A stretch of 64,000 nt of DNA from Nageia nagi (Eukaryota; Plantae; Pinophyta): the NCBI GenBank assembly GCA_050084985.1, contig JBITNC010000001.1:117056001-117120000 (forward strand). Reading direction: 5' to 3'. Position numbers and translations under genes: made by a program. Below, in pieces: positions 1-64,000 of this stretch (within the stretch, counting starts at the first letter, position 1; every line of letters starts with the position of its first letter). The notes beneath the pieces are model-generated. The model searched no databases. It had not been told where the DNA came from and worked only from the letters and a program-made list of their open reading frames with translations.

Positions 1-7
1 TTAACGC

Positions 8-300
8 TAGTCATGTGAGGAAATCGACAAGGGCCATGTGCTTCCTTGGAGATGAAAGAGTCCTAGACCATTTGATATGTTCATGATTTGTAAGGTACTT
101 AAGTACAATATGACAGACTTAAGTGGAAAACCTTATAACCATACACTTCCCTCTCTGTAATTAAATCTAGTCGTGAGGAAATTGACAAGGGCCATGTGCT
201 TCCTTGGGGATTAAGAATCTGAGATCATTTGATATGTTCATGATTTGTAAGGTACTTAAGTACAATATGAAAGACTTAAGTGGAAAACCTTATAACCATG
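8..300. repeat. Local tandem duplication, two ~135-nt copies about 157 nt apart
   Basis: gtgaggaaat(c/t)gacaagggccatgtgcttcctt...cttaagtggaaaaccttataaccat occurs at ~8-143 and ~167-299. Confidence 0.85.
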
Positions 301-530
301 CACATGCATATCAAGAGAAAATAAGCTCTAGACATAGAAATGCTAAATCACCCATGAGAGAAGCAAGTTCTTGCATGTTGCCTACTATATGTAGCTAGCT
401 ATCATCTCTTAGAAAAATAAAATAAAGCAAAAGAGTAAACACACACATAAGTACCATATTGCAAATGAATAAAGTTACATAAAGCATAGGCCCTAAAGCA
501 CATGCAAATCAGGTACAAATGTGTAAAATT

Positions 531-1949
531 CAATGTTCCATAGGGACGCGTTTCCTCTCCTCGAGAAGGCAATCCCGGCATTCCCCCATTTGGGAAACTC
601 AAGAATGCCTGGGGGAACGTTTCCCAATTGTTCCCTTTTTGGGGAACGGTCAGGAACATCTCCCAGGGGTGAGGGACCGTCCGCTGCCCATTCCTTCCTT
701 TTGGGAATGTCCAGGGAATACTTGCCCATCCCCGAGAATGGCTAGGGAATGCCTAGTCTTTCCTTGATCATTCCCGGAGATAGTTGGGTGTTTCCACTCA
801 AATATGGGTGTCACACTTCAAAAAAATAACAATAAAGCAAAAGCATCTACCATTAAAAAAAAAAACCCATGAAAAGCATGGGGGTGGGATCGACCAATGT
901 TCCCACCCCCTATAACCCTAAAAATATTGTTATAAACTTCACCCAATCATAATCACTTTTCATTGTGTGCAGCTGTGAAAGAAAAAATACAGCAGTAGAA
1001 GAAAAAGACAGCAGTGAGGAGAAAGAGAACAAGGAGGAGGAGAAAGACAGTACTGTAGAGGACAACAACCAAGGAGGAAAAGAAACACAAGTACAGCCCA
1101 AGGTTTTTCTGATTCACTACTTGTTTAATTTATTTGATTCTTTAAAAGAATCCAAAAAGAGTGATATTTAGAATTAAAATCAAAACTATGAGTCAGAATC
1201 AGAAATGGGGGTGAAAATGTGCAAGGAAAAGGAGAAAACATAGCTGAGGCATTAAACTTGTAGCAAAAAGAGAGAGTTGGTGATGCAGTGGCAACATTTT
1301 TTTATGCAAATGGCTTGCCTTTTCATCTTGCATGCTCACCTTACTTCAAGCATGCATTTAAGGAAGTAAGGTTGGCTAGTCTAGTTGCATGGTGCAATGT
1401 TGATCCAAAGGAGGTGGGCCAGCTTGAGGCTGATGATGATGATGATGCAGATTTGGTGATGTTTGGATTGCCATTGCAACTCTTCAGTCGGATGATGAGG
1501 GCATCTCATTAGATAGCTCAGCAGATGAGAAGGATACACCACCATTAGCACATGAGCCTATAGACTCATAGATCCATAGTTGTTATTTTGGCATTTTCAT
1601 TTTGTTATACTTATTTCACTATTTGACATACTCTTGTCAATGTCCACTCTATCTATTTGATTCAATGACATTATGATTCATATTATGTTATCAGATTTAT
1701 GATATGTCTTGAATTTCTAATTTCAATTCCAAATTTTCAATTTGTATACATGATTGAATTGATAATATGAATATCATAAAAATAATGAATTGGAAACAAT
1801 AAAATCTGAAAATTCCAATAATTTTTATTAGTATTATAATTGTTGTTCCTTTATTGTTCCCTGACATTCATCAAAAATGACCCCCTACGTTCCCCCATTC
1901 CCAGATACACATTCCCCTATATCCATGTTCCCAGTCATGTGGAACCTTG
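531..1949 (+). mobile_element. Non-autonomous hAT DNA transposon (internally deleted)
   Basis: Terminal inverted repeats (TIRs) caatgttcca / tggaaccttg; 8-bp TSD gtaaaatt/gtaaaatc; transposase remnant ATFFYANGLPFHLACSPYFK at 1288 resembling DUF659-type hATs. Confidence 0.8.
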
Positions 1950-3499
1950 GTAAAATCTAAATACTTTCATTTGATGGCAAATATCAAGATTAAAATGTAA
2001 AAAAATGTACATAATTGTCAAGCATAAAGAAAAACACACACAAAACAAATTAAATTATAATTTTGAAGACTGGAAACATAAATGAAGAAATTGAATACAT
2101 TATCACAACTTTCTAGAGACACCTTTTAAGGGTCTTAAGAATAAACTCAAAGTTTTCTTTTCTAGAAAATGTTAATGCTTTCTTGGCTTGGTTTATGATC
2201 CAGTATTTGTTACAATTTATGCAAACGTGGAATGATTTGCCAGCAATTTATCATTGGTCCATCTCGCTCACAATCTCCACTTAAAATAGATTATAAAGAA
2301 TCAAAAACAATGATAGCATAAAATTATATGATATTGTACACACAAAATAAAGAACAAAGTATTAAAAATATGTATAGGTTATTTATTTCTACAGAATGAA
2401 AATAAACTAATAGCGAAATGCAATATAGTATTTAGCAATTAGGATGACACAAAATTTACAAGAGGACTTACATAGAGTTCGCAAATTTGTAATGTCCCCT
2501 TTTGATTATTGTACTTAATTCTAGAATCCAACGGATTTCTCTTTGTACATATTTAATTATTAATTATGTTTTATTAGTTAGGACTTGGGATAGAAGACTT
2601 AATGGGTCACTGGACCCCACTATGAGACCCAAGTGGGGCATCTCCCTCCCAAGTAGTTTAGTATATTTTAATGCACTTGGAGATCCCGAAACATGATTGT
2701 AGGAATCCCAAGGTCTATTTAGCACTTAGAGCATGGATGAGCACTTAATGGCCCCAACGTTGAGGTTGGGAGCACTTGTACACATGCATCAACTTTGGGG
2801 AGACTTCTAGACCCCATGTTGGCCCATGACGCCCACATTGCCCTCCTAGATGCCCACGCACACCTCCTTGACCCATGCATGCATTCTTAGACCCACGTGG
2901 AGCATGAGGGAGGCCCAAATAGCCACGTTGGGCCTAGAATGACTCCTAGGTGTCATCGTTGAGGTTTGAGTGGACTAGGTGATGACATTGAGGTGAGATC
3001 CAGATCCAAGAAAGCTATATTAGCCCTTGGAGCCTTATTGTTGGATATACAGATTATTGACTATACACTTAGCATCCAAAGGAAAGAAGTCTTGGCACAA
3101 CGTCAAACAACATCCCTAAGTGCAGCATCTAGAATCGTTGAGAGGATGATGGATCATGTTAATCTACGGCTTTGGTGTAGCACCCTAGACTATCCGATGA
3201 TATTCCGAGGTCATGCTTCTACCATTTAGTTGGTCGCCAGGGTTTTGTTGTGACTAAAACACAACAGGCAAGATTTTGGGGTCCTTCAACACCTCATGTA
3301 AATACTTTGTCATGTTGTAGTCTTGTCCAACCCAAGTGATATCGCAAGACCTAGATTCAAGCACAAGCCCCTCAAGTTCAAGCCTCATCTTTCGTCTAGA
3401 ATCAGTCATACCAAGCTAAAAGTGTGAAATTCTTCCCAAAAATAGCTAAGTCGAGAAATTGAAAGTCGACCCTAGGTCAAGCCAAACTAGGTCACTCCT

Positions 3500-4430
3500 A
3501 GGGCTGGCGCATGATTTCAGAAGACAAAATCTTGACTTTTTGAAACATGCAATTGGGTTAGGGAGCCAGCCAGACTGAAGTTGAGACTCGAAAAGGAAAT
3601 CTGGGCCACTTTCAAGCCCAATCCATGCCTCCAAAAGACAAAATCTTGTCTCTTTGGAGCATGTGCCAAGGATAGGGAGCAAACTAGACCGGAATGAAGC
3701 TTGAAAAAGATAAGGCAAAGACACTTCAAGGCTAGCGCATGATTTCAAAAGACAAAATCTTGTTTTTTTGAACCATGCGACCAAACTAGAAGGAGGAGCA
3801 GGGCAAGTTTGAAGACCAAGAAGTGAACCCTAGGCATCCAAGAGGTTGGCGCATGCCTCAAAAAGACAAAATCTTGTCTTTTTGAATCATGCATCTAACC
3901 CAGAAAAGCTTCCAATTTGTTTGAAGATGAAAAATCGGTTAAGGAGGGCTAGCGCATGATTTCAGAAGGCAAGTTTTTGACTTTTTGAACCATGCACTAG
4001 ACCCAAGAAGCCTCTAGGATAGAACGAAGGTGAAAATTTTGGCAAAGGCACGGAGAAAAGAATATGCAAAAACGATAAATTGGCCATCTAGAGGCTAGCG
4101 CATGATTCAAAAAGACAAAAACTATCTTTTTGAACCATGTGACCAAGATGGAAGAGCAGGAGAGGCTGGCGCATGCCTAAAAAGACAAACATGACTTTTT
4201 GAATCATGCGCCAAGCTTGGGGGGTGCCCAAGATGAGATGAAAGATGAAATTCAACAAGCCTAGGCACCAGAAAGACCAAAAATCAGGCAAGATCAGGTC
4301 AAAGTGTGAGCTTCAGGTTCAAGATGAGCAAGTGAGCAAAGAAGGCCAACGAGGGTAGAGCACTCACCCCCAAGGCTGGCGCATGACCCAGAAAGACACA
4401 ATCTTGTTTTTTTACGCATGCGCCAATCCT
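3500..4430. repeat. Array of ~8 imperfect ~45-bp palindromes in B1
   Basis: gcgcatg..tcaaaagacaaaatcttgtctttttgaa.catgc near 3506, 3624, 3735, 3848, 3952, 4097, 4168, 4379. Confidence 0.85.
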
Positions 4431-4582
4431 TAAAGAGCTTTGAAACTCCCATATCTGGTTCGAGCCAACTTGACATGAAAATTTGGCTTAGGCACACATC
4501 CCGAGGTCAGCCAGATGGATGGTTGAGAAGAATTCCCCTCCTTGACCCAACCGACTAGGGTTTGTTGGAAGCCAGTTTTGGC

Positions 4583-4590
4583 TATAAGTA
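4583..4590 (+). promoter_or_regulatory. Candidate TATA box upstream of the B-element ORF
   Basis: TATAAGTA ~220 nt before ATG 4809; TATAAATA at comparable positions in B2 (17044-17051, -) and B3 (25919-25926, -). Confidence 0.45.
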
Positions 4591-4808
4591 CAAGCCTGGG
4601 GACTTCATTTTCTCAAATCCGAAATTCACTCCTCTTCTACTTTTGCACCAAAATAGCAGGAAATAGCAAAATTTTGAGTTTGGATTCCATCATACTTTAT
4701 CCTAGGGCTTGCGCAAGCATTTGGGAGGCAATCCAATCATACTTCATCCTTCACCACTTGGAAACCCTCGCATCACCCTTGAGAGACTTTGTTGCAAGCC
4801 TGAACACC

Positions 4809-7800
4809 ATGACTACTTCCAAAGGCAATTCGGCTTCGGACTTTGCTAGGGACCTCAAGCCGTTGAGACAAGATTGCATCATCACCATCTGTGATAGACA
4901 AGACTCACTTCCCCAAGGGGCCAGATTCTCGAGGAACGGTTTTTCTACCATCGAAGACACAGATTGGCAAGACGTTGACCCGATGCAAATGAGGGAGAAA
5001 ATACGTGGGCTGCCCACCACCGACCTCAAACAAGACATCGTCTTCTTCTCCAAGCTCTCCACTTATGCATTTGTCCCCTTCACAGCTCTGTTACCCGAAT
5101 TGTGCATGGAGGTCGGTCACCACTGGAAGAAGGGAGGGAGAGTCCTCCATGACATCAAAGGAGACATCATCATGGACTTCAACCCCAACGCCATCAAAAC
5201 GGCATTCCAATGGACTTCTGAGGGAAATTTCGAGTATAGTGAAGCTAAGTCACTGGCATGCTACTAGGAGACCCACAAGGCTTCCGTGGCAATCAAGAGC
5301 TAGATGTTGGATGAGCATAATGGGCTAAAGGGGAACGCTCTCATAAATGCTCCTCGTTCCAATTTCTACCCTTCAGTTGAGTTAATGATCTTGATGTTGT
5401 CTAGAGTTCTCGGGAAAGAAGATGCTTCCAAATTAAAAAAAAAGTTCCTCGGCTTCATTATCGAAATTGCTAGAGGGAAAAGGATTAGGTGGAGCAAGGT
5501 GTTGAGTGACACAATCGCTGATCAGTTATCATCCATAGGCACCACTCGCAAATTCTACCTCAATTCATACCTAGTGTATATGTTGCATCACGGCAAGTAC
5601 AAGGCCACGACGAAAGGAGAATCAACACTGATCAAGAAAGGGACCTATGCCATTTGGAAATGCTACACCAAATGGAAGCTTGAGAGGAGATGGGATAGTT
5701 TCACCATGAAGAACAATGGATGGGAGTATGAGATCTACAAGGAGCTCAAAGGAGAAATCATAGTGACGAGGATCTCTAACTCAACCCAAGACGTATTGAA
5801 GAAGAATGGGGTCTTCTTCCTCCATCACCAACACTATTCCTATATCAAAATTCATGGGTCAGTCGTGCATCCATACCAATTGCCAAGATTCGTGAGCAAC
5901 AAATTGCTTCTTATGAAGATGATGAGGCAATTGGCCTATCTACATGAACAGGTGTGGCAAAAGAAATAGGCTACTTCAAATTTGCCAATTATAGTAGGTG
6001 AATACCAATGTAAGTCTTGGGCGGACGTTGATACTATGAAGGAAGAGTTGGCAAAATTTAACTTCAAGAAGATGCATGTTGCCGACCATTATGACCTTGA
6101 CCACAGGATGCACCAGTTCTTCATGAACGAAAGGAAGAAAGCATATGAGCACAAACCACTTCGACAAGAGGAACCTTTCCGAAATGTGAGCAATGAGGTA
6201 GAGATAAGGAGGATTCGTTAAAAGATGCATAAGGATGCCCATGATTAGCAACACCTTGTTAAGGCCACTATCAACAAGAGATTGTCACAACAGAAGAGAA
6301 GAAAACCCAAGAGTCCACTTCCAGGGTTACCCAGTTTCCTCCCACAATTGAAGCACCAGTTGGACAGTGTGCATAAATGCATGGCAAGAATCCAATGGAA
6401 CAAGTAGTACAAGTCAGGAGCATCGTTGATGAGCATGACGTGAGAGAGTTGGAACGTGTGGCCACTGAGAAGATGGTGAGGTGTGTCAGAAACAGAGAAA
6501 AGGATCCATCTCCGCCATCCAAACCACCTAGAGAAGCTGCAGATCCATCACCAATCATTCCACCATCTGGATCTTCATCATCTAGTCCCATGTACAGAAC
6601 TAATGAAAGTCAAGAGGGAGAAGTAGGAGAGTCAAAAGGTGAACATGAGGCAAATGTTGTGCAACACAACGACATACCAGATACACAGCAAGAAGACGGA
6701 TCCTTGGAGATAGTGAAGGTAGTCCAGAATCCCATCGCTTCCAAACCATCCACAGAGAAGGGTAAGGGACCAGCCTCAAAGATAGTACAGAGAAGAGCCT
6801 AGTTGAAGAGGACTTCACAGTCACGGACGAAAGAAACCTCCAAGGAGCTTGGGGAAGACGAAGCAAGACCCTTGAAAAGGGCCAAGAAAAGTACCACCAC
6901 CGTTTAGGAAGCAGTTGTTGAAACTTATCAGCCATCAGCCACAGATGAGTGGGGCGTTAATATGGAGGAGTGTTTAGATGTGTTCAACATGGATGTCGAA
7001 GAGGAGTTCGAGGCAAGAGAGAAGAATGATCCGAATGGAGAAAGTTCCACTCGCCCAAGTAAGACCTAGACATTTGTGCATTTGGCTGATAATGCGATTC
7101 ACATCAAAACCATAATCGCTGATAAGGACAATCCACAATGCCCCGAAGACCTTAAGAAGATCAACCAAATCATCAATACACGTCCTATTGGTTTGGCTGG
7201 TCGGAAACATGCAATCATCTCCAACACTGAGGCAATTATCAAAGATGGGATGATGAAAGAAAAGGAGATTAAAAGCCTCATGAAGAAGTTAGTTGCACAA
7301 AAGAAATTGACTAGAGAATTAGAGTCAACTAAGGTGCCCACGGAGGAGCTTCAAAAGATAAAACCACTTAAAGAGGGCATGACTGTAGTGAAACAGGAAG
7401 AAATTGATGAGATCTTGGTAGTAGTACAGCAGTTCATTCGTGCACTGCAAAGGGTAGCGTTTGAAGAGCAGAAGCTTAAGGACATTATGGTAGAGAGCGC
7501 CAACCTTCTCATGGATTCTCGAAGGCCCATGATCATGAAATTCGAGATGACACGGGATCAGAGACCCGAAGATGTGAAGTTTTGTGAAAAATACTGGTTC
7601 TAATTAGGTATCGTCATTCCGATAGCCACACGTTTCTAGGAGGTGCAAAAGGAGGTAGAGAAACTCAATGACAAGAGTGAGACACTTCCTTCACAACCTG
7701 ATCATGACCGATGATGTTAACACCTACCAAACTGGGAGTCACCTAAAGCACTTGCTTAGAGCTCATGCTTGCAAAAATGATATGCAGAGGATGGTACACA

Positions 7801-7931
7801 AGGTTGGACACTGCATTGCTAGGAACGGGCCAAAGTTGTCAAAGATGTTGCATGGGTTGGAACTCACGGCAAAGTTCCTGGATGAAGATTTTGAGGGACG
7901 CGTTGAGGCTTTGGGCCCACATCCACCTTAG
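4809..7931 (+). pseudogene. Decayed ~1000-codon ORF of unknown function in B1
   Basis: ORF fragments 4542-5267, 5304-5969 and 5982-6221 share a frame, then 6377-6802, 7076-7603 and 7668-7931 after frameshifts; homologous to the B2 and B3 ORFs. Confidence 0.8.
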
Positions 7932-10900
7932 TCACAATTTTCATAGCTTGTGGTGTTATTTTCTAGAATAGACACTTATTTTTATAAAATACTTTTATTA
8001 TATTTGTTATTCAATTCCCCAAGCTTGTGATAGATGAGGATTTGCTCCCACAAGCATGGATGACATTTTGTAATGTCATGTGGCAGGTTTTGATTTGTCC
8101 ATTTGTAATTTCTTTCCTATTGAAATTAGGGTTAGGGCAACATTTAGGGTTGCCAGGAAACCTATTTATAGCCCATTTGGTCTCATTTATAGGGGATTAG
8201 GCATTCTTGCAAATTGGACAACTTAATACTTTCAAGCTCGCAAGTTTTCTCAATTTGTGAATGTGATATACTCCAAGTAATTGAATTGTGAATGATCTCA
8301 TTTGAAACTATGAATGTGAATGGGTGTTACTTTCTTATGCTATCTTGAATACTTGGTGCATTTCGTAAATTTGGTTTAAGGTGGACAAAAGAATGCTTGA
8401 ACATTCTTGAAAGTACTTCAAGTAACGCATGGTTATGTAATGATTCATAGTTTACACTTAGAACTTTTACACTTTAAGATGGCTCCCATACGTCGCTTAG
8501 TATAGGAACTTCACTTCCTTGATCAAGGTCTACCCACGTTTCACCTCTTTTACCTCCATCAACTTAGCTTCGAGCTCCTTTTGTTAGGTCATTTGTGTTA
8601 TTACCCAACAAATTGGATTCGGAATGCATGGAACCCATGACAAGCCCACGAGAGTTGAATCTTAAAACCTGTACCAGTTGGTGAGAACATTGAGCTCTTG
8701 TGTTGAATTCAAATATCATTGTCTTCTCAATCTTTTTCTTTTATTTCTATTTTTTTTTGCACGGCTTTCACAACCACATTTTCCTTTTTCTTTTGAGAAA
8801 CAACAATTTCTAGAGACAGGGACCCTTCAAGTCCTTGGTTAACAAATTGTATTTGAGTTGGAGATAGCTTGAAACATCTCAACCGATCACCTAAGCAACC
8901 TCTTGCACACCCATCACTAAACCTTTGTAACTAGTCCGCATAGCAGGTAGGGGTCATGCCCTATCACTAAGGTGTTGGTGTCTTTTTACAGGCCTTGCAA
9001 GTTCAATTGCCTATTAGCAAGGTAGGAAAGAAAAAGCCCCAAGCAAGTTTAAGGAGGGCTCCTTCGGTGGAGAGGATTCAAATTCTGAGGGAGTGAAGCT
9101 GTCCCATGCAGTATTTTGTCTGTCCAGCAATAGAGACATTCGTTGTGCCCTAGTTGGCTCCTTAGAGGCCAATGTTGAGCCCATTGGGCTTGGTATTGTA
9201 TTTGTATTCATTCTACGTCATTAATGCAAGTTGTGGGCTATTGGACCTCATATTTGTGTTGAGCATACTTGTCTATTGGCATCATTTCATTATCTTTACA
9301 TGTATGTGAATGTATGAACCAAACGTTGGCATTGTGAGGTCTTATTCACTTGTGTCTCATGCCCTAACCCAATCGTTGGCAAATTGGGGTGTTTGATGCT
9401 TGTTGATGCCCTTCTAGACCAAACGTAGGTGCTTGATTAAGAGAATTTGCTTAATTGTATGTGAAATTGCATTTAGGCTTTTATAAAAATCAAAGGCAAG
9501 TTGTGATCTTGGAGGACGAATCCTAGCATTCTAGAAATAACTTGTGCTAGACTAGATTGGATTCAACTCTTAGGACTGCTTCAAGGTCAATCTAGATAGA
9601 GACCAAATCTTGCATGTTTTCGGGCAGATGTCCCAAAATGCCCACATTTTATAATAGAGTCTAATACATCCATGGGGCCTCACAAAGTTTTAATGCATGG
9701 TGACCTCTGATTGATGTGTCTTGCAACTTTTTGCATGATTCTAGAGTTTGCTAGCAAAATTGGGCTTTAATACCTAAAACTCTGACTTAAAGAAAAGCTT
9801 TGAAGATTATGATGAATCTAGCAAAAGATATTAGAGCTCTAATATTTTTGAGGTCAAGAGTATGCACAACCTTGGATGTCAAATTCCAAGATCCTTGAAT
9901 GTGTCATTTTCTTTTGCTTTATATAGATTTGATCAATTTAATCTTGAATTCGCATTAGTGTAATTATATACACGGGCATAGGATAATGGAGACGAACAAT
10001 ACAATATGAGATCCAATGCCCCAACAGTTGTATAGAAGATATGAAATGAACAACGATACAATGCCAAGCTCCTAGAACTGGATGTTGGCCTCCAAGGAGC
10101 CAACTAGGGTTAATCGTATATCTTTAATGCTGGACGAACTAGAAGAACCATGGGATAGCCTCGCTCCCTCAGAACCTGAATCCTCTCCATCGAAGGAGCC
10201 CTCCTGTGATCCTAGCGGCCAACTGAATGGCAGAAGCTTAACCTCAGAATACCACCGGATGGGCAAGGGTGTTGCACCAATGTTGTAGATGATCAGAATC
10301 CCTCAGCTTGAACCCTCCTAGATGTTGCACCTAGGAGATTGCTTAGCGCCGCTAAGTCTTGTTGTCCTTTGGACAATATGAAGTATAATAATAATCAAGT
10401 ATATCCAACAATGAGCCTCCAATGCGTCTTTATACACTCAACTTTGTCTGGATCTCACCTAGGAGTCATTACCCGACTTCTTAGTCCCAACATTAGCCTC
10501 CTAGGGGCCCAGAATGCCCAACGTGGGTGCCTAGGGGTCAAGCATGCCAACGTGGGGGTCTAGGAGTGCCACGCATGCCCAACGTGGGTCTGGGAGCCAT
10601 GCATGGGGTCTAGGTGTCATAACGGGCCAACGTGGGGGTCTAGGAGTCTCCACAAGGCTGGTGCATATATACAAGTGCTCATCCATCCACTTAAGTGTAA
10701 AACAGACCTTGGGATTCCCTCAATCAAGATCAGGATCTCCAAGTATAATAAAACACCTAATCTACACTTGGGATGGAGACGTCCCACTTGGGACTCACAA
10801 TGGGGTCCATTGACCCATTAAGTCTTCTATCCCAAGTTACAATATGAAAGTACAATTAAGTAAGAAAATATATTACAAAGGGGAATCTGTTGGATACCAT

Positions 10901-11329
10901 AATTATTTTCAATAATAAAAGGGGGTCGTCACAAAGCCTCCCCTCTCGAATTGCTTGCCCTCAAGCAATGATGGAAGACTGCAGCATATTGTTTTCCAAC
11001 AATCCTTCACTCTGGTAGACTGTAACCTATCATGGTGGAATACAACTTCAATATCTTCTTCCCATGATGATAGTCTGGTGCGAGCTACTGACTTTGTGTT
11101 TCCATGCATCATCAATGCATACGAAAACTCCGATTTGTTGTAACTGTCACTCCTCTTTAGTTGTTCAATGGCTATCTTCAGAAAGCATAGGAGTGTAGTG
11201 AAGCCTCCGACAAGATGTACCTGCAAGAACCTCAAGTAAATCTTGGGTAAGTGGAAACAAATGGAACCTTTGCTCCCTGTATGAGGCCAGGTCACTTCAA
11301 AGCTCAACTTGGAGTTCCAAACTCCCTCA

Positions 11330-11825
11330 ATGGCCAGTGTGAAGCAAAAAACCTCCACATCCTCCAACGTGGGGTACCAAGTTGCCTTCAAGCTCATCGT
11401 CCCACTCCTTATCTCCCATGTACGCCACATGGGAAATAGAAAATCCCTCATACCCAACGTTGAGTATCCAACCTCCCTAGGATTCAATACTGGATGACAA
11501 GCCTCCCTAAAGCCTAACATGGGGGATAGAAGCGTCTCAAGGCTCCACGTGAGAAGTCCAACCTCTCCAAAGCTCAACGTGGGGTATTCGTCGTTGCCAA
11601 TGCCAAACATGAGGTGTCCAACTCCTCCAAGGCTCAATGTGAGGTATCCATCCCCTCCAATGTCTGATGTGGGGTATCCAGCCTCTCCAAGGCCCAACGT
11701 GAGGTGTCCATCTCCTCCAAGACCCAACGTGGGGTGTCCATCCTCCTCAAAACCCAACGTGAGGTATCTAGCCTTCTCAAGGCCCAACGTACGGTGCAGG
11801 AGGTCCTCCAAGCTCAACATGCAAA
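11330..11825. repeat. 39-bp tandem repeat (~12 units) inside the family-A internal region
   Basis: ccaacgtg(g/a)ggt(g/a)tcca.cctc.ccaagg units; translated as 13-aa repeats in ORFs 10909-12174 (-) and 11519-11866 (+). Confidence 0.85.
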
Positions 11826-13811
11826 ATCCAACCTTTACTGAGTGTATATCAGTCCCAAAGTCATAAGCAAAGAGTACAACAGCAGACTCATTGTTATCAG
11901 CCATTAATGCAGCCCATACCTTCTTCATAACAGTCCAATTTTCATCACATACAACAGCACTCAAAGCTGAATCAAATACCCAAACATGCTTATTAAAGTT
12001 TGGAATATACACAATCGTCAACATGTGAGGTACTGTAGCCTTTCTCGTGTGCTCAGGGTCAAACAACAAGTCTGAAATGTTGCCAATAATAGCGGACTCC
12101 TTTCTTGACTCAGTCCATATCAAACACAAAATGAAATGAAAATATGTATCAACATTTCCCAAGTATGCAAACATGGTTCCTCAAACGACAACCATTGATG
12201 CCATGGTTTTCTCGCATGCAACCCAAATGAAGGTCATATCTCTGATGCAAATCATAGTAGGCACAAGGAACTCAGACCTATCACCATGTGCAGTCCCAAA
12301 TAATGTTGGATCAGCCACCCATATTGTAACAACTGTCCTCCCTGTTGTCCTCATGCGTTGCTCAAGTCCATCCTTGACAACATCCAGATATGCAGCCTTC
12401 AACTCATAGATAACAGCCTTCAATCCTTCACCAAATGATGTATCAACAGCACATTCGTAAACAACAGTCAAGGCTTCTTCGATTTCAGTCTCAAGGGTGA
12501 TAAGGAATGCAATCCTCCTCATAAAAACAGCATCTATCAATGTATTGTCTGCAGAATCTTTCGTGACGCCATTAGCACTTTCATTACCAAGATGATTCTT
12601 CAAAGATGGGGCGAATGGTACCAAGGCAGGAATCAACTGTTTAAGATGCACCAACTCTTCCTTCAAGTCTGATTTGAAAACCTTCATGCTTTCTATTGGG
12701 GGCTTTTTCTTTCCTACCCTTGCTGATTGGCAAATAGTATCACAAGGCCTTTGGAAAGACTCCAACACCTGAGTGGTAGGGCGTGACCTCTACCCGCTAT
12801 GAGATTTTGACCTCAAAGGTTTGAAAGTGAAGGGTACGAGGGTTCACTCAAGTGATAAGGTGGAGATGTTTGAAGCTGTTACCAACTCAAATAATATTTG
12901 TTAACCAAGGACTCAAAGGGTCCCTAATCCAGCAATGGTTGTTTCTCAAGAAAAGAGGAAAAAGAAAATATTTGTTGCGAAAGCCATGCAAAAAAAAATT
13001 AAAAAAAAAAAGAATAGAAAGGGGTTTGTGAGAAGACGGTGGTATATGAATTCAGCTCTAGGACAATGTTTTCACCAACTAGTATGGATTTCAAAGTTTG
13101 GACTCGCACGGGTTTGGCCTAGGTTCCACGCATTCCTAATCCGGCTTGAAAGGCAACGACACGAGTGTCCTAACAAGACGAGCTTGAAGCGGAGGTGATG
13201 GAGAAGTAAGATAAGATGTGGGTGAAACTCAAACACGGAATGAAGTTCCTAGATTAAACGGCATATGCAAGACATCTTAGAAGACACTAATCCAAAGTGC
13301 AAACTATGGAACGTTACAACCATACACTACTTGAAATGTTTCAAAAGATTAAAAAGCACTCTTTTGTCCACCTTTAATAGATTTACAAAATGTCCTAAAC
13401 ATTCAAGATAGCATAGAAATATAACACACATTCACATCCATAGTCTCAAATGAAAATATTACTCACTTCAATTACTTGGAATTTATATCACAATCACAAA
13501 AGGGAATCTTGCAAGTTTGAAAGTATCATGTAAGTAGCCCAATTTGCAAAAATGTCTAATCCCCTTACAAATGAGCCCAAATGGGCTATATATAGTTTTG
13601 GTGGCAACACAAAGTGTTGCCATAACCCTAATTGCAATTTCCAAGAAATAAAGTATGGTCCATCAAAAATACGCCACATGGCATCACAAGATATCATCCA
13701 AGTTTGTGGGAGAAAATCCTTATCCATCACAAACTAGGGAATTTATTAATAGTTAAATAAAAGTTTTTCCAAAATAATTATGAGATATAATAATAAAAAC
13801 AAATAATATGG

Positions 13812-16800
13812 CTAGGCGGTTGGTAGGCCCAACACCTCAATACATCCCTCAAAGTCATCCAAATATTTAGCCGTAAGCTCCAATCCGTGCAGCATCTCTG
13901 ACAACTTTGATCCATTCTTCACCACATAGCACTCCACTTTCTCAACGATCTTCAACATATCCCTTTTCCAAGCATGAGCTTTGTGTAAGTGCTCCAAGTG
14001 ACTGCCAATCTGGAAGGTGTTGATTTGCCTTGTCGTTAAGCTTTTGGATGTCCTCCTGAACTTCTTGAAATCGAGTGGCTATTTGGTTAACCACTCCCAA
14101 ATAAAACCAATACTCCTCACAAAACTTCACATCCTCCAAGCTTCGATTCTATGTCATTTCGAATTGCATGATCATGGGCCTTTTAGAATCCAAAATCCTG
14201 AGAAGACTGGTTCTCTCCACTACGATGTCTTTGAGCTTTTGTTTTTCAAATTCTACCCTCTCCAATGCCCCAATAAACTGTTGTACTAAGACCTCATCTA
14301 AATGCTTTTGTTTAATTGCAATCATACCCTCCTTGAGCGGTTTCATCTTTCGGAGCTACTCTGTGGGTACCTTAGTCGATTCTAACTCTATTGTCAACTT
14401 CTTTAGTGCGGCTAACTCCTTCTTGAGGCTTTTGATTTCTTTCTCTTTCATCATACCATCCTTGGTGATGGCCTCAGCATTGGAGATGATTGCATGTTTC
14501 CGACCAACCAAACCACTTGGATCGGTGTTGATGATTTGGCTGATCTATCTGAGGTCTTCAAGACGTTGTGGATTCTCCTTATCAGCTATTATAGTCTTGA
14601 TATGTATGGCATTATTAGCTGAGTGCACATATGTCTGGGTCTTCTCCGGGCAAGTGGAGCTCTCTACTATCTGATCATGCTTCCCTTTTGCCTCAAATTT
14701 TTCCCCAACATTCATGTTAAACACATCAAGACACTCCTCCATGTTGACACCCCACTCATTCGTGGGTGATGGCTAGTAAGTCTCCACAACTAGCTCTTGA
14801 ATGGTAGCAACATTTCTTTTTGCTCTCTTAGGGGTTCTCTCCCCTTCTTCATTGGGTTCACCAGAAACACCTATGACCCGTGACTACAAAGTTCTCTTCA
14901 ACCAAGCTCTCTTCTATACTATCGCTAACACTGGCTCTTTGTCCTTTCCTGTAGATGACTCTGATGTTGCTGGTTTACAGGTCCCTTCCAATATCTCCAC
15001 AGACTCATCCTGTTGTTATGCATTTAGAATTTCCTCATCCTAGGCTGCATTCATTTCCTACTCAGGTTCTGATTCTCCAATCTCCTCTTCTGCTTGATTC
15101 TCGTCTGGTCTGTACAAGGGACTGGAAGATGAAGACCCGGATGGCGGAACAATGGGTGAAGGCCCTGCTGTTATGGTTCTTGGTGGTCTGGACAGAGGAG
15201 ATGGATCTTGTTGTTTGTTCCTGACGCACCTCACCACCTTGTCTATAGCCACACATTCTAACTCCCTTGTGTCATGCTCATCCATGGTGGCTTGTACTTG
15301 TTGTACCAATTGCTCAACTGGTTTCTTGCCACGCATAGACGCATATTGTCCAACTGGTGTCTCAACAACTGGAGGGAATTGTGTGACCCTGAAGGTAGAC
15401 TCTTGAGGTTTTCTCCTCTTATTCTGTGAGTCTTTTGTTGATGGTTGCTTCCACATGATGTTGTTGATCATTCGCATCCTTGTGTATTCTTTCTCTTATC
15501 TTCTTCATTTCTACCTCGTTGTTTATGTTCCGGAAAGGTTCTTCATCCGCTAATGGTTTATGCTCCTAAGTTTCTTCCTTTCCTTCATGAAGAACAAGTG
15601 CCTTCTGTGATCAGGGTCGTAGTGGTCAACCACATGCATCTTCTTGAAATTGAATCTAGCCAACTCTTCCTTCACGGTATCCACATTTGTCCAAAACTTA
15701 CACTAATATTCTCCCACAGTAATCGACAAATTAGATGTGGCAGATTTCTTCTGCCATACCTGCTCGTGTAGAAAGGCCAACTGCCTCATCATCTCCATCA
15801 ATAATAGTCTGTTGCTCACGAACCTTGGCAACTGATATGGTTGCACACCCATGTATATGAATGTAGGAATAGTGTTGGTGATGGAGGAAGAAGTCCCCAT
15901 GCTTCTTCAAATCATCTTGGGCTAAATTGGGGATCCTAGCAACCGTGATCTCACCCTTGAGCTCCTTGTCTATTTCATACTCCCATCCATCATTTTTCAT
16001 CACGAAACTATCCCATCTTCTCTCTAACTTCCATTTGCGGTAGCACTTCCAAATGGAATAGATCCCTCTTTCTATCCAAGCTGTCTCACCCTACGTTGTA
16101 GCTCTATATCTGTCGTGTAGCAACATGTACATCAAGTTGAATTGAGGTAGAATTTGCATGTAGTACCTATGGATGACAACTAATCAGCTATGGTGTCCTT
16201 CAACACCTTACTCCATCTGATCCTCCTCCCTCTTCCTTCCCGAGAACTCTGGACAACAACAGAATCATCAACTCGACTGCAAGGTAGAAGTTGGAGCAAG
16301 GAACATTGATGAGCACATTTCCTTTCAGTCCATGGTGCTCTTCCAACATCCAGCTCTTGATAGCAACGGCTGCCCTAGGAGTCTCCTAGTAGCATGCTAG
16401 TGACTTAGCCTTGCTATACTCAACATCACCTTTAGAGGTCCACTGAAATGTTGTGTTAATGACGTCCGAGCTGAAGTCCATTATGATGTCTCCTTCGATG
16501 TCTAGAAGGACTCTCCCCTTTCTACCAGTGGTGACTGACTTCCATGCACAATTCAGGAAATGGGGTTGTAAATGGGACAAATTCGCAAGTGGAGAGTCCG
16601 AAGAAAAAGACAATGTCCTACTTCAGGTTAGTGGTGGGAAGGCCACGAATGCTCTCCCTTATCTGCATAGGGTCAACGTTTTGCCAATCTATATTTCCGA
16701 TGGTTGCAAAAGCATTCCTCGAGAATTTGGGCCCTTTGGGAAGGGCTTGTTGTCTCTCACGAATGGAGGTGACGCAATCCTGTTTCAACCACTCGCGATC

Positions 16801-16842
16801 CCTAGCGAAGTCTAGGGCTGAATTACCCTTGGAGGAGGTCAT
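13812..16842 (-). pseudogene. Decayed unknown ORF in B2
   Basis: Fragments MTSSKGNSALDFARD..., PYQLPRFVSNRLLLM, MKPLKEGM..., LHGLELTAKYL align with B1 fragments. Confidence 0.8.
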
Positions 16843-17204
16843 GGTATTCTTGCTTGCAACGTTGCTCCTCAAGGGTTGTGCGTGGGTTTCCAGGTGAAGA
16901 TGATGCCTACGTTGGAGGAGCTTGCCTCCCAAGGGCTTGCGCAAGCCCTAGGAAACACAAAAATCTGCAATTTGCTGTAATTTTGGCACAAGAGTCGAAG
17001 AGGAGCGAATTTTGAATTTAAGAAAATGAGGTCCTTAGGATTGTATTTATAGCCCATCTAGCTTCCAACTTGACCTAGTCAGCTAGGGTTACTAACAAGC
17101 ACCATCTTAGCCTTCCATCTGGCTGACCTTGAGATGTGTGCTGGCCCAAAAACTCATGCAAAGCTGCCTGTGCCCAAACATTGGGGTTTTGAGGATCAAA
17201 CTAG

Positions 17205-18165
17205 CTTAGCGCATGCTAAAAAAAGACAATTGTGACTTTTAAAAGCATACGCCAGCCCTAGGGTGAACATACTCCCAACGTTGGGTCTCTTGATTGATTA
17301 CTTGCTTGGCTTGATCATCAAACTCACCCATCAACCTGATTCTCCTGATTTGTGGTTTCCGCATCAGCTAGACTCAACAAATTTGATCTTTCACCTCAAC
17401 TTAGGCAACCTGTAAGCTTGGCACATGCTTCCAAAAGTCAAGTTTGTGACTTTTTGAGGCATGCGTTAGCCTTGCCTACCCGTCTAGCCTAGTTGCATGG
17501 TTCAAAAAGGCAAGATTTTGTCTTTTTGAAGCATGCGTCAACCTCCAAATGGCCTAATTTTCGAAATTTGATGCTTAAGAGTTCATGCCTTTGCCAAATT
17601 TGTCTTTGCCTAGTCCTAGAGGCTTTCTGGGCTTGGTGCATGCCTCAAAAAGTCAAGAATCTGTCTTTTGAGATCATGAGCCAACCCCCTGGGTATGCTT
17701 GAACTGATCTTGGGGTTCCCGGGCTCATGACTTATCAAATTTTCACTTTCACTCAAATTGGAAGCCCTTCTGGGCTTGGCACATTGTTCAAAAAGACAAG
17801 ATTTTGTCTTTTTGAGGCATGCACTAGCCTCCTGGATGACTAAGGTTCATTTTCCGACGTTCAAACTTGTTCAACTCGTCCTCCTGGCCAAGTCGCATGG
17901 TTCAAAAAGACAAGATTGTCTTTTGAAACCATGCACCAGCCTTGTTGTGGCTTTGCCTTAGATTTTTCATGCTTCACTTTGATCCATCCTGCTTCATGTG
18001 GTTGGCGCATGCCCAAAAAATACAAGATTTTGTCTCCTGGAGGCATGCGCTAGGCTTGCAAGTACCCAGATCCCATCTTCGAGCCTTCCTTCCTGTCTGG
18101 ACGGCCCCCAAGCCCAGTCCCATGGTTTCAAAAGACAAGATTGTCTTTTTGAAACATGCGCCAAC
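17205..18165. repeat. Palindromic ~45-bp repeat array in B2
   Basis: gcatggttcaaaaagacaagattttgtctttttgaagcatgcg units, same motif as in B1. Confidence 0.85.
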
Positions 18166-18554
18166 CCTTAGAGGCGCCAAGTTTGCTTGATTGGGCTCCG
18201 GCTCTTCTTAGACTCCCTGGTTCCCCTAAAATCGACTTTATGCTCTTCCAGACTTAGCCATTTTTAAGAATTTCAGAATTTCTAACCTAGTATGACTAAC
18301 CCTAGACGAAGAATGAGGCTTGAACCAAAGAGGGATTTATTCATGAACCCGGGTCTTTGTGACACAACTTGGGTGGGGCAAGATGACGACAAATGGAGTA
18401 TATACACGATGCGTTGAGGGTCCCCAAAATCATAGAATTTTAGGGCATGTGTTTTAATCACAACACTTTCATTTTCATTCTCCAACCTTCTTACTCTCCC
18501 ATTATGTGCAAACACATCTGGATCCCATGGAGCTAGGAGACTATTGCAATTCAC

Positions 18555-18803
18555 ATGAAGAATTGATATTTATTATTTTGATATTCATGATAAATTGATA
18601 ATTGATATATGATTGAATTGATAATAACAAATTATAATGAATTTGAAACACTGAAATCTCTAAAATCTGAAAATTCTGGGATTTTTTACTGGTATTATAT
18701 CCAACATTCCATTGCCGTTCCAAAGGCATTTCCTAAAAATGGCCTCCGGTTGTTCCCCTACCCGGGAACGCGTATCTAGTTCCCCAATTCATGTGTAACC
18801 TTG
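18555..18803 (+). mobile_element. Right-end remnant of the same hAT family
   Basis: Similar to ~1700-1949 and ~51950-52195; ends atgtgtaaccttg; left end missing. Confidence 0.65.
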
Positions 18804-19492
18804 GATTTAATAGTGACTAGGAAAAGAAGAATATTGTGTAAGTGTGATAGAATATTGTGTACATGTGTATATGTTAAAAAAAGATGTAACAAATATGTTA
18901 TTTGCAAAGAATATGTAAGTTGTCAGGAATAATAAGTGGTGGTGTTTTGGGAAGGCATATGTAAATCTATAAAAGGCCATGAGATCAACCAAAATGGAGC
19001 TTGGAGAATTGTATTGTATTTCTACAAAGGAAGTTGTCCCCTCAAATAGGTCCATGATATTACAATAAAAAATGTCTTTCATGCCGTTTCCATGTCTTCT
19101 TTGGTTTATCTATTGTGTGACTATCCAATTTGTTTTGCTAATTTGTGCCTTTTGTGCTAAAGTAATCTTCACTGTAGAGTACAACATCAATCTTAGTCGG
19201 TCTGCCTCAGTCAATACCATAGGAGAAATTCTGTCTACAGGTACAAACAGTCTAGATCTTGAAACTTGCATAATTTATGATCGCTTAATAAAGAGCAAGA
19301 GATCAGCAACAAAAATTAACTACTTTCAAAATGAGAGAACAAATAGATGACCACTTCGATAAGTTCATACACATTAAATGGTTCTCTTTTTCAGAAGTGC
19401 ATTGCTCTACTTCTCTATTCTCATTTTTATGAAGCAACCACAGTTTGACTCGGAGCATTCACAAGAGTGAAGAAAGCAATCCAGGTATGTAC

Positions 19493-19585
19493 CCGAGCTG
19501 AATACAATATCAAATCATCTTTGTTGAGCTTGAGAGAGTGACTGCTTCCAAATGATGCAAGATTTAGAGCTGCACGCGGTTCTGC
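19493..19585 (-). CDS. RNJ: Ribonuclease J internal exon F (31 aa)
   Basis: gagcag|[31 protein letters not shown]|gtac; completes the GSQAEP motif; the next exon (expected VIPGNE...) was not found in the window. Confidence 0.92.
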
Positions 19586-19677
19586 CTGCTCCAGAATAAG
19601 CTCAGCATAAGTTTACGGAAAAACCATACTTATATAAATTGATGAAATGCTCTTTACAAAGCCCTCTAGTAAACCAC

Positions 19678-19743
19678 CTGTGAACCTGTTGTGATAATAA
19701 GAAGATCTTTAGGTGCATAAGCATCCATGTACTCCGGTTTGAT
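19678..19743 (-). CDS. RNJ: Ribonuclease J internal exon E (22 aa)
   Basis: tggcag|IKPEYMDAYAPKDLLIITTGSQ|gtgg; TTGSQ motif; follows a 20,490-nt intron. Confidence 0.92.
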
Positions 19744-21851
19744 CTGCCATGAAAAGACAATCATAAGCTACTAATTAAAAATAGCCCTTAGGGCCTTGTG
19801 CAAATAGTTAAACAAATGGATTTCACCATGGACATGGAACCCACTCTTAGTCAACCTCTTGGTCAAAGATAAAACCTTACAAATGTAGAAGAATGCAACC
19901 ACTTATGGTCAAAGAGTGGCAACATGAACAAACATCCCCAGTCTGAGAATGACAACCCGCTAAGAGATAGCATGGCACCCAAGCTATGAAATGTCAATAA
20001 ATAAAACTGACGACGTAAGGAATTGGGCACGAAGCAAGAAAACAGCAAATTGTTTGGTTTTCTTACTTTATAGAAGAGTATTATTTATCAAAACAAAAAG
20101 CAGTGATCATAATAGCTAACCATAAATTGCTCCAATAGAACAAAAAAAATACAGTAGTGGCCACTACGTAAAAGAAATTTCTGATTATCAAACTTTCATT
20201 TCTCAATAGCTGTTTACCAGTTTGTTCTTCCTGCTATTTGTATTTCAGCTGGCCTCATTTATGTTAAAGGTTTACAAAATGAGATAATCATATTCCCAGG
20301 GTACTCGACAAGTGCTAAATACAAGTAGCCATGTTTAGCCATTTGTCAAGATTGATTCCCTACTCCACATTTTAAATACAACTGAAGTAATTAACAGGTA
20401 AGAAAAAATAAGAAGCCGAACACGTCATTTAGCAAGAAGAGAGATACAGTCTGAACTTCCATATGTTGTTGAATATAAAGTAGCTTTGGTCTGGTTGAGT
20501 CATCATATCCAGTAATTGATGATTTTACTTGGAAGGGCATCACGAGAAGAGAATTTCTCCACATATCCTTATTCAAAACATGCAAATGCTTCATTAATTT
20601 CTGGGTTGGGTTCTGTTGGGATGCTTTTCTTTTCCTTGTATACACTCTGAAAATCGCGCGCAGAACTTGGGAAATCCCAAGCAACATAGTCAGGAATGCG
20701 TTACCAATTCCCCCATTTGAAAAGGACTTATACCTCCAAGGCTCTTGTTGAAACAACTTCCAACATTGTGATGTTTAAGGTATGCCCACTAAGTGTGTTC
20801 CTGGTCTAGGGATAGATAGAGAAAATGCAGCATCCCTCTTTGGAATCAGCCTCAATGGAATCGAGTGAGAGGTAGTAGTTTGTTAACCAATGTTGTTTTA
20901 TTCTTTGATGTATAGAGTTTATTCAAAACCTTTGTGTGTGGACTTAACGATTGTATTTGGGTTTGAAAGCATAAATAAAGCATGAAGAAAACATAAAGGA
21001 AATACAGTAAAAGGTGAAGGACAACAACTTGGAGAAGGAATGGATACTTGGTTGGATATGAGTTTGAGGTTTACTAACAGGAAAGTGTCTAAGAGTTTAT
21101 TGCTTCCAATTCGGTTAAGGACTCTTCATCCAATTCATCCAACCTTGCAAGCAAACAACTCAGCATTCGAATTGCTTCAAAGAGGAGCGGGGAGGAACGC
21201 CAATTGTTGGTTCTCTACGAATGGGACTGATGCAATTGAATGGAAAACGATCGGTTTCAAAGCAAAAGAATCATAGTTTTGGTTGAAGGACCTAACAAGA
21301 TGTCATGAAAGTAGAAACTAACATAGAATACCCAATCAACTTGAATGTTAAGGATCAAGCAACAAGCATAGGTAAGCTTCAGGCACTTTTTAAAATTTTT
21401 CAGAGGTAACTTCCCTAAAACTCGAAAGCTTTCAAAGGAATAAAATGAAAGTGCATAAACCAACTATAAATGTCCTCAAAGATTCAATCCATAACAAGAA
21501 TATGGAAAGTATCAAACTTAAGTCTTTGCATAACCAATTTGTATTATATTTGAAAAAGGAGGTGCCAAGATTTACAATAAGCTCTCAATTCTCAAAAGTT
21601 TTCTCTTCAAGACTTAAGTGTTTGCTTGAGAATGAATTCCTTACAAAAATGAGACCCTTGGTCTCTTACTGAGTTTTGGAAACCTTAAAAGTGGCTTTTG
21701 AAATATAGTTTCAAAATCCTAATCTCTAATTGCGAAATTAAAAGCTAATTGAAAATGCTAATGGAGATTACAATTGAACTTAGTGGAATCCACTAAGTTA
21801 GCCAATATTTGGCTTACAAATCAAAAATTTGCCAAAATAGACCCCTTTCTA

Positions 21852-24800
21852 TTATGGCGATTGTGGGAAGATGACTTGTACATTTTTCGCGATTTTGGCT
21901 ACAAAGTCATCTCCCATTAACACTTCTATATTCCTGATGGCCTGATGGATCATCTGAAGGACTCCTTTGTTTGGTAGCAGGTGCTTCAAGATGGCCTTAT
22001 TGGTTTTGACCATTTCCTTGCACCATGTGACAAGTCTAATTCCTCCTTTCATCTATCTTCAGGCTATGTGGATCCTCGAGACATAACTGTTTTGCAATGG
22101 CGTCGTGGACTGTTGTCATCACTGTCATACTCCTTGATGTTGTCATTTTCCTCAAACAAAGGTACCTTGAATTCGTGTTCCCTTGCCTGCTCACTGATAA
22201 CGACTTTGAGTTGAGTCCTAGCGTATATGAAGTTGGTAGATTTGACTTTTATGTAGAACAAATAATCATACAATTGGAACCAATCTATGCAAAAATCTAG
22301 CACGAATGGATGATGAGAAGCCCTTCTCCGTAGGTCAAACATTGTGGAGTACCCATTCTTCCATCTGATGATCAACTGGTCTAACCTTTTCGCCTGAGAA
22401 TGCGACCCCTCCTCAATATAAAAATTTGTCATGCTTGAGTGGAGTGCTTTGATAGCCTCAATAAAATCCTTGGTCCATTCTTGCTTCAGGGCGATGATTC
22501 CAGTGTTTAAGTCAACTTGCTTTTTGATGTCTTCAACTATCAAATTAGCAGCCTTGACTTCTTTGTCAATCATCTCCTGACTAGCCACTTTCTTCTTCAG
22601 TTCCCAGATCTCTAATTTGAATAATGTATTGGATTCCCTTAGCGCCCATGCATTAGTGATAATGCTATGCTCCATTCCCAATGGGCCAACAATCTTTGTA
22701 GGGGCCTCTTCTATTTCAACTGTGAGAGCAAACTTTTCGGTACCAACCTTTGTTCTTTCTGGAGTAGAGCTTGTCCTTGTAGGTGACTTTACCTACAGTG
22801 GTGGTGAGAGTATCAATCTGCTGAAATTCCTCATTTTCATCTTCAGAATCTTCTCCTTCACAGGGATGATTTGAACTCAAGTTAGCCATCACTGCAGCAA
22901 TGTCGAAGCGGGGTTCCATAGGTTGTTTTCCATAAGGAACCATTTCTCCGTCTTCAATGATTTCAATGTCATGCTCTACTTCTCTTCTTTTTCTTCTCTG
23001 TTCTTCATCTTCTCCTTCATCTTCCGAATTTCCATCATCTCCCCCTGAAGATGATGCCATTGTCCTGGGTCTTGATGTACCCTTTTGTGTTGGTGTTGTC
23101 GCAATCCTCTAAGATGGTGGTGTTTGTGATGCCTGTTTTTGAGGAGCGAACTTTGGGGTGCCTGCTCCTGCTACCTATTGTACAACCATATCAATCGAGA
23201 GATTGTTTTCATCAAGGATCTCTACCGAGTGATCAGTGTTGACCCTATCAAAAGCAATATCTCGGTTTACTTCCATGTTGGTGTCAATGATTGCATCAAG
23301 ATCCATCTCTTCATCGGACTCTGACAAGCTACTTGGTCCATACTTGTTAGAACTGGACGATGATGTACTGGGGTTTAGATTCAAGCGCATACCACTCCGA
23401 TTCAAACCTTGTGGGAGATCCATCTTTTCTTGCAAGTGTTTGAATTGTTGAGAGATCAAACCTACTCTTCTGAGGTCCATGATGCCATTCTTCGTACCCA
23501 TGACAGTTGTTTCAATGGTTTGTCCGAGGATGCTATTGGTAGCATACTGCCCATTTTGTCCTTGAGCCAACGTTACTGAGGGTGATATTATGGAATAACA
23601 TACCCATGTGGCTCGGGGATACAATGACCTGTGCATTGGCTCTTAACCTGGCAGCTTCTTCGACTTCCCGTTGTTTTTGTTCTTTATTCAGCTCCTTGTG
23701 AATCAATTGAACCTGCAAGGTGTCCGAAATGTTCCTGTACCTCTCAATACTACCAAGGGACTGATGTGGATATAATGAGCTCCATGTTTTCTGAAAAAAT
23801 GTATCAATCACTCCATTTGGATCATAGTCATCCGCTACTACCTCGGTTGGGAATTCATACAACGCTAGCTCTTGTTTAATCATATCAATCTGAGGCCAAG
23901 TGGTGCATTCATAATTCCCAATGACGACAGGTAATTGGTAAGTGGTCGCCGCCTTTTGTACCCAAACCTTGTCGTGTACATTAAGCAAGTGTCTTGAAAA
24001 TTTCATTAGGATGAGGTGATCACTTGCGTAACGGGGTAGCTTGTAAGGAGCTTCTTTGGAACCATATACCCTGAGGTAGGAAAATTCTATGTCCTCCATG
24101 AAGAAGTCCGCATGTCCCTTGATAGTAGAAACAACTTCATTGGATATTCTGCATACATTAGCTCTACCCATGATCTCTTCATAGATTTTGCCTTCAAAAC
24201 GGTAGTCATCATCTTCCAATGGTCGTCATTCCATTTATTGTGAGCATAGAACCGTGGGTAATTTTCCCACACTGGATGTGTGGGGTCATACAAATATTTG
24301 GTATTGGCAATTGAGGTTACTCTCTCCCTACCATGAAGTAGGTAAACCAAGTAGGAGTTCATGTAGAATTTCTTGCTCCTTTGAATGTTTTTCAATTGTT
24401 AAGCCAAGGAATCGCTAATCACTCTACTCCACCTTATGCCTTTACCGCCACTGATGAGATCTATAAACCTAGCGAATTCCAACCAGAGTTTGGTGTCATC
24501 TTTCTGTCCGGCCACTCTGGAAAGCATTGACATAATTCTGGAGACTACAAGATAGAATTCTCCTCTATTAGGCATTGCTAAAGCTCTCCCTGTGAGGTGC
24601 TTGTGATCATTGGCCAACCAATCTCTGATCAAATCAGATGGAGGTTTCAGACTTTTGTAGAACCTCAAGGAGTCCTACATGCTATATGATACACCTTCGC
24701 TTGTCCAAGCGAATGCCCTTTCTATTCCTTTCTTAGAGAAATCCATGATCACCTCGTTTTTCGTATCGAAGAGTCTCCACCTTCGGTTGTCGCAATGCTT

Positions 24801-25046
24801 TCCTAGCTCATAGCACAGCTCAAGGAAGGGGGTAGCAAATGGCACCATAGAGGCTGTCACTAGTAAGGAGTTTTTCAATGGGTCCTTTACTAGTGTAGCC
24901 GGATCCATCAACTGTATTTTCATCAAAGTTTTAATGGGGTCCAAGGAGTTACAATCTATGTCCCCAATTTCACTCAATTGGTCAATGATCCTTGCAACAG
25001 GCATCACAGGCTCCATTGTATATTCGAGCGTGATGGGGTTGTCCAT
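21852..25046 (-). pseudogene. Decayed unknown ORF in B3
   Basis: Fragments 24675-25046, 24399-24668, 24087-24395, 23533-24219, 23175-23636, 22716-23060, 22064-22681; N-terminal half shares motifs with B1 (KFYMNSYLVY, GKGIRWSRVISDSLA, PYKLPRY). Confidence 0.8.
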
Positions 25047-26359
25047 TGTGAGCCTTCTCTACTTCATGTCTAAGAGAACAACACAAAGTTAGAAGAGTCC
25101 CAAGAGGCTTATGGCACTTTCTAGACAGGCAAAGAGAGATTTTGAAAAATTTGAATTTTTGGATTTTTTTACTCTAAGTGTACCATCATCGAAAAATGTC
25201 AAAATTTGGAAGGTTCAAGGCCTTTTGGGTGAGTTTGGAATGACATAAAGGTAACTGACTCAAAGAGAAATGCCTTGGAAAAAATTTAGGACATTTGGAG
25301 AATTCTCAATTTTTAGCTCAAAAAGTTGACTTTTCCAATAGGAAAAAAGTGTGAAATTTGGCAAACTAGCCAAATGGTGCTAGAATCGAGTTTTAACACC
25401 TTAGATGGATGGGGAATGAGTGGGGAAGGTGTTTTAAACTTTCAGACAATCAAAACGGACTGGAAAAACACTTTTTGAAGTTTTTGGAAAAATTTCTGGA
25501 TTTTTTTGAATTTTTTGTAAACAGATGAGGATTTTAGGCACTCAGATCTTGGATCATATGTATTTCTTTTGTTTTTTTGCTGAAAATAAAAATTGATCAC
25601 AAGGATAAAGGGTATCCAAAAAAGTGATCAAACTTGAAATCTGCAAAAAACTTTTTTCAAGTGCTTGAGGCTTGGGAAAATGGGGTTTTGGTATGAAAAA
25701 TCCTCAAAACTTAAAAAATGGAGTTCATGTGGGATGGAGGATATTGGATCTTGGAGTATAATGGAGTTTGGATGGATGGCAAAGATGCTAAGTGTTATAT
25801 CATGCTCCAAAGGTGAAAATGACTTTTTCCGTCACTTCAACTCTCCAATTCTTAAAAATTTTGGCAACATAAGGGTGCAAAATGGGAGTAGTGAGTGAAA
25901 TGGAGGGGTATATGGGTGTATTTATAGACTTAGGGGTGAAAAGGTGCAAAATGTCAACACCACATCAACCCTAAGTATAAATTATGCATTTTTGGCTTTT
26001 TCCTCTAATGCCCAATGTTGGGAAAGTGGAGTAAGATGGGGAAAAGGGGCAAAACCTGTGCCTAAGTATGGAGGGAGCAGATTTGGTCCAATGTGGGGGC
26101 TCTTGGAAGAAAAGATGATGTATTTTGGATGCTCTTCAACCTCCATACTTCAAATATGGATTTCAAATTTTGAGATTTTTGGGAAAAAATATCCAAATTC
26201 TTGAGTTTTCATCCCTTCGATCCTTTTTGAATGAAAAAAGGTGGTTTTTGGGAGTTTTTATGGACCAAATTGCACAAGTGAGAAACCAAAGTGGTGTAGA
26301 ATCACACCACCTATCACATGGAAGCATTAAAGGTCACTTTTGAGCAATTTTGAGGGCCA

Positions 26360-27620
26360 AGGAGCTAGGCACAGGTTTTGAGCATGTTTGGAACTTTGGT
26401 GAAATGGCCCAAAACTTTCAAAACTCCCCCTTAACTTTTTGGAAGGCAAATCTTGAGTTTTTTTGCAATCTTGCAAGAGGCAAAGATGCTTAGAATTTGA
26501 TTTGCCACCCTACCTTTCTCTCCAATTTTAATTTTGACAATTTTGGAAAATTTTCAAGCTCTCCCATTGGCTGATCCAAATTTTGTGATTTTCAGGGAGT
26601 AGATCCATTTTTTTCCAAAAACTTAAAACATGAAACTTGTTCAAAATTGGATTTCCAATGCTCCTAGGATGAAAAATTTCAACTTTCAAGCATTTTTGAG
26701 CCCTCCCAAGCTTGGTGCAGGTTTTGGGACTTTTGGGCCAGCTTGGAAATTTGGGAAAAGCAGGGAAAACTCCTAAAACTGCCGCCTAGCTTTTTGAGGG
26801 GCATAATTTGATTTTTTTGCAAAATTGCAATAGGCAATATTGCTTACAGTTGGATTTGGCACCCTACCTCTTTCTCCTTTTTTTGATTTGGCCAATTTTG
26901 GAAAATTTAGAAAATTTTGGAGCTTTCTCATTGGCTGATCAAATTTTGATGATTTGAGGAAGTAGATCTCATTTTTTTGGAAAACTCAAATCATCAAACT
27001 TGTGTGAAATCCCATCCTACACCCCATGGAGATCAAAAATTTCAATTTTTTACATTTTTAGGGTGCAAGAATGGTAGGCGCAGGTTTTGGGAGGAATAGA
27101 CCATTTTCAAAATTTGGTCAAACAAAGGAAAAGAGGCAAAACCAACACCTAGCTTTTGAGGGGTGTTTCTTGACTTTTTTCGAAAATTGCAAGAGAGAAG
27201 ATGCCTAAAATTGGATTTGGCACCCTACCTCTTTCTTGGATTTTCATTTTGACATTTTTAAAATTTTGGAAAATTTGGAGCATTCCTGTTGGCTGTCCTT
27301 TTGCTCATTTTCCTTTTTTTGCACTTTTGGTGGAGCAAAACTCATTGAAATTACGAACTTGAAAGATCAATTTGATGTAGAATCGCGATCTCCATTCTCC
27401 CATGCTCAAAAATTCCACTTTTCGATCAATCTGGACCTCCCAAAAGGTAGGCGCAAGTTTTCAAGATAATAGACCATTTTCCAAATTTGGTGAACTAAGG
27501 GAAAACTTGCAAAACTTCCCCCTAGATTTTTGGGGGTCAAAACTCGAGATTTTTCGATAATTCCAAGAGCAAAGTGGCCTTAATTTCTCATTTGGCACCA
27601 CACCTCTCTCGGATTTTCAT
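26360..27620. repeat. ~350-bp period degenerate tandem repeat (4 units) in B3
   Basis: (a/g)ggcgcaggttttg...aaaac.gc.cctagcttttt...gatttggcaccctacctct recurs near 26365, 26710, 27073, 27446. Confidence 0.75.
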
Positions 27621-30600
27621 TTCAAGCATTTTGAAAAAATTCATTTTTCGGGGTTCAACCAAAAGCTTCTCAGATGCCAAAACGCTTATTTTTCTATTTT
27701 ACCGCCCAAAGGGCGCTCAAATTTGCTTTTCGGATCCATTCCAAGCTATACTGCACATTCCTAGCCTTTCTCGTCTCTTACAGGCCCAAACAATGCATTT
27801 TGACCATTTCCAGCATTTTCAAACATTTCCAAGCTCGAACGGTGAAAAAATTATCAATTTTGGCATTTCGAGCTCAAAGTCTACATTTCCAGGCTTTCTA
27901 GACTCAAGATATGCAAAAAAATCATTGCTAGCATTTGCGGGCATTTCCGAGCACTTTGAGCTGAACTTTGCATTTTCAGTCATTTCCAAGCATTCTAGGC
28001 TCAAACTGTGCAAAAATGCACTTTTTCACCGTACTGACCAATTCCAGGCTCAAAATTGACAAAAACGCGCTTTTCTATGCTCCGGGCTCAAATTTGATGA
28101 AAACACGCCTTTTGGCCATACTTGTCTTTTCTGAGTTCAAATTGTGCAAAAATGCACATGTTCATCATCTTGATTGTATTCACTACTCTCGAGCTAAAAC
28201 TTGACAAAAAACAATCATTTTGTCACCTTGGCACCTTTTTTGCTCAAACTTGCAAAAACGACAACTTTTTCTCCCTAATGGCCATTCATTCAAAACTCCA
28301 TTGTCTGATCACTATCGTCACCCAAAACTCCATCCTGTGAGATGTCACTTGAAACCGGGCCTTGATTTGGCCACTGACTGCGCTGAACTCTCTTCATGAC
28401 TCTAGGGCATGCTCGCACACTATTTGATCATCTAGCCGCTCTAGGTCTCTATACTGGCCGTAGGTTGATCATGCCTAGGCAATGTAGCTCATTGCCATTG
28501 CAAAACATTGGGTCCCCAAAATGCTGCATCTTGAAGTGTGTTGTGTGGGCACAACAGGTTCATTGATCTCATGGAACTGTTATGCTGCTCAAAGGTATTT
28601 TATCTTCAAAAGTAAATTTGCATAGGTGATATCCATCGCACTTCCAAATGTCGCTAAAGGGAGATGTATTATTATAGTACTTTGCAGTCTTATCCATTTG
28701 TGCCATAAATCACGTGGTTGAAATTTCCCATGTGCTATATTCAGGAAGCTTTTCACTGCACTCACAAACCTAAATCTGTATACACTGGTCATAAATATTG
28801 TTTATCTCCGTTAAAATGCTGAATGGAATAAAACAGAAATGCACAGATTCTAAAGTCCTATGCATCTTATATTTGAAACAATTTATCAAATGAACACAAC
28901 AGAAAGGACTCATTCAATCTACGGAGTTTCAAGGAATAAAAGTTCAATACATGATGAACATCGCTGCAAATTCTGGAAAGCACTTATTCAAGTTTGTAAT
29001 GTTGTCAATTTTGAGAGATCTTATTAAAGGCATAACTTTCGCCACAAGTCATGGATTGTTGATTCTTCTTCTGAAATGGATAGAGCATCTGTTGCCAGTT
29101 ATTTTGACTGGTTACACGACATCGTATCATCAGTAAATGAAAGAGATATTACATTTTGAAATCCGCCTCCTGGACCAAACTATAATCGCACGCACAGAAA
29201 TTCACAATTTTGTATTAATGTCTCTAGGAGTGAGACATCCCTCTTCTAGGGATATGAAGTAGTGATTTATTGTATTTAGGAGTGAATTATGTAATTAAGA
29301 GTATTTTGTCATTTGGGCCAAACTATTATGTCTCTAGGAGTAAGACATCCCATGATCTAATTGTAAGACAACGTGGGGCATCCATCTTTGCATGAGGTGA
29401 GATCTAGCTTCCACAATGGGATGTCCAGCCATAAGAGAGAGAAACGCACCATGAATACATCATCTTTGGCATTTGATCATCTTCTACTCTTGGAGTCTTG
29501 GCGTGTAAACAGCTCTATTCCTCTTATTGGACAAAAACCCATAAAGAGAGGGTTTAGTAGGACGGGAACCCTACTAGATCTAAGGCTAAGGATGAAAACC
29601 CTTGATCTCATCTAGTGGCATTTTGAGGCATCATTCCTCCTTTGGTTCCATGCATGAAGATCTCCTTCATTGATGCATCCAAGTTTGAAGGAATGTTGAT
29701 ATTGCAATTTCAGCTCAAATTCGTGGGTTAGAGGCCCTAGCAATGTGATGCCAACATTCTTGGTGCAATTGTGGTTCCTAGCATACCAGATCTAGTCCCT
29801 TGAGCCAGACGTCCAACCTTAGGTCATCATTGGATGATTTTTGTGGCATTCTACTAGCATCATTAAAGCAACATATTTCAGATCTAATTTTGTTGCTGCA
29901 GAAATAAATTTGTTTGTGTTTGGAATTGGAAATTTTGAGCAAAATAATATTTTTCCTGATTTGGGACATTACAATGGTATTAGAGCTGGATTCCTGCCAA
30001 CCTATGAAGAGATCAATTCAGATGGAGGACAGACATAAGAAGAGAAAGGGTTCAATCAATATTGAACAAAAACTTGATGTTTTGGTAGATATGATGACCA
30101 CATTACTAGCTGAGTTGAGAACCTCTCATACGACGTCAGGAGGTGATTCGGCTAGGGCAACAACGCATAGATCTATGTCAGATATGGAGAAGAGGACACT
30201 ACCACACTTTCACAAATCCGGATTCGCATGGGAACAGGATCTAGGAGGAGGATAACCCTTTTTGTATAGATCAAGGTTTGCAAGAGATCCAAGAGAAGGA
30301 GAAAGTCCGACATGGAGTACAACTGGGCGCCCACCACCCATGCATCCACCACACTTGCCTAGGTTGCCCAGGCCCATGTTCCTTCCTAGGCAAGAGGATG
30401 ATATGGATTTTCTGACTCCATTGGAGTTGGATGCCCTATTTCACAAATATGAAATTCGGAAAAATTCAAGGCTTTAATCAGTTTTTCGGATTACTTAGAG
30501 ATCTTGGGGAAAAGAGTGGTTGGAAACAATTGGCCATGAAGATGTCAGGAAGATGAGGAGTTGAGTTGGATGAGAGTCCCGTGGTATGAAGATGAAGACA

Positions 30601-30998
30601 AATCAGATTTGGCACTACATGGATCTGTTTTTTCTGAATTTGAAAAAGAAAAATCATACTCGTATGGGTTTGGAGCTGTCCTTGATCAAGAACATAACAA
30701 GGAAACCCGTTGGAGTTTCCAACATCCATTTTCAAGCCACCAATAGAGAAGTCCAGATATAGTGAGGTCATGGAGGAGTGTTGTGCATAGATCCAGATAT
30801 TTCGGCCTTGGAAAGGGGCATCCACCCTCTAGGGCATCATTTATGCCATTCTGAGACTTGGAACTGCCATGATGATACCACAAAAAGGTATGGAGTTCAT
30901 TCTGATTTTTTGGACAGCAGCTCATTATCTTGGCATAGCTTTCACTTTCATGAAGTAACCGTTGAAAATGAGGAGCAGACATTGTTCAATGGAAGCAC

Positions 30999-33900
30999 TT
31001 ACCCTATCCAACGGTATCCTAGCTCCCACTTCTTGCAATGGAAGCACTTACCCTCTTGTCTAAGCTTCTTCCTAGTAGCAGCATCCAATTGATCCGATCC
31101 AGGTGCGGGGGCTGCCTTGCCCTTATTAGGCCCTTTCCACATCCGTTGCCTTGGTGGTGCCTTGTTGGCCGATCCTCCCCCAAGCGATTTCACGGTAGGC
31201 TCCAAGTCATATGTTGCTCGAATGGCATGATCTAAGGTCTTGGGATATAAAACCTTGACCATCCCCCTCAACGGTTCGGCCAACCCCTCAATGAACATGA
31301 ATGTCAATCTCTCCTCAAGAATGTGGTGGATCATTACAGCCAGCATTTGAAACTCCATCACAAACTCATCCACCGTCTCTGTTTGCCTCAAAGAGTTCAG
31401 ATCTTGGAAGCAGTCATTCTCCTTCTTCCAATCGAACCTCTTCACCAACCTTTTAGTGAACTCCTCAAACGTGGTGATATGGGCATAGCCTTGACTCACC
31501 ATGCCATGCCACCACCACTCCAATGCATCTCCTTCTAGGTGCAAAGATGCAAAATTGATGCCTTCCTCCTCCATCATGCTAGGGTTCAAAACAAAGTATG
31601 TCTGCAATTGGTGCACCTAGGCTCTTGCCGTCAAACGTGGGCAGTTGCTTCTTGCCGATCTTGTGTTGTAGCTCTCTTTTCCATCCCACTGCCCTCCTGA
31701 CTGACATTGGCCATGTGAGCCACCCTTCAACCCTAGTAGCTCCAGATAACTGCTGAAATTGATGTCTCGCCTCACATCCGAATGCAACAGGTTGTAATCT
31801 CTATTATGCTTGTTCAGTTCTAGCGCACCTAGCACCCTTGCCCTCAAGTCGTCTCCTCCTTTAGACGTAAACATGGGCTTGTTCGGTCTAAGAATGATTG
31901 GCTGATCATCCCTTCCTCCAACGTTGGTCTCCAAGTAACACTTGAGAAGGGGGCTTTCCTGCTGAGGCATACGTTGTGACTGGGATCTCCGGAATTGTGG
32001 TACAAATTGCTCCCTGTATCCCTGGATGGAATCCTTATCCCTCATGCTCCTAGATCTCCTCAACGAATGCTCACCATCCATCCGATCTCCCTCCGAAGAC
32101 TCTTCGGAGTCATTCTCATCCAAACATGGAGGTGGGGTGGCTTCCTTGGCATGACGTGGGGTCCTAAAACCCTCATTTCCCTGTCGTGACCCCTCTTGGC
32201 CTTCATCATGCTCACGTGGGCCTTCATGGCCTCCCCTATCACCTTGTGCGGCTCGGAAACCCCTCTGGGAATGGCGTAGATCCGGATCTTCATTATCCTC
32301 CACTCGTGGACCTACTCCCTCGTCCCTAGTCCTTCGTCCATGCCTTCTCCTATCTGAATCATGTTGGAAAGGCTCTGGATCATTCTAGACATGGCACCTT
32401 ACTCTCGGCTCTTCTCTTCCTTGCCATCTCTGTCGATCTCCTTCCTCTTCTTCGCCCCAATACCGATCCAATCTTTGCTCCAAGGATTGCATGGTTCCTA
32501 TCATGCTATGCAATGCTGAGATCAAAGCCCTAAACTCCCGTTTCGGTGTGCATCCCAATTTCTCCTCCTCTCAACCAAGGATTCTCCGACGCAGCTCCCT
32601 CACATTCCCTCTCCAAGATCTCTATCTCCTCTTCAATCCAATGTCTAGGCCCTTCTTCTTAGCGGCCATCTTCATACCTCCCTCCCTTCTTGGCGGAAGA
32701 CATCTCTCTCTTATTGGATCTCATGTAATAGCAGTGGATCTTGGGTCTCATACAACAAGCTGGTAAGATCTAGGCTCTAATACCACTTGTGACGATCTAA
32801 AATCACTCTCAGTACAAATGACTCCAACTATGCAACTCAAACCCTCAACAAATGAAACTAGCACACCTACATTAGGCCCTTAGGGCACCATAACACCCCA
32901 CAATGCAAACGTGAGCCAGCCAAGGCCTCCACACAACCCCTACACCCAAACATCAGCCCTCTAGGGCACACAGTAACACTTGGCACCTCAACGAATGTAG
33001 TAACCCACCCCTAATCTGTTTTTTTTTTTTTTCCTTCTATTTTGTGTTTCTGGTTTTTATGGTTTTTTCTGGGTTTTTGCAATGCACAGTGTAAAATATG
33101 GACAGCCTTTTAAAAACAATTTAAAAAGCTTTCAACTTGATAGAAGAGACATATAATATCATAACAATACATCTACAAAAGATTTGCAACAATGCATCAA
33201 TCTTAAACTGTACCCAAATTGCTAATATAACAGTTCTGCTGAAATAAATTGTTGTTACAGCCATGTGAAATGTATAGGTTGCTGCAAATACCTTGTGTTT
33301 TGAGAAGGGCTTCAAAACTCTTCAAAATTTGCACTTCTCCCAGCAAAACCAATAAACCATATATTAAAACATACCAAACAACCTCTAGTACTGTAGCATG
33401 GCACTGTAGTAGAGTACTATAGCGCGGCACTGTAGCAGGCTTTTAAAAATCCTTCTTACTACAACTAATCTCTTCACAAAACTCTAAAACTCACCATCAA
33501 CTTCTCTATTTAAGCACAAAATGCACTCTTTGTATGAGGATGCCAATAGATTATCTAGGGATGATCTTTCACACCCGAAGACAATATTCTTTGTGGAAGA
33601 TTTTGTCCCCACAAAGCTTGAAACCCTTGCAAACAGTATGTTGCAAGTTTCTCTCCAAATCCTTGTTCTCACACATAACACATGATATCCAAAATGAGCC
33701 CCCAAAGAGTCTTTTATCCTCTTTTTATCCAAATCCACACCACACTTCATTTAAAGATATTAAATATTATTTTCCTCTTTAATTTCCCAAGTGGGTGTCC
33801 CCTTTAAATGTTTTTTCCATAAGGTCACTTTATCATAAAGTATAATTATTTCGTCACTTAAGGGGCCATTACACTTTATCCTTTAATTTTAACATTATAA

Positions 33901-34997
33901 GTTAAATATTTAATTTAACTTAGAAAATAATGTTAAATATCATATATTTTGCCGCAAGGATAATTTTCACCAACTGATTGAAAGAATGAACAAAGTCAAT
34001 GCCCAGACGTACTTACTAAAAATAGTAATTATGTCTCGTATCGAAAACGAACTCCGAAACTGGCAAAAGATAACTTGTAACCCGAGGGAAGTCTAAATCA
34101 ATCACCAATGAACTTCCTAACCATATTATTAGCCTACAGGAGTCCGTGAGTAGGCTAATCTCCATGTCCTCGATATCTGCTTAGGAAGGGGCATTACAAC
34201 AAATGCCTCACAGATATGAACACAACACAATGTAGCTTCCAACACCAATATACAAGAGACAACACATACACATCAACGAACAACACAATGGAGAGAGACA
34301 CAAGCTATATTATATCATGGAATAACAATGGAGTACAATGAGAATCTCAACATCCAGATCTAGGGTTCCAAACCCTTGTACAAGCCGAACACCACACGAA
34401 AGACCAACTCCCTCAGACTCCAATCCTCTCTTGCGAAGGAGCCTTCTCGAACCCTGGATAACCACTAAAGGTAGAAGCGCCCCCTCGGAATACCACCGGA
34501 TGGACTAGGTGACCCACCTAAGTCGTAGAGTGCCAGGCTCTCAACCCTATCACCCCTCTAGACACCACCTAGGAAGAATGCTCGACACCACCAAGACTTG
34601 CAAGCCCGATAGGGTTCAATGTAATATAAGTATAATCAATAGCTAACCTCATCATGGAGCTCCATCCTCAATATATAGCCTCTCGTGTCTATCCAACATG
34701 ACTTGATATCATCCCAAGCCAAGTCTATTCCAACGTTGGGGTCAACAGGTCAACCATGCCAACGTGAATGTCATATTGGCCCAATATGCTAACGTGGGGG
34801 TCCCATGGGCCCAATGTGTCAACGTGGGGGTCATAAAGTCCCTCAAGGCTGACGTGGGGTCTAGGTGGCCTCATAAGCCAGCGTGGGGTATGTGGGGCCC
34901 TCCCAACATTGCTATGCTCCTCCATGCACTCTCACCTACACAAGACTCATACCTATCTAGGGATTCCCACAATCCAGGATAACCCAATACAAACTAA
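30999..34997 (-). mobile_element. Ty3 element (family D): truncated 5' LTR (32788-34997, split by E), PBS 32774-32785, gag pseudogene 30999-32303
   Basis: Gag motifs ASLHLEGDALEWW, LRQTETVDEF and zinc knuckle CFHCKKWELGY; PBS tggtattagagc; LTR matches the solo LTR at 52721-53997. Confidence 0.8.
32996..34198. mobile_element. Solo LTR (family E) inserted in LTR D
   Basis: tgtagtaaccc...gggcattaca; TSD acgaa/acaaa. Confidence 0.65.
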
Positions 34998-37900
34998 CAC
35001 AGCAATTTCAAGATTTATCTCAGCATATTGTATGCCCTAGTTGGCTCCTTGGAGACCAATGTTGAAACCTCTTGGGCTTGTTCAGTATTGTACTCTTCAT
35101 TTATCATTAATTGAAGCCGTGGCATACTTGGATCTCACTTCTTGTCTCAATATTTGATGTTCATGCTTCCTTATTTGCAACGTTGAGCTATTTTTGTATG
35201 CAAATGCTTGTATGGTGAATCGTTGGCATTCCTGGATGTGTTTTGCATAATATCAATATATGAATCCCCAAGTGTGGTGTTGGGGTATAGGAGTGGAATT
35301 GAGCTAGTAAGGTGCATCGTTTGGCTTCCTAGCTTGTTGTTACTCATGTTTGATGCCCTAGTGTAGTTTGTGGCATGCTTAGGAGCATTATATGATATTG
35401 ATTTTGCATTGGCTTGGCTAATTTGTGTGTTGAGCATATTTGGAAATATTACAATGGTATCAGAGCTTGGATCTGGCCAGCCTATGAATGAGACATACTG
35501 TTCATAATTATTATACCAGATCCAACACCAGAAAGGATATGTCTTCGGCTAAGAAGGGTGGAAAAGGGATGTTACCAGAAGAAACTTTCGCCAGAACCAC
35601 TCAAAAGATGATCGCAAACCATGGATGGAGTACGTCCAAGATAGGGAGCCCTTTGGTAAAGAAAATTCAGCCAGGACAAGCAGATCCCCATCGACCGGAA
35701 GAAGAAGATCTACTCCAGCCAAGGAGTCTACGCCAGAAAGAAAATTCAATGAACTTCTTGCGGCCATGAGGAGTATGACGGAGGTAGTGAAAAATAGATC
35801 GGCCAAATTGGATGCTTGGTTCGGAAAGAAGGAAGCTCCGAGACAAAACGTGCGCCCCCCACGTTCTATTCTGGATGAGGAAGAAGAACCAAGAGAGGAT
35901 GATAGAATTGAGAAAGAGCCCAATTTAAGGAGATCGCACAGCTTGAGGGATAGAGGGTCCACTCCTCATGGATCCATGAGTCACCAAGAGCATGCATTTA
36001 TGAGGTCCCATTCTCATAGGGCACCATAGGGGAGAAACCCTCTCCTAGGGAGGTTCTTGGAAGAAGACATTGGGAAGATAAAAGAGCAGCCCATCATTCC
36101 CACACCATCCAAGCCCACGTTCGCCAAGAGATCTGCAAATGAGGTAAAAAATTGGGTCTCGAATCCCCTTGAGGGAGGTAGTTCTCATGACACCCACTAA
36201 GAGGGAGCTACAACAACAAATTAACAAAATGCAGGTTCCAATGTATGATAGGAAGAAGATGACAACTAGCGCTTAGCTCCATCAGCTTCAAACATACTTC
36301 ACCTTGAGTCCAAACATGGTGTAAGAAGATGCAATCCATTTTACATCATTGCATTTTGAGGGAGATGCTCTCGAATGGTGGCAGCATGAAGTAATTAGCC
36401 AAGATTATTTTCATATCTCCTCTTTTGATGCATTTGCTAGGAGGTTAGTAAAACTGTTTGACAAAAAGAAGGAGAATGATTATTTCAGAGAGCTTACATC
36501 CTTGAGGCAACAAGGTACAGTGGATGCTTTCGTTTTAGATTTTCAGAAAATAGCAATCATGATCCACAACATTTCAAAGGAGAGATTGACCTTCATCTTT
36601 GTAGAGGGGTTGATGGAACCCTTGCAAGGGATGGTAAAAGTATCAAGGCCAAAAACCCTTGATGATGCAATCAGGGCAGCCTACGATTTGGAGCCGACTA
36701 TGATCACCTTCAAAGGTGTACAAACGCATAAGGGGCAGTCATACGGAAAACAGCAGCAAAGAAGGAGGGAACCAGCAAGTTCAAACCCATTCCCCCTCCC
36801 CGGACGAGCCAGATGGAGGCAACCACTAGGAGAAAGCTGAGGGAAGAAGGCAAATCCTTTCACTGCAAAGAGCCATGGAAGCCAGGGCACCGTTGTCAAG
36901 GTAAAGGACAAGTGCATTACATCAAGGTTCTTCCAGACGATGAAGATGAAGATGAAGATTTAGAGCTTGGCATGGACATGTTGGATCAAATTGATGCACC
37001 CAAGGCAGAGGCATCTCTTGGGAGTATGATTGCTTTACTCAATGGAACAAAGAAATACCTCACTTTGAAGGTAATTGGGCAAGCAGGTGGGCAAGATGTA
37101 ATGGTCCTAATAGACCCCGGTGCTACTCATAATTTTATTGATAGAGACTTTGTGAAGAGAGGATCTAAGACCAAAGGGTTCGAAGGATTCAGAGTTTCCA
37201 ATGCCAAATGGGAAACTTACATTAGTGTACCAAATCGTGGAAAGATTTGGGGTGAGACTGCAGAGTTACATAGTTAGGGAAAACTTTTATGTGTATCCAC
37301 TTAAGGGGCATCCTCACATTATCTTAGGTGTGCAGTGGTTGCTTGAATTGGGTGACATTCGCAACAATTACAGGAACCTAACTATGAGCTTCGATATTGA
37401 TGGTAAGACCCCCACTTTGCAAGGAATCAAGGATGAATGCCCACATATCACTAATAAGAGATTGGAAGCGATTTGGCCACACCATGAGGAAGAAGAGAAG
37501 CAAGATGAGCTAACATTGGGCAAGGAGGCAGTTTGGCACCCCACGTTGGACATGAAGGTTTGGCACCTAACGCTGGGCAAAGAGGAAGTTTGGCACCCCA
37601 TGTTGGACATGAAGGCTTGGCACCCAACGTTGGACAAGGAGGAGATTTGACCACCCACGTTGAGCATCAAGGGGTCCTAGCACCTAACGTTGGGCAAGAA
37701 AGGAGTATGGCACCCCATGCTGAACATAAAAGAGAATTGACACTCAACGCTCGATATAGGAGGAGCTTGGCACCCAACGTTGAGCTTGGGGAAGTCTTGG
37801 CATCTATCTAGGAGCAAAAGCTCCACTTTTTCTCACTCATGCTTGCTCTTTTTCATGTTTTTGTAGGGATATTTTTCAAGATTCTTCCAAATACTCACTA

Positions 37901-39567
37901 CTACAATTTGGTGCTTAGCATGGATGAGTGTATCAGAATTCTTGCATGCATACTTGTGTCTCCTAAAGATTGTTGTACTAGAATATTTGCAGGCATTTTG
38001 TACTTAATGTGGATTTCCAAAGACAGAATGAACTCCAACAAAATATTAGAATTTTCGCATGCAACATCTCGACACCAAAGAGGAACTCCAGCAGTTGATA
38101 CAAGGACTTCATGGGCTGAATTATGGAGAAGAATTATTGAAGTTGCATTCCACCACAAAGAGCTACAGTTGATACCTACAATGGAACCAAAGGATGTTTG
38201 GAAAACAATGATTTTTGGCATTCTACAATTGCTTGAGGGCATGCAATTCGAGAGGGGAGGCTTTGTAACATTCCCTTTTGTAAAAAATAAATAATTTTGG
38301 AATCCTAAGGATTCCCTTTTTCCGTTGGACCCACTTTGTGAGCCCCATGAGGAATGTTTTACTCCCAAGCTAGGATGTGTTATGTAATTTGTCATTTCAT
38401 GCACTTGGAGATCCTAAAGATGATTGTGGGAATCCCAAGGCTTGTATAGCACCTAGATGACACTTGAGCATGGACAAACACCTATTTGCCCCAATATTGG
38501 ATTTGGGAGCACTTGTACACATGCGCTAGCCTTGGGGAGACTCCTAGACCCTAACGTTGGCCCATGATGACTCCCTAGCACCCACGCATGACTCCTAGAC
38601 CCACGTGGCACCTTAGACCCCCACGTTGGCATTTATGGCCTTTAGGTACCCACGTTGGGCATGCTTGATCCCTAGGCACCCACATTGGAGATCTTGGGCC
38701 TCCAAGAGGCTAACGTTGAGATTGGGGAGGTTGGAGATGACTCCATTGGGGATGACTCCAAGGTGAGATACAGATCCAATTATGAGCTATATAAGGCTAA
38801 GGAGGCTCATTGATGAGATATTTTTGATTTTATATTGAAACCGTTCTCTTCAGAGTTACCAAAGACTTGGCGATGTCAAGCACCCTTGAGCTCAGCACAC
38901 AAGGAGAGTTCAGGAGGCGTTGAACACCTTTTGTCTTACGGTTGAGGTGAGTGTTTGTGTTGTGAGGTTGCCCTACCCTGTGGTGTCCACAAGCGATCTG
39001 CACCTTTGAATCCATCTGATGGCATTCCAAAATCACATCTGTTCTCTTCATTGGGAGCTAGCCTGTGAGGGAGCCCTTCAGTGTGGCATCCACAGAATTG
39101 GTAATGTGTGATTGTTCCACAGCAGTTTCAGGATTTATCTCAGCATACTATATGCCCTAGTTGGCTCCTTGGAGGCCAACATTGAGCCCTATTGGACTTG
39201 TTTGGTATTCTACTCTTCAATCATCATTAATCGAAGCCGTGGCATACTTGGATCTCACTTCTTGTCTCAATATTTGATGTTCATGCTTCCTTATTTGCAA
39301 CATCAAGCTATTTTTGTATGTACATGCTTGTATGGTGAATCATTGGCATTCTTGGATGTGTTTTGCATAATATATGAGTCCCCAAGTGCGACGTTGGGGT
39401 ATAGGAATGGAATTGAGCTAGTGAAGTGCATCATTTGGCTTCCTGGCTTGTTGATACTCATGTTTGATGCCCTAGTGTAGTTTGTGGCATGCCTAGGAGC
39501 ATTATATGATACTGATTTTGCATTTGCTTGGCTAACTTGTGCGTTGAGCATATTTGGGAATATTACA
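34998..39567 (+). mobile_element. Non-autonomous Ty3 element (family A): partial 5' LTR to 35453, PBS 35455-35466, gag and aspartic protease, 39-bp repeats, PPT, 3' LTR 38264-39567
   Basis: tggtatcagagc; HFEGDALEWW, FHCKEPWKPGHRC, VLIDPGATHNFI; gagaggggaggctt-TGTAACA; 34998-35453 closely matches 39117-39567; no RT, RNase H or integrase motifs. Confidence 0.88.
37500..37805. repeat. 39-bp tandem repeat (~8 units)
   Basis: tggcaccc(c/a)acgttggac...gaaggc units; same family as 11330-11825. Confidence 0.8.
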
Positions 39568-40233
39568 ATATTCCAGCTCAGATCTGGGGGTTAGAGACCC
39601 TAGCAGTGTGACGCCAGCCTTCTTGGTGCAATTGTGATTTGTAGCATACTAGATCTGGTCCCTTGAGCCAGACGTCCAGGCCTTTGCGCTATTGTTGCTA
39701 CGTTTATGGTCTTGTAGTGAGACGTTCAGCCTTAGGGCATAATTGGACGATTTTTGTGGCATTGTACTAGCATCATTGGAGCAATATATTTCATATCTGA
39801 TTTTGTTGGTGCAGAAATAAATTTGTTTGTATTTGGAATTGACAAGTTTGAGCAAAATCTTTTTCCTAATTTGGGACATTCCAAAGTTTTAAGCAGATAC
39901 AGAAACAGTGTACATTTCATTAGAGACCAAATACCATGCTGCAACTGACCTGATCCTGAAGACTGCAAGTTGGTCCATTTTCTTGCATATTTTAATGTAA
40001 TGATGACACGCTCACCATCATGTCCAAACATTTTTTGTGCACCCATTGATCAAGAATTATAGTTTCTTATATATGACATAGCTTGTAAGAATTTAAGTAC
40101 ATGAAAACTCTCGACCTTGAACAGGGTTGAAAACTCCAGACTAAAACTCTACAAATTCCCAAACAAAAGGAAAACTGAAACAGAACCTGCAATTCCGGCC
40201 AAACTATTCAGAAAGGCAGATATCATTGCATAC

Positions 40234-40314
40234 CAAGATAGATGGATCAAAAGGTGCTTGCCCAGCCCTCCAAGCAGCATCCAAGTATGTTCTCAATGAC
40301 ATGCCAACAAAGAC
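40234..40314 (-). CDS. RNJ: Ribonuclease J internal exon D (27 aa)
   Basis: ggcag|[27 protein letters not shown]|gtatg; follows exon C after a 208-nt intron. Confidence 0.93.
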
Positions 40315-40522
40315 CTGCCCAGTTGGAAGACAAATTAATGCAATGTGATAGATATTGAAATATAATATCATATGTAATTGATGCAATTCTACTTAATCTA
40401 CTGGGTATTTTCAAGAATATTCAGAATACCAGCCATTCCTGTTATTATTAATAGCATTTCTTAAATTGTCTCCAGCATATGCCCAGAACATGATCACAGC
40501 ATCAAAATCTGTGACCTCTTAC

Positions 40523-40705
40523 CAGCTTTCGGCCAGTAAGTTCAGCTGCTGCTTTCACACTTCCAAGACGATGAACATTGGAGGCAAACTGTGTAGTTAT
40601 AACTCTTCCCTTCGCAGATGCAACACGCCTTAGCAAACCCTCTGCCACATCAGTTTCACTGATAGTTCTTCCAGGAGAAAGAACATTGGTGGAGTCGCTC
40701 ATCAT
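40523..40705 (-). CDS. RNJ: Ribonuclease J internal exon C (61 aa)
   Basis: gacag|[17 protein letters not shown]...[30 protein letters not shown]|gtaag; SDSTN and FASNVHR motifs. Confidence 0.95.
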
Positions 40706-43700
40706 CTGTCATCATAACTACGTTTCAAAACTAGAAAATAAAGAAGATTTTTTTTATTTTTTTAATTCAAGATTAACAATCAGAAGTTTCTTGTCAATGA
40801 ATATGTATATACCTCAAGAAAATACAGAATACATAATTCAACAATCAGTAAAAGGAATTCCTTTCCAAAATATCTAATTGTCAAATATTATCTTTGTGAG
40901 GCTAGGACTACATCAAGCAGATCACCATCCATCAGTAAAAAGCAAATCTAAAACAACACTATAATTTTACATAGAATTCCTTCCTCTTTTACAGCTACCA
41001 GAATAAGACTTTAAGTTTGGAATCATGAATAGGTGGAGGTATTTGAAAGTGCCTTCTATAAAGAGATTATTCAGCTGCCATTGCTGAAAATGGTGCCCAA
41101 AACAATTTGTGATGTACGCCCTCTTCCGTTGGATCCATTGGGAATCTATGTTGTAAAAACCTTTGAGATATTCCTAAACCAAACACTATCATCTATTCCA
41201 GACTCATTTTAAGGAGTTTCAGTATCCGAAATGGAGGTGCCACAGGAGTTTCCTTCAGCATGGATCAGCTGTCACTTCTCGCAAAAGATAAAAATTAAGT
41301 AAATACATTTGAAACCACCATCAAGAGAATATTGGGGAAAATAAGGACATCGCCGGAAAAAAAAATTTAATTTGTCTTAATTCTTACATACCGAACAGTC
41401 TGAATCTTATTTTATTTTTCTTCCTTTCTCATTATCAAGATGAAGAAAACAAGAATACCTTTTATCAATCCTTCTTCTAACAGACAAGACAACTCTACCA
41501 AAAAGTATAACAAGCTACCCATTGATAATATTTGTAAACGCATAGATGAGATAGAGGAATTGTCTGAAAATTGCCCAACAAAATTACAATTGACTACTAC
41601 TATCAGGATTATGGAGCAGCCAGATGACCTTATATTTCTGCAAAGCAGACCTGCCAAAGCAATACGTACTACACATATTTCTGTCAATGCCCCCCTCACT
41701 ACGAAGGTGTTTGAACGTTGAACCTCTTAGTTCAGAGTCATTTTTCATTTATTGTTGCAGGTGATGTATCTTCAACCATTAACATTGGTCTTTATCAACA
41801 GTGTTCTCTTCAACAGAAGCTATTTTGTCTGTGAATTTCCTCTAGATTAAATGGTTTTGCCTCCACAGAAAAAAGAAAATTCAGATATTTCAACTTTGAT
41901 TCTTTGTACTCAAAAATAACTATTGCTAGAAGTCATAATGAACTGATCCATGTAGCTGCAAATGTGCTACCTTTGTCAAAATTATCTGCAGCATCCAATT
42001 TCTGCAACTCCTTTTTGACTTGACCAGACCATCCTTCTTTTACCTCTTAATTATTCTAACTTCTGCTTTATCTAGACATATTCTTTTCCTGTTTACTTTA
42101 TTTTCAATCAGTGTCCCACTTTCTTTTCCTCTTTATCTCCAGTTATCATATCTTCATCTTTTTGTTTTCATAATCTTGGTTCTCATCCTAAGCTTTCTTG
42201 ACTTTGCTGTTTTCCTTTTTCTTGTTTACATCCTTATCCTTTCTCAATCCCATCCTTTGATTCGTATATTGATTCTTTAAGCTGCTTTTCATATAATGGT
42301 TCACGTCCTGAACATATATCACTTCTACTGCGTCTGTTGTTTTGACAACTACGAAGATCATTCAACAGAGATAATAACTCTTCCTATCATGTAATGACTC
42401 TTTCTAGCCCAGCAAAAAGGGTGCTCAAGTGACTCAAAATAATTTTCAATCATCCTTCAAAAGCATTAGTACATGCCTTTTTACTGTTCTTATTTGGCCA
42501 CTATAAACATTTAAAATTAAATTTTAACTATTTAAAAATGAAATTATTTAAGTGATTTATTTTATTTATGCAAAATGTTAATTTGGACCCGCTTTGAGTA
42601 AATCAAGGTTAATTTCAGTAAATTTATCTAAATCAAAAATCTCTTATTTTCACATTGTTTCCACCTAGCTGAACTAAAAATCTAATTTGTGAAGCTTTTG
42701 TAAAGGATCCCAAATACTCATTTCAAACATGACAAGGAAAAATAATGATTAATCATCATGAATTGTCATTATCAAAGGTCATAAGGAAAAAGCAAAGAAT
42801 ATCGTAATATCATCCTCTATTCTCGCAATTAAATTTCAGGAACATACAAGGAGCCAAAACATGCCTCCCAAAAGAAACACAACCTCTGTTATCGCATGCA
42901 CTTTTATTGAGATCATGTTGCACCAGGAAGGTGTTGCATCGCTCATCAAACGAGGCCTGGGCTTTAGAATACCACATGTTGCTAGGAACAACAAATTCAC
43001 CAAGAAAGGAAATGTGATTTACATTGTTAATTGCAACATCCAAAGAGGAATTGAAAGAATTCACAGTTGATTTGATTTCTGCAACATGATTAGATGATGC
43101 CTTCTCCATCGCCTCAATATAAGCATTAAGAAAAGCTTTGTTGGCGTCAAGCTGAATGGAATCAACCTTTGAGGTTAAAATAACATGTCCCTCTGCATCA
43201 TTTATAGAGATCTTTGGTGGTTTAACCATAAGGTTATTTGGAAGCCCACCAATATCTCAAAAATGAATGAGTTTTTTGAGAAATTCGACATAGCTTTCCG
43301 CTTGCAAATGGTAGCATTTAAACTCTTTGACTACAGAACAAATCAATGCTGCAATGGAGGTTGGGTATTTACCAAATGTTGCATCATCAAAAGGAGCATG
43401 ATCTGAACAATTTTCATCACAAGGAGGGATGTCCATGAGTTGCACGCCTTAAAAATGTGCACTACATTGAGATCCATTGGTGCCAAGCCAAGATCTACTG
43501 TTTTTGGGCTAAAATCCTCCCATGTGTGAAGTTTGGGCACCATTTGGTTGAAATTCTCCATCGCACAAGGTTTGGGTGGTGTGAGAGAAACAATGCATAG
43601 CTTGCCCTCCATCGCTTGAACACTGAGCCTCGTGGGACAAGTCGTGCGCAGCATGGACGTTGTTTTGTGCATGGCCATGAAGATCTGCGTCAACATGGTA

Positions 43701-45630
43701 AGCGTTGTGTGGACAGTCAACATGGTGAACATCGTCATGGTGAAAAGGAGTTTGTTGGGCAGCACCATGTCATAGATCTCCCCTCTAGACAATGTCACCA
43801 TGAAGATCTCTATGTTGGGCAGATCCATTGTTCAAATCTGCTTGATTGGAGGCATATGATCTCTGCAATTCCCGAAGGCGAGCATGAGATTATAGATCTA
43901 AGCAAAAAGCCCACCAAATCTCTTCGCATTTAGCTATTCGATATGGCATAGTTGTTCATCATGCTCTTCAAAGCAGCCAAAATTTGTTTCTTCAACAATA
44001 CAGAAGCGATCTTGAAAGAGATGAAGTCACTTGTCAATTAATTTTAGGGCATCAAGAGTAGCTATGGTGGCACGTCGCATATCAATGGGATGACATGTAT
44101 ACTCTTCTTGAGTATTTCCTCCGCAAACAACTATATATCAGAAGGAGCACTAAAGATCGCTTTGGAAGGAACATTTTTGTTGGAAGGAGTAGCAAAGACA
44201 TGAGAATCAGTGGATTGTGATTGATCAACAGTGGCCATCATGAAGAAAAATAGAAAATTTTAGGGTTTATACTTTTGAAAAAAAATTGGAATATCACGGG
44301 CTACTTCTGCGATCAATCAAAATCTTGAAAAAACTATGAAAAAGAAAGACAAAGATCATATAAAGTAGTAAACTGTTTCCACTAGAGATAGGAAACATAC
44401 ATGTTCTCATTTCTGCCCAAAGTCGATTTCCTCTAATCAAGACTCATCAATTGGACTTGATAAAAAGCTACAAATGATGTTCGTATAAACCCTAAAAAAA
44501 ATTTAAAAGTATAAACGTGAAAATTTGAAAACTATAAACCCAAAAAAAAAATTTAATTTGTTTTAAAAGTATAAACCCTAAAATGTTTTTAAAACAATAA
44601 ACCCTTAAATTTCTGGCGATCATCGTGAGAGCCAACACTTGTTCTTCACACTCCAAGTGGAACTCGAGCCTCATCAAGTGTCTTCTCTCATCACTTCTTT
44701 TTATGTCATTTCACCTCTCATCAAGTTAATATCCAACCATGGTTGTTGAATGACATATTTTGCATTGCAAAAGCTAGAGCTCATGCTTCACACGCTAGGG
44801 TGGAAATTGATCCCCAAACATTCTCAAAATGTTTGGGTCCCCCATCACATTCATCCATTACACTTATAAGCACATATTCACTTCATCCCAAAACATCAAA
44901 ATCACCTTTAAAACCACATTCAAAAATGCATTTCCGCCTCACTAAACTCTCAAGAAGCATCACACTCAACGTTTGCAAATGAGCAAATGACACTTGCCCT
45001 TTTCTTTTTAATTGCCTTGCTCAAAGTGTCACATTTTTGCTAGGGGTTTCTTCTAGGAGCACCATGCTCCTAAGCATTGCGCTCTTCTTAGGGTTTTCAA
45101 TTTCTCTTCAATTTGCATTTCTTTTTCCTTGCTTTTTCAAATGTCTTATCATCTCATCTTTCATCCCCACTAACTCCTCATTTGAGGGGTAAATCATCTA
45201 TCCCTCGTCATAACTTGGGGCATCACTTCATCAAACATTTTCACTCCCTAATTATGGAAGTGCATTTTTTTCAAGATCAAGCTTTAGACTATAATTAGCC
45301 CTTTCTTTGTTGGGGCAAAAACAGAAATTCCTCTTAGTAATTTACTTCAAATGGAGCCAGGTCTCTATACTTTGTGGCAAACCGACATACGCTTGCAATA
45401 CAACATTGTTGGTTCCAAGTCATTTTGAAGTCAATCATTGCGCTCAAAATGTTGTTTGAAACTTTAATCCGTGAAATCACCAACTCCCTTGATTGGGGCA
45501 ATTCTCTATCATCATCAGTTAAATGTACCTCTTCTTTCTTCTTTCATCTTCATCAATCACTTGTGTCTCTCAAATCGTTTTCGTGTTGCACCTTGCCTTA
45601 GTTGCAAAACGCATCACAAAAAGGGACAAG

Positions 45631-47900
45631 TGTAGACACCTAAAAATGACACATTTTAACATTTGAAACATTATTTCATCACTAATTGCATTATTTTTTC
45701 CTAATCAAGCTTAAAACATGCTTTTAACACCCCTCAAATTGTGATTTATCCGCTTTGTAACTGTCAACCGTAATTATTTAATCTCCAAAGAGATCTGGTG
45801 CATTAATTACATTTGATTGGACAATGCTTAGGCTCGATTTGTGCCTTAGCGCGGTGCTTCAATCTCAATCGTCCACGTGTGCGGTGCAAATGCATCAGAG
45901 ATTACAAATTATTCAATACACCCTTGCTTGCACAAAACATGAAAGACCTCGATCATCCTCAAACTCAGAAAAAGTACCAACTAAATCAAGGTGTTGTCGT
46001 CTCCTTTGGTTCTCCACCTCTTAAGTCCAACTTAATCCATGGTGGAATTGATTCAGCCACAGTTTCCTCCCAAGCCAGTAGCAATATCAACCTTGATATC
46101 ACATCACCCCTCAACTTCATATTTCCTTAAACGTATTTCAAAGAGAAATGTGGTTGGAAGGGCTTCGGCCTAGGCAAATATGGGCATAGAACCAGCTATC
46201 CTCTAAAAGTCACCCACAAACTTCCTAAAGACATGACTGGACTTGGATATCAAACATCCTCGTTTTCAGAATAACCCCTAATTGGACAAAACAGCCATCT
46301 TCTTCCTCATAAATTGAAGAAGACATTGCAAAATCTAACACTAACATTTTAGTAACACTTGATCTGTTTGATGAGAATTTGTTTGATGATAGAGATTTTT
46401 ATCTTCCCATTGAGGGAATTGTGACATCGATCTCTTTGTATTCACATAAAGCTGATAGCAGCAGTACATCACATTACTCAATCAATATGGTCGATAGAGT
46501 TGTGGTTGTCAGAAGTCGTTTGACCACTCCACATAGATATCAAGGATATTCTTACCACAAAGCGATAGCCAGGATTCCTCTTGACCACTTCCAAAATGAG
46601 GAATCTTTGTTGACACTCTTAGGCACACGTACACATATGCCTTTAGAGGATCATCGCAGACAATCAATACACATGTTGAATTGAGAGGCATACTTCAAGG
46701 AAATTGAAACAAATGATTATCAGGATAGCATGGAAAGTTGGTCATGTTCTCAATTTGAAGATCAATCTCCTATGCTAAATCAAAGAACATCTGAAATCAA
46801 ACTCGGATTTCTCGAACAACCAAGGATAGTGCAAAGAACTCATTGTGGCCATCTTTAGAAATTACTCTCAAGTTTCAGCATGGTCTTACACAAACATGCC
46901 TGAAAATAGACCTAAGCATTGTGGTTCACAACATTGTCACTAGGAAAGATGCTAAACCATACAAGCAAAAACAAAAAAAGATGCATCCCAAGATTGCTTT
47001 GCTTGTCAAAGAAGAATTGCAAAAATTGCTTGAAGTAGGATTCATACAACCCATTGATTATTCGTAATGGATCTCCAATATACTTCCTGTGGTCAAATCA
47101 ATATAGTCCTTGTCACACCTCAAGGGTCTCCTCTCCCTCTACCTTTCAAATTAGATGTTGAGTGCACCAATACTATGGCAGAATATGAAGCACTCATCCT
47201 AGGCTTGCAAACAGATATCTCATTGAATATCAAAACCTTGCACCTCTATGGCAACTCCTGGCTTGTCGTCAATCAAGTCAATGGCTCCTATTAGTGCAAA
47301 AATGAGGTCCTCAAGAAATACAAATTTTTGGTTGATGAGCTCCTCAAAAGCTTCAAATGCTATCACATTGAATCAACTCCAAGATCAACCAATAAGTTTG
47401 TAGATACAATGGCTTCCTTGGTGTCTTTCACTCCATCTACACCTAAAGAGGAGGAAATCTATGTCGTCATCCACAAATTGCATCAACCATCCTTCGAGCA
47501 TCAGAATCTTCATCAATCAATGTTGTCAAGCATGAGTACTTTCCTACATGGTACACACAAATCTATGACTATCTGAATGAAGGACTCTTTCCATATGGAA
47601 TCAACAAAAACAAGAGGAGCTTCCAACAAAAAGCCACATGCTTCGTCATAATTGGGGGAATCCTTTATTGTCGCAATTTTGATGGGGTCCTTCTTTGTTG
47701 CCTTTGTAGTCTTGAAACTTAAACAACGATCCAAGAAGCACATGACGGCTTCTATGGGGGGCATTTCAATGTCATAGCAACTTCAAAAAGGCTCCTGCGC
47801 ATGGGCTATTATTGGCCTAAACTAGAAAAAGATTGTTGCGAGTATGTCAAAAAATGCTTCCCATGCTAGCAACATTCCAACAAGATCTAGGCATAATGTC
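45631..47900 (+). mobile_element. Heavily deleted Tat/Ogre-type Ty3 remnant (LTR start, G-patch, RT start, additional RNase H, integrase Zn region)
   Basis: aaaaagggacaag-TGTAGACAC; GWKGFGLGKYG (~46150); PYKQKQKKMHPKIALLVKEELQKLLEVGFI; CTNTMAEYEALILGL...GNSWLVVNQVNG; MGYYWPKLEKDC..YVKKC. Confidence 0.8.
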
Positions 47901-48052
47901 CCCATTTTGATATCACAATGTATTGATTGGGCTTCACGGAATGGGATACCCCTCTCAAGGAGCCCTAGGGAGTGATTTTTCATGGTTGGGAGTGGTTTAT
48001 AGTAAAATAGGAGTTTTCTTGATATCTTGGGCATTATCAAATGTCATTTTTA

Positions 48053-49150
48053 ATGTAATAATATGTAACTGTCAATCCCAAAGTGGAGCACCCCATTTGG
48101 CATTGTATTTTTGCATTTTCAAAGTAGGAAAAGAGCATTCAAGGAAGTCAGCCATAGTATTCATGTTTTTCTCCCAATGAAAGTTGGCCATGTCAAGGAG
48201 GCATGCTCATTTGTGTATTTATACTTGGAGGAGCTCAGTTGGAAAGGTATCATTTGAGCATCTTTTTTTCTTTGAGGAGCAGCTAGATCAACTATTATCT
48301 CACTCTTGTGAATGAAAACCCACATGGGAGACCTTGGGGACAAAAATCCCCTTGGTTTTGGAGCACTTAGGGACGAAAATCCCCTTGGTTTCCCTAAGTC
48401 ATTCATTGGAGGATCCATCTAGGGCTTCATTGATACTTCAGCATTCGAGATTGCGCATTTGAAGAGTCTTGGAGTGGAGCACCCATCTTTAGGAGGCATC
48501 TTGGTGCATCTTTCACCCTTCTTCAGCCTTCCAAGTGCTTCGCCTAGCCATGGAGAGCCAAGGGCATATTTTTGAGTATCTTCATACACTTATTTCAGCC
48601 CCTAGGTGGTTTGCCCACTTTCTAGGGTGCCCTACTTGGTCATTTGATATTCATATTTGTTTGTTATGGTGGATGAAGTTGATTGATACTCAATTTTGAT
48701 TTGGTGGCACATGTGCATGCATTTTCAGTATTTGTTTCAGATCTGAAATTAGGGCATAATTTGTTTAAATCTGAAATGTTGATGCATGAAGATATATGAA
48801 CTTGAAGTGGCTTAGTGAATGAAATTGGTAACTAGCGGCATCATTTGGCAAATCTGAAATTTAAGAAAATAATTCATGTTTTTTCCTAGTTTGGCTCATT
48901 ACAGTAGTATCAGAGCCTATATCTTGCCAGCCTGTGAGGAGAATTTGATAGCGCCAAGAGTAAATCAAAATCTGTGTAGAGATAGTTGAAGACATGAATC
49001 GGCATGAGGAGAGAAAGAAATCCGCAAACCCTAGCTCAAGGGTTAAAAAGAAATTTGAAGGCACAATGAAGGGTATTCAGAAAGGTCAGGACCGAATGAA
49101 TAGTCTTTTGAAGCAATTAATCCGCATGCAAACGGCCCAAACAGTTAAAA
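48053..49150 (+). mobile_element. LTR 3' part (ends 48903), degenerate PBS and start of an internal region; left boundary uncertain
   Basis: ggctcattaca-g-tagtatcagagc (48905-48916); short gag-leader-like ORF from 48994. Confidence 0.55.
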
Positions 49151-49464
49151 TGGCCAAAGGAGAGTATATTTTAAAAAAGTATGCAGACAAATGTATGCCC
49201 TATCAGGTGGCCTCATTTGTTAGTGATGTAACAGCTTTAAGAGCAATAATTTGAACTTCCAATGCAAGAAACCTCTTTTTTTTCAAAATTTCCTTGTATC
49301 ACAGATTCGCAAGGACATTCTATTCAAATATGTCATGAACTCAACAATTAAAATAAAAGTTGCAGGGAATCATATAATAACTGTTAAAACCGAAAGCACA
49401 AAAAAAGAAAATTCAATTTAATATTTAAATTCCACTATGAACAACACAAGAAGATTTGGCTCAC

Positions 49465-49542
49465 CAGTGTGACACCTTCCTTTGCAAGATCCTCTAGAGC
49501 CACCCGATCAAAAGCTTTTCCATCTACCGGTGACTCATCAAT
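49465..49542 (-). CDS. RNJ: Ribonuclease J internal exon B (26 aa)
   Basis: ttaacag|[26 protein letters not shown]|gtgag; continues exon A after a 101-nt intron; too short for the ORF track. Confidence 0.93.
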
Positions 49543-49643
49543 CTGTTAAAACGCATACTTAAATAGCTTAGCTTAGCTTGGAATCAAATTAGTTTGAATG
49601 TTTGTATGTCAGATCATTTGCTAGCGCAGAGTTCTGCATGTAC

Positions 49644-49835
49644 CTTCCAATCTCCAGTATGAAAAATTGTTCCATCTTTGCATCTAAGCACCAACCCACA
49701 ACAATCTGGGATAGAATGTGTGACACGAATGGGTTCTATCTCAAATGGCCCTGCACGGAACCTCTCTCTCATTTTAAACAGTTTAAGTCTTCCCTGAATT
49801 GCGATACTAAATTCTTTTAACCGCCTCTCTATGAG
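49644..49835 (-). CDS. RNJ: Ribonuclease J (plastid, metallo-beta-lactamase/beta-CASP), internal exon A (64 aa)
   Basis: tggcag|LIERRLKEF...[36 protein letters not shown]|gtac; the THSIPD and HTGDWK motifs are diagnostic of RNase J; phase 0 at both ends. Confidence 0.95.
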
Positions 49836-51142
49836 CTGCCAATAAGTGACATCCCACACATCCCTGTTTAGTCAGTCTTGTAGAAGTTCACCATATGACA
49901 TGTTATCAGATATAACGGAAACTTGCAATACTATGCCAGAAACTTTTCCTTATATATTAATTCCGAAAATAGCATTATATAGCTGGACATTACAAAAGCA
50001 GTTCAGTGACGCTCTTGAAACTATATAGCTGCCAAGGGAAGAAAATAGCTTTTATATCCAGTGTCAGAACACTCCGAACAAAAATGCAACAATATCCACT
50101 CTTCCTACAAAAATACAAGCAGTATCCATATGATAAGTACAATTATTTACATTGCAATGCATACCTCCATTGCAAATGATGATGAGTAAACTGGAGTATG
50201 TGAATCCAATGCTGGAATAACCTACTCCAAAAAATAACAATATCATGGTAAATAGTAAGTACATTGGCAACTTCTTAATGAAAAATGCCAGAGAGGGAAA
50301 AAGTGCAAATATTCTACTTATTATGCTAACCTTAGGAAATTATTTATCAATGAAAAATTACATCTAGACAACAAAACATGAAATGGCTGCTTAATAAAAC
50401 AGACAACTTAGAACCACTAAGAGGAAAAGGATATCAGATACCATGTGTACAGCCACTTCTCTTTTCTTTCAAAAATCGTCAAAGTTTATAAAAGATGTAA
50501 CAAATAAGGACCCTCTTTTAACAAGTGTGCATCACTTAAGTTTCTATTTAAAATTTTAAGAAACTATTTTCTCCAATTTATAGGGTTGAAAAAACATGTC
50601 GAAAAATGACCAATAGTTTCTGTTATAACTGCATTTTTCAGCATAAGTCTATCATGAAAATCTATGCAAATTAAAAAAGGAGCTCCACAAGAGAGAATAA
50701 ATGTAAAATGAATGTACAAGTGTTCACCTAAGCCTGAAACAGACAATATAAAGTGTCAAAGAAAGCACTTGAAATATCAGAGATTGAAGTCATTCACTTA
50801 CTCCTCTAACCCAAAAGAAACAAGCTAAAAACTAAAAAGCTCATTTGGAAAGACTACAATTACCTATTCAAGTTTTAGTGACATTACCAAGTATGTTATG
50901 CAGTGAGGTTGATGTTTCCAGATGTACCCAAAATCCAACAAGTCATGGGGCTGCATATACATATTTGAAGTAAAATAATGATGTAGACACTTAAATTTGC
51001 ATTTGACTATTTAAAATGTATTTATTCAAGTGTTCTATTTGATTTTTGTTAAGTGTTATTTTTGACCCACTTGGGGTTATTTTAAAATAACTCAAGTGGT
51101 ATCTTCTACTTTAGCATTATCTTTTGTGCACATTGTTCTATG

Positions 51143-52195
51143 CAGGATTCCACAGGGATGCATCCCCCCAAGGGAACATATTTCCCCAAATTGGGGACTG
51201 GGGAATGCCTTGGGAAACGTACCTCTCCTGTTCCTTTTTTGGGAAATGACAAGGGCCATTTCTAAGATGCTCCAGCCAAAGGGGGGACTGTCCCCTACAT
51301 ATTCCTCCTAAGGGAATGATCACGGGAATGACTAGCTATCCTCGGGAATGGACGAAGGATGCTTGGTTCTCCCTCAACCGTCCTCAGGGATGTCCAAGCA
51401 TTCCCCTAGATGTAGGCAGCCAGCCAACAATAAAAAATTAAAAGCTCAATTTTAATTTTGAAAAAAAAAGCGTCAACTTGTATTAGAGGTGGGACCCACC
51501 AATGTCCACATCGGTAAGTTATATATGCATGTGAACACAATTCCATTTCATTTTATGCTCGCTAAAAGCAGCACCAAGGAATGGCTTGTCCAGCTACACG
51601 ATGGGATGTTGATTCAGAGGAGGCAGGCCATCTTGAGGATGATGACAACGTAGAGGGGTTGGTTGGAGTGCTATGGGAAGCTCTTCAGTCAGATGATAAG
51701 GGCACCTCATCAGATAACTCAGCAAAGGAGCATGATATAGTAGCAGTAGTGCTTGAGCCCACAATACCATAGTTTTTATTTTGGCATATTGCTATTTGAC
51801 ACATTCATATTAAAGTCTAATCTATGTATTAAGTTTTATAGTTTTACTACTATGATTTAGTATTTCACATCTATCATTGTGTACTAGACTTATTAAAACT
51901 TAATGAAATTATGATTTATGATTTATGATCATTGGTTATGGCTCATTTTCATATTGTGATTCATACTTGATTTCTAATTTCAGTTCTAAGTTTTATAAAC
52001 ATGATTGAATTGATAATAATAATGAATTTGAAATAATGAAATTTCAAAAATTTGAAATTTCAGGAATTTTTACTAGTATTATACTTATCATTCCTTGTCG
52101 CTTTTGGGGCATCTCCCAAAAATGACCTCCCCCGTTCCGCCATCCCCAAAAACACGTTTCCCTATATCCCAATTTATTGGCCTTATGGAATCTTG
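51143..52195 (+). mobile_element. Non-autonomous hAT DNA transposon, same family as 531-1949
   Basis: TIRs caggattcca / tggaatcttg; 8-bp TSD gttctatg/gttctaag; remnant WDVDSEEAGHLEDDD homologous to CNVDPKEVGQLEADD at ~1395. Confidence 0.82.
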
Positions 52196-52720
52196 GTTCT
52201 AAGTGGGTCCATGTTTCCCTAAGGCCGAGACACTAGGGTCTCTCTAGCAGTGTTAAATAATCCAAGGTAATGCAAACACCTTTGGATAGCTAGTTGGTCC
52301 TTTGAGTTGTGCTAACCCTCAAAGTAGCCATCCGTATAGCCCTGAAAATTCACTAGATCTTAGCACCTCCCTTGCGGTTTTTCATCCGCAAGAGGCAAAG
52401 GATGGAGCTAGCACCCACAACTTGGAGAGAAGAGAATTATTCCAAACAAGCATATCTTCAATTGAGCTCTCAATTTCCTTTTATAGACTCCAAATGGCCT
52501 TCATGTCCTGTGTCCACCTCTAGATGCTTCCATGGTGCCTTGGGATCTTCACAATCGCCTTCGATGATTGAGATTTTCTCTTGGAGTGAGATGTTGCATT
52601 ATGTGTCTTGGGATTCATGAAATCACATCTAACGGTGTTAGTTTTTCCTTCTAGGTGCCACACCTCAGGATCAATGTTTCCCTCTTGGGATCCTCGTGCT
52701 ATCCTCATGCTTTGCCCCTA

Positions 52721-53997
52721 TGTGACATCCCATTTGGACCATTGACAAAATGTGTCATGGTCACTTTGTAATCTAGTGTTTTGTTTATGATCATGTTGTA
52801 CACGTGTAACTCAAGTAGAAGCTTATGGTCTGCGGACCCCACTATGAGCCCAGTAATGGAACGTCTCCCCTTGAGTAGTGTTGTGTTAACTTGTAATGGT
52901 TTATCCTGGATTGTGGGAATCCCTAGATAGGCATGAGTCTTGTATAGTCCAAAGGTGCATAAAGGAGCATACCAACGTTGGGAGGGCCCCACATACCCCA
53001 TGTTGGCTTATGAGGCCACTTAGACCCCCACGTCAGCTCAAGGAGGCTCATTAGACCCCACGTTAGCCTTAGGAGGCTCATTAGACCCCATGTCAACCTT
53101 AAGAGGCTCATTAGCCCTTCACGTTGGCACACTGGGCCCATGGGACCTCCACGCTAGCATACTGGGCCAATATGACCCCAACGCTAGCATGGTTGACCTA
53201 TTGACCCCAACGTTGGAATAGACTTGGCTTGGGATGATAACAAGGCATGATGGATAGACACTTGAGGCTATTTATTGAGGATGGAGCTCCATGATGGGGT
53301 TAGCTATTGATTATACTTCTTCTATATTGAACCCGATCAGGCATACAAGTCTTGGCGATGCTAAGCATTATTCCTAGACGGTGTCTAGAGGAGTGACAGG
53401 GTTGGGAGCCTGGCATTCTACAACTTAGGTGGGTCACCTAGTCCATTCGGTGGTATTCCCAAGGCGAGCTTCTACCTTCAGTGGTTGCCAAGGTTCAAGG
53501 AGGCTCCTTTGCAAGAGAGGATTTGGAGTTTGAGAGAGTTAGTCTTTCCTGTGGTGTTCGGCTTGTAGAAGGATTTGAAACCCTATATCTAGATGTTGAG
53601 ATTCCCATTGTACTCCATTGTTATTCCATGATATAATACAGCTTGTGTCTCTCTCATCATTGTGTTGTTCCCTTTGTATGCATGCGTTGTGATATACTAG
53701 TGTTGGAAGCTTGTTCTGGCTCAGTATTGTGGTATGGCCCCATCGTGGGTATTTCTATGTTGTCCATTGTAGTTGTGTTGCATTTGTGTGGTTAGCTTAG
53801 TGCTGGAGAAGCCCTAGGGGCTGACTTCAACTTTGTGGGATCATTGTTTGGTGTGGTGTGTAGTGAGGAAAACCTAGGAGGCCCACGTTGGTGCAATGAG
53901 GTGTTTGTATGCCCTAGAGGGCAATCATTTGGTGCTTGAGGGTTATAGAAGCCCTATCTTGGTTTGTTTTTGCTGTGGGTGATTTTAGATCGTCACA
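52721..53997 (+). mobile_element. Solo LTR (family D), 1277 bp
   Basis: TGTGACATC...GATCGTCACA; perfect TSD cccta/cccta; internal 30-bp repeats ~53000-53120. Confidence 0.9.
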
Positions 53998-54488
53998 CCC
54001 TAGGGATGCATACAACTTAGGGGGAAGGAATATTACATTGAGAGGCATTTAAGTTCCTTGAGATGTCAAATTACAACTCATCAAGGCCAAGATATGCAAC
54101 ACCTCACTAACGGAGACTAATACTGCATTTTGAATTATAATTTGCCTTGGTATTTCAATTGGCATCCTTAAGTGACCCATGAAAATTACAATATTTTGCT
54201 AATAAAAATAACAAATGATGACTCATAGAGTCCAACATCCCATGTTGGAGAGCTTCCAAGTGGGATAAAACATAGAAAAATACCATAATTAATGCCGAAA
54301 TTACTAAAATATTCCCAAATTACTCTAAAACTACTAAAATACTCAATGACTTAAAGAGCACAATGAGGGTGCATGTCCCACTTCCTTGTGACAAAGTGAG
54401 TGAGATGTCAAAATTTGGGAATATTAAACTGGGAAACCCTCCTTTAGGGAAAATATGCTCTGAAATACTCAAAAATAGGATTCCAAAC

Positions 54489-55070
54489 TGTTGTGCCCGC
54501 ACAACACACCCCAAAATACAAGATTTTGGGGACCCTATTTTTGCAAAGGCAATGAGGTGCATTGCCTTGAGATTGGCTTTTGGCAACGGATAGTTCATTA
54601 TGAAGAGTGCAAACATGATATCACAGAGCAATTCAAGGAGATCTTGCAACGAGACCCTGAAGAGTATCAAAGTATCCAATCACTGGTTTTGAAGCCAAGG
54701 AGCCAGGATCTGAGAGAGAGTATCAGAGCACAGATTTTTGGGTCTGGAGTGAGGTCAGTGGAGATGGGGTCGTTTCCGCAAAGTTTGAGCTCACGAGTAT
54801 GGCTAATGTGATGAAAAATGAGCGTTATTGTCAAGTTTGAATCCAAGAGCAGTGGATGTAGCTAAGATGACAAAAATAAGCATTTTTGCCAAGTATGAGC
54901 CCGGAAGTGGTCAGTATAGTGAAGATGTGCTTTTTGCACCGTTTGAGCTAGGAAAGCTTAGAAATGGTCGAAAATGCAAAGTTAAGCTCAAAATGGCCAG
55001 AAATGCTCAAAAATATCAGAAATGGTCGTTTTTTCAGTTTTCAAGACTCTGTTTTTGTCATGTGTTTTGG
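54489..55070 (+). mobile_element. Terminal fragment of a B3-type element
   Basis: tgttgtgcccgcacaacac...ttttggggaccc...ggcaatgag matches the reverse complement of ~28480-28556. Confidence 0.65.
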
Positions 55071-56755
55071 TAATATTTAAATCCTATCTTGCAAATGATT
55101 ATTGTAATAGAAAATGACTGCTGCAATAGCAAAGACTGCTGTAATATTTAAAACAAAAATAAATAAATGACTACTGATATATTTTTTCTGCATTTTTTTT
55201 GCCGAATCACCGATTAATCTCCTCAGCAGGGAAAACAATTAATGACAAGGAGCGAACTTTCGAACATTGAAATGAACTATGCTTACTGCAGCACCAAAGT
55301 CTATGTATTTTTGTCTTGTATTTGGCAATAAACCACTAACATAAATATAAGACCTTCCAAACTATGTTGCAATATGTCCTAAACCACAGGACACTCCCAA
55401 TTGGACTGTATTATATCTTGCAAAGTGTAACTCAGCTGAATCAAAATACAGATCATCAAATAGTGGCAATGCTTCCTCATCAAGAATTGAAATGAAGTAA
55501 CCTCTTCTCCATACTGCACTTTGACTTGTTTCCTTGGAAATTAAAGATCTAAACAAATTGTTTCCATCGTCAGGCTTCTCATCATTTTGTTGTTGTGACT
55601 GATATAGTACACCCTTAACTAATATCCACCCATTGCAATTCAAAATTGCCCAACTAGCACCTTTGCTTGCACATGCTGCATAGTATAAAGGAGAACTTCT
55701 AACTCTTGTGAAGATCATGGACGTTCCAAAATGACACATAACAACAAACACAATTGCCTTCAAGTCAAGAAACAGTTGCACATATTCAAAATACCAACTT
55801 GGTACAGCCATTTGAAGGGCAATAAAGACACCAAAATCTCCTGTCCTATACATAACTTTTAAGAATGTCTTCATGTCAAACCAACTCTGTCCATCATCAT
55901 TGTGGCTGGCAGCAAACAGCATATTCCAATTGTATGGGACATTGGGTGTAAAGTTTACAACAAATCTGATGTATCTAATATAACCATTTACTGCTGCAAA
56001 AAATAAGGTTGTTTTCTACAGAAGTAATCTGTTTTTGCCACATTTATTTGTATAGCTGAAGAACCTACAAACTTCCAGTAAATCCCTTCAATAGGGTAAG
56101 TCCACAATAAGGAAACAGTCTGCAAGATGTCAATGACCTACCTCATTATCAATTCGCCCAAGATTATCTCCAAAATAATGTCCTTGAATAAAGCCTGCAT
56201 TACCACATCCAGTTGCAAAGTGACTTAATAGTAGAAATTGCCTAAAATTCACGTCCCTCTTGGCTGATCTAGTCACACATAATATAATCAAACTTGTCAA
56301 TGTCTATCTCATTGCATCCATTTGCCACAATATCAAACAGGAAATTCTCCTCTTTATATACACTGAGATCATATCAATTTTGATCTGTCCTCCATATTTT
56401 TTGTTTTGTATTGTTCATTTGACTGCTTATTCTCTTCATGATTATCTTCAATATTGTCTTCAAAAGGATATGATTAAGCTTGAGATTGTTTTTCTTCATT
56501 TGGCATAATTAATGCATCATAGTGCCCATGTCCATCATACAAAACTCTAATAGGGTTTTCCTTTCCATATTCTTGTCCATACAAAACTCTCAACGGTTAT
56601 TGGCATTTTGATGACATGTGTGGCCTTTAGAAATTCAGGCTTTCCACCCCATACATGTGGCTTTATAATCTGTTGAACGTATGCATCAAAGTCTCCCTTC
56701 AAAAACCATTATGTTTCTTTTCTTCTTTTCAGAAATTCATCTACAACTTTAGCTC

Positions 56756-58174
56756 TGTAACATCCCTTTTTAAACAAAAATAAGTAAATTTGGGATCCTA
56801 GGTGTTCCCTTTGTAAATATTTTGTTTTTGCATTATTAGTTACTTGGCATAGAAATATAATGGTCCATTGGACCCACATTGTGAGCCCCAAAGAGGGACA
56901 TTTTCCTCCCAAGCTTAGGATGAGTTATAATTGTTTATTTGTACACTTGGAGATCCTAAATAATTAATTATGGGAATCTGAAGTCTTGTATAGCACCTAG
57001 GATAGCACATACGCATGGATAATCACTTATAGCCCCGACGTTGGACTTGGGAGCACTTTTACACTTGCGCTAGCCTTGGGGAGACTCCTAGGCCCCACAT
57101 TGGCCCATGATGACACCAAAGCACCCACGCATGACTCCTAGACCCACGTTAGGCATGCGTAGCACTCTATATCCCCACGTTGGCCCATGATGACACCTAA
57201 GCACCCACACATGACTCCTAGACCCACGTTAGGCATGCGTGGCACTCTAGACCCCACGTTGGCATTTATGACCCTTGGGCACCCATGTTGGGCATGCATA
57301 ATTCCTAGGTACCAACGTTGGGCATTTTGGAGCCTCTAGGAGGCTAACGTTGGATTAGAGGAGCTAGGTGATGACTTCTAGCTGAGATCCAGATCCACGA
57401 TGTGTTATAAAAGACAGTGGAGCATCATTGCAGAGATATGTTGAATTTGATATTGAAACCCCTTTTACTCTTTGAAGCTTATCAAGACTTGGCGGCATCA
57501 AGTACCCTTGGGCGTGTAGACCAAGGAGAATCAAGGAGGCTTGGAACACTTTCCGACTAGTGGTTGAGGTGAATGTTCGTGCTGTAAGGTCTCCCTACCA
57601 TGAGGCGTCCATAGCGGTCTGCACCTTTGACTCCATCCGATGGTATTCCGGAACTGCATTCGTTCTCTTCGTTGGGAGCTATCTTGTGAGGAAGCCCTTC
57701 AATATGGCGCCCACAGATCTAGTATAGTGTGGTTGTTCTACAACATATATGCAGAAATGTTCATCTTTGCACATCAATGTGCCCTAGTTGGCTCCTTGGA
57801 GGCCAACGTTGAGCCCTTAAGGGCCTGGTTTGTATTGTACTCATCATTCCATCATTAATTGAGTCATGGCGCACTTGATCTCGATTTCTTGTCTCATAAT
57901 TTGATGTGTTTGATGATATCTTGCTCCTCTTCGTATGATGTCATATTTTTGGGATTGTTTATGGTGTATTATGCATGATTGGTAGATGCCCTAATGCTAC
58001 ATTGGGCATTTGAGGTATTTTCTGGCTCAAGGAATGCATCGTTGGGTTTTCTGGCATATTTTTGTACATGTTTGATGCCCTAGAACAGTTCGTGGCATGC
58101 CTAGGATCATAATTTGATATTATTTGATATTTGTTTGGCTAATCCCTGCATTGGAGAATATTTGGGATTTTACA
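56756..58174 (+). mobile_element. Solo LTR (family A), 1419 bp
   Basis: TGTAACATCCC...GGGATTTTACA; perfect TSD agctc/agctc; similar to 38264-39567; internal 80-bp duplication at 57101/57181. Confidence 0.9.
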
Positions 58175-58219
58175 AGCTCTCAAATCATTAGCTAAGTCTC
58201 TCAAAAAGGGGACATTACA

Positions 58220-59726
58220 CTTCCAACATCCTTAAAGCATTAATTTGATGTGACTAGGAGGTGGTGCGCATGATTTCAAGGTTTTAGCTTCCTTAAGACC
58301 CCTAAATGGTGCGCCCAAGGGGATTTTGGCAAATTTTGACATTTGAACCTTGTTAAGACCTTAATTTGATGCACCCAAGATATTTTTGCCTCTTTTTGAT
58401 CTTTTGGCCCTTTTAACACCTCAATTTGGTGTGACCAAGGGGGAGTGCAGCTTTTTAGGCTCTTAACATTTTTAAGACCTTGATTTAGTGCGCCCAAGGG
58501 ATTTGGCCTCTTTTTTGAAATTTTAACATCTTTAAGGTCCCATTTTGGTGCACCCAAGTTATTTTTGCCTAATTTTGCCCTTTTGAACCCTTTTCAAACT
58601 TGAAAATAATGCGCCCAAGGCAATTTGGCATATTTTTGGCGTTTTAGCATCCTCAAGGGCTCAATTTGAGATGCCTAAGGGATTTTATCTTCTTTTTGGC
58701 ATTTTGACATTTTTTAAGACTCCATTTTGGTGTGCCCAAGGAAGAAATGCATGTTTTTGATGTTTTAACTCTTTTAAGGCTCCCATATGGTGCATCTAAG
58801 GGGTTTTGCCTCTTTTTTGGCATTCTAACATTTTTAAGTCCCCCTTTTGGTGCGCTCAAGGTGTTTTTGCATGATTTTGCCCTTTCAAGGCTTTTAAGAT
58901 CTCCATTTGATGCGCCCAAGGGGTTTTCCCTCTTTTTCCAATTTCAACATTTTTAAGGCCCTAATTTAGTGCACTTGAGGAATTTTTGTCCTTTTTTTTA
59001 CATTTTATCATTTTTAAGGCCCCAATTTGGTGCGCCCAAGGGATTTTTGTCCTTCTTTTTGACATTTTAGCACTGTTAAGACCTTGATTTGGTGTGCCCA
59101 AGCTATGTTGCCTTATTTTTGTCATTTCGTCACTTTTTAAGACCCCAATTTGGTGCACTTTGACCTTTTTTGCTCCTTAGGACCCCAATCTGGTGCAAAT
59201 TGCTCCCTTTGACCTCATAACACCCCAAAATGGTGCAAAATTGTTTGTAGACCCCTGTAAGCATTCTTGATGATGTATACTTGCTCTCTAACTTCCTGAA
59301 AGTGGTCCTGGCTCCAATCTTGGAAATCTTTCACCTTTCCAATCTCTGTTCCCTCTAAAGTATCCTTCATCTCGTGCCTTCAAGGCAATTTTCTCCATTG
59401 CTCTAGCCAAAAGAGGGCCCCCCCTGCAAATAACCCAATAGGGGAGTTGAAGAATACAGGGTAGATGAAAACTGTCATGTGAGAGGCCATAGGTTCAAAT
59501 CTCCCCCCTTTGGGTTGGATGCATAGAATCCACAAAGTTACTCTGGTACGGTCAAGCCAGGTGCAAGTCCTAGGTGAATTTAACAGAATAGATACCCTTG
59601 CCCATTGCTTCTCAAGCTAAAGGCTAACTTTCCTTGTTTCCTAGAAACAAGGTGGTTCCATCAAAAAAAAAAAAAAGAGGGCCCCCAAAATTTTGAAATT
59701 TAGGGGCAACTTATGTGGGCACAACA
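58220..59726 (-). mobile_element. Terminal fragment of a further B-like subfamily with ~60-bp tandem repeats (58230-59240)
   Basis: Ends gggcccccaaaatttt...gtgggcacaaca like B3; ~17 units of ttaagacc.caatttggtgcgcccaagggatttt. Confidence 0.65.
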
Positions 59727-61555
59727 AATTCAATAGCAATGGTTGCCACGATGTAGGCAATATTTTGTAGGCTATCAAGGGATAATTATTGGATTTTTGG
59801 GCAACGACAACTAGATCACCATTGAAATCACAAAATCTCATTCCAAGTCACCTAAATTTAGAGAGACATGAAATTTTTAAATTGTTTGCATTACTTAACA
59901 ACCAACAAGAATTTGAACATACAAACAAGTGTTACCAAGTCTACAAACTATTGCACAAGCTTCTTACCAACAAGGGAGCTTTTGTTGTTTGAGATATGGT
60001 ATGACATTATTTACCTAGTTATGTTTAAATATCCTCTACAACCACTATTTGCAATTAATACTTCATATTGAGAAAAGAGACATGTTTTTTCTATTTGCCA
60101 AATATGATTTTTTCACCAGTCAACATAAGAGTATGAAATATTGGTGTTCAGATTTTTTAGGGGTAGTCAAAGCGAAGATAATAATAAGGAATATATGAGA
60201 TAGCAATTTTCGACATTTACTTCTTCAATTTATTTCCCTAGATATAGGATTATTTAGATAATGAAACTTAGAATCAAACTCAAATTAATGGATTACTTTT
60301 GTATGATGAAAATTTTCCTATTGATGTTTGTTTCCATTGAATATCAATTGTCTTTACTTGTAATGATCATGAATCCTTCACCCTTTAGGAAATTGGATAT
60401 GTGCTTATGATACATCATACGGCAATAATCAAGTCCTAATGATTATGCAACATTATAATTAATTGGTTATAAATCACAATGATATTGCAAGATCACAAGA
60501 CCTTAATAGACAAGAATTATTATGACAAACCTCAATTTGTAGCAAATGTAAATGTAACTTCTCTCCATAAATTAATAATTTGTGTATCTGCACTCATTAA
60601 TTGAAGTTTACATGAGAAAAAGAGAGAAAATCATTCTAAGACTAAAAGGTGTTCAAAAAATGCATTGCATTAAAATAAAAAAAAAAGCAAAAGTGAAAAA
60701 TGAAAAGACATTAAATAGGGTAAGGAATTGGAAATATTTCCTTTTTCCAAAAACGAAAAGACACAAAATTCAATTCTAAAAATACTTTGTCAAAGGCTTA
60801 GACATCTGAGACATTAGATTCTGAGGTGGTATAAGAGTACTAGATGATGAAATTATTGTGTACTTGTTTTTCAAATGTTATTCCTTCTTAATTCAATGTA
60901 TCTATCTTGGCAATAGCTACTGTTATTTATATTTCTAGGTATTTAAGGTTGATTGTTAATGAAGAATGAGGGAAATAATATTTAGAGCTTCTTTTTTTCA
61001 AATCTAGCCCTACTTCTCAATATTTAACTTCAAATCTCTAGTTCATTGCTCTGCCCCTCTGCCTTGAATGCATCTTTCAAATTATCCTCTATGTTCGAAA
61101 ACTCAAATCCATGGGGAGCTCTACTTCATGCTATATGAGATATTTGTTTTTGCTCCTTTGAATAGATCACCTCCTCAAGCTCCTTCCGATGTTGAATTTG
61201 TTCGTTCTCCGAGACTTGTTTGCTCCTCCTATTTATTGATCTTTTCATTGATCAACTTCCTCCCTTCATGTATGTAATGACCCTATTTTTGAGAATATCT
61301 TGTATTTGGGATTTTCCACATATCTCTTCTTCTACAAGTCAGATATGGCCATTGCACTTTCAGAATTGGATAGAGCATCTCATGCAATTGTTTTAAATGA
61401 TCACACGACCCCTTTTGGACAAGAAACGAAGGAGTTATGGCTACTTGAAGTTTGCCAATAGGAATAGTTTTCCATATCGCGTCTACACATGTAAATCCAC
61501 TTCACTTAGTGGATTTCTACTTAAAAGTGCAACGTTGGATTATAATAAGCTTTTA

Positions 61556-64000
61556 TGTTATTCTAATGTTATTTTAAGTACTTTTATTTGTAATAAAGCC
61601 AATCGATGGCTTAAATTAGCTTAGAGGGGTCAATGCAAGATTAGGGTTGGAGTCTATACAAGGAGATACTACTCTCCATTTTGGGCATATCATTGATATT
61701 ATAATGAGTCCTTGTGATTCTCATCTCCATAGTGCATAGGTGATGATCCCTAGCATGGATGGAAGCTCTACAACTGACAAGTGATGGCCCTTGTTGTTGT
61801 ATTACCCTAGGGTAATGCTCCCCTAGACCCCCAATATTCAAAAAATACAAAAAGAGGTACCCAAGAGGAGTTCGTGGCATTAGTGGCAGTTTCAGCTTTC
61901 AGTTTGGTGTGTTGTTTCAGCTCAGATCTGAGAAGTCAGCCTCCCCAAGGCAGTCGCCCATCTTTTGAAAAGTCTTCTGAGGAGTTTTGCATTTGTTCCA
62001 GCCCAAGAGACCCATCGCCCATTTGTACTAGTTTGGCATATCTAAATAAATACATTTGGCTGGTCTCTCCTCATATTTGGTGTTATTTTCAGTATTTTAT
62101 TATTTCTGTAATTTATTTCTACAATTTCTGAATTAGGGTTTTTGCATAAAAAAAAAGAACATTGCAAATTGGTATCAAAGCAGGCCATACATCCCAAGTT
62201 CGAATCCTCGGAAAGGGCTGCCATGGAAAGGGCTACCTAGCGAAGACTAGTGTGAGAGCTACCACGAGTGAGAGCCGCCAAAGATGTCGGATGCGAAGCA
62301 TGGTGGAATGTTAAGATCCTGGGTGTACGGATTCACTAATAGGTCAGCCTTTTGGTGTAACAGTTCATAAAATTTGGTATCAAAGCTAGAATCTTGCCAG
62401 CTTGTGGTCAGTGTCTATTTTTCTAAGTTGTGGCAATCTCAATTTTCAAGTTTTTCTGAATTAGGGTTTTTAGAAAAATTAGGGCTTTTAGAAAATTTTT
62501 GTGGGTATTTCAGATTCGTGTTGAAAAGTGTTTTTCTATGGTAAAAATCGTGGATTTTTAGGGATTTGTGGATTTTTAGGGATTTTTTTTAGAAAATAAA
62601 AATTACAGATTCGGAAACCCTCTTGGCCAAGTTGTAGATCTGTGGTTTCAAAAAAAAAATTGGGTAAGATTTCAGAAATTTCAGATTTAGGTTGTGATTT
62701 GATTGGTTGTAGAAAAAGAAACCTCAAATTCGTCCATATCAGGAAACCCTATTTTAAGGGGGTCATATAGTGTGGATTTTGGACTCTTAGCATCAGATTC
62801 AATATGCTAAGTAAAGTACTTGACCCTTAGGAGCATTTTTGAGCGCTTTGCATACCATTTTAAGCTTCTAAAAGCGTTTTTCAGAGGAAAAATAGGAAAG
62901 TGACGTTTTTGAAGAATCAGTAAGTTGGAGGTATTTGTCAAGTAAATTTGAGCACTGATTAAGCTCTACTTCTCATAACCACCTTTAGAAAAAATGTTGC
63001 AATTTTTTTTTATATGAAATCTAGCATTTCCTATGATTTCTAACCTATTTTTCAGGGATTGCACAAATAGGGTTTTGAAGGTTGATGTTTGCTAAGAGTG
63101 GATCATGGAACTATTCAGGAGAAAAGAGAATGAGCAGAAGTTGGATGCAATGATTGCTTTGATACAAAAGATAGTGACATTAAAAAGGGCAAGCATGCAA
63201 CAAAATGGAACCAGTGAACCTAAGAGGGAGAAAAGACAATTGCAACAGAAAATGACCATTCCCACCTTTAATGGTCCAAATGGTTTATCAACTTTGGAAA
63301 AAGCACAGAAAGTTGAAATTTTCCATCAAAAGGAAGAGCTTGAGGAGAATTGTGCAGAAAATTTTGAAGTTGTTCCTACCATTGAAAAAGAGGAAAAGGA
63401 CCAAACGGAAAATTTTGAAGAAAATGTAGGTAGTGAAGACATTTTAGCAATGGAGCATGGTTCATCTAGCATGATTGATTTCACTCAAGAGATTGGTGAT
63501 AGAGATGCTACTGTCCCACTTAAGGTATGTTTGAAAGAGAACCAAAATACTTCCTTTTGTACATTTATACCTACACATGTTGAGAATGAATTCAATGAGA
63601 AACATGATGCTCATGATTGGGAAAAGAGTTAGAGAATGTTTCAGATTTGCTTTTTGCATACTCTATGGGAAAGATACAAAAGGGCGTTGAAGAATTTTCA
63701 GTTTGTGAAAGTTTGGAGAGATAGGGCTAGAACTCCAAATTAAGCCCTTAAATAATTGTGATCATAATGGCCACCAAGTTGATTGCTTCCTTATTTCAGC
63801 CAATCACAATTATTGGGAGTGATAAGTGCCTTTGAGACACTACCAACTCCCACATGGACAGTGACAAGTCACTACATCAACATCCTTCACAATGTACTAC
63901 TACCCAAGTTCCCCAGTGACATTCCCACCCTAGACATGATCGAGTTATTTCGAATCAGCAGTATGGATTGTCCTCACATATATTATCAAAGAAATGTAGG
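61556..64000 (+). mobile_element. LTR retroelement 5' region: LTR end ~62166 (start approximate), two PBS-like sites, decayed gag-like ORF 63105-63632
   Basis: aacattgca-aat-tggtatcaaagc (62170-62181) and again at 62375-62386; ORF contains KMTIPTFNG. Confidence 0.6.

What the first reader, a model, noticed from the sequence alone, without database searches (positions are those of the whole stretch)
3246..28556. Family of giant (5.8-7.9 kb) solo-LTR-like elements that each carry their own ~1000-codon gene
Seen: B1 (3246-9045, +), B2 (12694-18465, -) and B3 (20614-28556, -) have TGTTG...CAACA-type ends and 5-bp TSDs (ggttt/agttt, ctttc/ctttc, ggttc/ggttc). B1 and B2 cleanly split host sequences that rejoin when the insert is removed. 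None has gag, RT, integrase, a PBS or an internal direct-repeat pair. All share the layout terminus - repeat array - TATA - long ORF - AT-rich tail. Established: TG..CA ends with a 5-bp TSD are the footprint of retroelement integrase, and a single TSD-bounded unit is a solo LTR. Inference: these are very long LTRs with a full gene inside them. A second TATA-like site followed by cattt(g/a)ta after the ORF (8162 in B1, 13586 in B2) suggests the ORF sits in U3, analogous to MMTV sag. The gene would be duplicated in every full element and would survive solo-LTR formation. Alternative: an independent non-autonomous unit mobilised in trans.
Basis: partly seen in the sequence, partly recalled or inferred. 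Interest (0 to 1): 0.9.

Follow-up and report, generated by a model that had tools for sequence, protein, structure and literature searches.

The report
Giant LTRs carrying VANC-like gene
Three 5.8-7.9 kb insertions in a plant gene's introns are likely leftover end-pieces (solo LTRs) of a jumping gene, and each holds a decayed gene whose protein is predicted to fold like the transposon anti-silencing protein VANC21 beside an array of repeats it may bind, which would make each end-piece a self-contained cassette for escaping host silencing.

Summary
B1, B2 and B3 are real insertions with TG..CA-type ends and 5-bp target duplications, and no gag-pol, PBS or terminal repeat pair. B1 and B2 align end to end (71%); B3 is a distant relative (31-38% protein identity). 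The ~1040-codon gene was conserved as protein (third-position divergence 0.39-0.44 against 0.12-0.21) but is broken in all three copies. It belongs to a family with no Pfam match that includes a Taxus protein. New here: the predicted N-terminal domain matches VANC21, a DNA-transposon anti-silencing factor, the only one of 48,161 solved chains with Z>=2 (Z 7.0, rmsd 4.7, 243 of 282 residues). Subfamily-specific repeat arrays lie upstream of the gene, as VANC targets do. A second conserved promoter-like block ~0.9 kb from the 3' end fits a U3/R boundary. Best reading: giant solo LTRs of a gymnosperm Ty3/gypsy lineage with a PMD/VANC-fold gene and its probable targets in U3. Not shown: no copy was found joined to an internal region (0 of 11 ends), and no genome was available, so an LTR-less unit remains possible; binding is untested. 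The scan noted U3 genes on other DNA before, none VANC-like.

The parts
3246..9045 (+). B1, whole unit (probable solo LTR); TSD at 3241-3245 and 9046-9050
3246..3266 (+). 5' terminus, a 7-bp self-complementary TGTTGTG..CACAACA; the TGTTGTG start and a TTTTGGGG motif recur in B2-B5
   Evidence: folding of the first 55 nt is not better than shuffles
3499..4435 (+). B1 array of about 8 palindromic ~56-60 bp units; candidate protein-binding sites (inferred)
   Evidence: best unit z -6.9; 8 units; background 26 in 26 kb
4556..4620 (+). Promoter-like block P1: TAGGGTT, TATA at 4582, CATT-type start; same order in B3, TATA and CATT in B2
   Evidence: function inferred
4809..7931 (+). B1 decayed ORF, about 1040 codons
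   Evidence: codon-position bias; homologue P0003 bridges both halves; C-terminus shared with B2 and L001
4935..5771 (+). N-terminal domain predicted to have the VANC21 (PMD/DUF1985-like) fold
5766..6300 (+). Second predicted alpha/beta domain (residues ~320-490), no clear fold match; followed by an acidic, Pro/Ser-rich linker and a charged C-terminal region
   Evidence: (best Z 3.0)
8011..8330 (+). Promoter-like block P2 (two TAGGGTT, TATA at 8162, CTCATTT); conserved non-coding island; inferred U3/R boundary
   Evidence: identity 0.75-0.81 against 0.63-0.68 in the next 400 bp among four copies
8811..9045 (+). Conserved 3' terminal block ending AAAAAGCCCC(C)AACA-type
12694..18465 (-). B2, whole unit, 71% to B1 end to end; TSD at 12689-12693 and 18466-18470
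13812..16842 (-). B2 decayed ORF
17190..18170 (-). B2 palindromic array, 8 units
20614..28556 (-). B3, distant subfamily, in an intron of the host gene; TSD at 20609-20613 and 28557-28561
21852..25046 (-). B3 decayed ORF, about 1065 codons, 31-38% identity to B1 in the N-terminal half
26376..28173 (-). B3 repeat arrays (~360-bp units and shorter A-rich units), unrelated in motif to B1/B2
54489..55050 (+). B4, truncated 5' end of B3 type
58220..59726 (-). B5, 5' end of a third subfamily with its own 60-bp tandem array; cut off by another LTR; no ORF seen, membership rests on the terminus only

Best explanation
B1-B3 are likely solo LTRs of a gymnosperm LTR-retrotransposon lineage (probably Ty3/gypsy of the Tat type) whose U3 region holds a repeat array, a promoter-like block and a now-decayed gene for a protein predicted to have the PMD/VANC fold, which would bind the array and keep the element from being silenced. 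Shown: ends, TSDs, empty sites, a once-conserved ~1040-codon ORF, subfamily-specific arrays, two promoter-like blocks. Predicted: the fold. Inferred: P1 drives the gene; P2 marks the U3/R boundary and would drive the genomic RNA; integrase inserted full elements (5-bp TSD); recombination between the very long LTRs removed gag-pol and left one LTR with the gene; the protein would recognise its own subfamily's array as VANC does. Approximate odds by step: LTR 0.7, fold relationship 0.8, binding of the array for anti-silencing 0.45; Tat assignment rests on recalled terminal patterns and on known large LTRs and extra ORFs in that group, not on a test.
For: Ends and 5-bp TSDs, empty sites; 5-bp TSDs are the rule for most plant LTR lineages (PMC6317226 supplement). 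No terminal repeat pair. Three outside copies end at the same base with unrelated flanks; depth falls to zero at that base in three runs. P2 conserved and at an LTR-like distance from the end. Purifying selection on the ORF: mismatch by codon position 0.156/0.118/0.390 and 0.210/0.183/0.444, flat in non-coding controls. Model pLDDT 83; VANC21-DNA complex 9lnk top at Z 6.5 (next 3.0) for the long model and sole chain with Z>=2 of 48,161 for the domain (Z 7.0, rmsd 4.7, 243 aligned). [quoted passage not shown] PMD and VANC are structurally related, and a MAIL2-associated motif is palindromic (PMC13547354; bioRxiv 2024.09.27.615353). PMD is a common extra ORF of Ogre elements. Long LTRs are reported to recombine more (PMC7251063 passages citing Du 2012).
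Against: No copy joined to PBS, PPT or gag-pol: 0 of 6 3' ends have TGG within 5 nt and 5 of 5 5' flanks are unrelated, while 5 LTR ends of other families in the window do carry a tRNA-Met-type PBS. In four conifers solo LTRs are rare (1 per 4 to 7.5 complete elements) and, in spruce, not tied to structural features (PMC5751070 passages). Z 7 lies in the range the tool calls common for best hits, rmsd is 4.7, identity 7%, Foldseek and sequence profiles found nothing, and 0 of 140 family members hit Pfam PMD, DUF1985 or Transposase_28 among the 25 of 34 families listed. The arrays are as CpG-depleted as the rest (o/e 0.25-0.43 against 0.39-0.48 in the ORFs), so no lasting protection is visible. 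LTRs of 5.8-7.9 kb exceed the ~5 kb given as largest in PMC6317226. Repeat arrays are common in large non-chromoviruses without any known binding protein.
Confidence: 0.5

Rival explanations
1. A self-contained unit with no gag-pol in cis: a new non-autonomous element that carries only its accessory gene and borrows an integrase-type enzyme.
For: 0 of 11 ends in 8 copies touch an internal region; solo LTRs are scarce in conifers studied; VANC itself comes from DNA transposons.
Against: No terminal inverted repeat beyond 5 bp; an RNA route cannot rebuild both ends without a repeat (established LTR mechanism); P2 points outward 0.9 kb from the end, which serves an LTR but not a closed unit; 3 of the 8 copies were chosen for being TSD-bounded and only 3 outside copies were unselected.
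Confidence: 0.2
2. Giant solo LTRs, but the protein has another job (for example activator of P2, or a structural partner) and the arrays are ordinary expanded LTR repeats.
For: A shared fold shows no function; 7% identity; extra domains of unknown fold; arrays not protected from CpG loss; Ogre PMD ORFs have no function shown in the passages read.
Against: Gene and arrays both diverge by subfamily while termini and order are kept; both characterised branches of the fold oppose silencing at DNA motifs.
Confidence: 0.25
3. Ordinary internally deleted two-LTR elements whose short LTRs have diverged.
For: Layout resembles the 3' region of Retand/Grande elements with their own-promoter extra ORF and repeats (PMC7264820 passages).
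Against: No end-to-end similarity above shuffles in any of the three, although B1 and B2 still align at 71%; no PBS after any internal CA at matching places.
Confidence: 0.05

Closest known systems
VANC21 and its target repeats in Arabidopsis VANDAL (Mutator-like) transposons (PMC5735166, passages; PDB 9lnk)
   Same: Predicted fold over the whole domain; transposon-encoded; family-specific repeated motifs in non-coding DNA of the same element; coiled or charged C-terminal part plausible
   Different: Here the carrier has TG..CA ends and a 5-bp TSD, no transposase; gymnosperm-type host, whereas VANC is described as dicot-specific (PMC13547354); 7% identity; binding and demethylation untested
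PMD extra ORFs of Ogre/Tat Ty3/gypsy elements and other eORFs (PMC6317226 passages and two supplements; PMC7264820 and PMC5418596 passages)
   Same: Accessory gene of the PMD/VANC fold in a probable large LTR element with repeat arrays and its own promoter
   Different: Those ORFs are described in the internal region, mostly antisense between pol and the 3' LTR, and PMD in angiosperms; here the gene lies inside the TSD-bounded unit, in the sense of the LTR promoter, and is not detected by Pfam PMD
Solo LTRs of large non-chromovirus elements (LTRs up to about 5 kb, PMC6317226)
   Same: TG..CA ends, 5-bp TSD, repeats, promoter about 0.8-0.9 kb from the 3' end
   Different: 5.8-7.9 kb and a whole ~1040-codon gene inside
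MMTV sag in U3 (recalled, not read)
   Same: Complete ORF with its own promoter upstream of the LTR promoter
   Different: Unrelated protein, about three times longer, plant retrotransposon

Membership tests
Solo LTR of an LTR retrotransposon | TG..CA ends | tested here: met
   TGTTG start in 5 of 5; CAACA end in B3, L001, L002, L004, decayed in B1, B2
Solo LTR of an LTR retrotransposon | 4-6 bp TSD around a single unit, empty site | tested here: met
Solo LTR of an LTR retrotransposon | No internal region or terminal repeat pair within the unit | tested here: met
Solo LTR of an LTR retrotransposon | Same sequence occurs as a direct pair around PBS-gag-pol-PPT elsewhere | tested here: inconclusive
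   0 of 11 ends in 8 copies; loose-end table showed no row at the terminus among 18 of 64 rows; no genome
Solo LTR of an LTR retrotransposon | U3-R-U5: transcription start and poly(A) site | not testable with these tools
   Only motif and conservation evidence for P2
Tat (TatII/TatIII/Ogre) lineage | RT/RH/INT phylogeny, aRH position, PBS type | not testable with these tools
   No linked pol found
VANC anti-silencing proteins | VANC/DUF1985 fold | tested here: met
   Predicted model, sole match Z 7.0, rmsd 4.7, 243 of 282; moderate score
VANC anti-silencing proteins | Sequence similarity to VANC, DUF1985 or PMD profiles | tested here: inconclusive
   No hit listed; 9 of 34 weak families not shown
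VANC anti-silencing proteins | Encoded by a Mutator-like element | tested here: not met
   5-bp TSD, TG..CA ends, no transposase domain; so it may work like VANC but is not filed as a VANC
VANC anti-silencing proteins | Family-specific motifs amplified as repeats in non-coding DNA | tested here: met
VANC anti-silencing proteins | Binds the motif and removes silencing marks | not testable with these tools
   Needs binding and methylome experiments
TIR DNA transposon with integrase-type enzyme (Ginger/TDD type, recalled) | Terminal inverted repeats of tens of bases or more | tested here: not met
   Inverted end scores within shuffles

The most novel reading that the evidence does not exclude
A gymnosperm retrotransposon lineage has built a complete anti-silencing module, a VANC-fold gene with its own promoter plus its target array, into the LTR itself, so that every solo LTR left behind is a self-contained cassette able to act on its subfamily in trans; the very large gymnosperm ORF family of unknown function is the missing non-angiosperm branch of the PMD/VANC fold. 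If no gag-pol partner exists, the unit is a new kind of element.
Probability: 0.33. Interest if true: 0.9.

Novelty: new variant of a known kind. Interest (0 to 1): 0.74.

Why it matters
Sequence-specific anti-silencing is established for VANDAL DNA transposons; the passages read give no function for retrotransposon PMD ORFs. A VANC-fold gene beside its own subfamily-specific array gives a direct test of anti-silencing in LTR retrotransposons, in genomes made giant by them. It also gives a fold to an abundant unannotated gymnosperm protein family, bears on whether PMD/VANC arose in retrotransposons before angiosperms, and suggests that LTR finders with usual length limits could miss whole lineages.

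Tried and rejected
No whole genome. Terminal pattern: 0 matches in viral contigs; 7 in metagenome contigs, 3 real (L001, L002, L004) and 4 without similarity to the window; 3 in prokaryotic genomes, none similar. Protein-based locus scans found no relative in viral or prokaryotic contigs (two earlier tries failed for lack of conserved columns, 42, 43). Array pattern in viral contigs: 20 loci, none with the ORF; at least 3 share 36 bp of the palindrome, probably terminator-like hairpins. Run search: no RNA holder listed. Second read-laying did not show the letters beyond the 3' end: 6 of 24 listed pieces run on 30 or more letters, flanks not printed. Foldseek on PDB and viral models: nothing at E<=0.001. 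PDB sequence search: nothing. Second domain: best Z 3.0, not folded alone. C-terminal region: one homologue, no Pfam. ESM Atlas gave no result. A TGGCGCC 280 bp inside B2 was rejected as a PBS: absent in B1, no matching terminal repeat. A relic PPT before P2 was rejected: the purine run is the coding end of the ORF. Terminal hairpin not better than shuffles. Literature: 0 papers for 'ORF within the LTR', 'within the LTR' with 'additional ORFs' (60), 'ORF in the LTR' (73), VANC21 crystal structure (88); searches listed nothing on a VANC-like gene in an LTR; these are phrase searches of open papers only. Tanaka 2026 and Sasaki 2022 were not held; supplements 1 and 3 of PMC6317226 were too large to read and may hold gymnosperm elements with such LTRs.
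Full report
Setting. The window is plant DNA: exons of an RNase J gene on the minus strand (Pfam RNase_J_b_CASP, E 4.7e-7) are separated by introns full of old retroelements. One member of the protein family studied is a Taxus chinensis hypothetical protein, so a gymnosperm-type host is inferred. No whole genome was held.

Boundaries. The three units start TGTTG; B3 ends CAACA, B1 CAAGCA, B2 CAATA; TSDs are ggttt/agttt, ctttc/ctttc, ggttc/ggttc. B1 splits an LTR whose paralogues in the window have the 5-bp site once; contigs from 3 of 3 runs join across it, one joint skipping 5805 bases. B2 splits a host ORF. B1 and B2 align over 5962 columns at 71%. B3 matches only as protein and at the termini. 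Two more 5' ends, B4 (54489, +) and B5 (59726, -), share the start motif; B5 has its own 60-bp array. First and last 300-1000 bp of each unit show no repeat: 17 of 18 scores within 40 shuffles, one 1 point above. In three runs 10358, 4411 and 5200 contigs lay on B1 plus 200-bp flanks, covering 30 of 30 bins: the family is abundant, though this is no copy number.

The gene. All three ORFs are broken; the longest open stretch is 246 codons. Between B1 and B2 mismatch by codon position is 0.156/0.118/0.390 (4809-6326) and 0.210/0.183/0.444 (6377-7612), flat in leader and tail, so it evolved as protein. A metagenomic homologue aligns over all its 496 residues in one frame of B2 and bridges both halves; the C-terminus is shared by B1, B2 and L001: one ORF of about 1040 codons. 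146 clusters at 50% identity are related at E<=0.001. Pfam gave no convincing family for 140 members. No hydrophobic segment in B1 exceeds 1.54 on a 19-residue scale and basic clusters are present, which argues against an env-like protein.

The fold. AlphaFold2 on the first 506 residues, read with X at stops, gave pLDDT 83. Foldseek found nothing. The exhaustive aligner put VANC21 bound to DNA (9lnk) first at Z 6.5, rmsd 4.6, 228 aligned, next row 3.0. The domain folded alone (282 residues, pLDDT 83.5) matched 9lnk as the only one of 48,161 chains with Z>=2: Z 7.0, rmsd 4.7, 243 aligned, model 3-281, 7% identity. The tool warns that best Z of 7-8 is common; what counts for it is uniqueness and full-domain cover. 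VANC and the plant mobile domain of MAIN/MAIL1 are reported as structurally similar (PMC13547354, passages; bioRxiv 10.1101/2024.09.27.615353, passages), and PMD is the commonest recognised extra ORF of Ogre elements (PMC6317226 supplement). PMD was surveyed as an angiosperm family with Gypsy-encoded clades (PMC5418596, passages).

The arrays. B1 and B2 each carry 8 palindromic units of about 56-60 bp within about 1 kb, against 26 hits in 26 kb of control; the best unit folds with z -6.9. B3 and B5 have arrays of other motifs, and each motif is nearly confined to its subfamily's leader. [quoted passage not shown] The parallel is an inference; the arrays are no less CpG-depleted than the ORFs, which is expected for long-dead copies but gives no support.

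LTR or not. Two promoter-like blocks share the order TAGGGTT, TATA, CATT. P2 is a conserved non-coding island among four copies (0.75-0.81 against 0.63-0.68 just downstream), 883-901 bp from the 3' end; two ordinary LTRs in the window have their TATA 783 and 808 bp from the end. That fits U3 of about 4.9 kb holding array, P1 and gene. Against: 0 of 6 3' ends are followed by TGG and 5 of 5 5' flanks are unrelated, while 5 of 7 PBS-like hits in the window follow LTR ends of other families. Only 3 copies were unselected (3 of 7 metagenome matches), so the test is weak: even with conifer-like ratios (PMC5751070, passages) three misses have a chance near 0.17 by my estimate. The second read-laying confirmed a sharp end but did not print the flanks. 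The LTR step therefore stays inferred (about 0.7).

Comparison. Extra ORFs of plant LTR elements are described in the internal region (PMC7264820, passages; PMC6317226, passages and two supplements), and the largest LTRs at about 5 kb. TatII and TatIII are gymnosperm-specific (PMC13477047, passages). Phrase searches found no paper on an ORF within a plant LTR or on a VANC-like gene there; Tanaka 2026 and Sasaki 2022 were seen only as references. MMTV sag, the Ogre/Tat terminal patterns and Ginger/TDD elements are recalled. Earlier scan notes describe U3 genes in fungal and invertebrate elements and an extra gene beside a palindromic U3 array; none matched by sequence or named VANC; they are unchecked and not counted as support.

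Verdict. Real, abundant, old elements. Most likely giant solo LTRs carrying a PMD/VANC-fold gene and its probable target array; a new variant of known parts, with an LTR-less unit as the main rival. Interest 0.74.

Noticed in passing
window 19400-49900 (-), exons at about 49550-49800, 40511-40705, 40200-40330, 39950-40040, 29150-29200, 20450-20560, 19400-19700: Host gene for RNase J spread over at least 30 kb of intron-rich DNA; B1-B3 lie in or beyond its introns.
   Followed up: partly
window 45631-47890 (+): Fragment of a Tat-type element: LTR-like start, G-patch-like and RT pieces (recalled motifs), RVT_3 (aRH-like) then Integrase_H2C2. aRH just before INT is the order PMC6317226 gives for angiosperm Ogre/Retand, here in a gymnosperm-type genome. 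No link to the B units.
   Followed up: partly
window 34998-39569 (+) and 30481-32791 (-): Ty3/gypsy elements with tRNA-Met-type PBS, gag and protease traces but no RT seen; terminal repeats about 90% alike in the first.
   Followed up: no
window 56400-56757 (-): Decayed piece reading YGQEYGKENPIRVLY..GHYDAL, resembling the end of a plant OTU deubiquitinase (recalled, not tested); probably a retrocopy.
   Followed up: no
window 56757-58212: An LTR without matching TSD that joins B5's array to unrelated DNA; probably a recombination product that removed the rest of B5.
   Followed up: partly
window 10912-12687 (-): Host ORF split by B2 contains a 30-bp tandem repeat coding a 10-residue repeat and ends at a purine tract before an LTR.
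   Followed up: no
L001 3031-3474 (-); L001 1-127 and 3758-3890: The flank of this B copy reads like a Ty1/copia gag interrupted by the insertion (recalled); the contig's ends are inverted copies of an inner stretch, probably an assembly or amplification artefact.
   Followed up: no
window 8870-8990 and L004 489-560: A short GC-rich hairpin block about 65-130 bp from the 3' end has the highest contig depth in the tail; possible U5 or R signal.
   Followed up: no
L015 10000-10035, L028 7790-7825, L030 5169-5204: Viral contigs share 34 of 36 bp with the B1/B2 palindrome but no ORF; probably terminator-like hairpins.
   Followed up: partly
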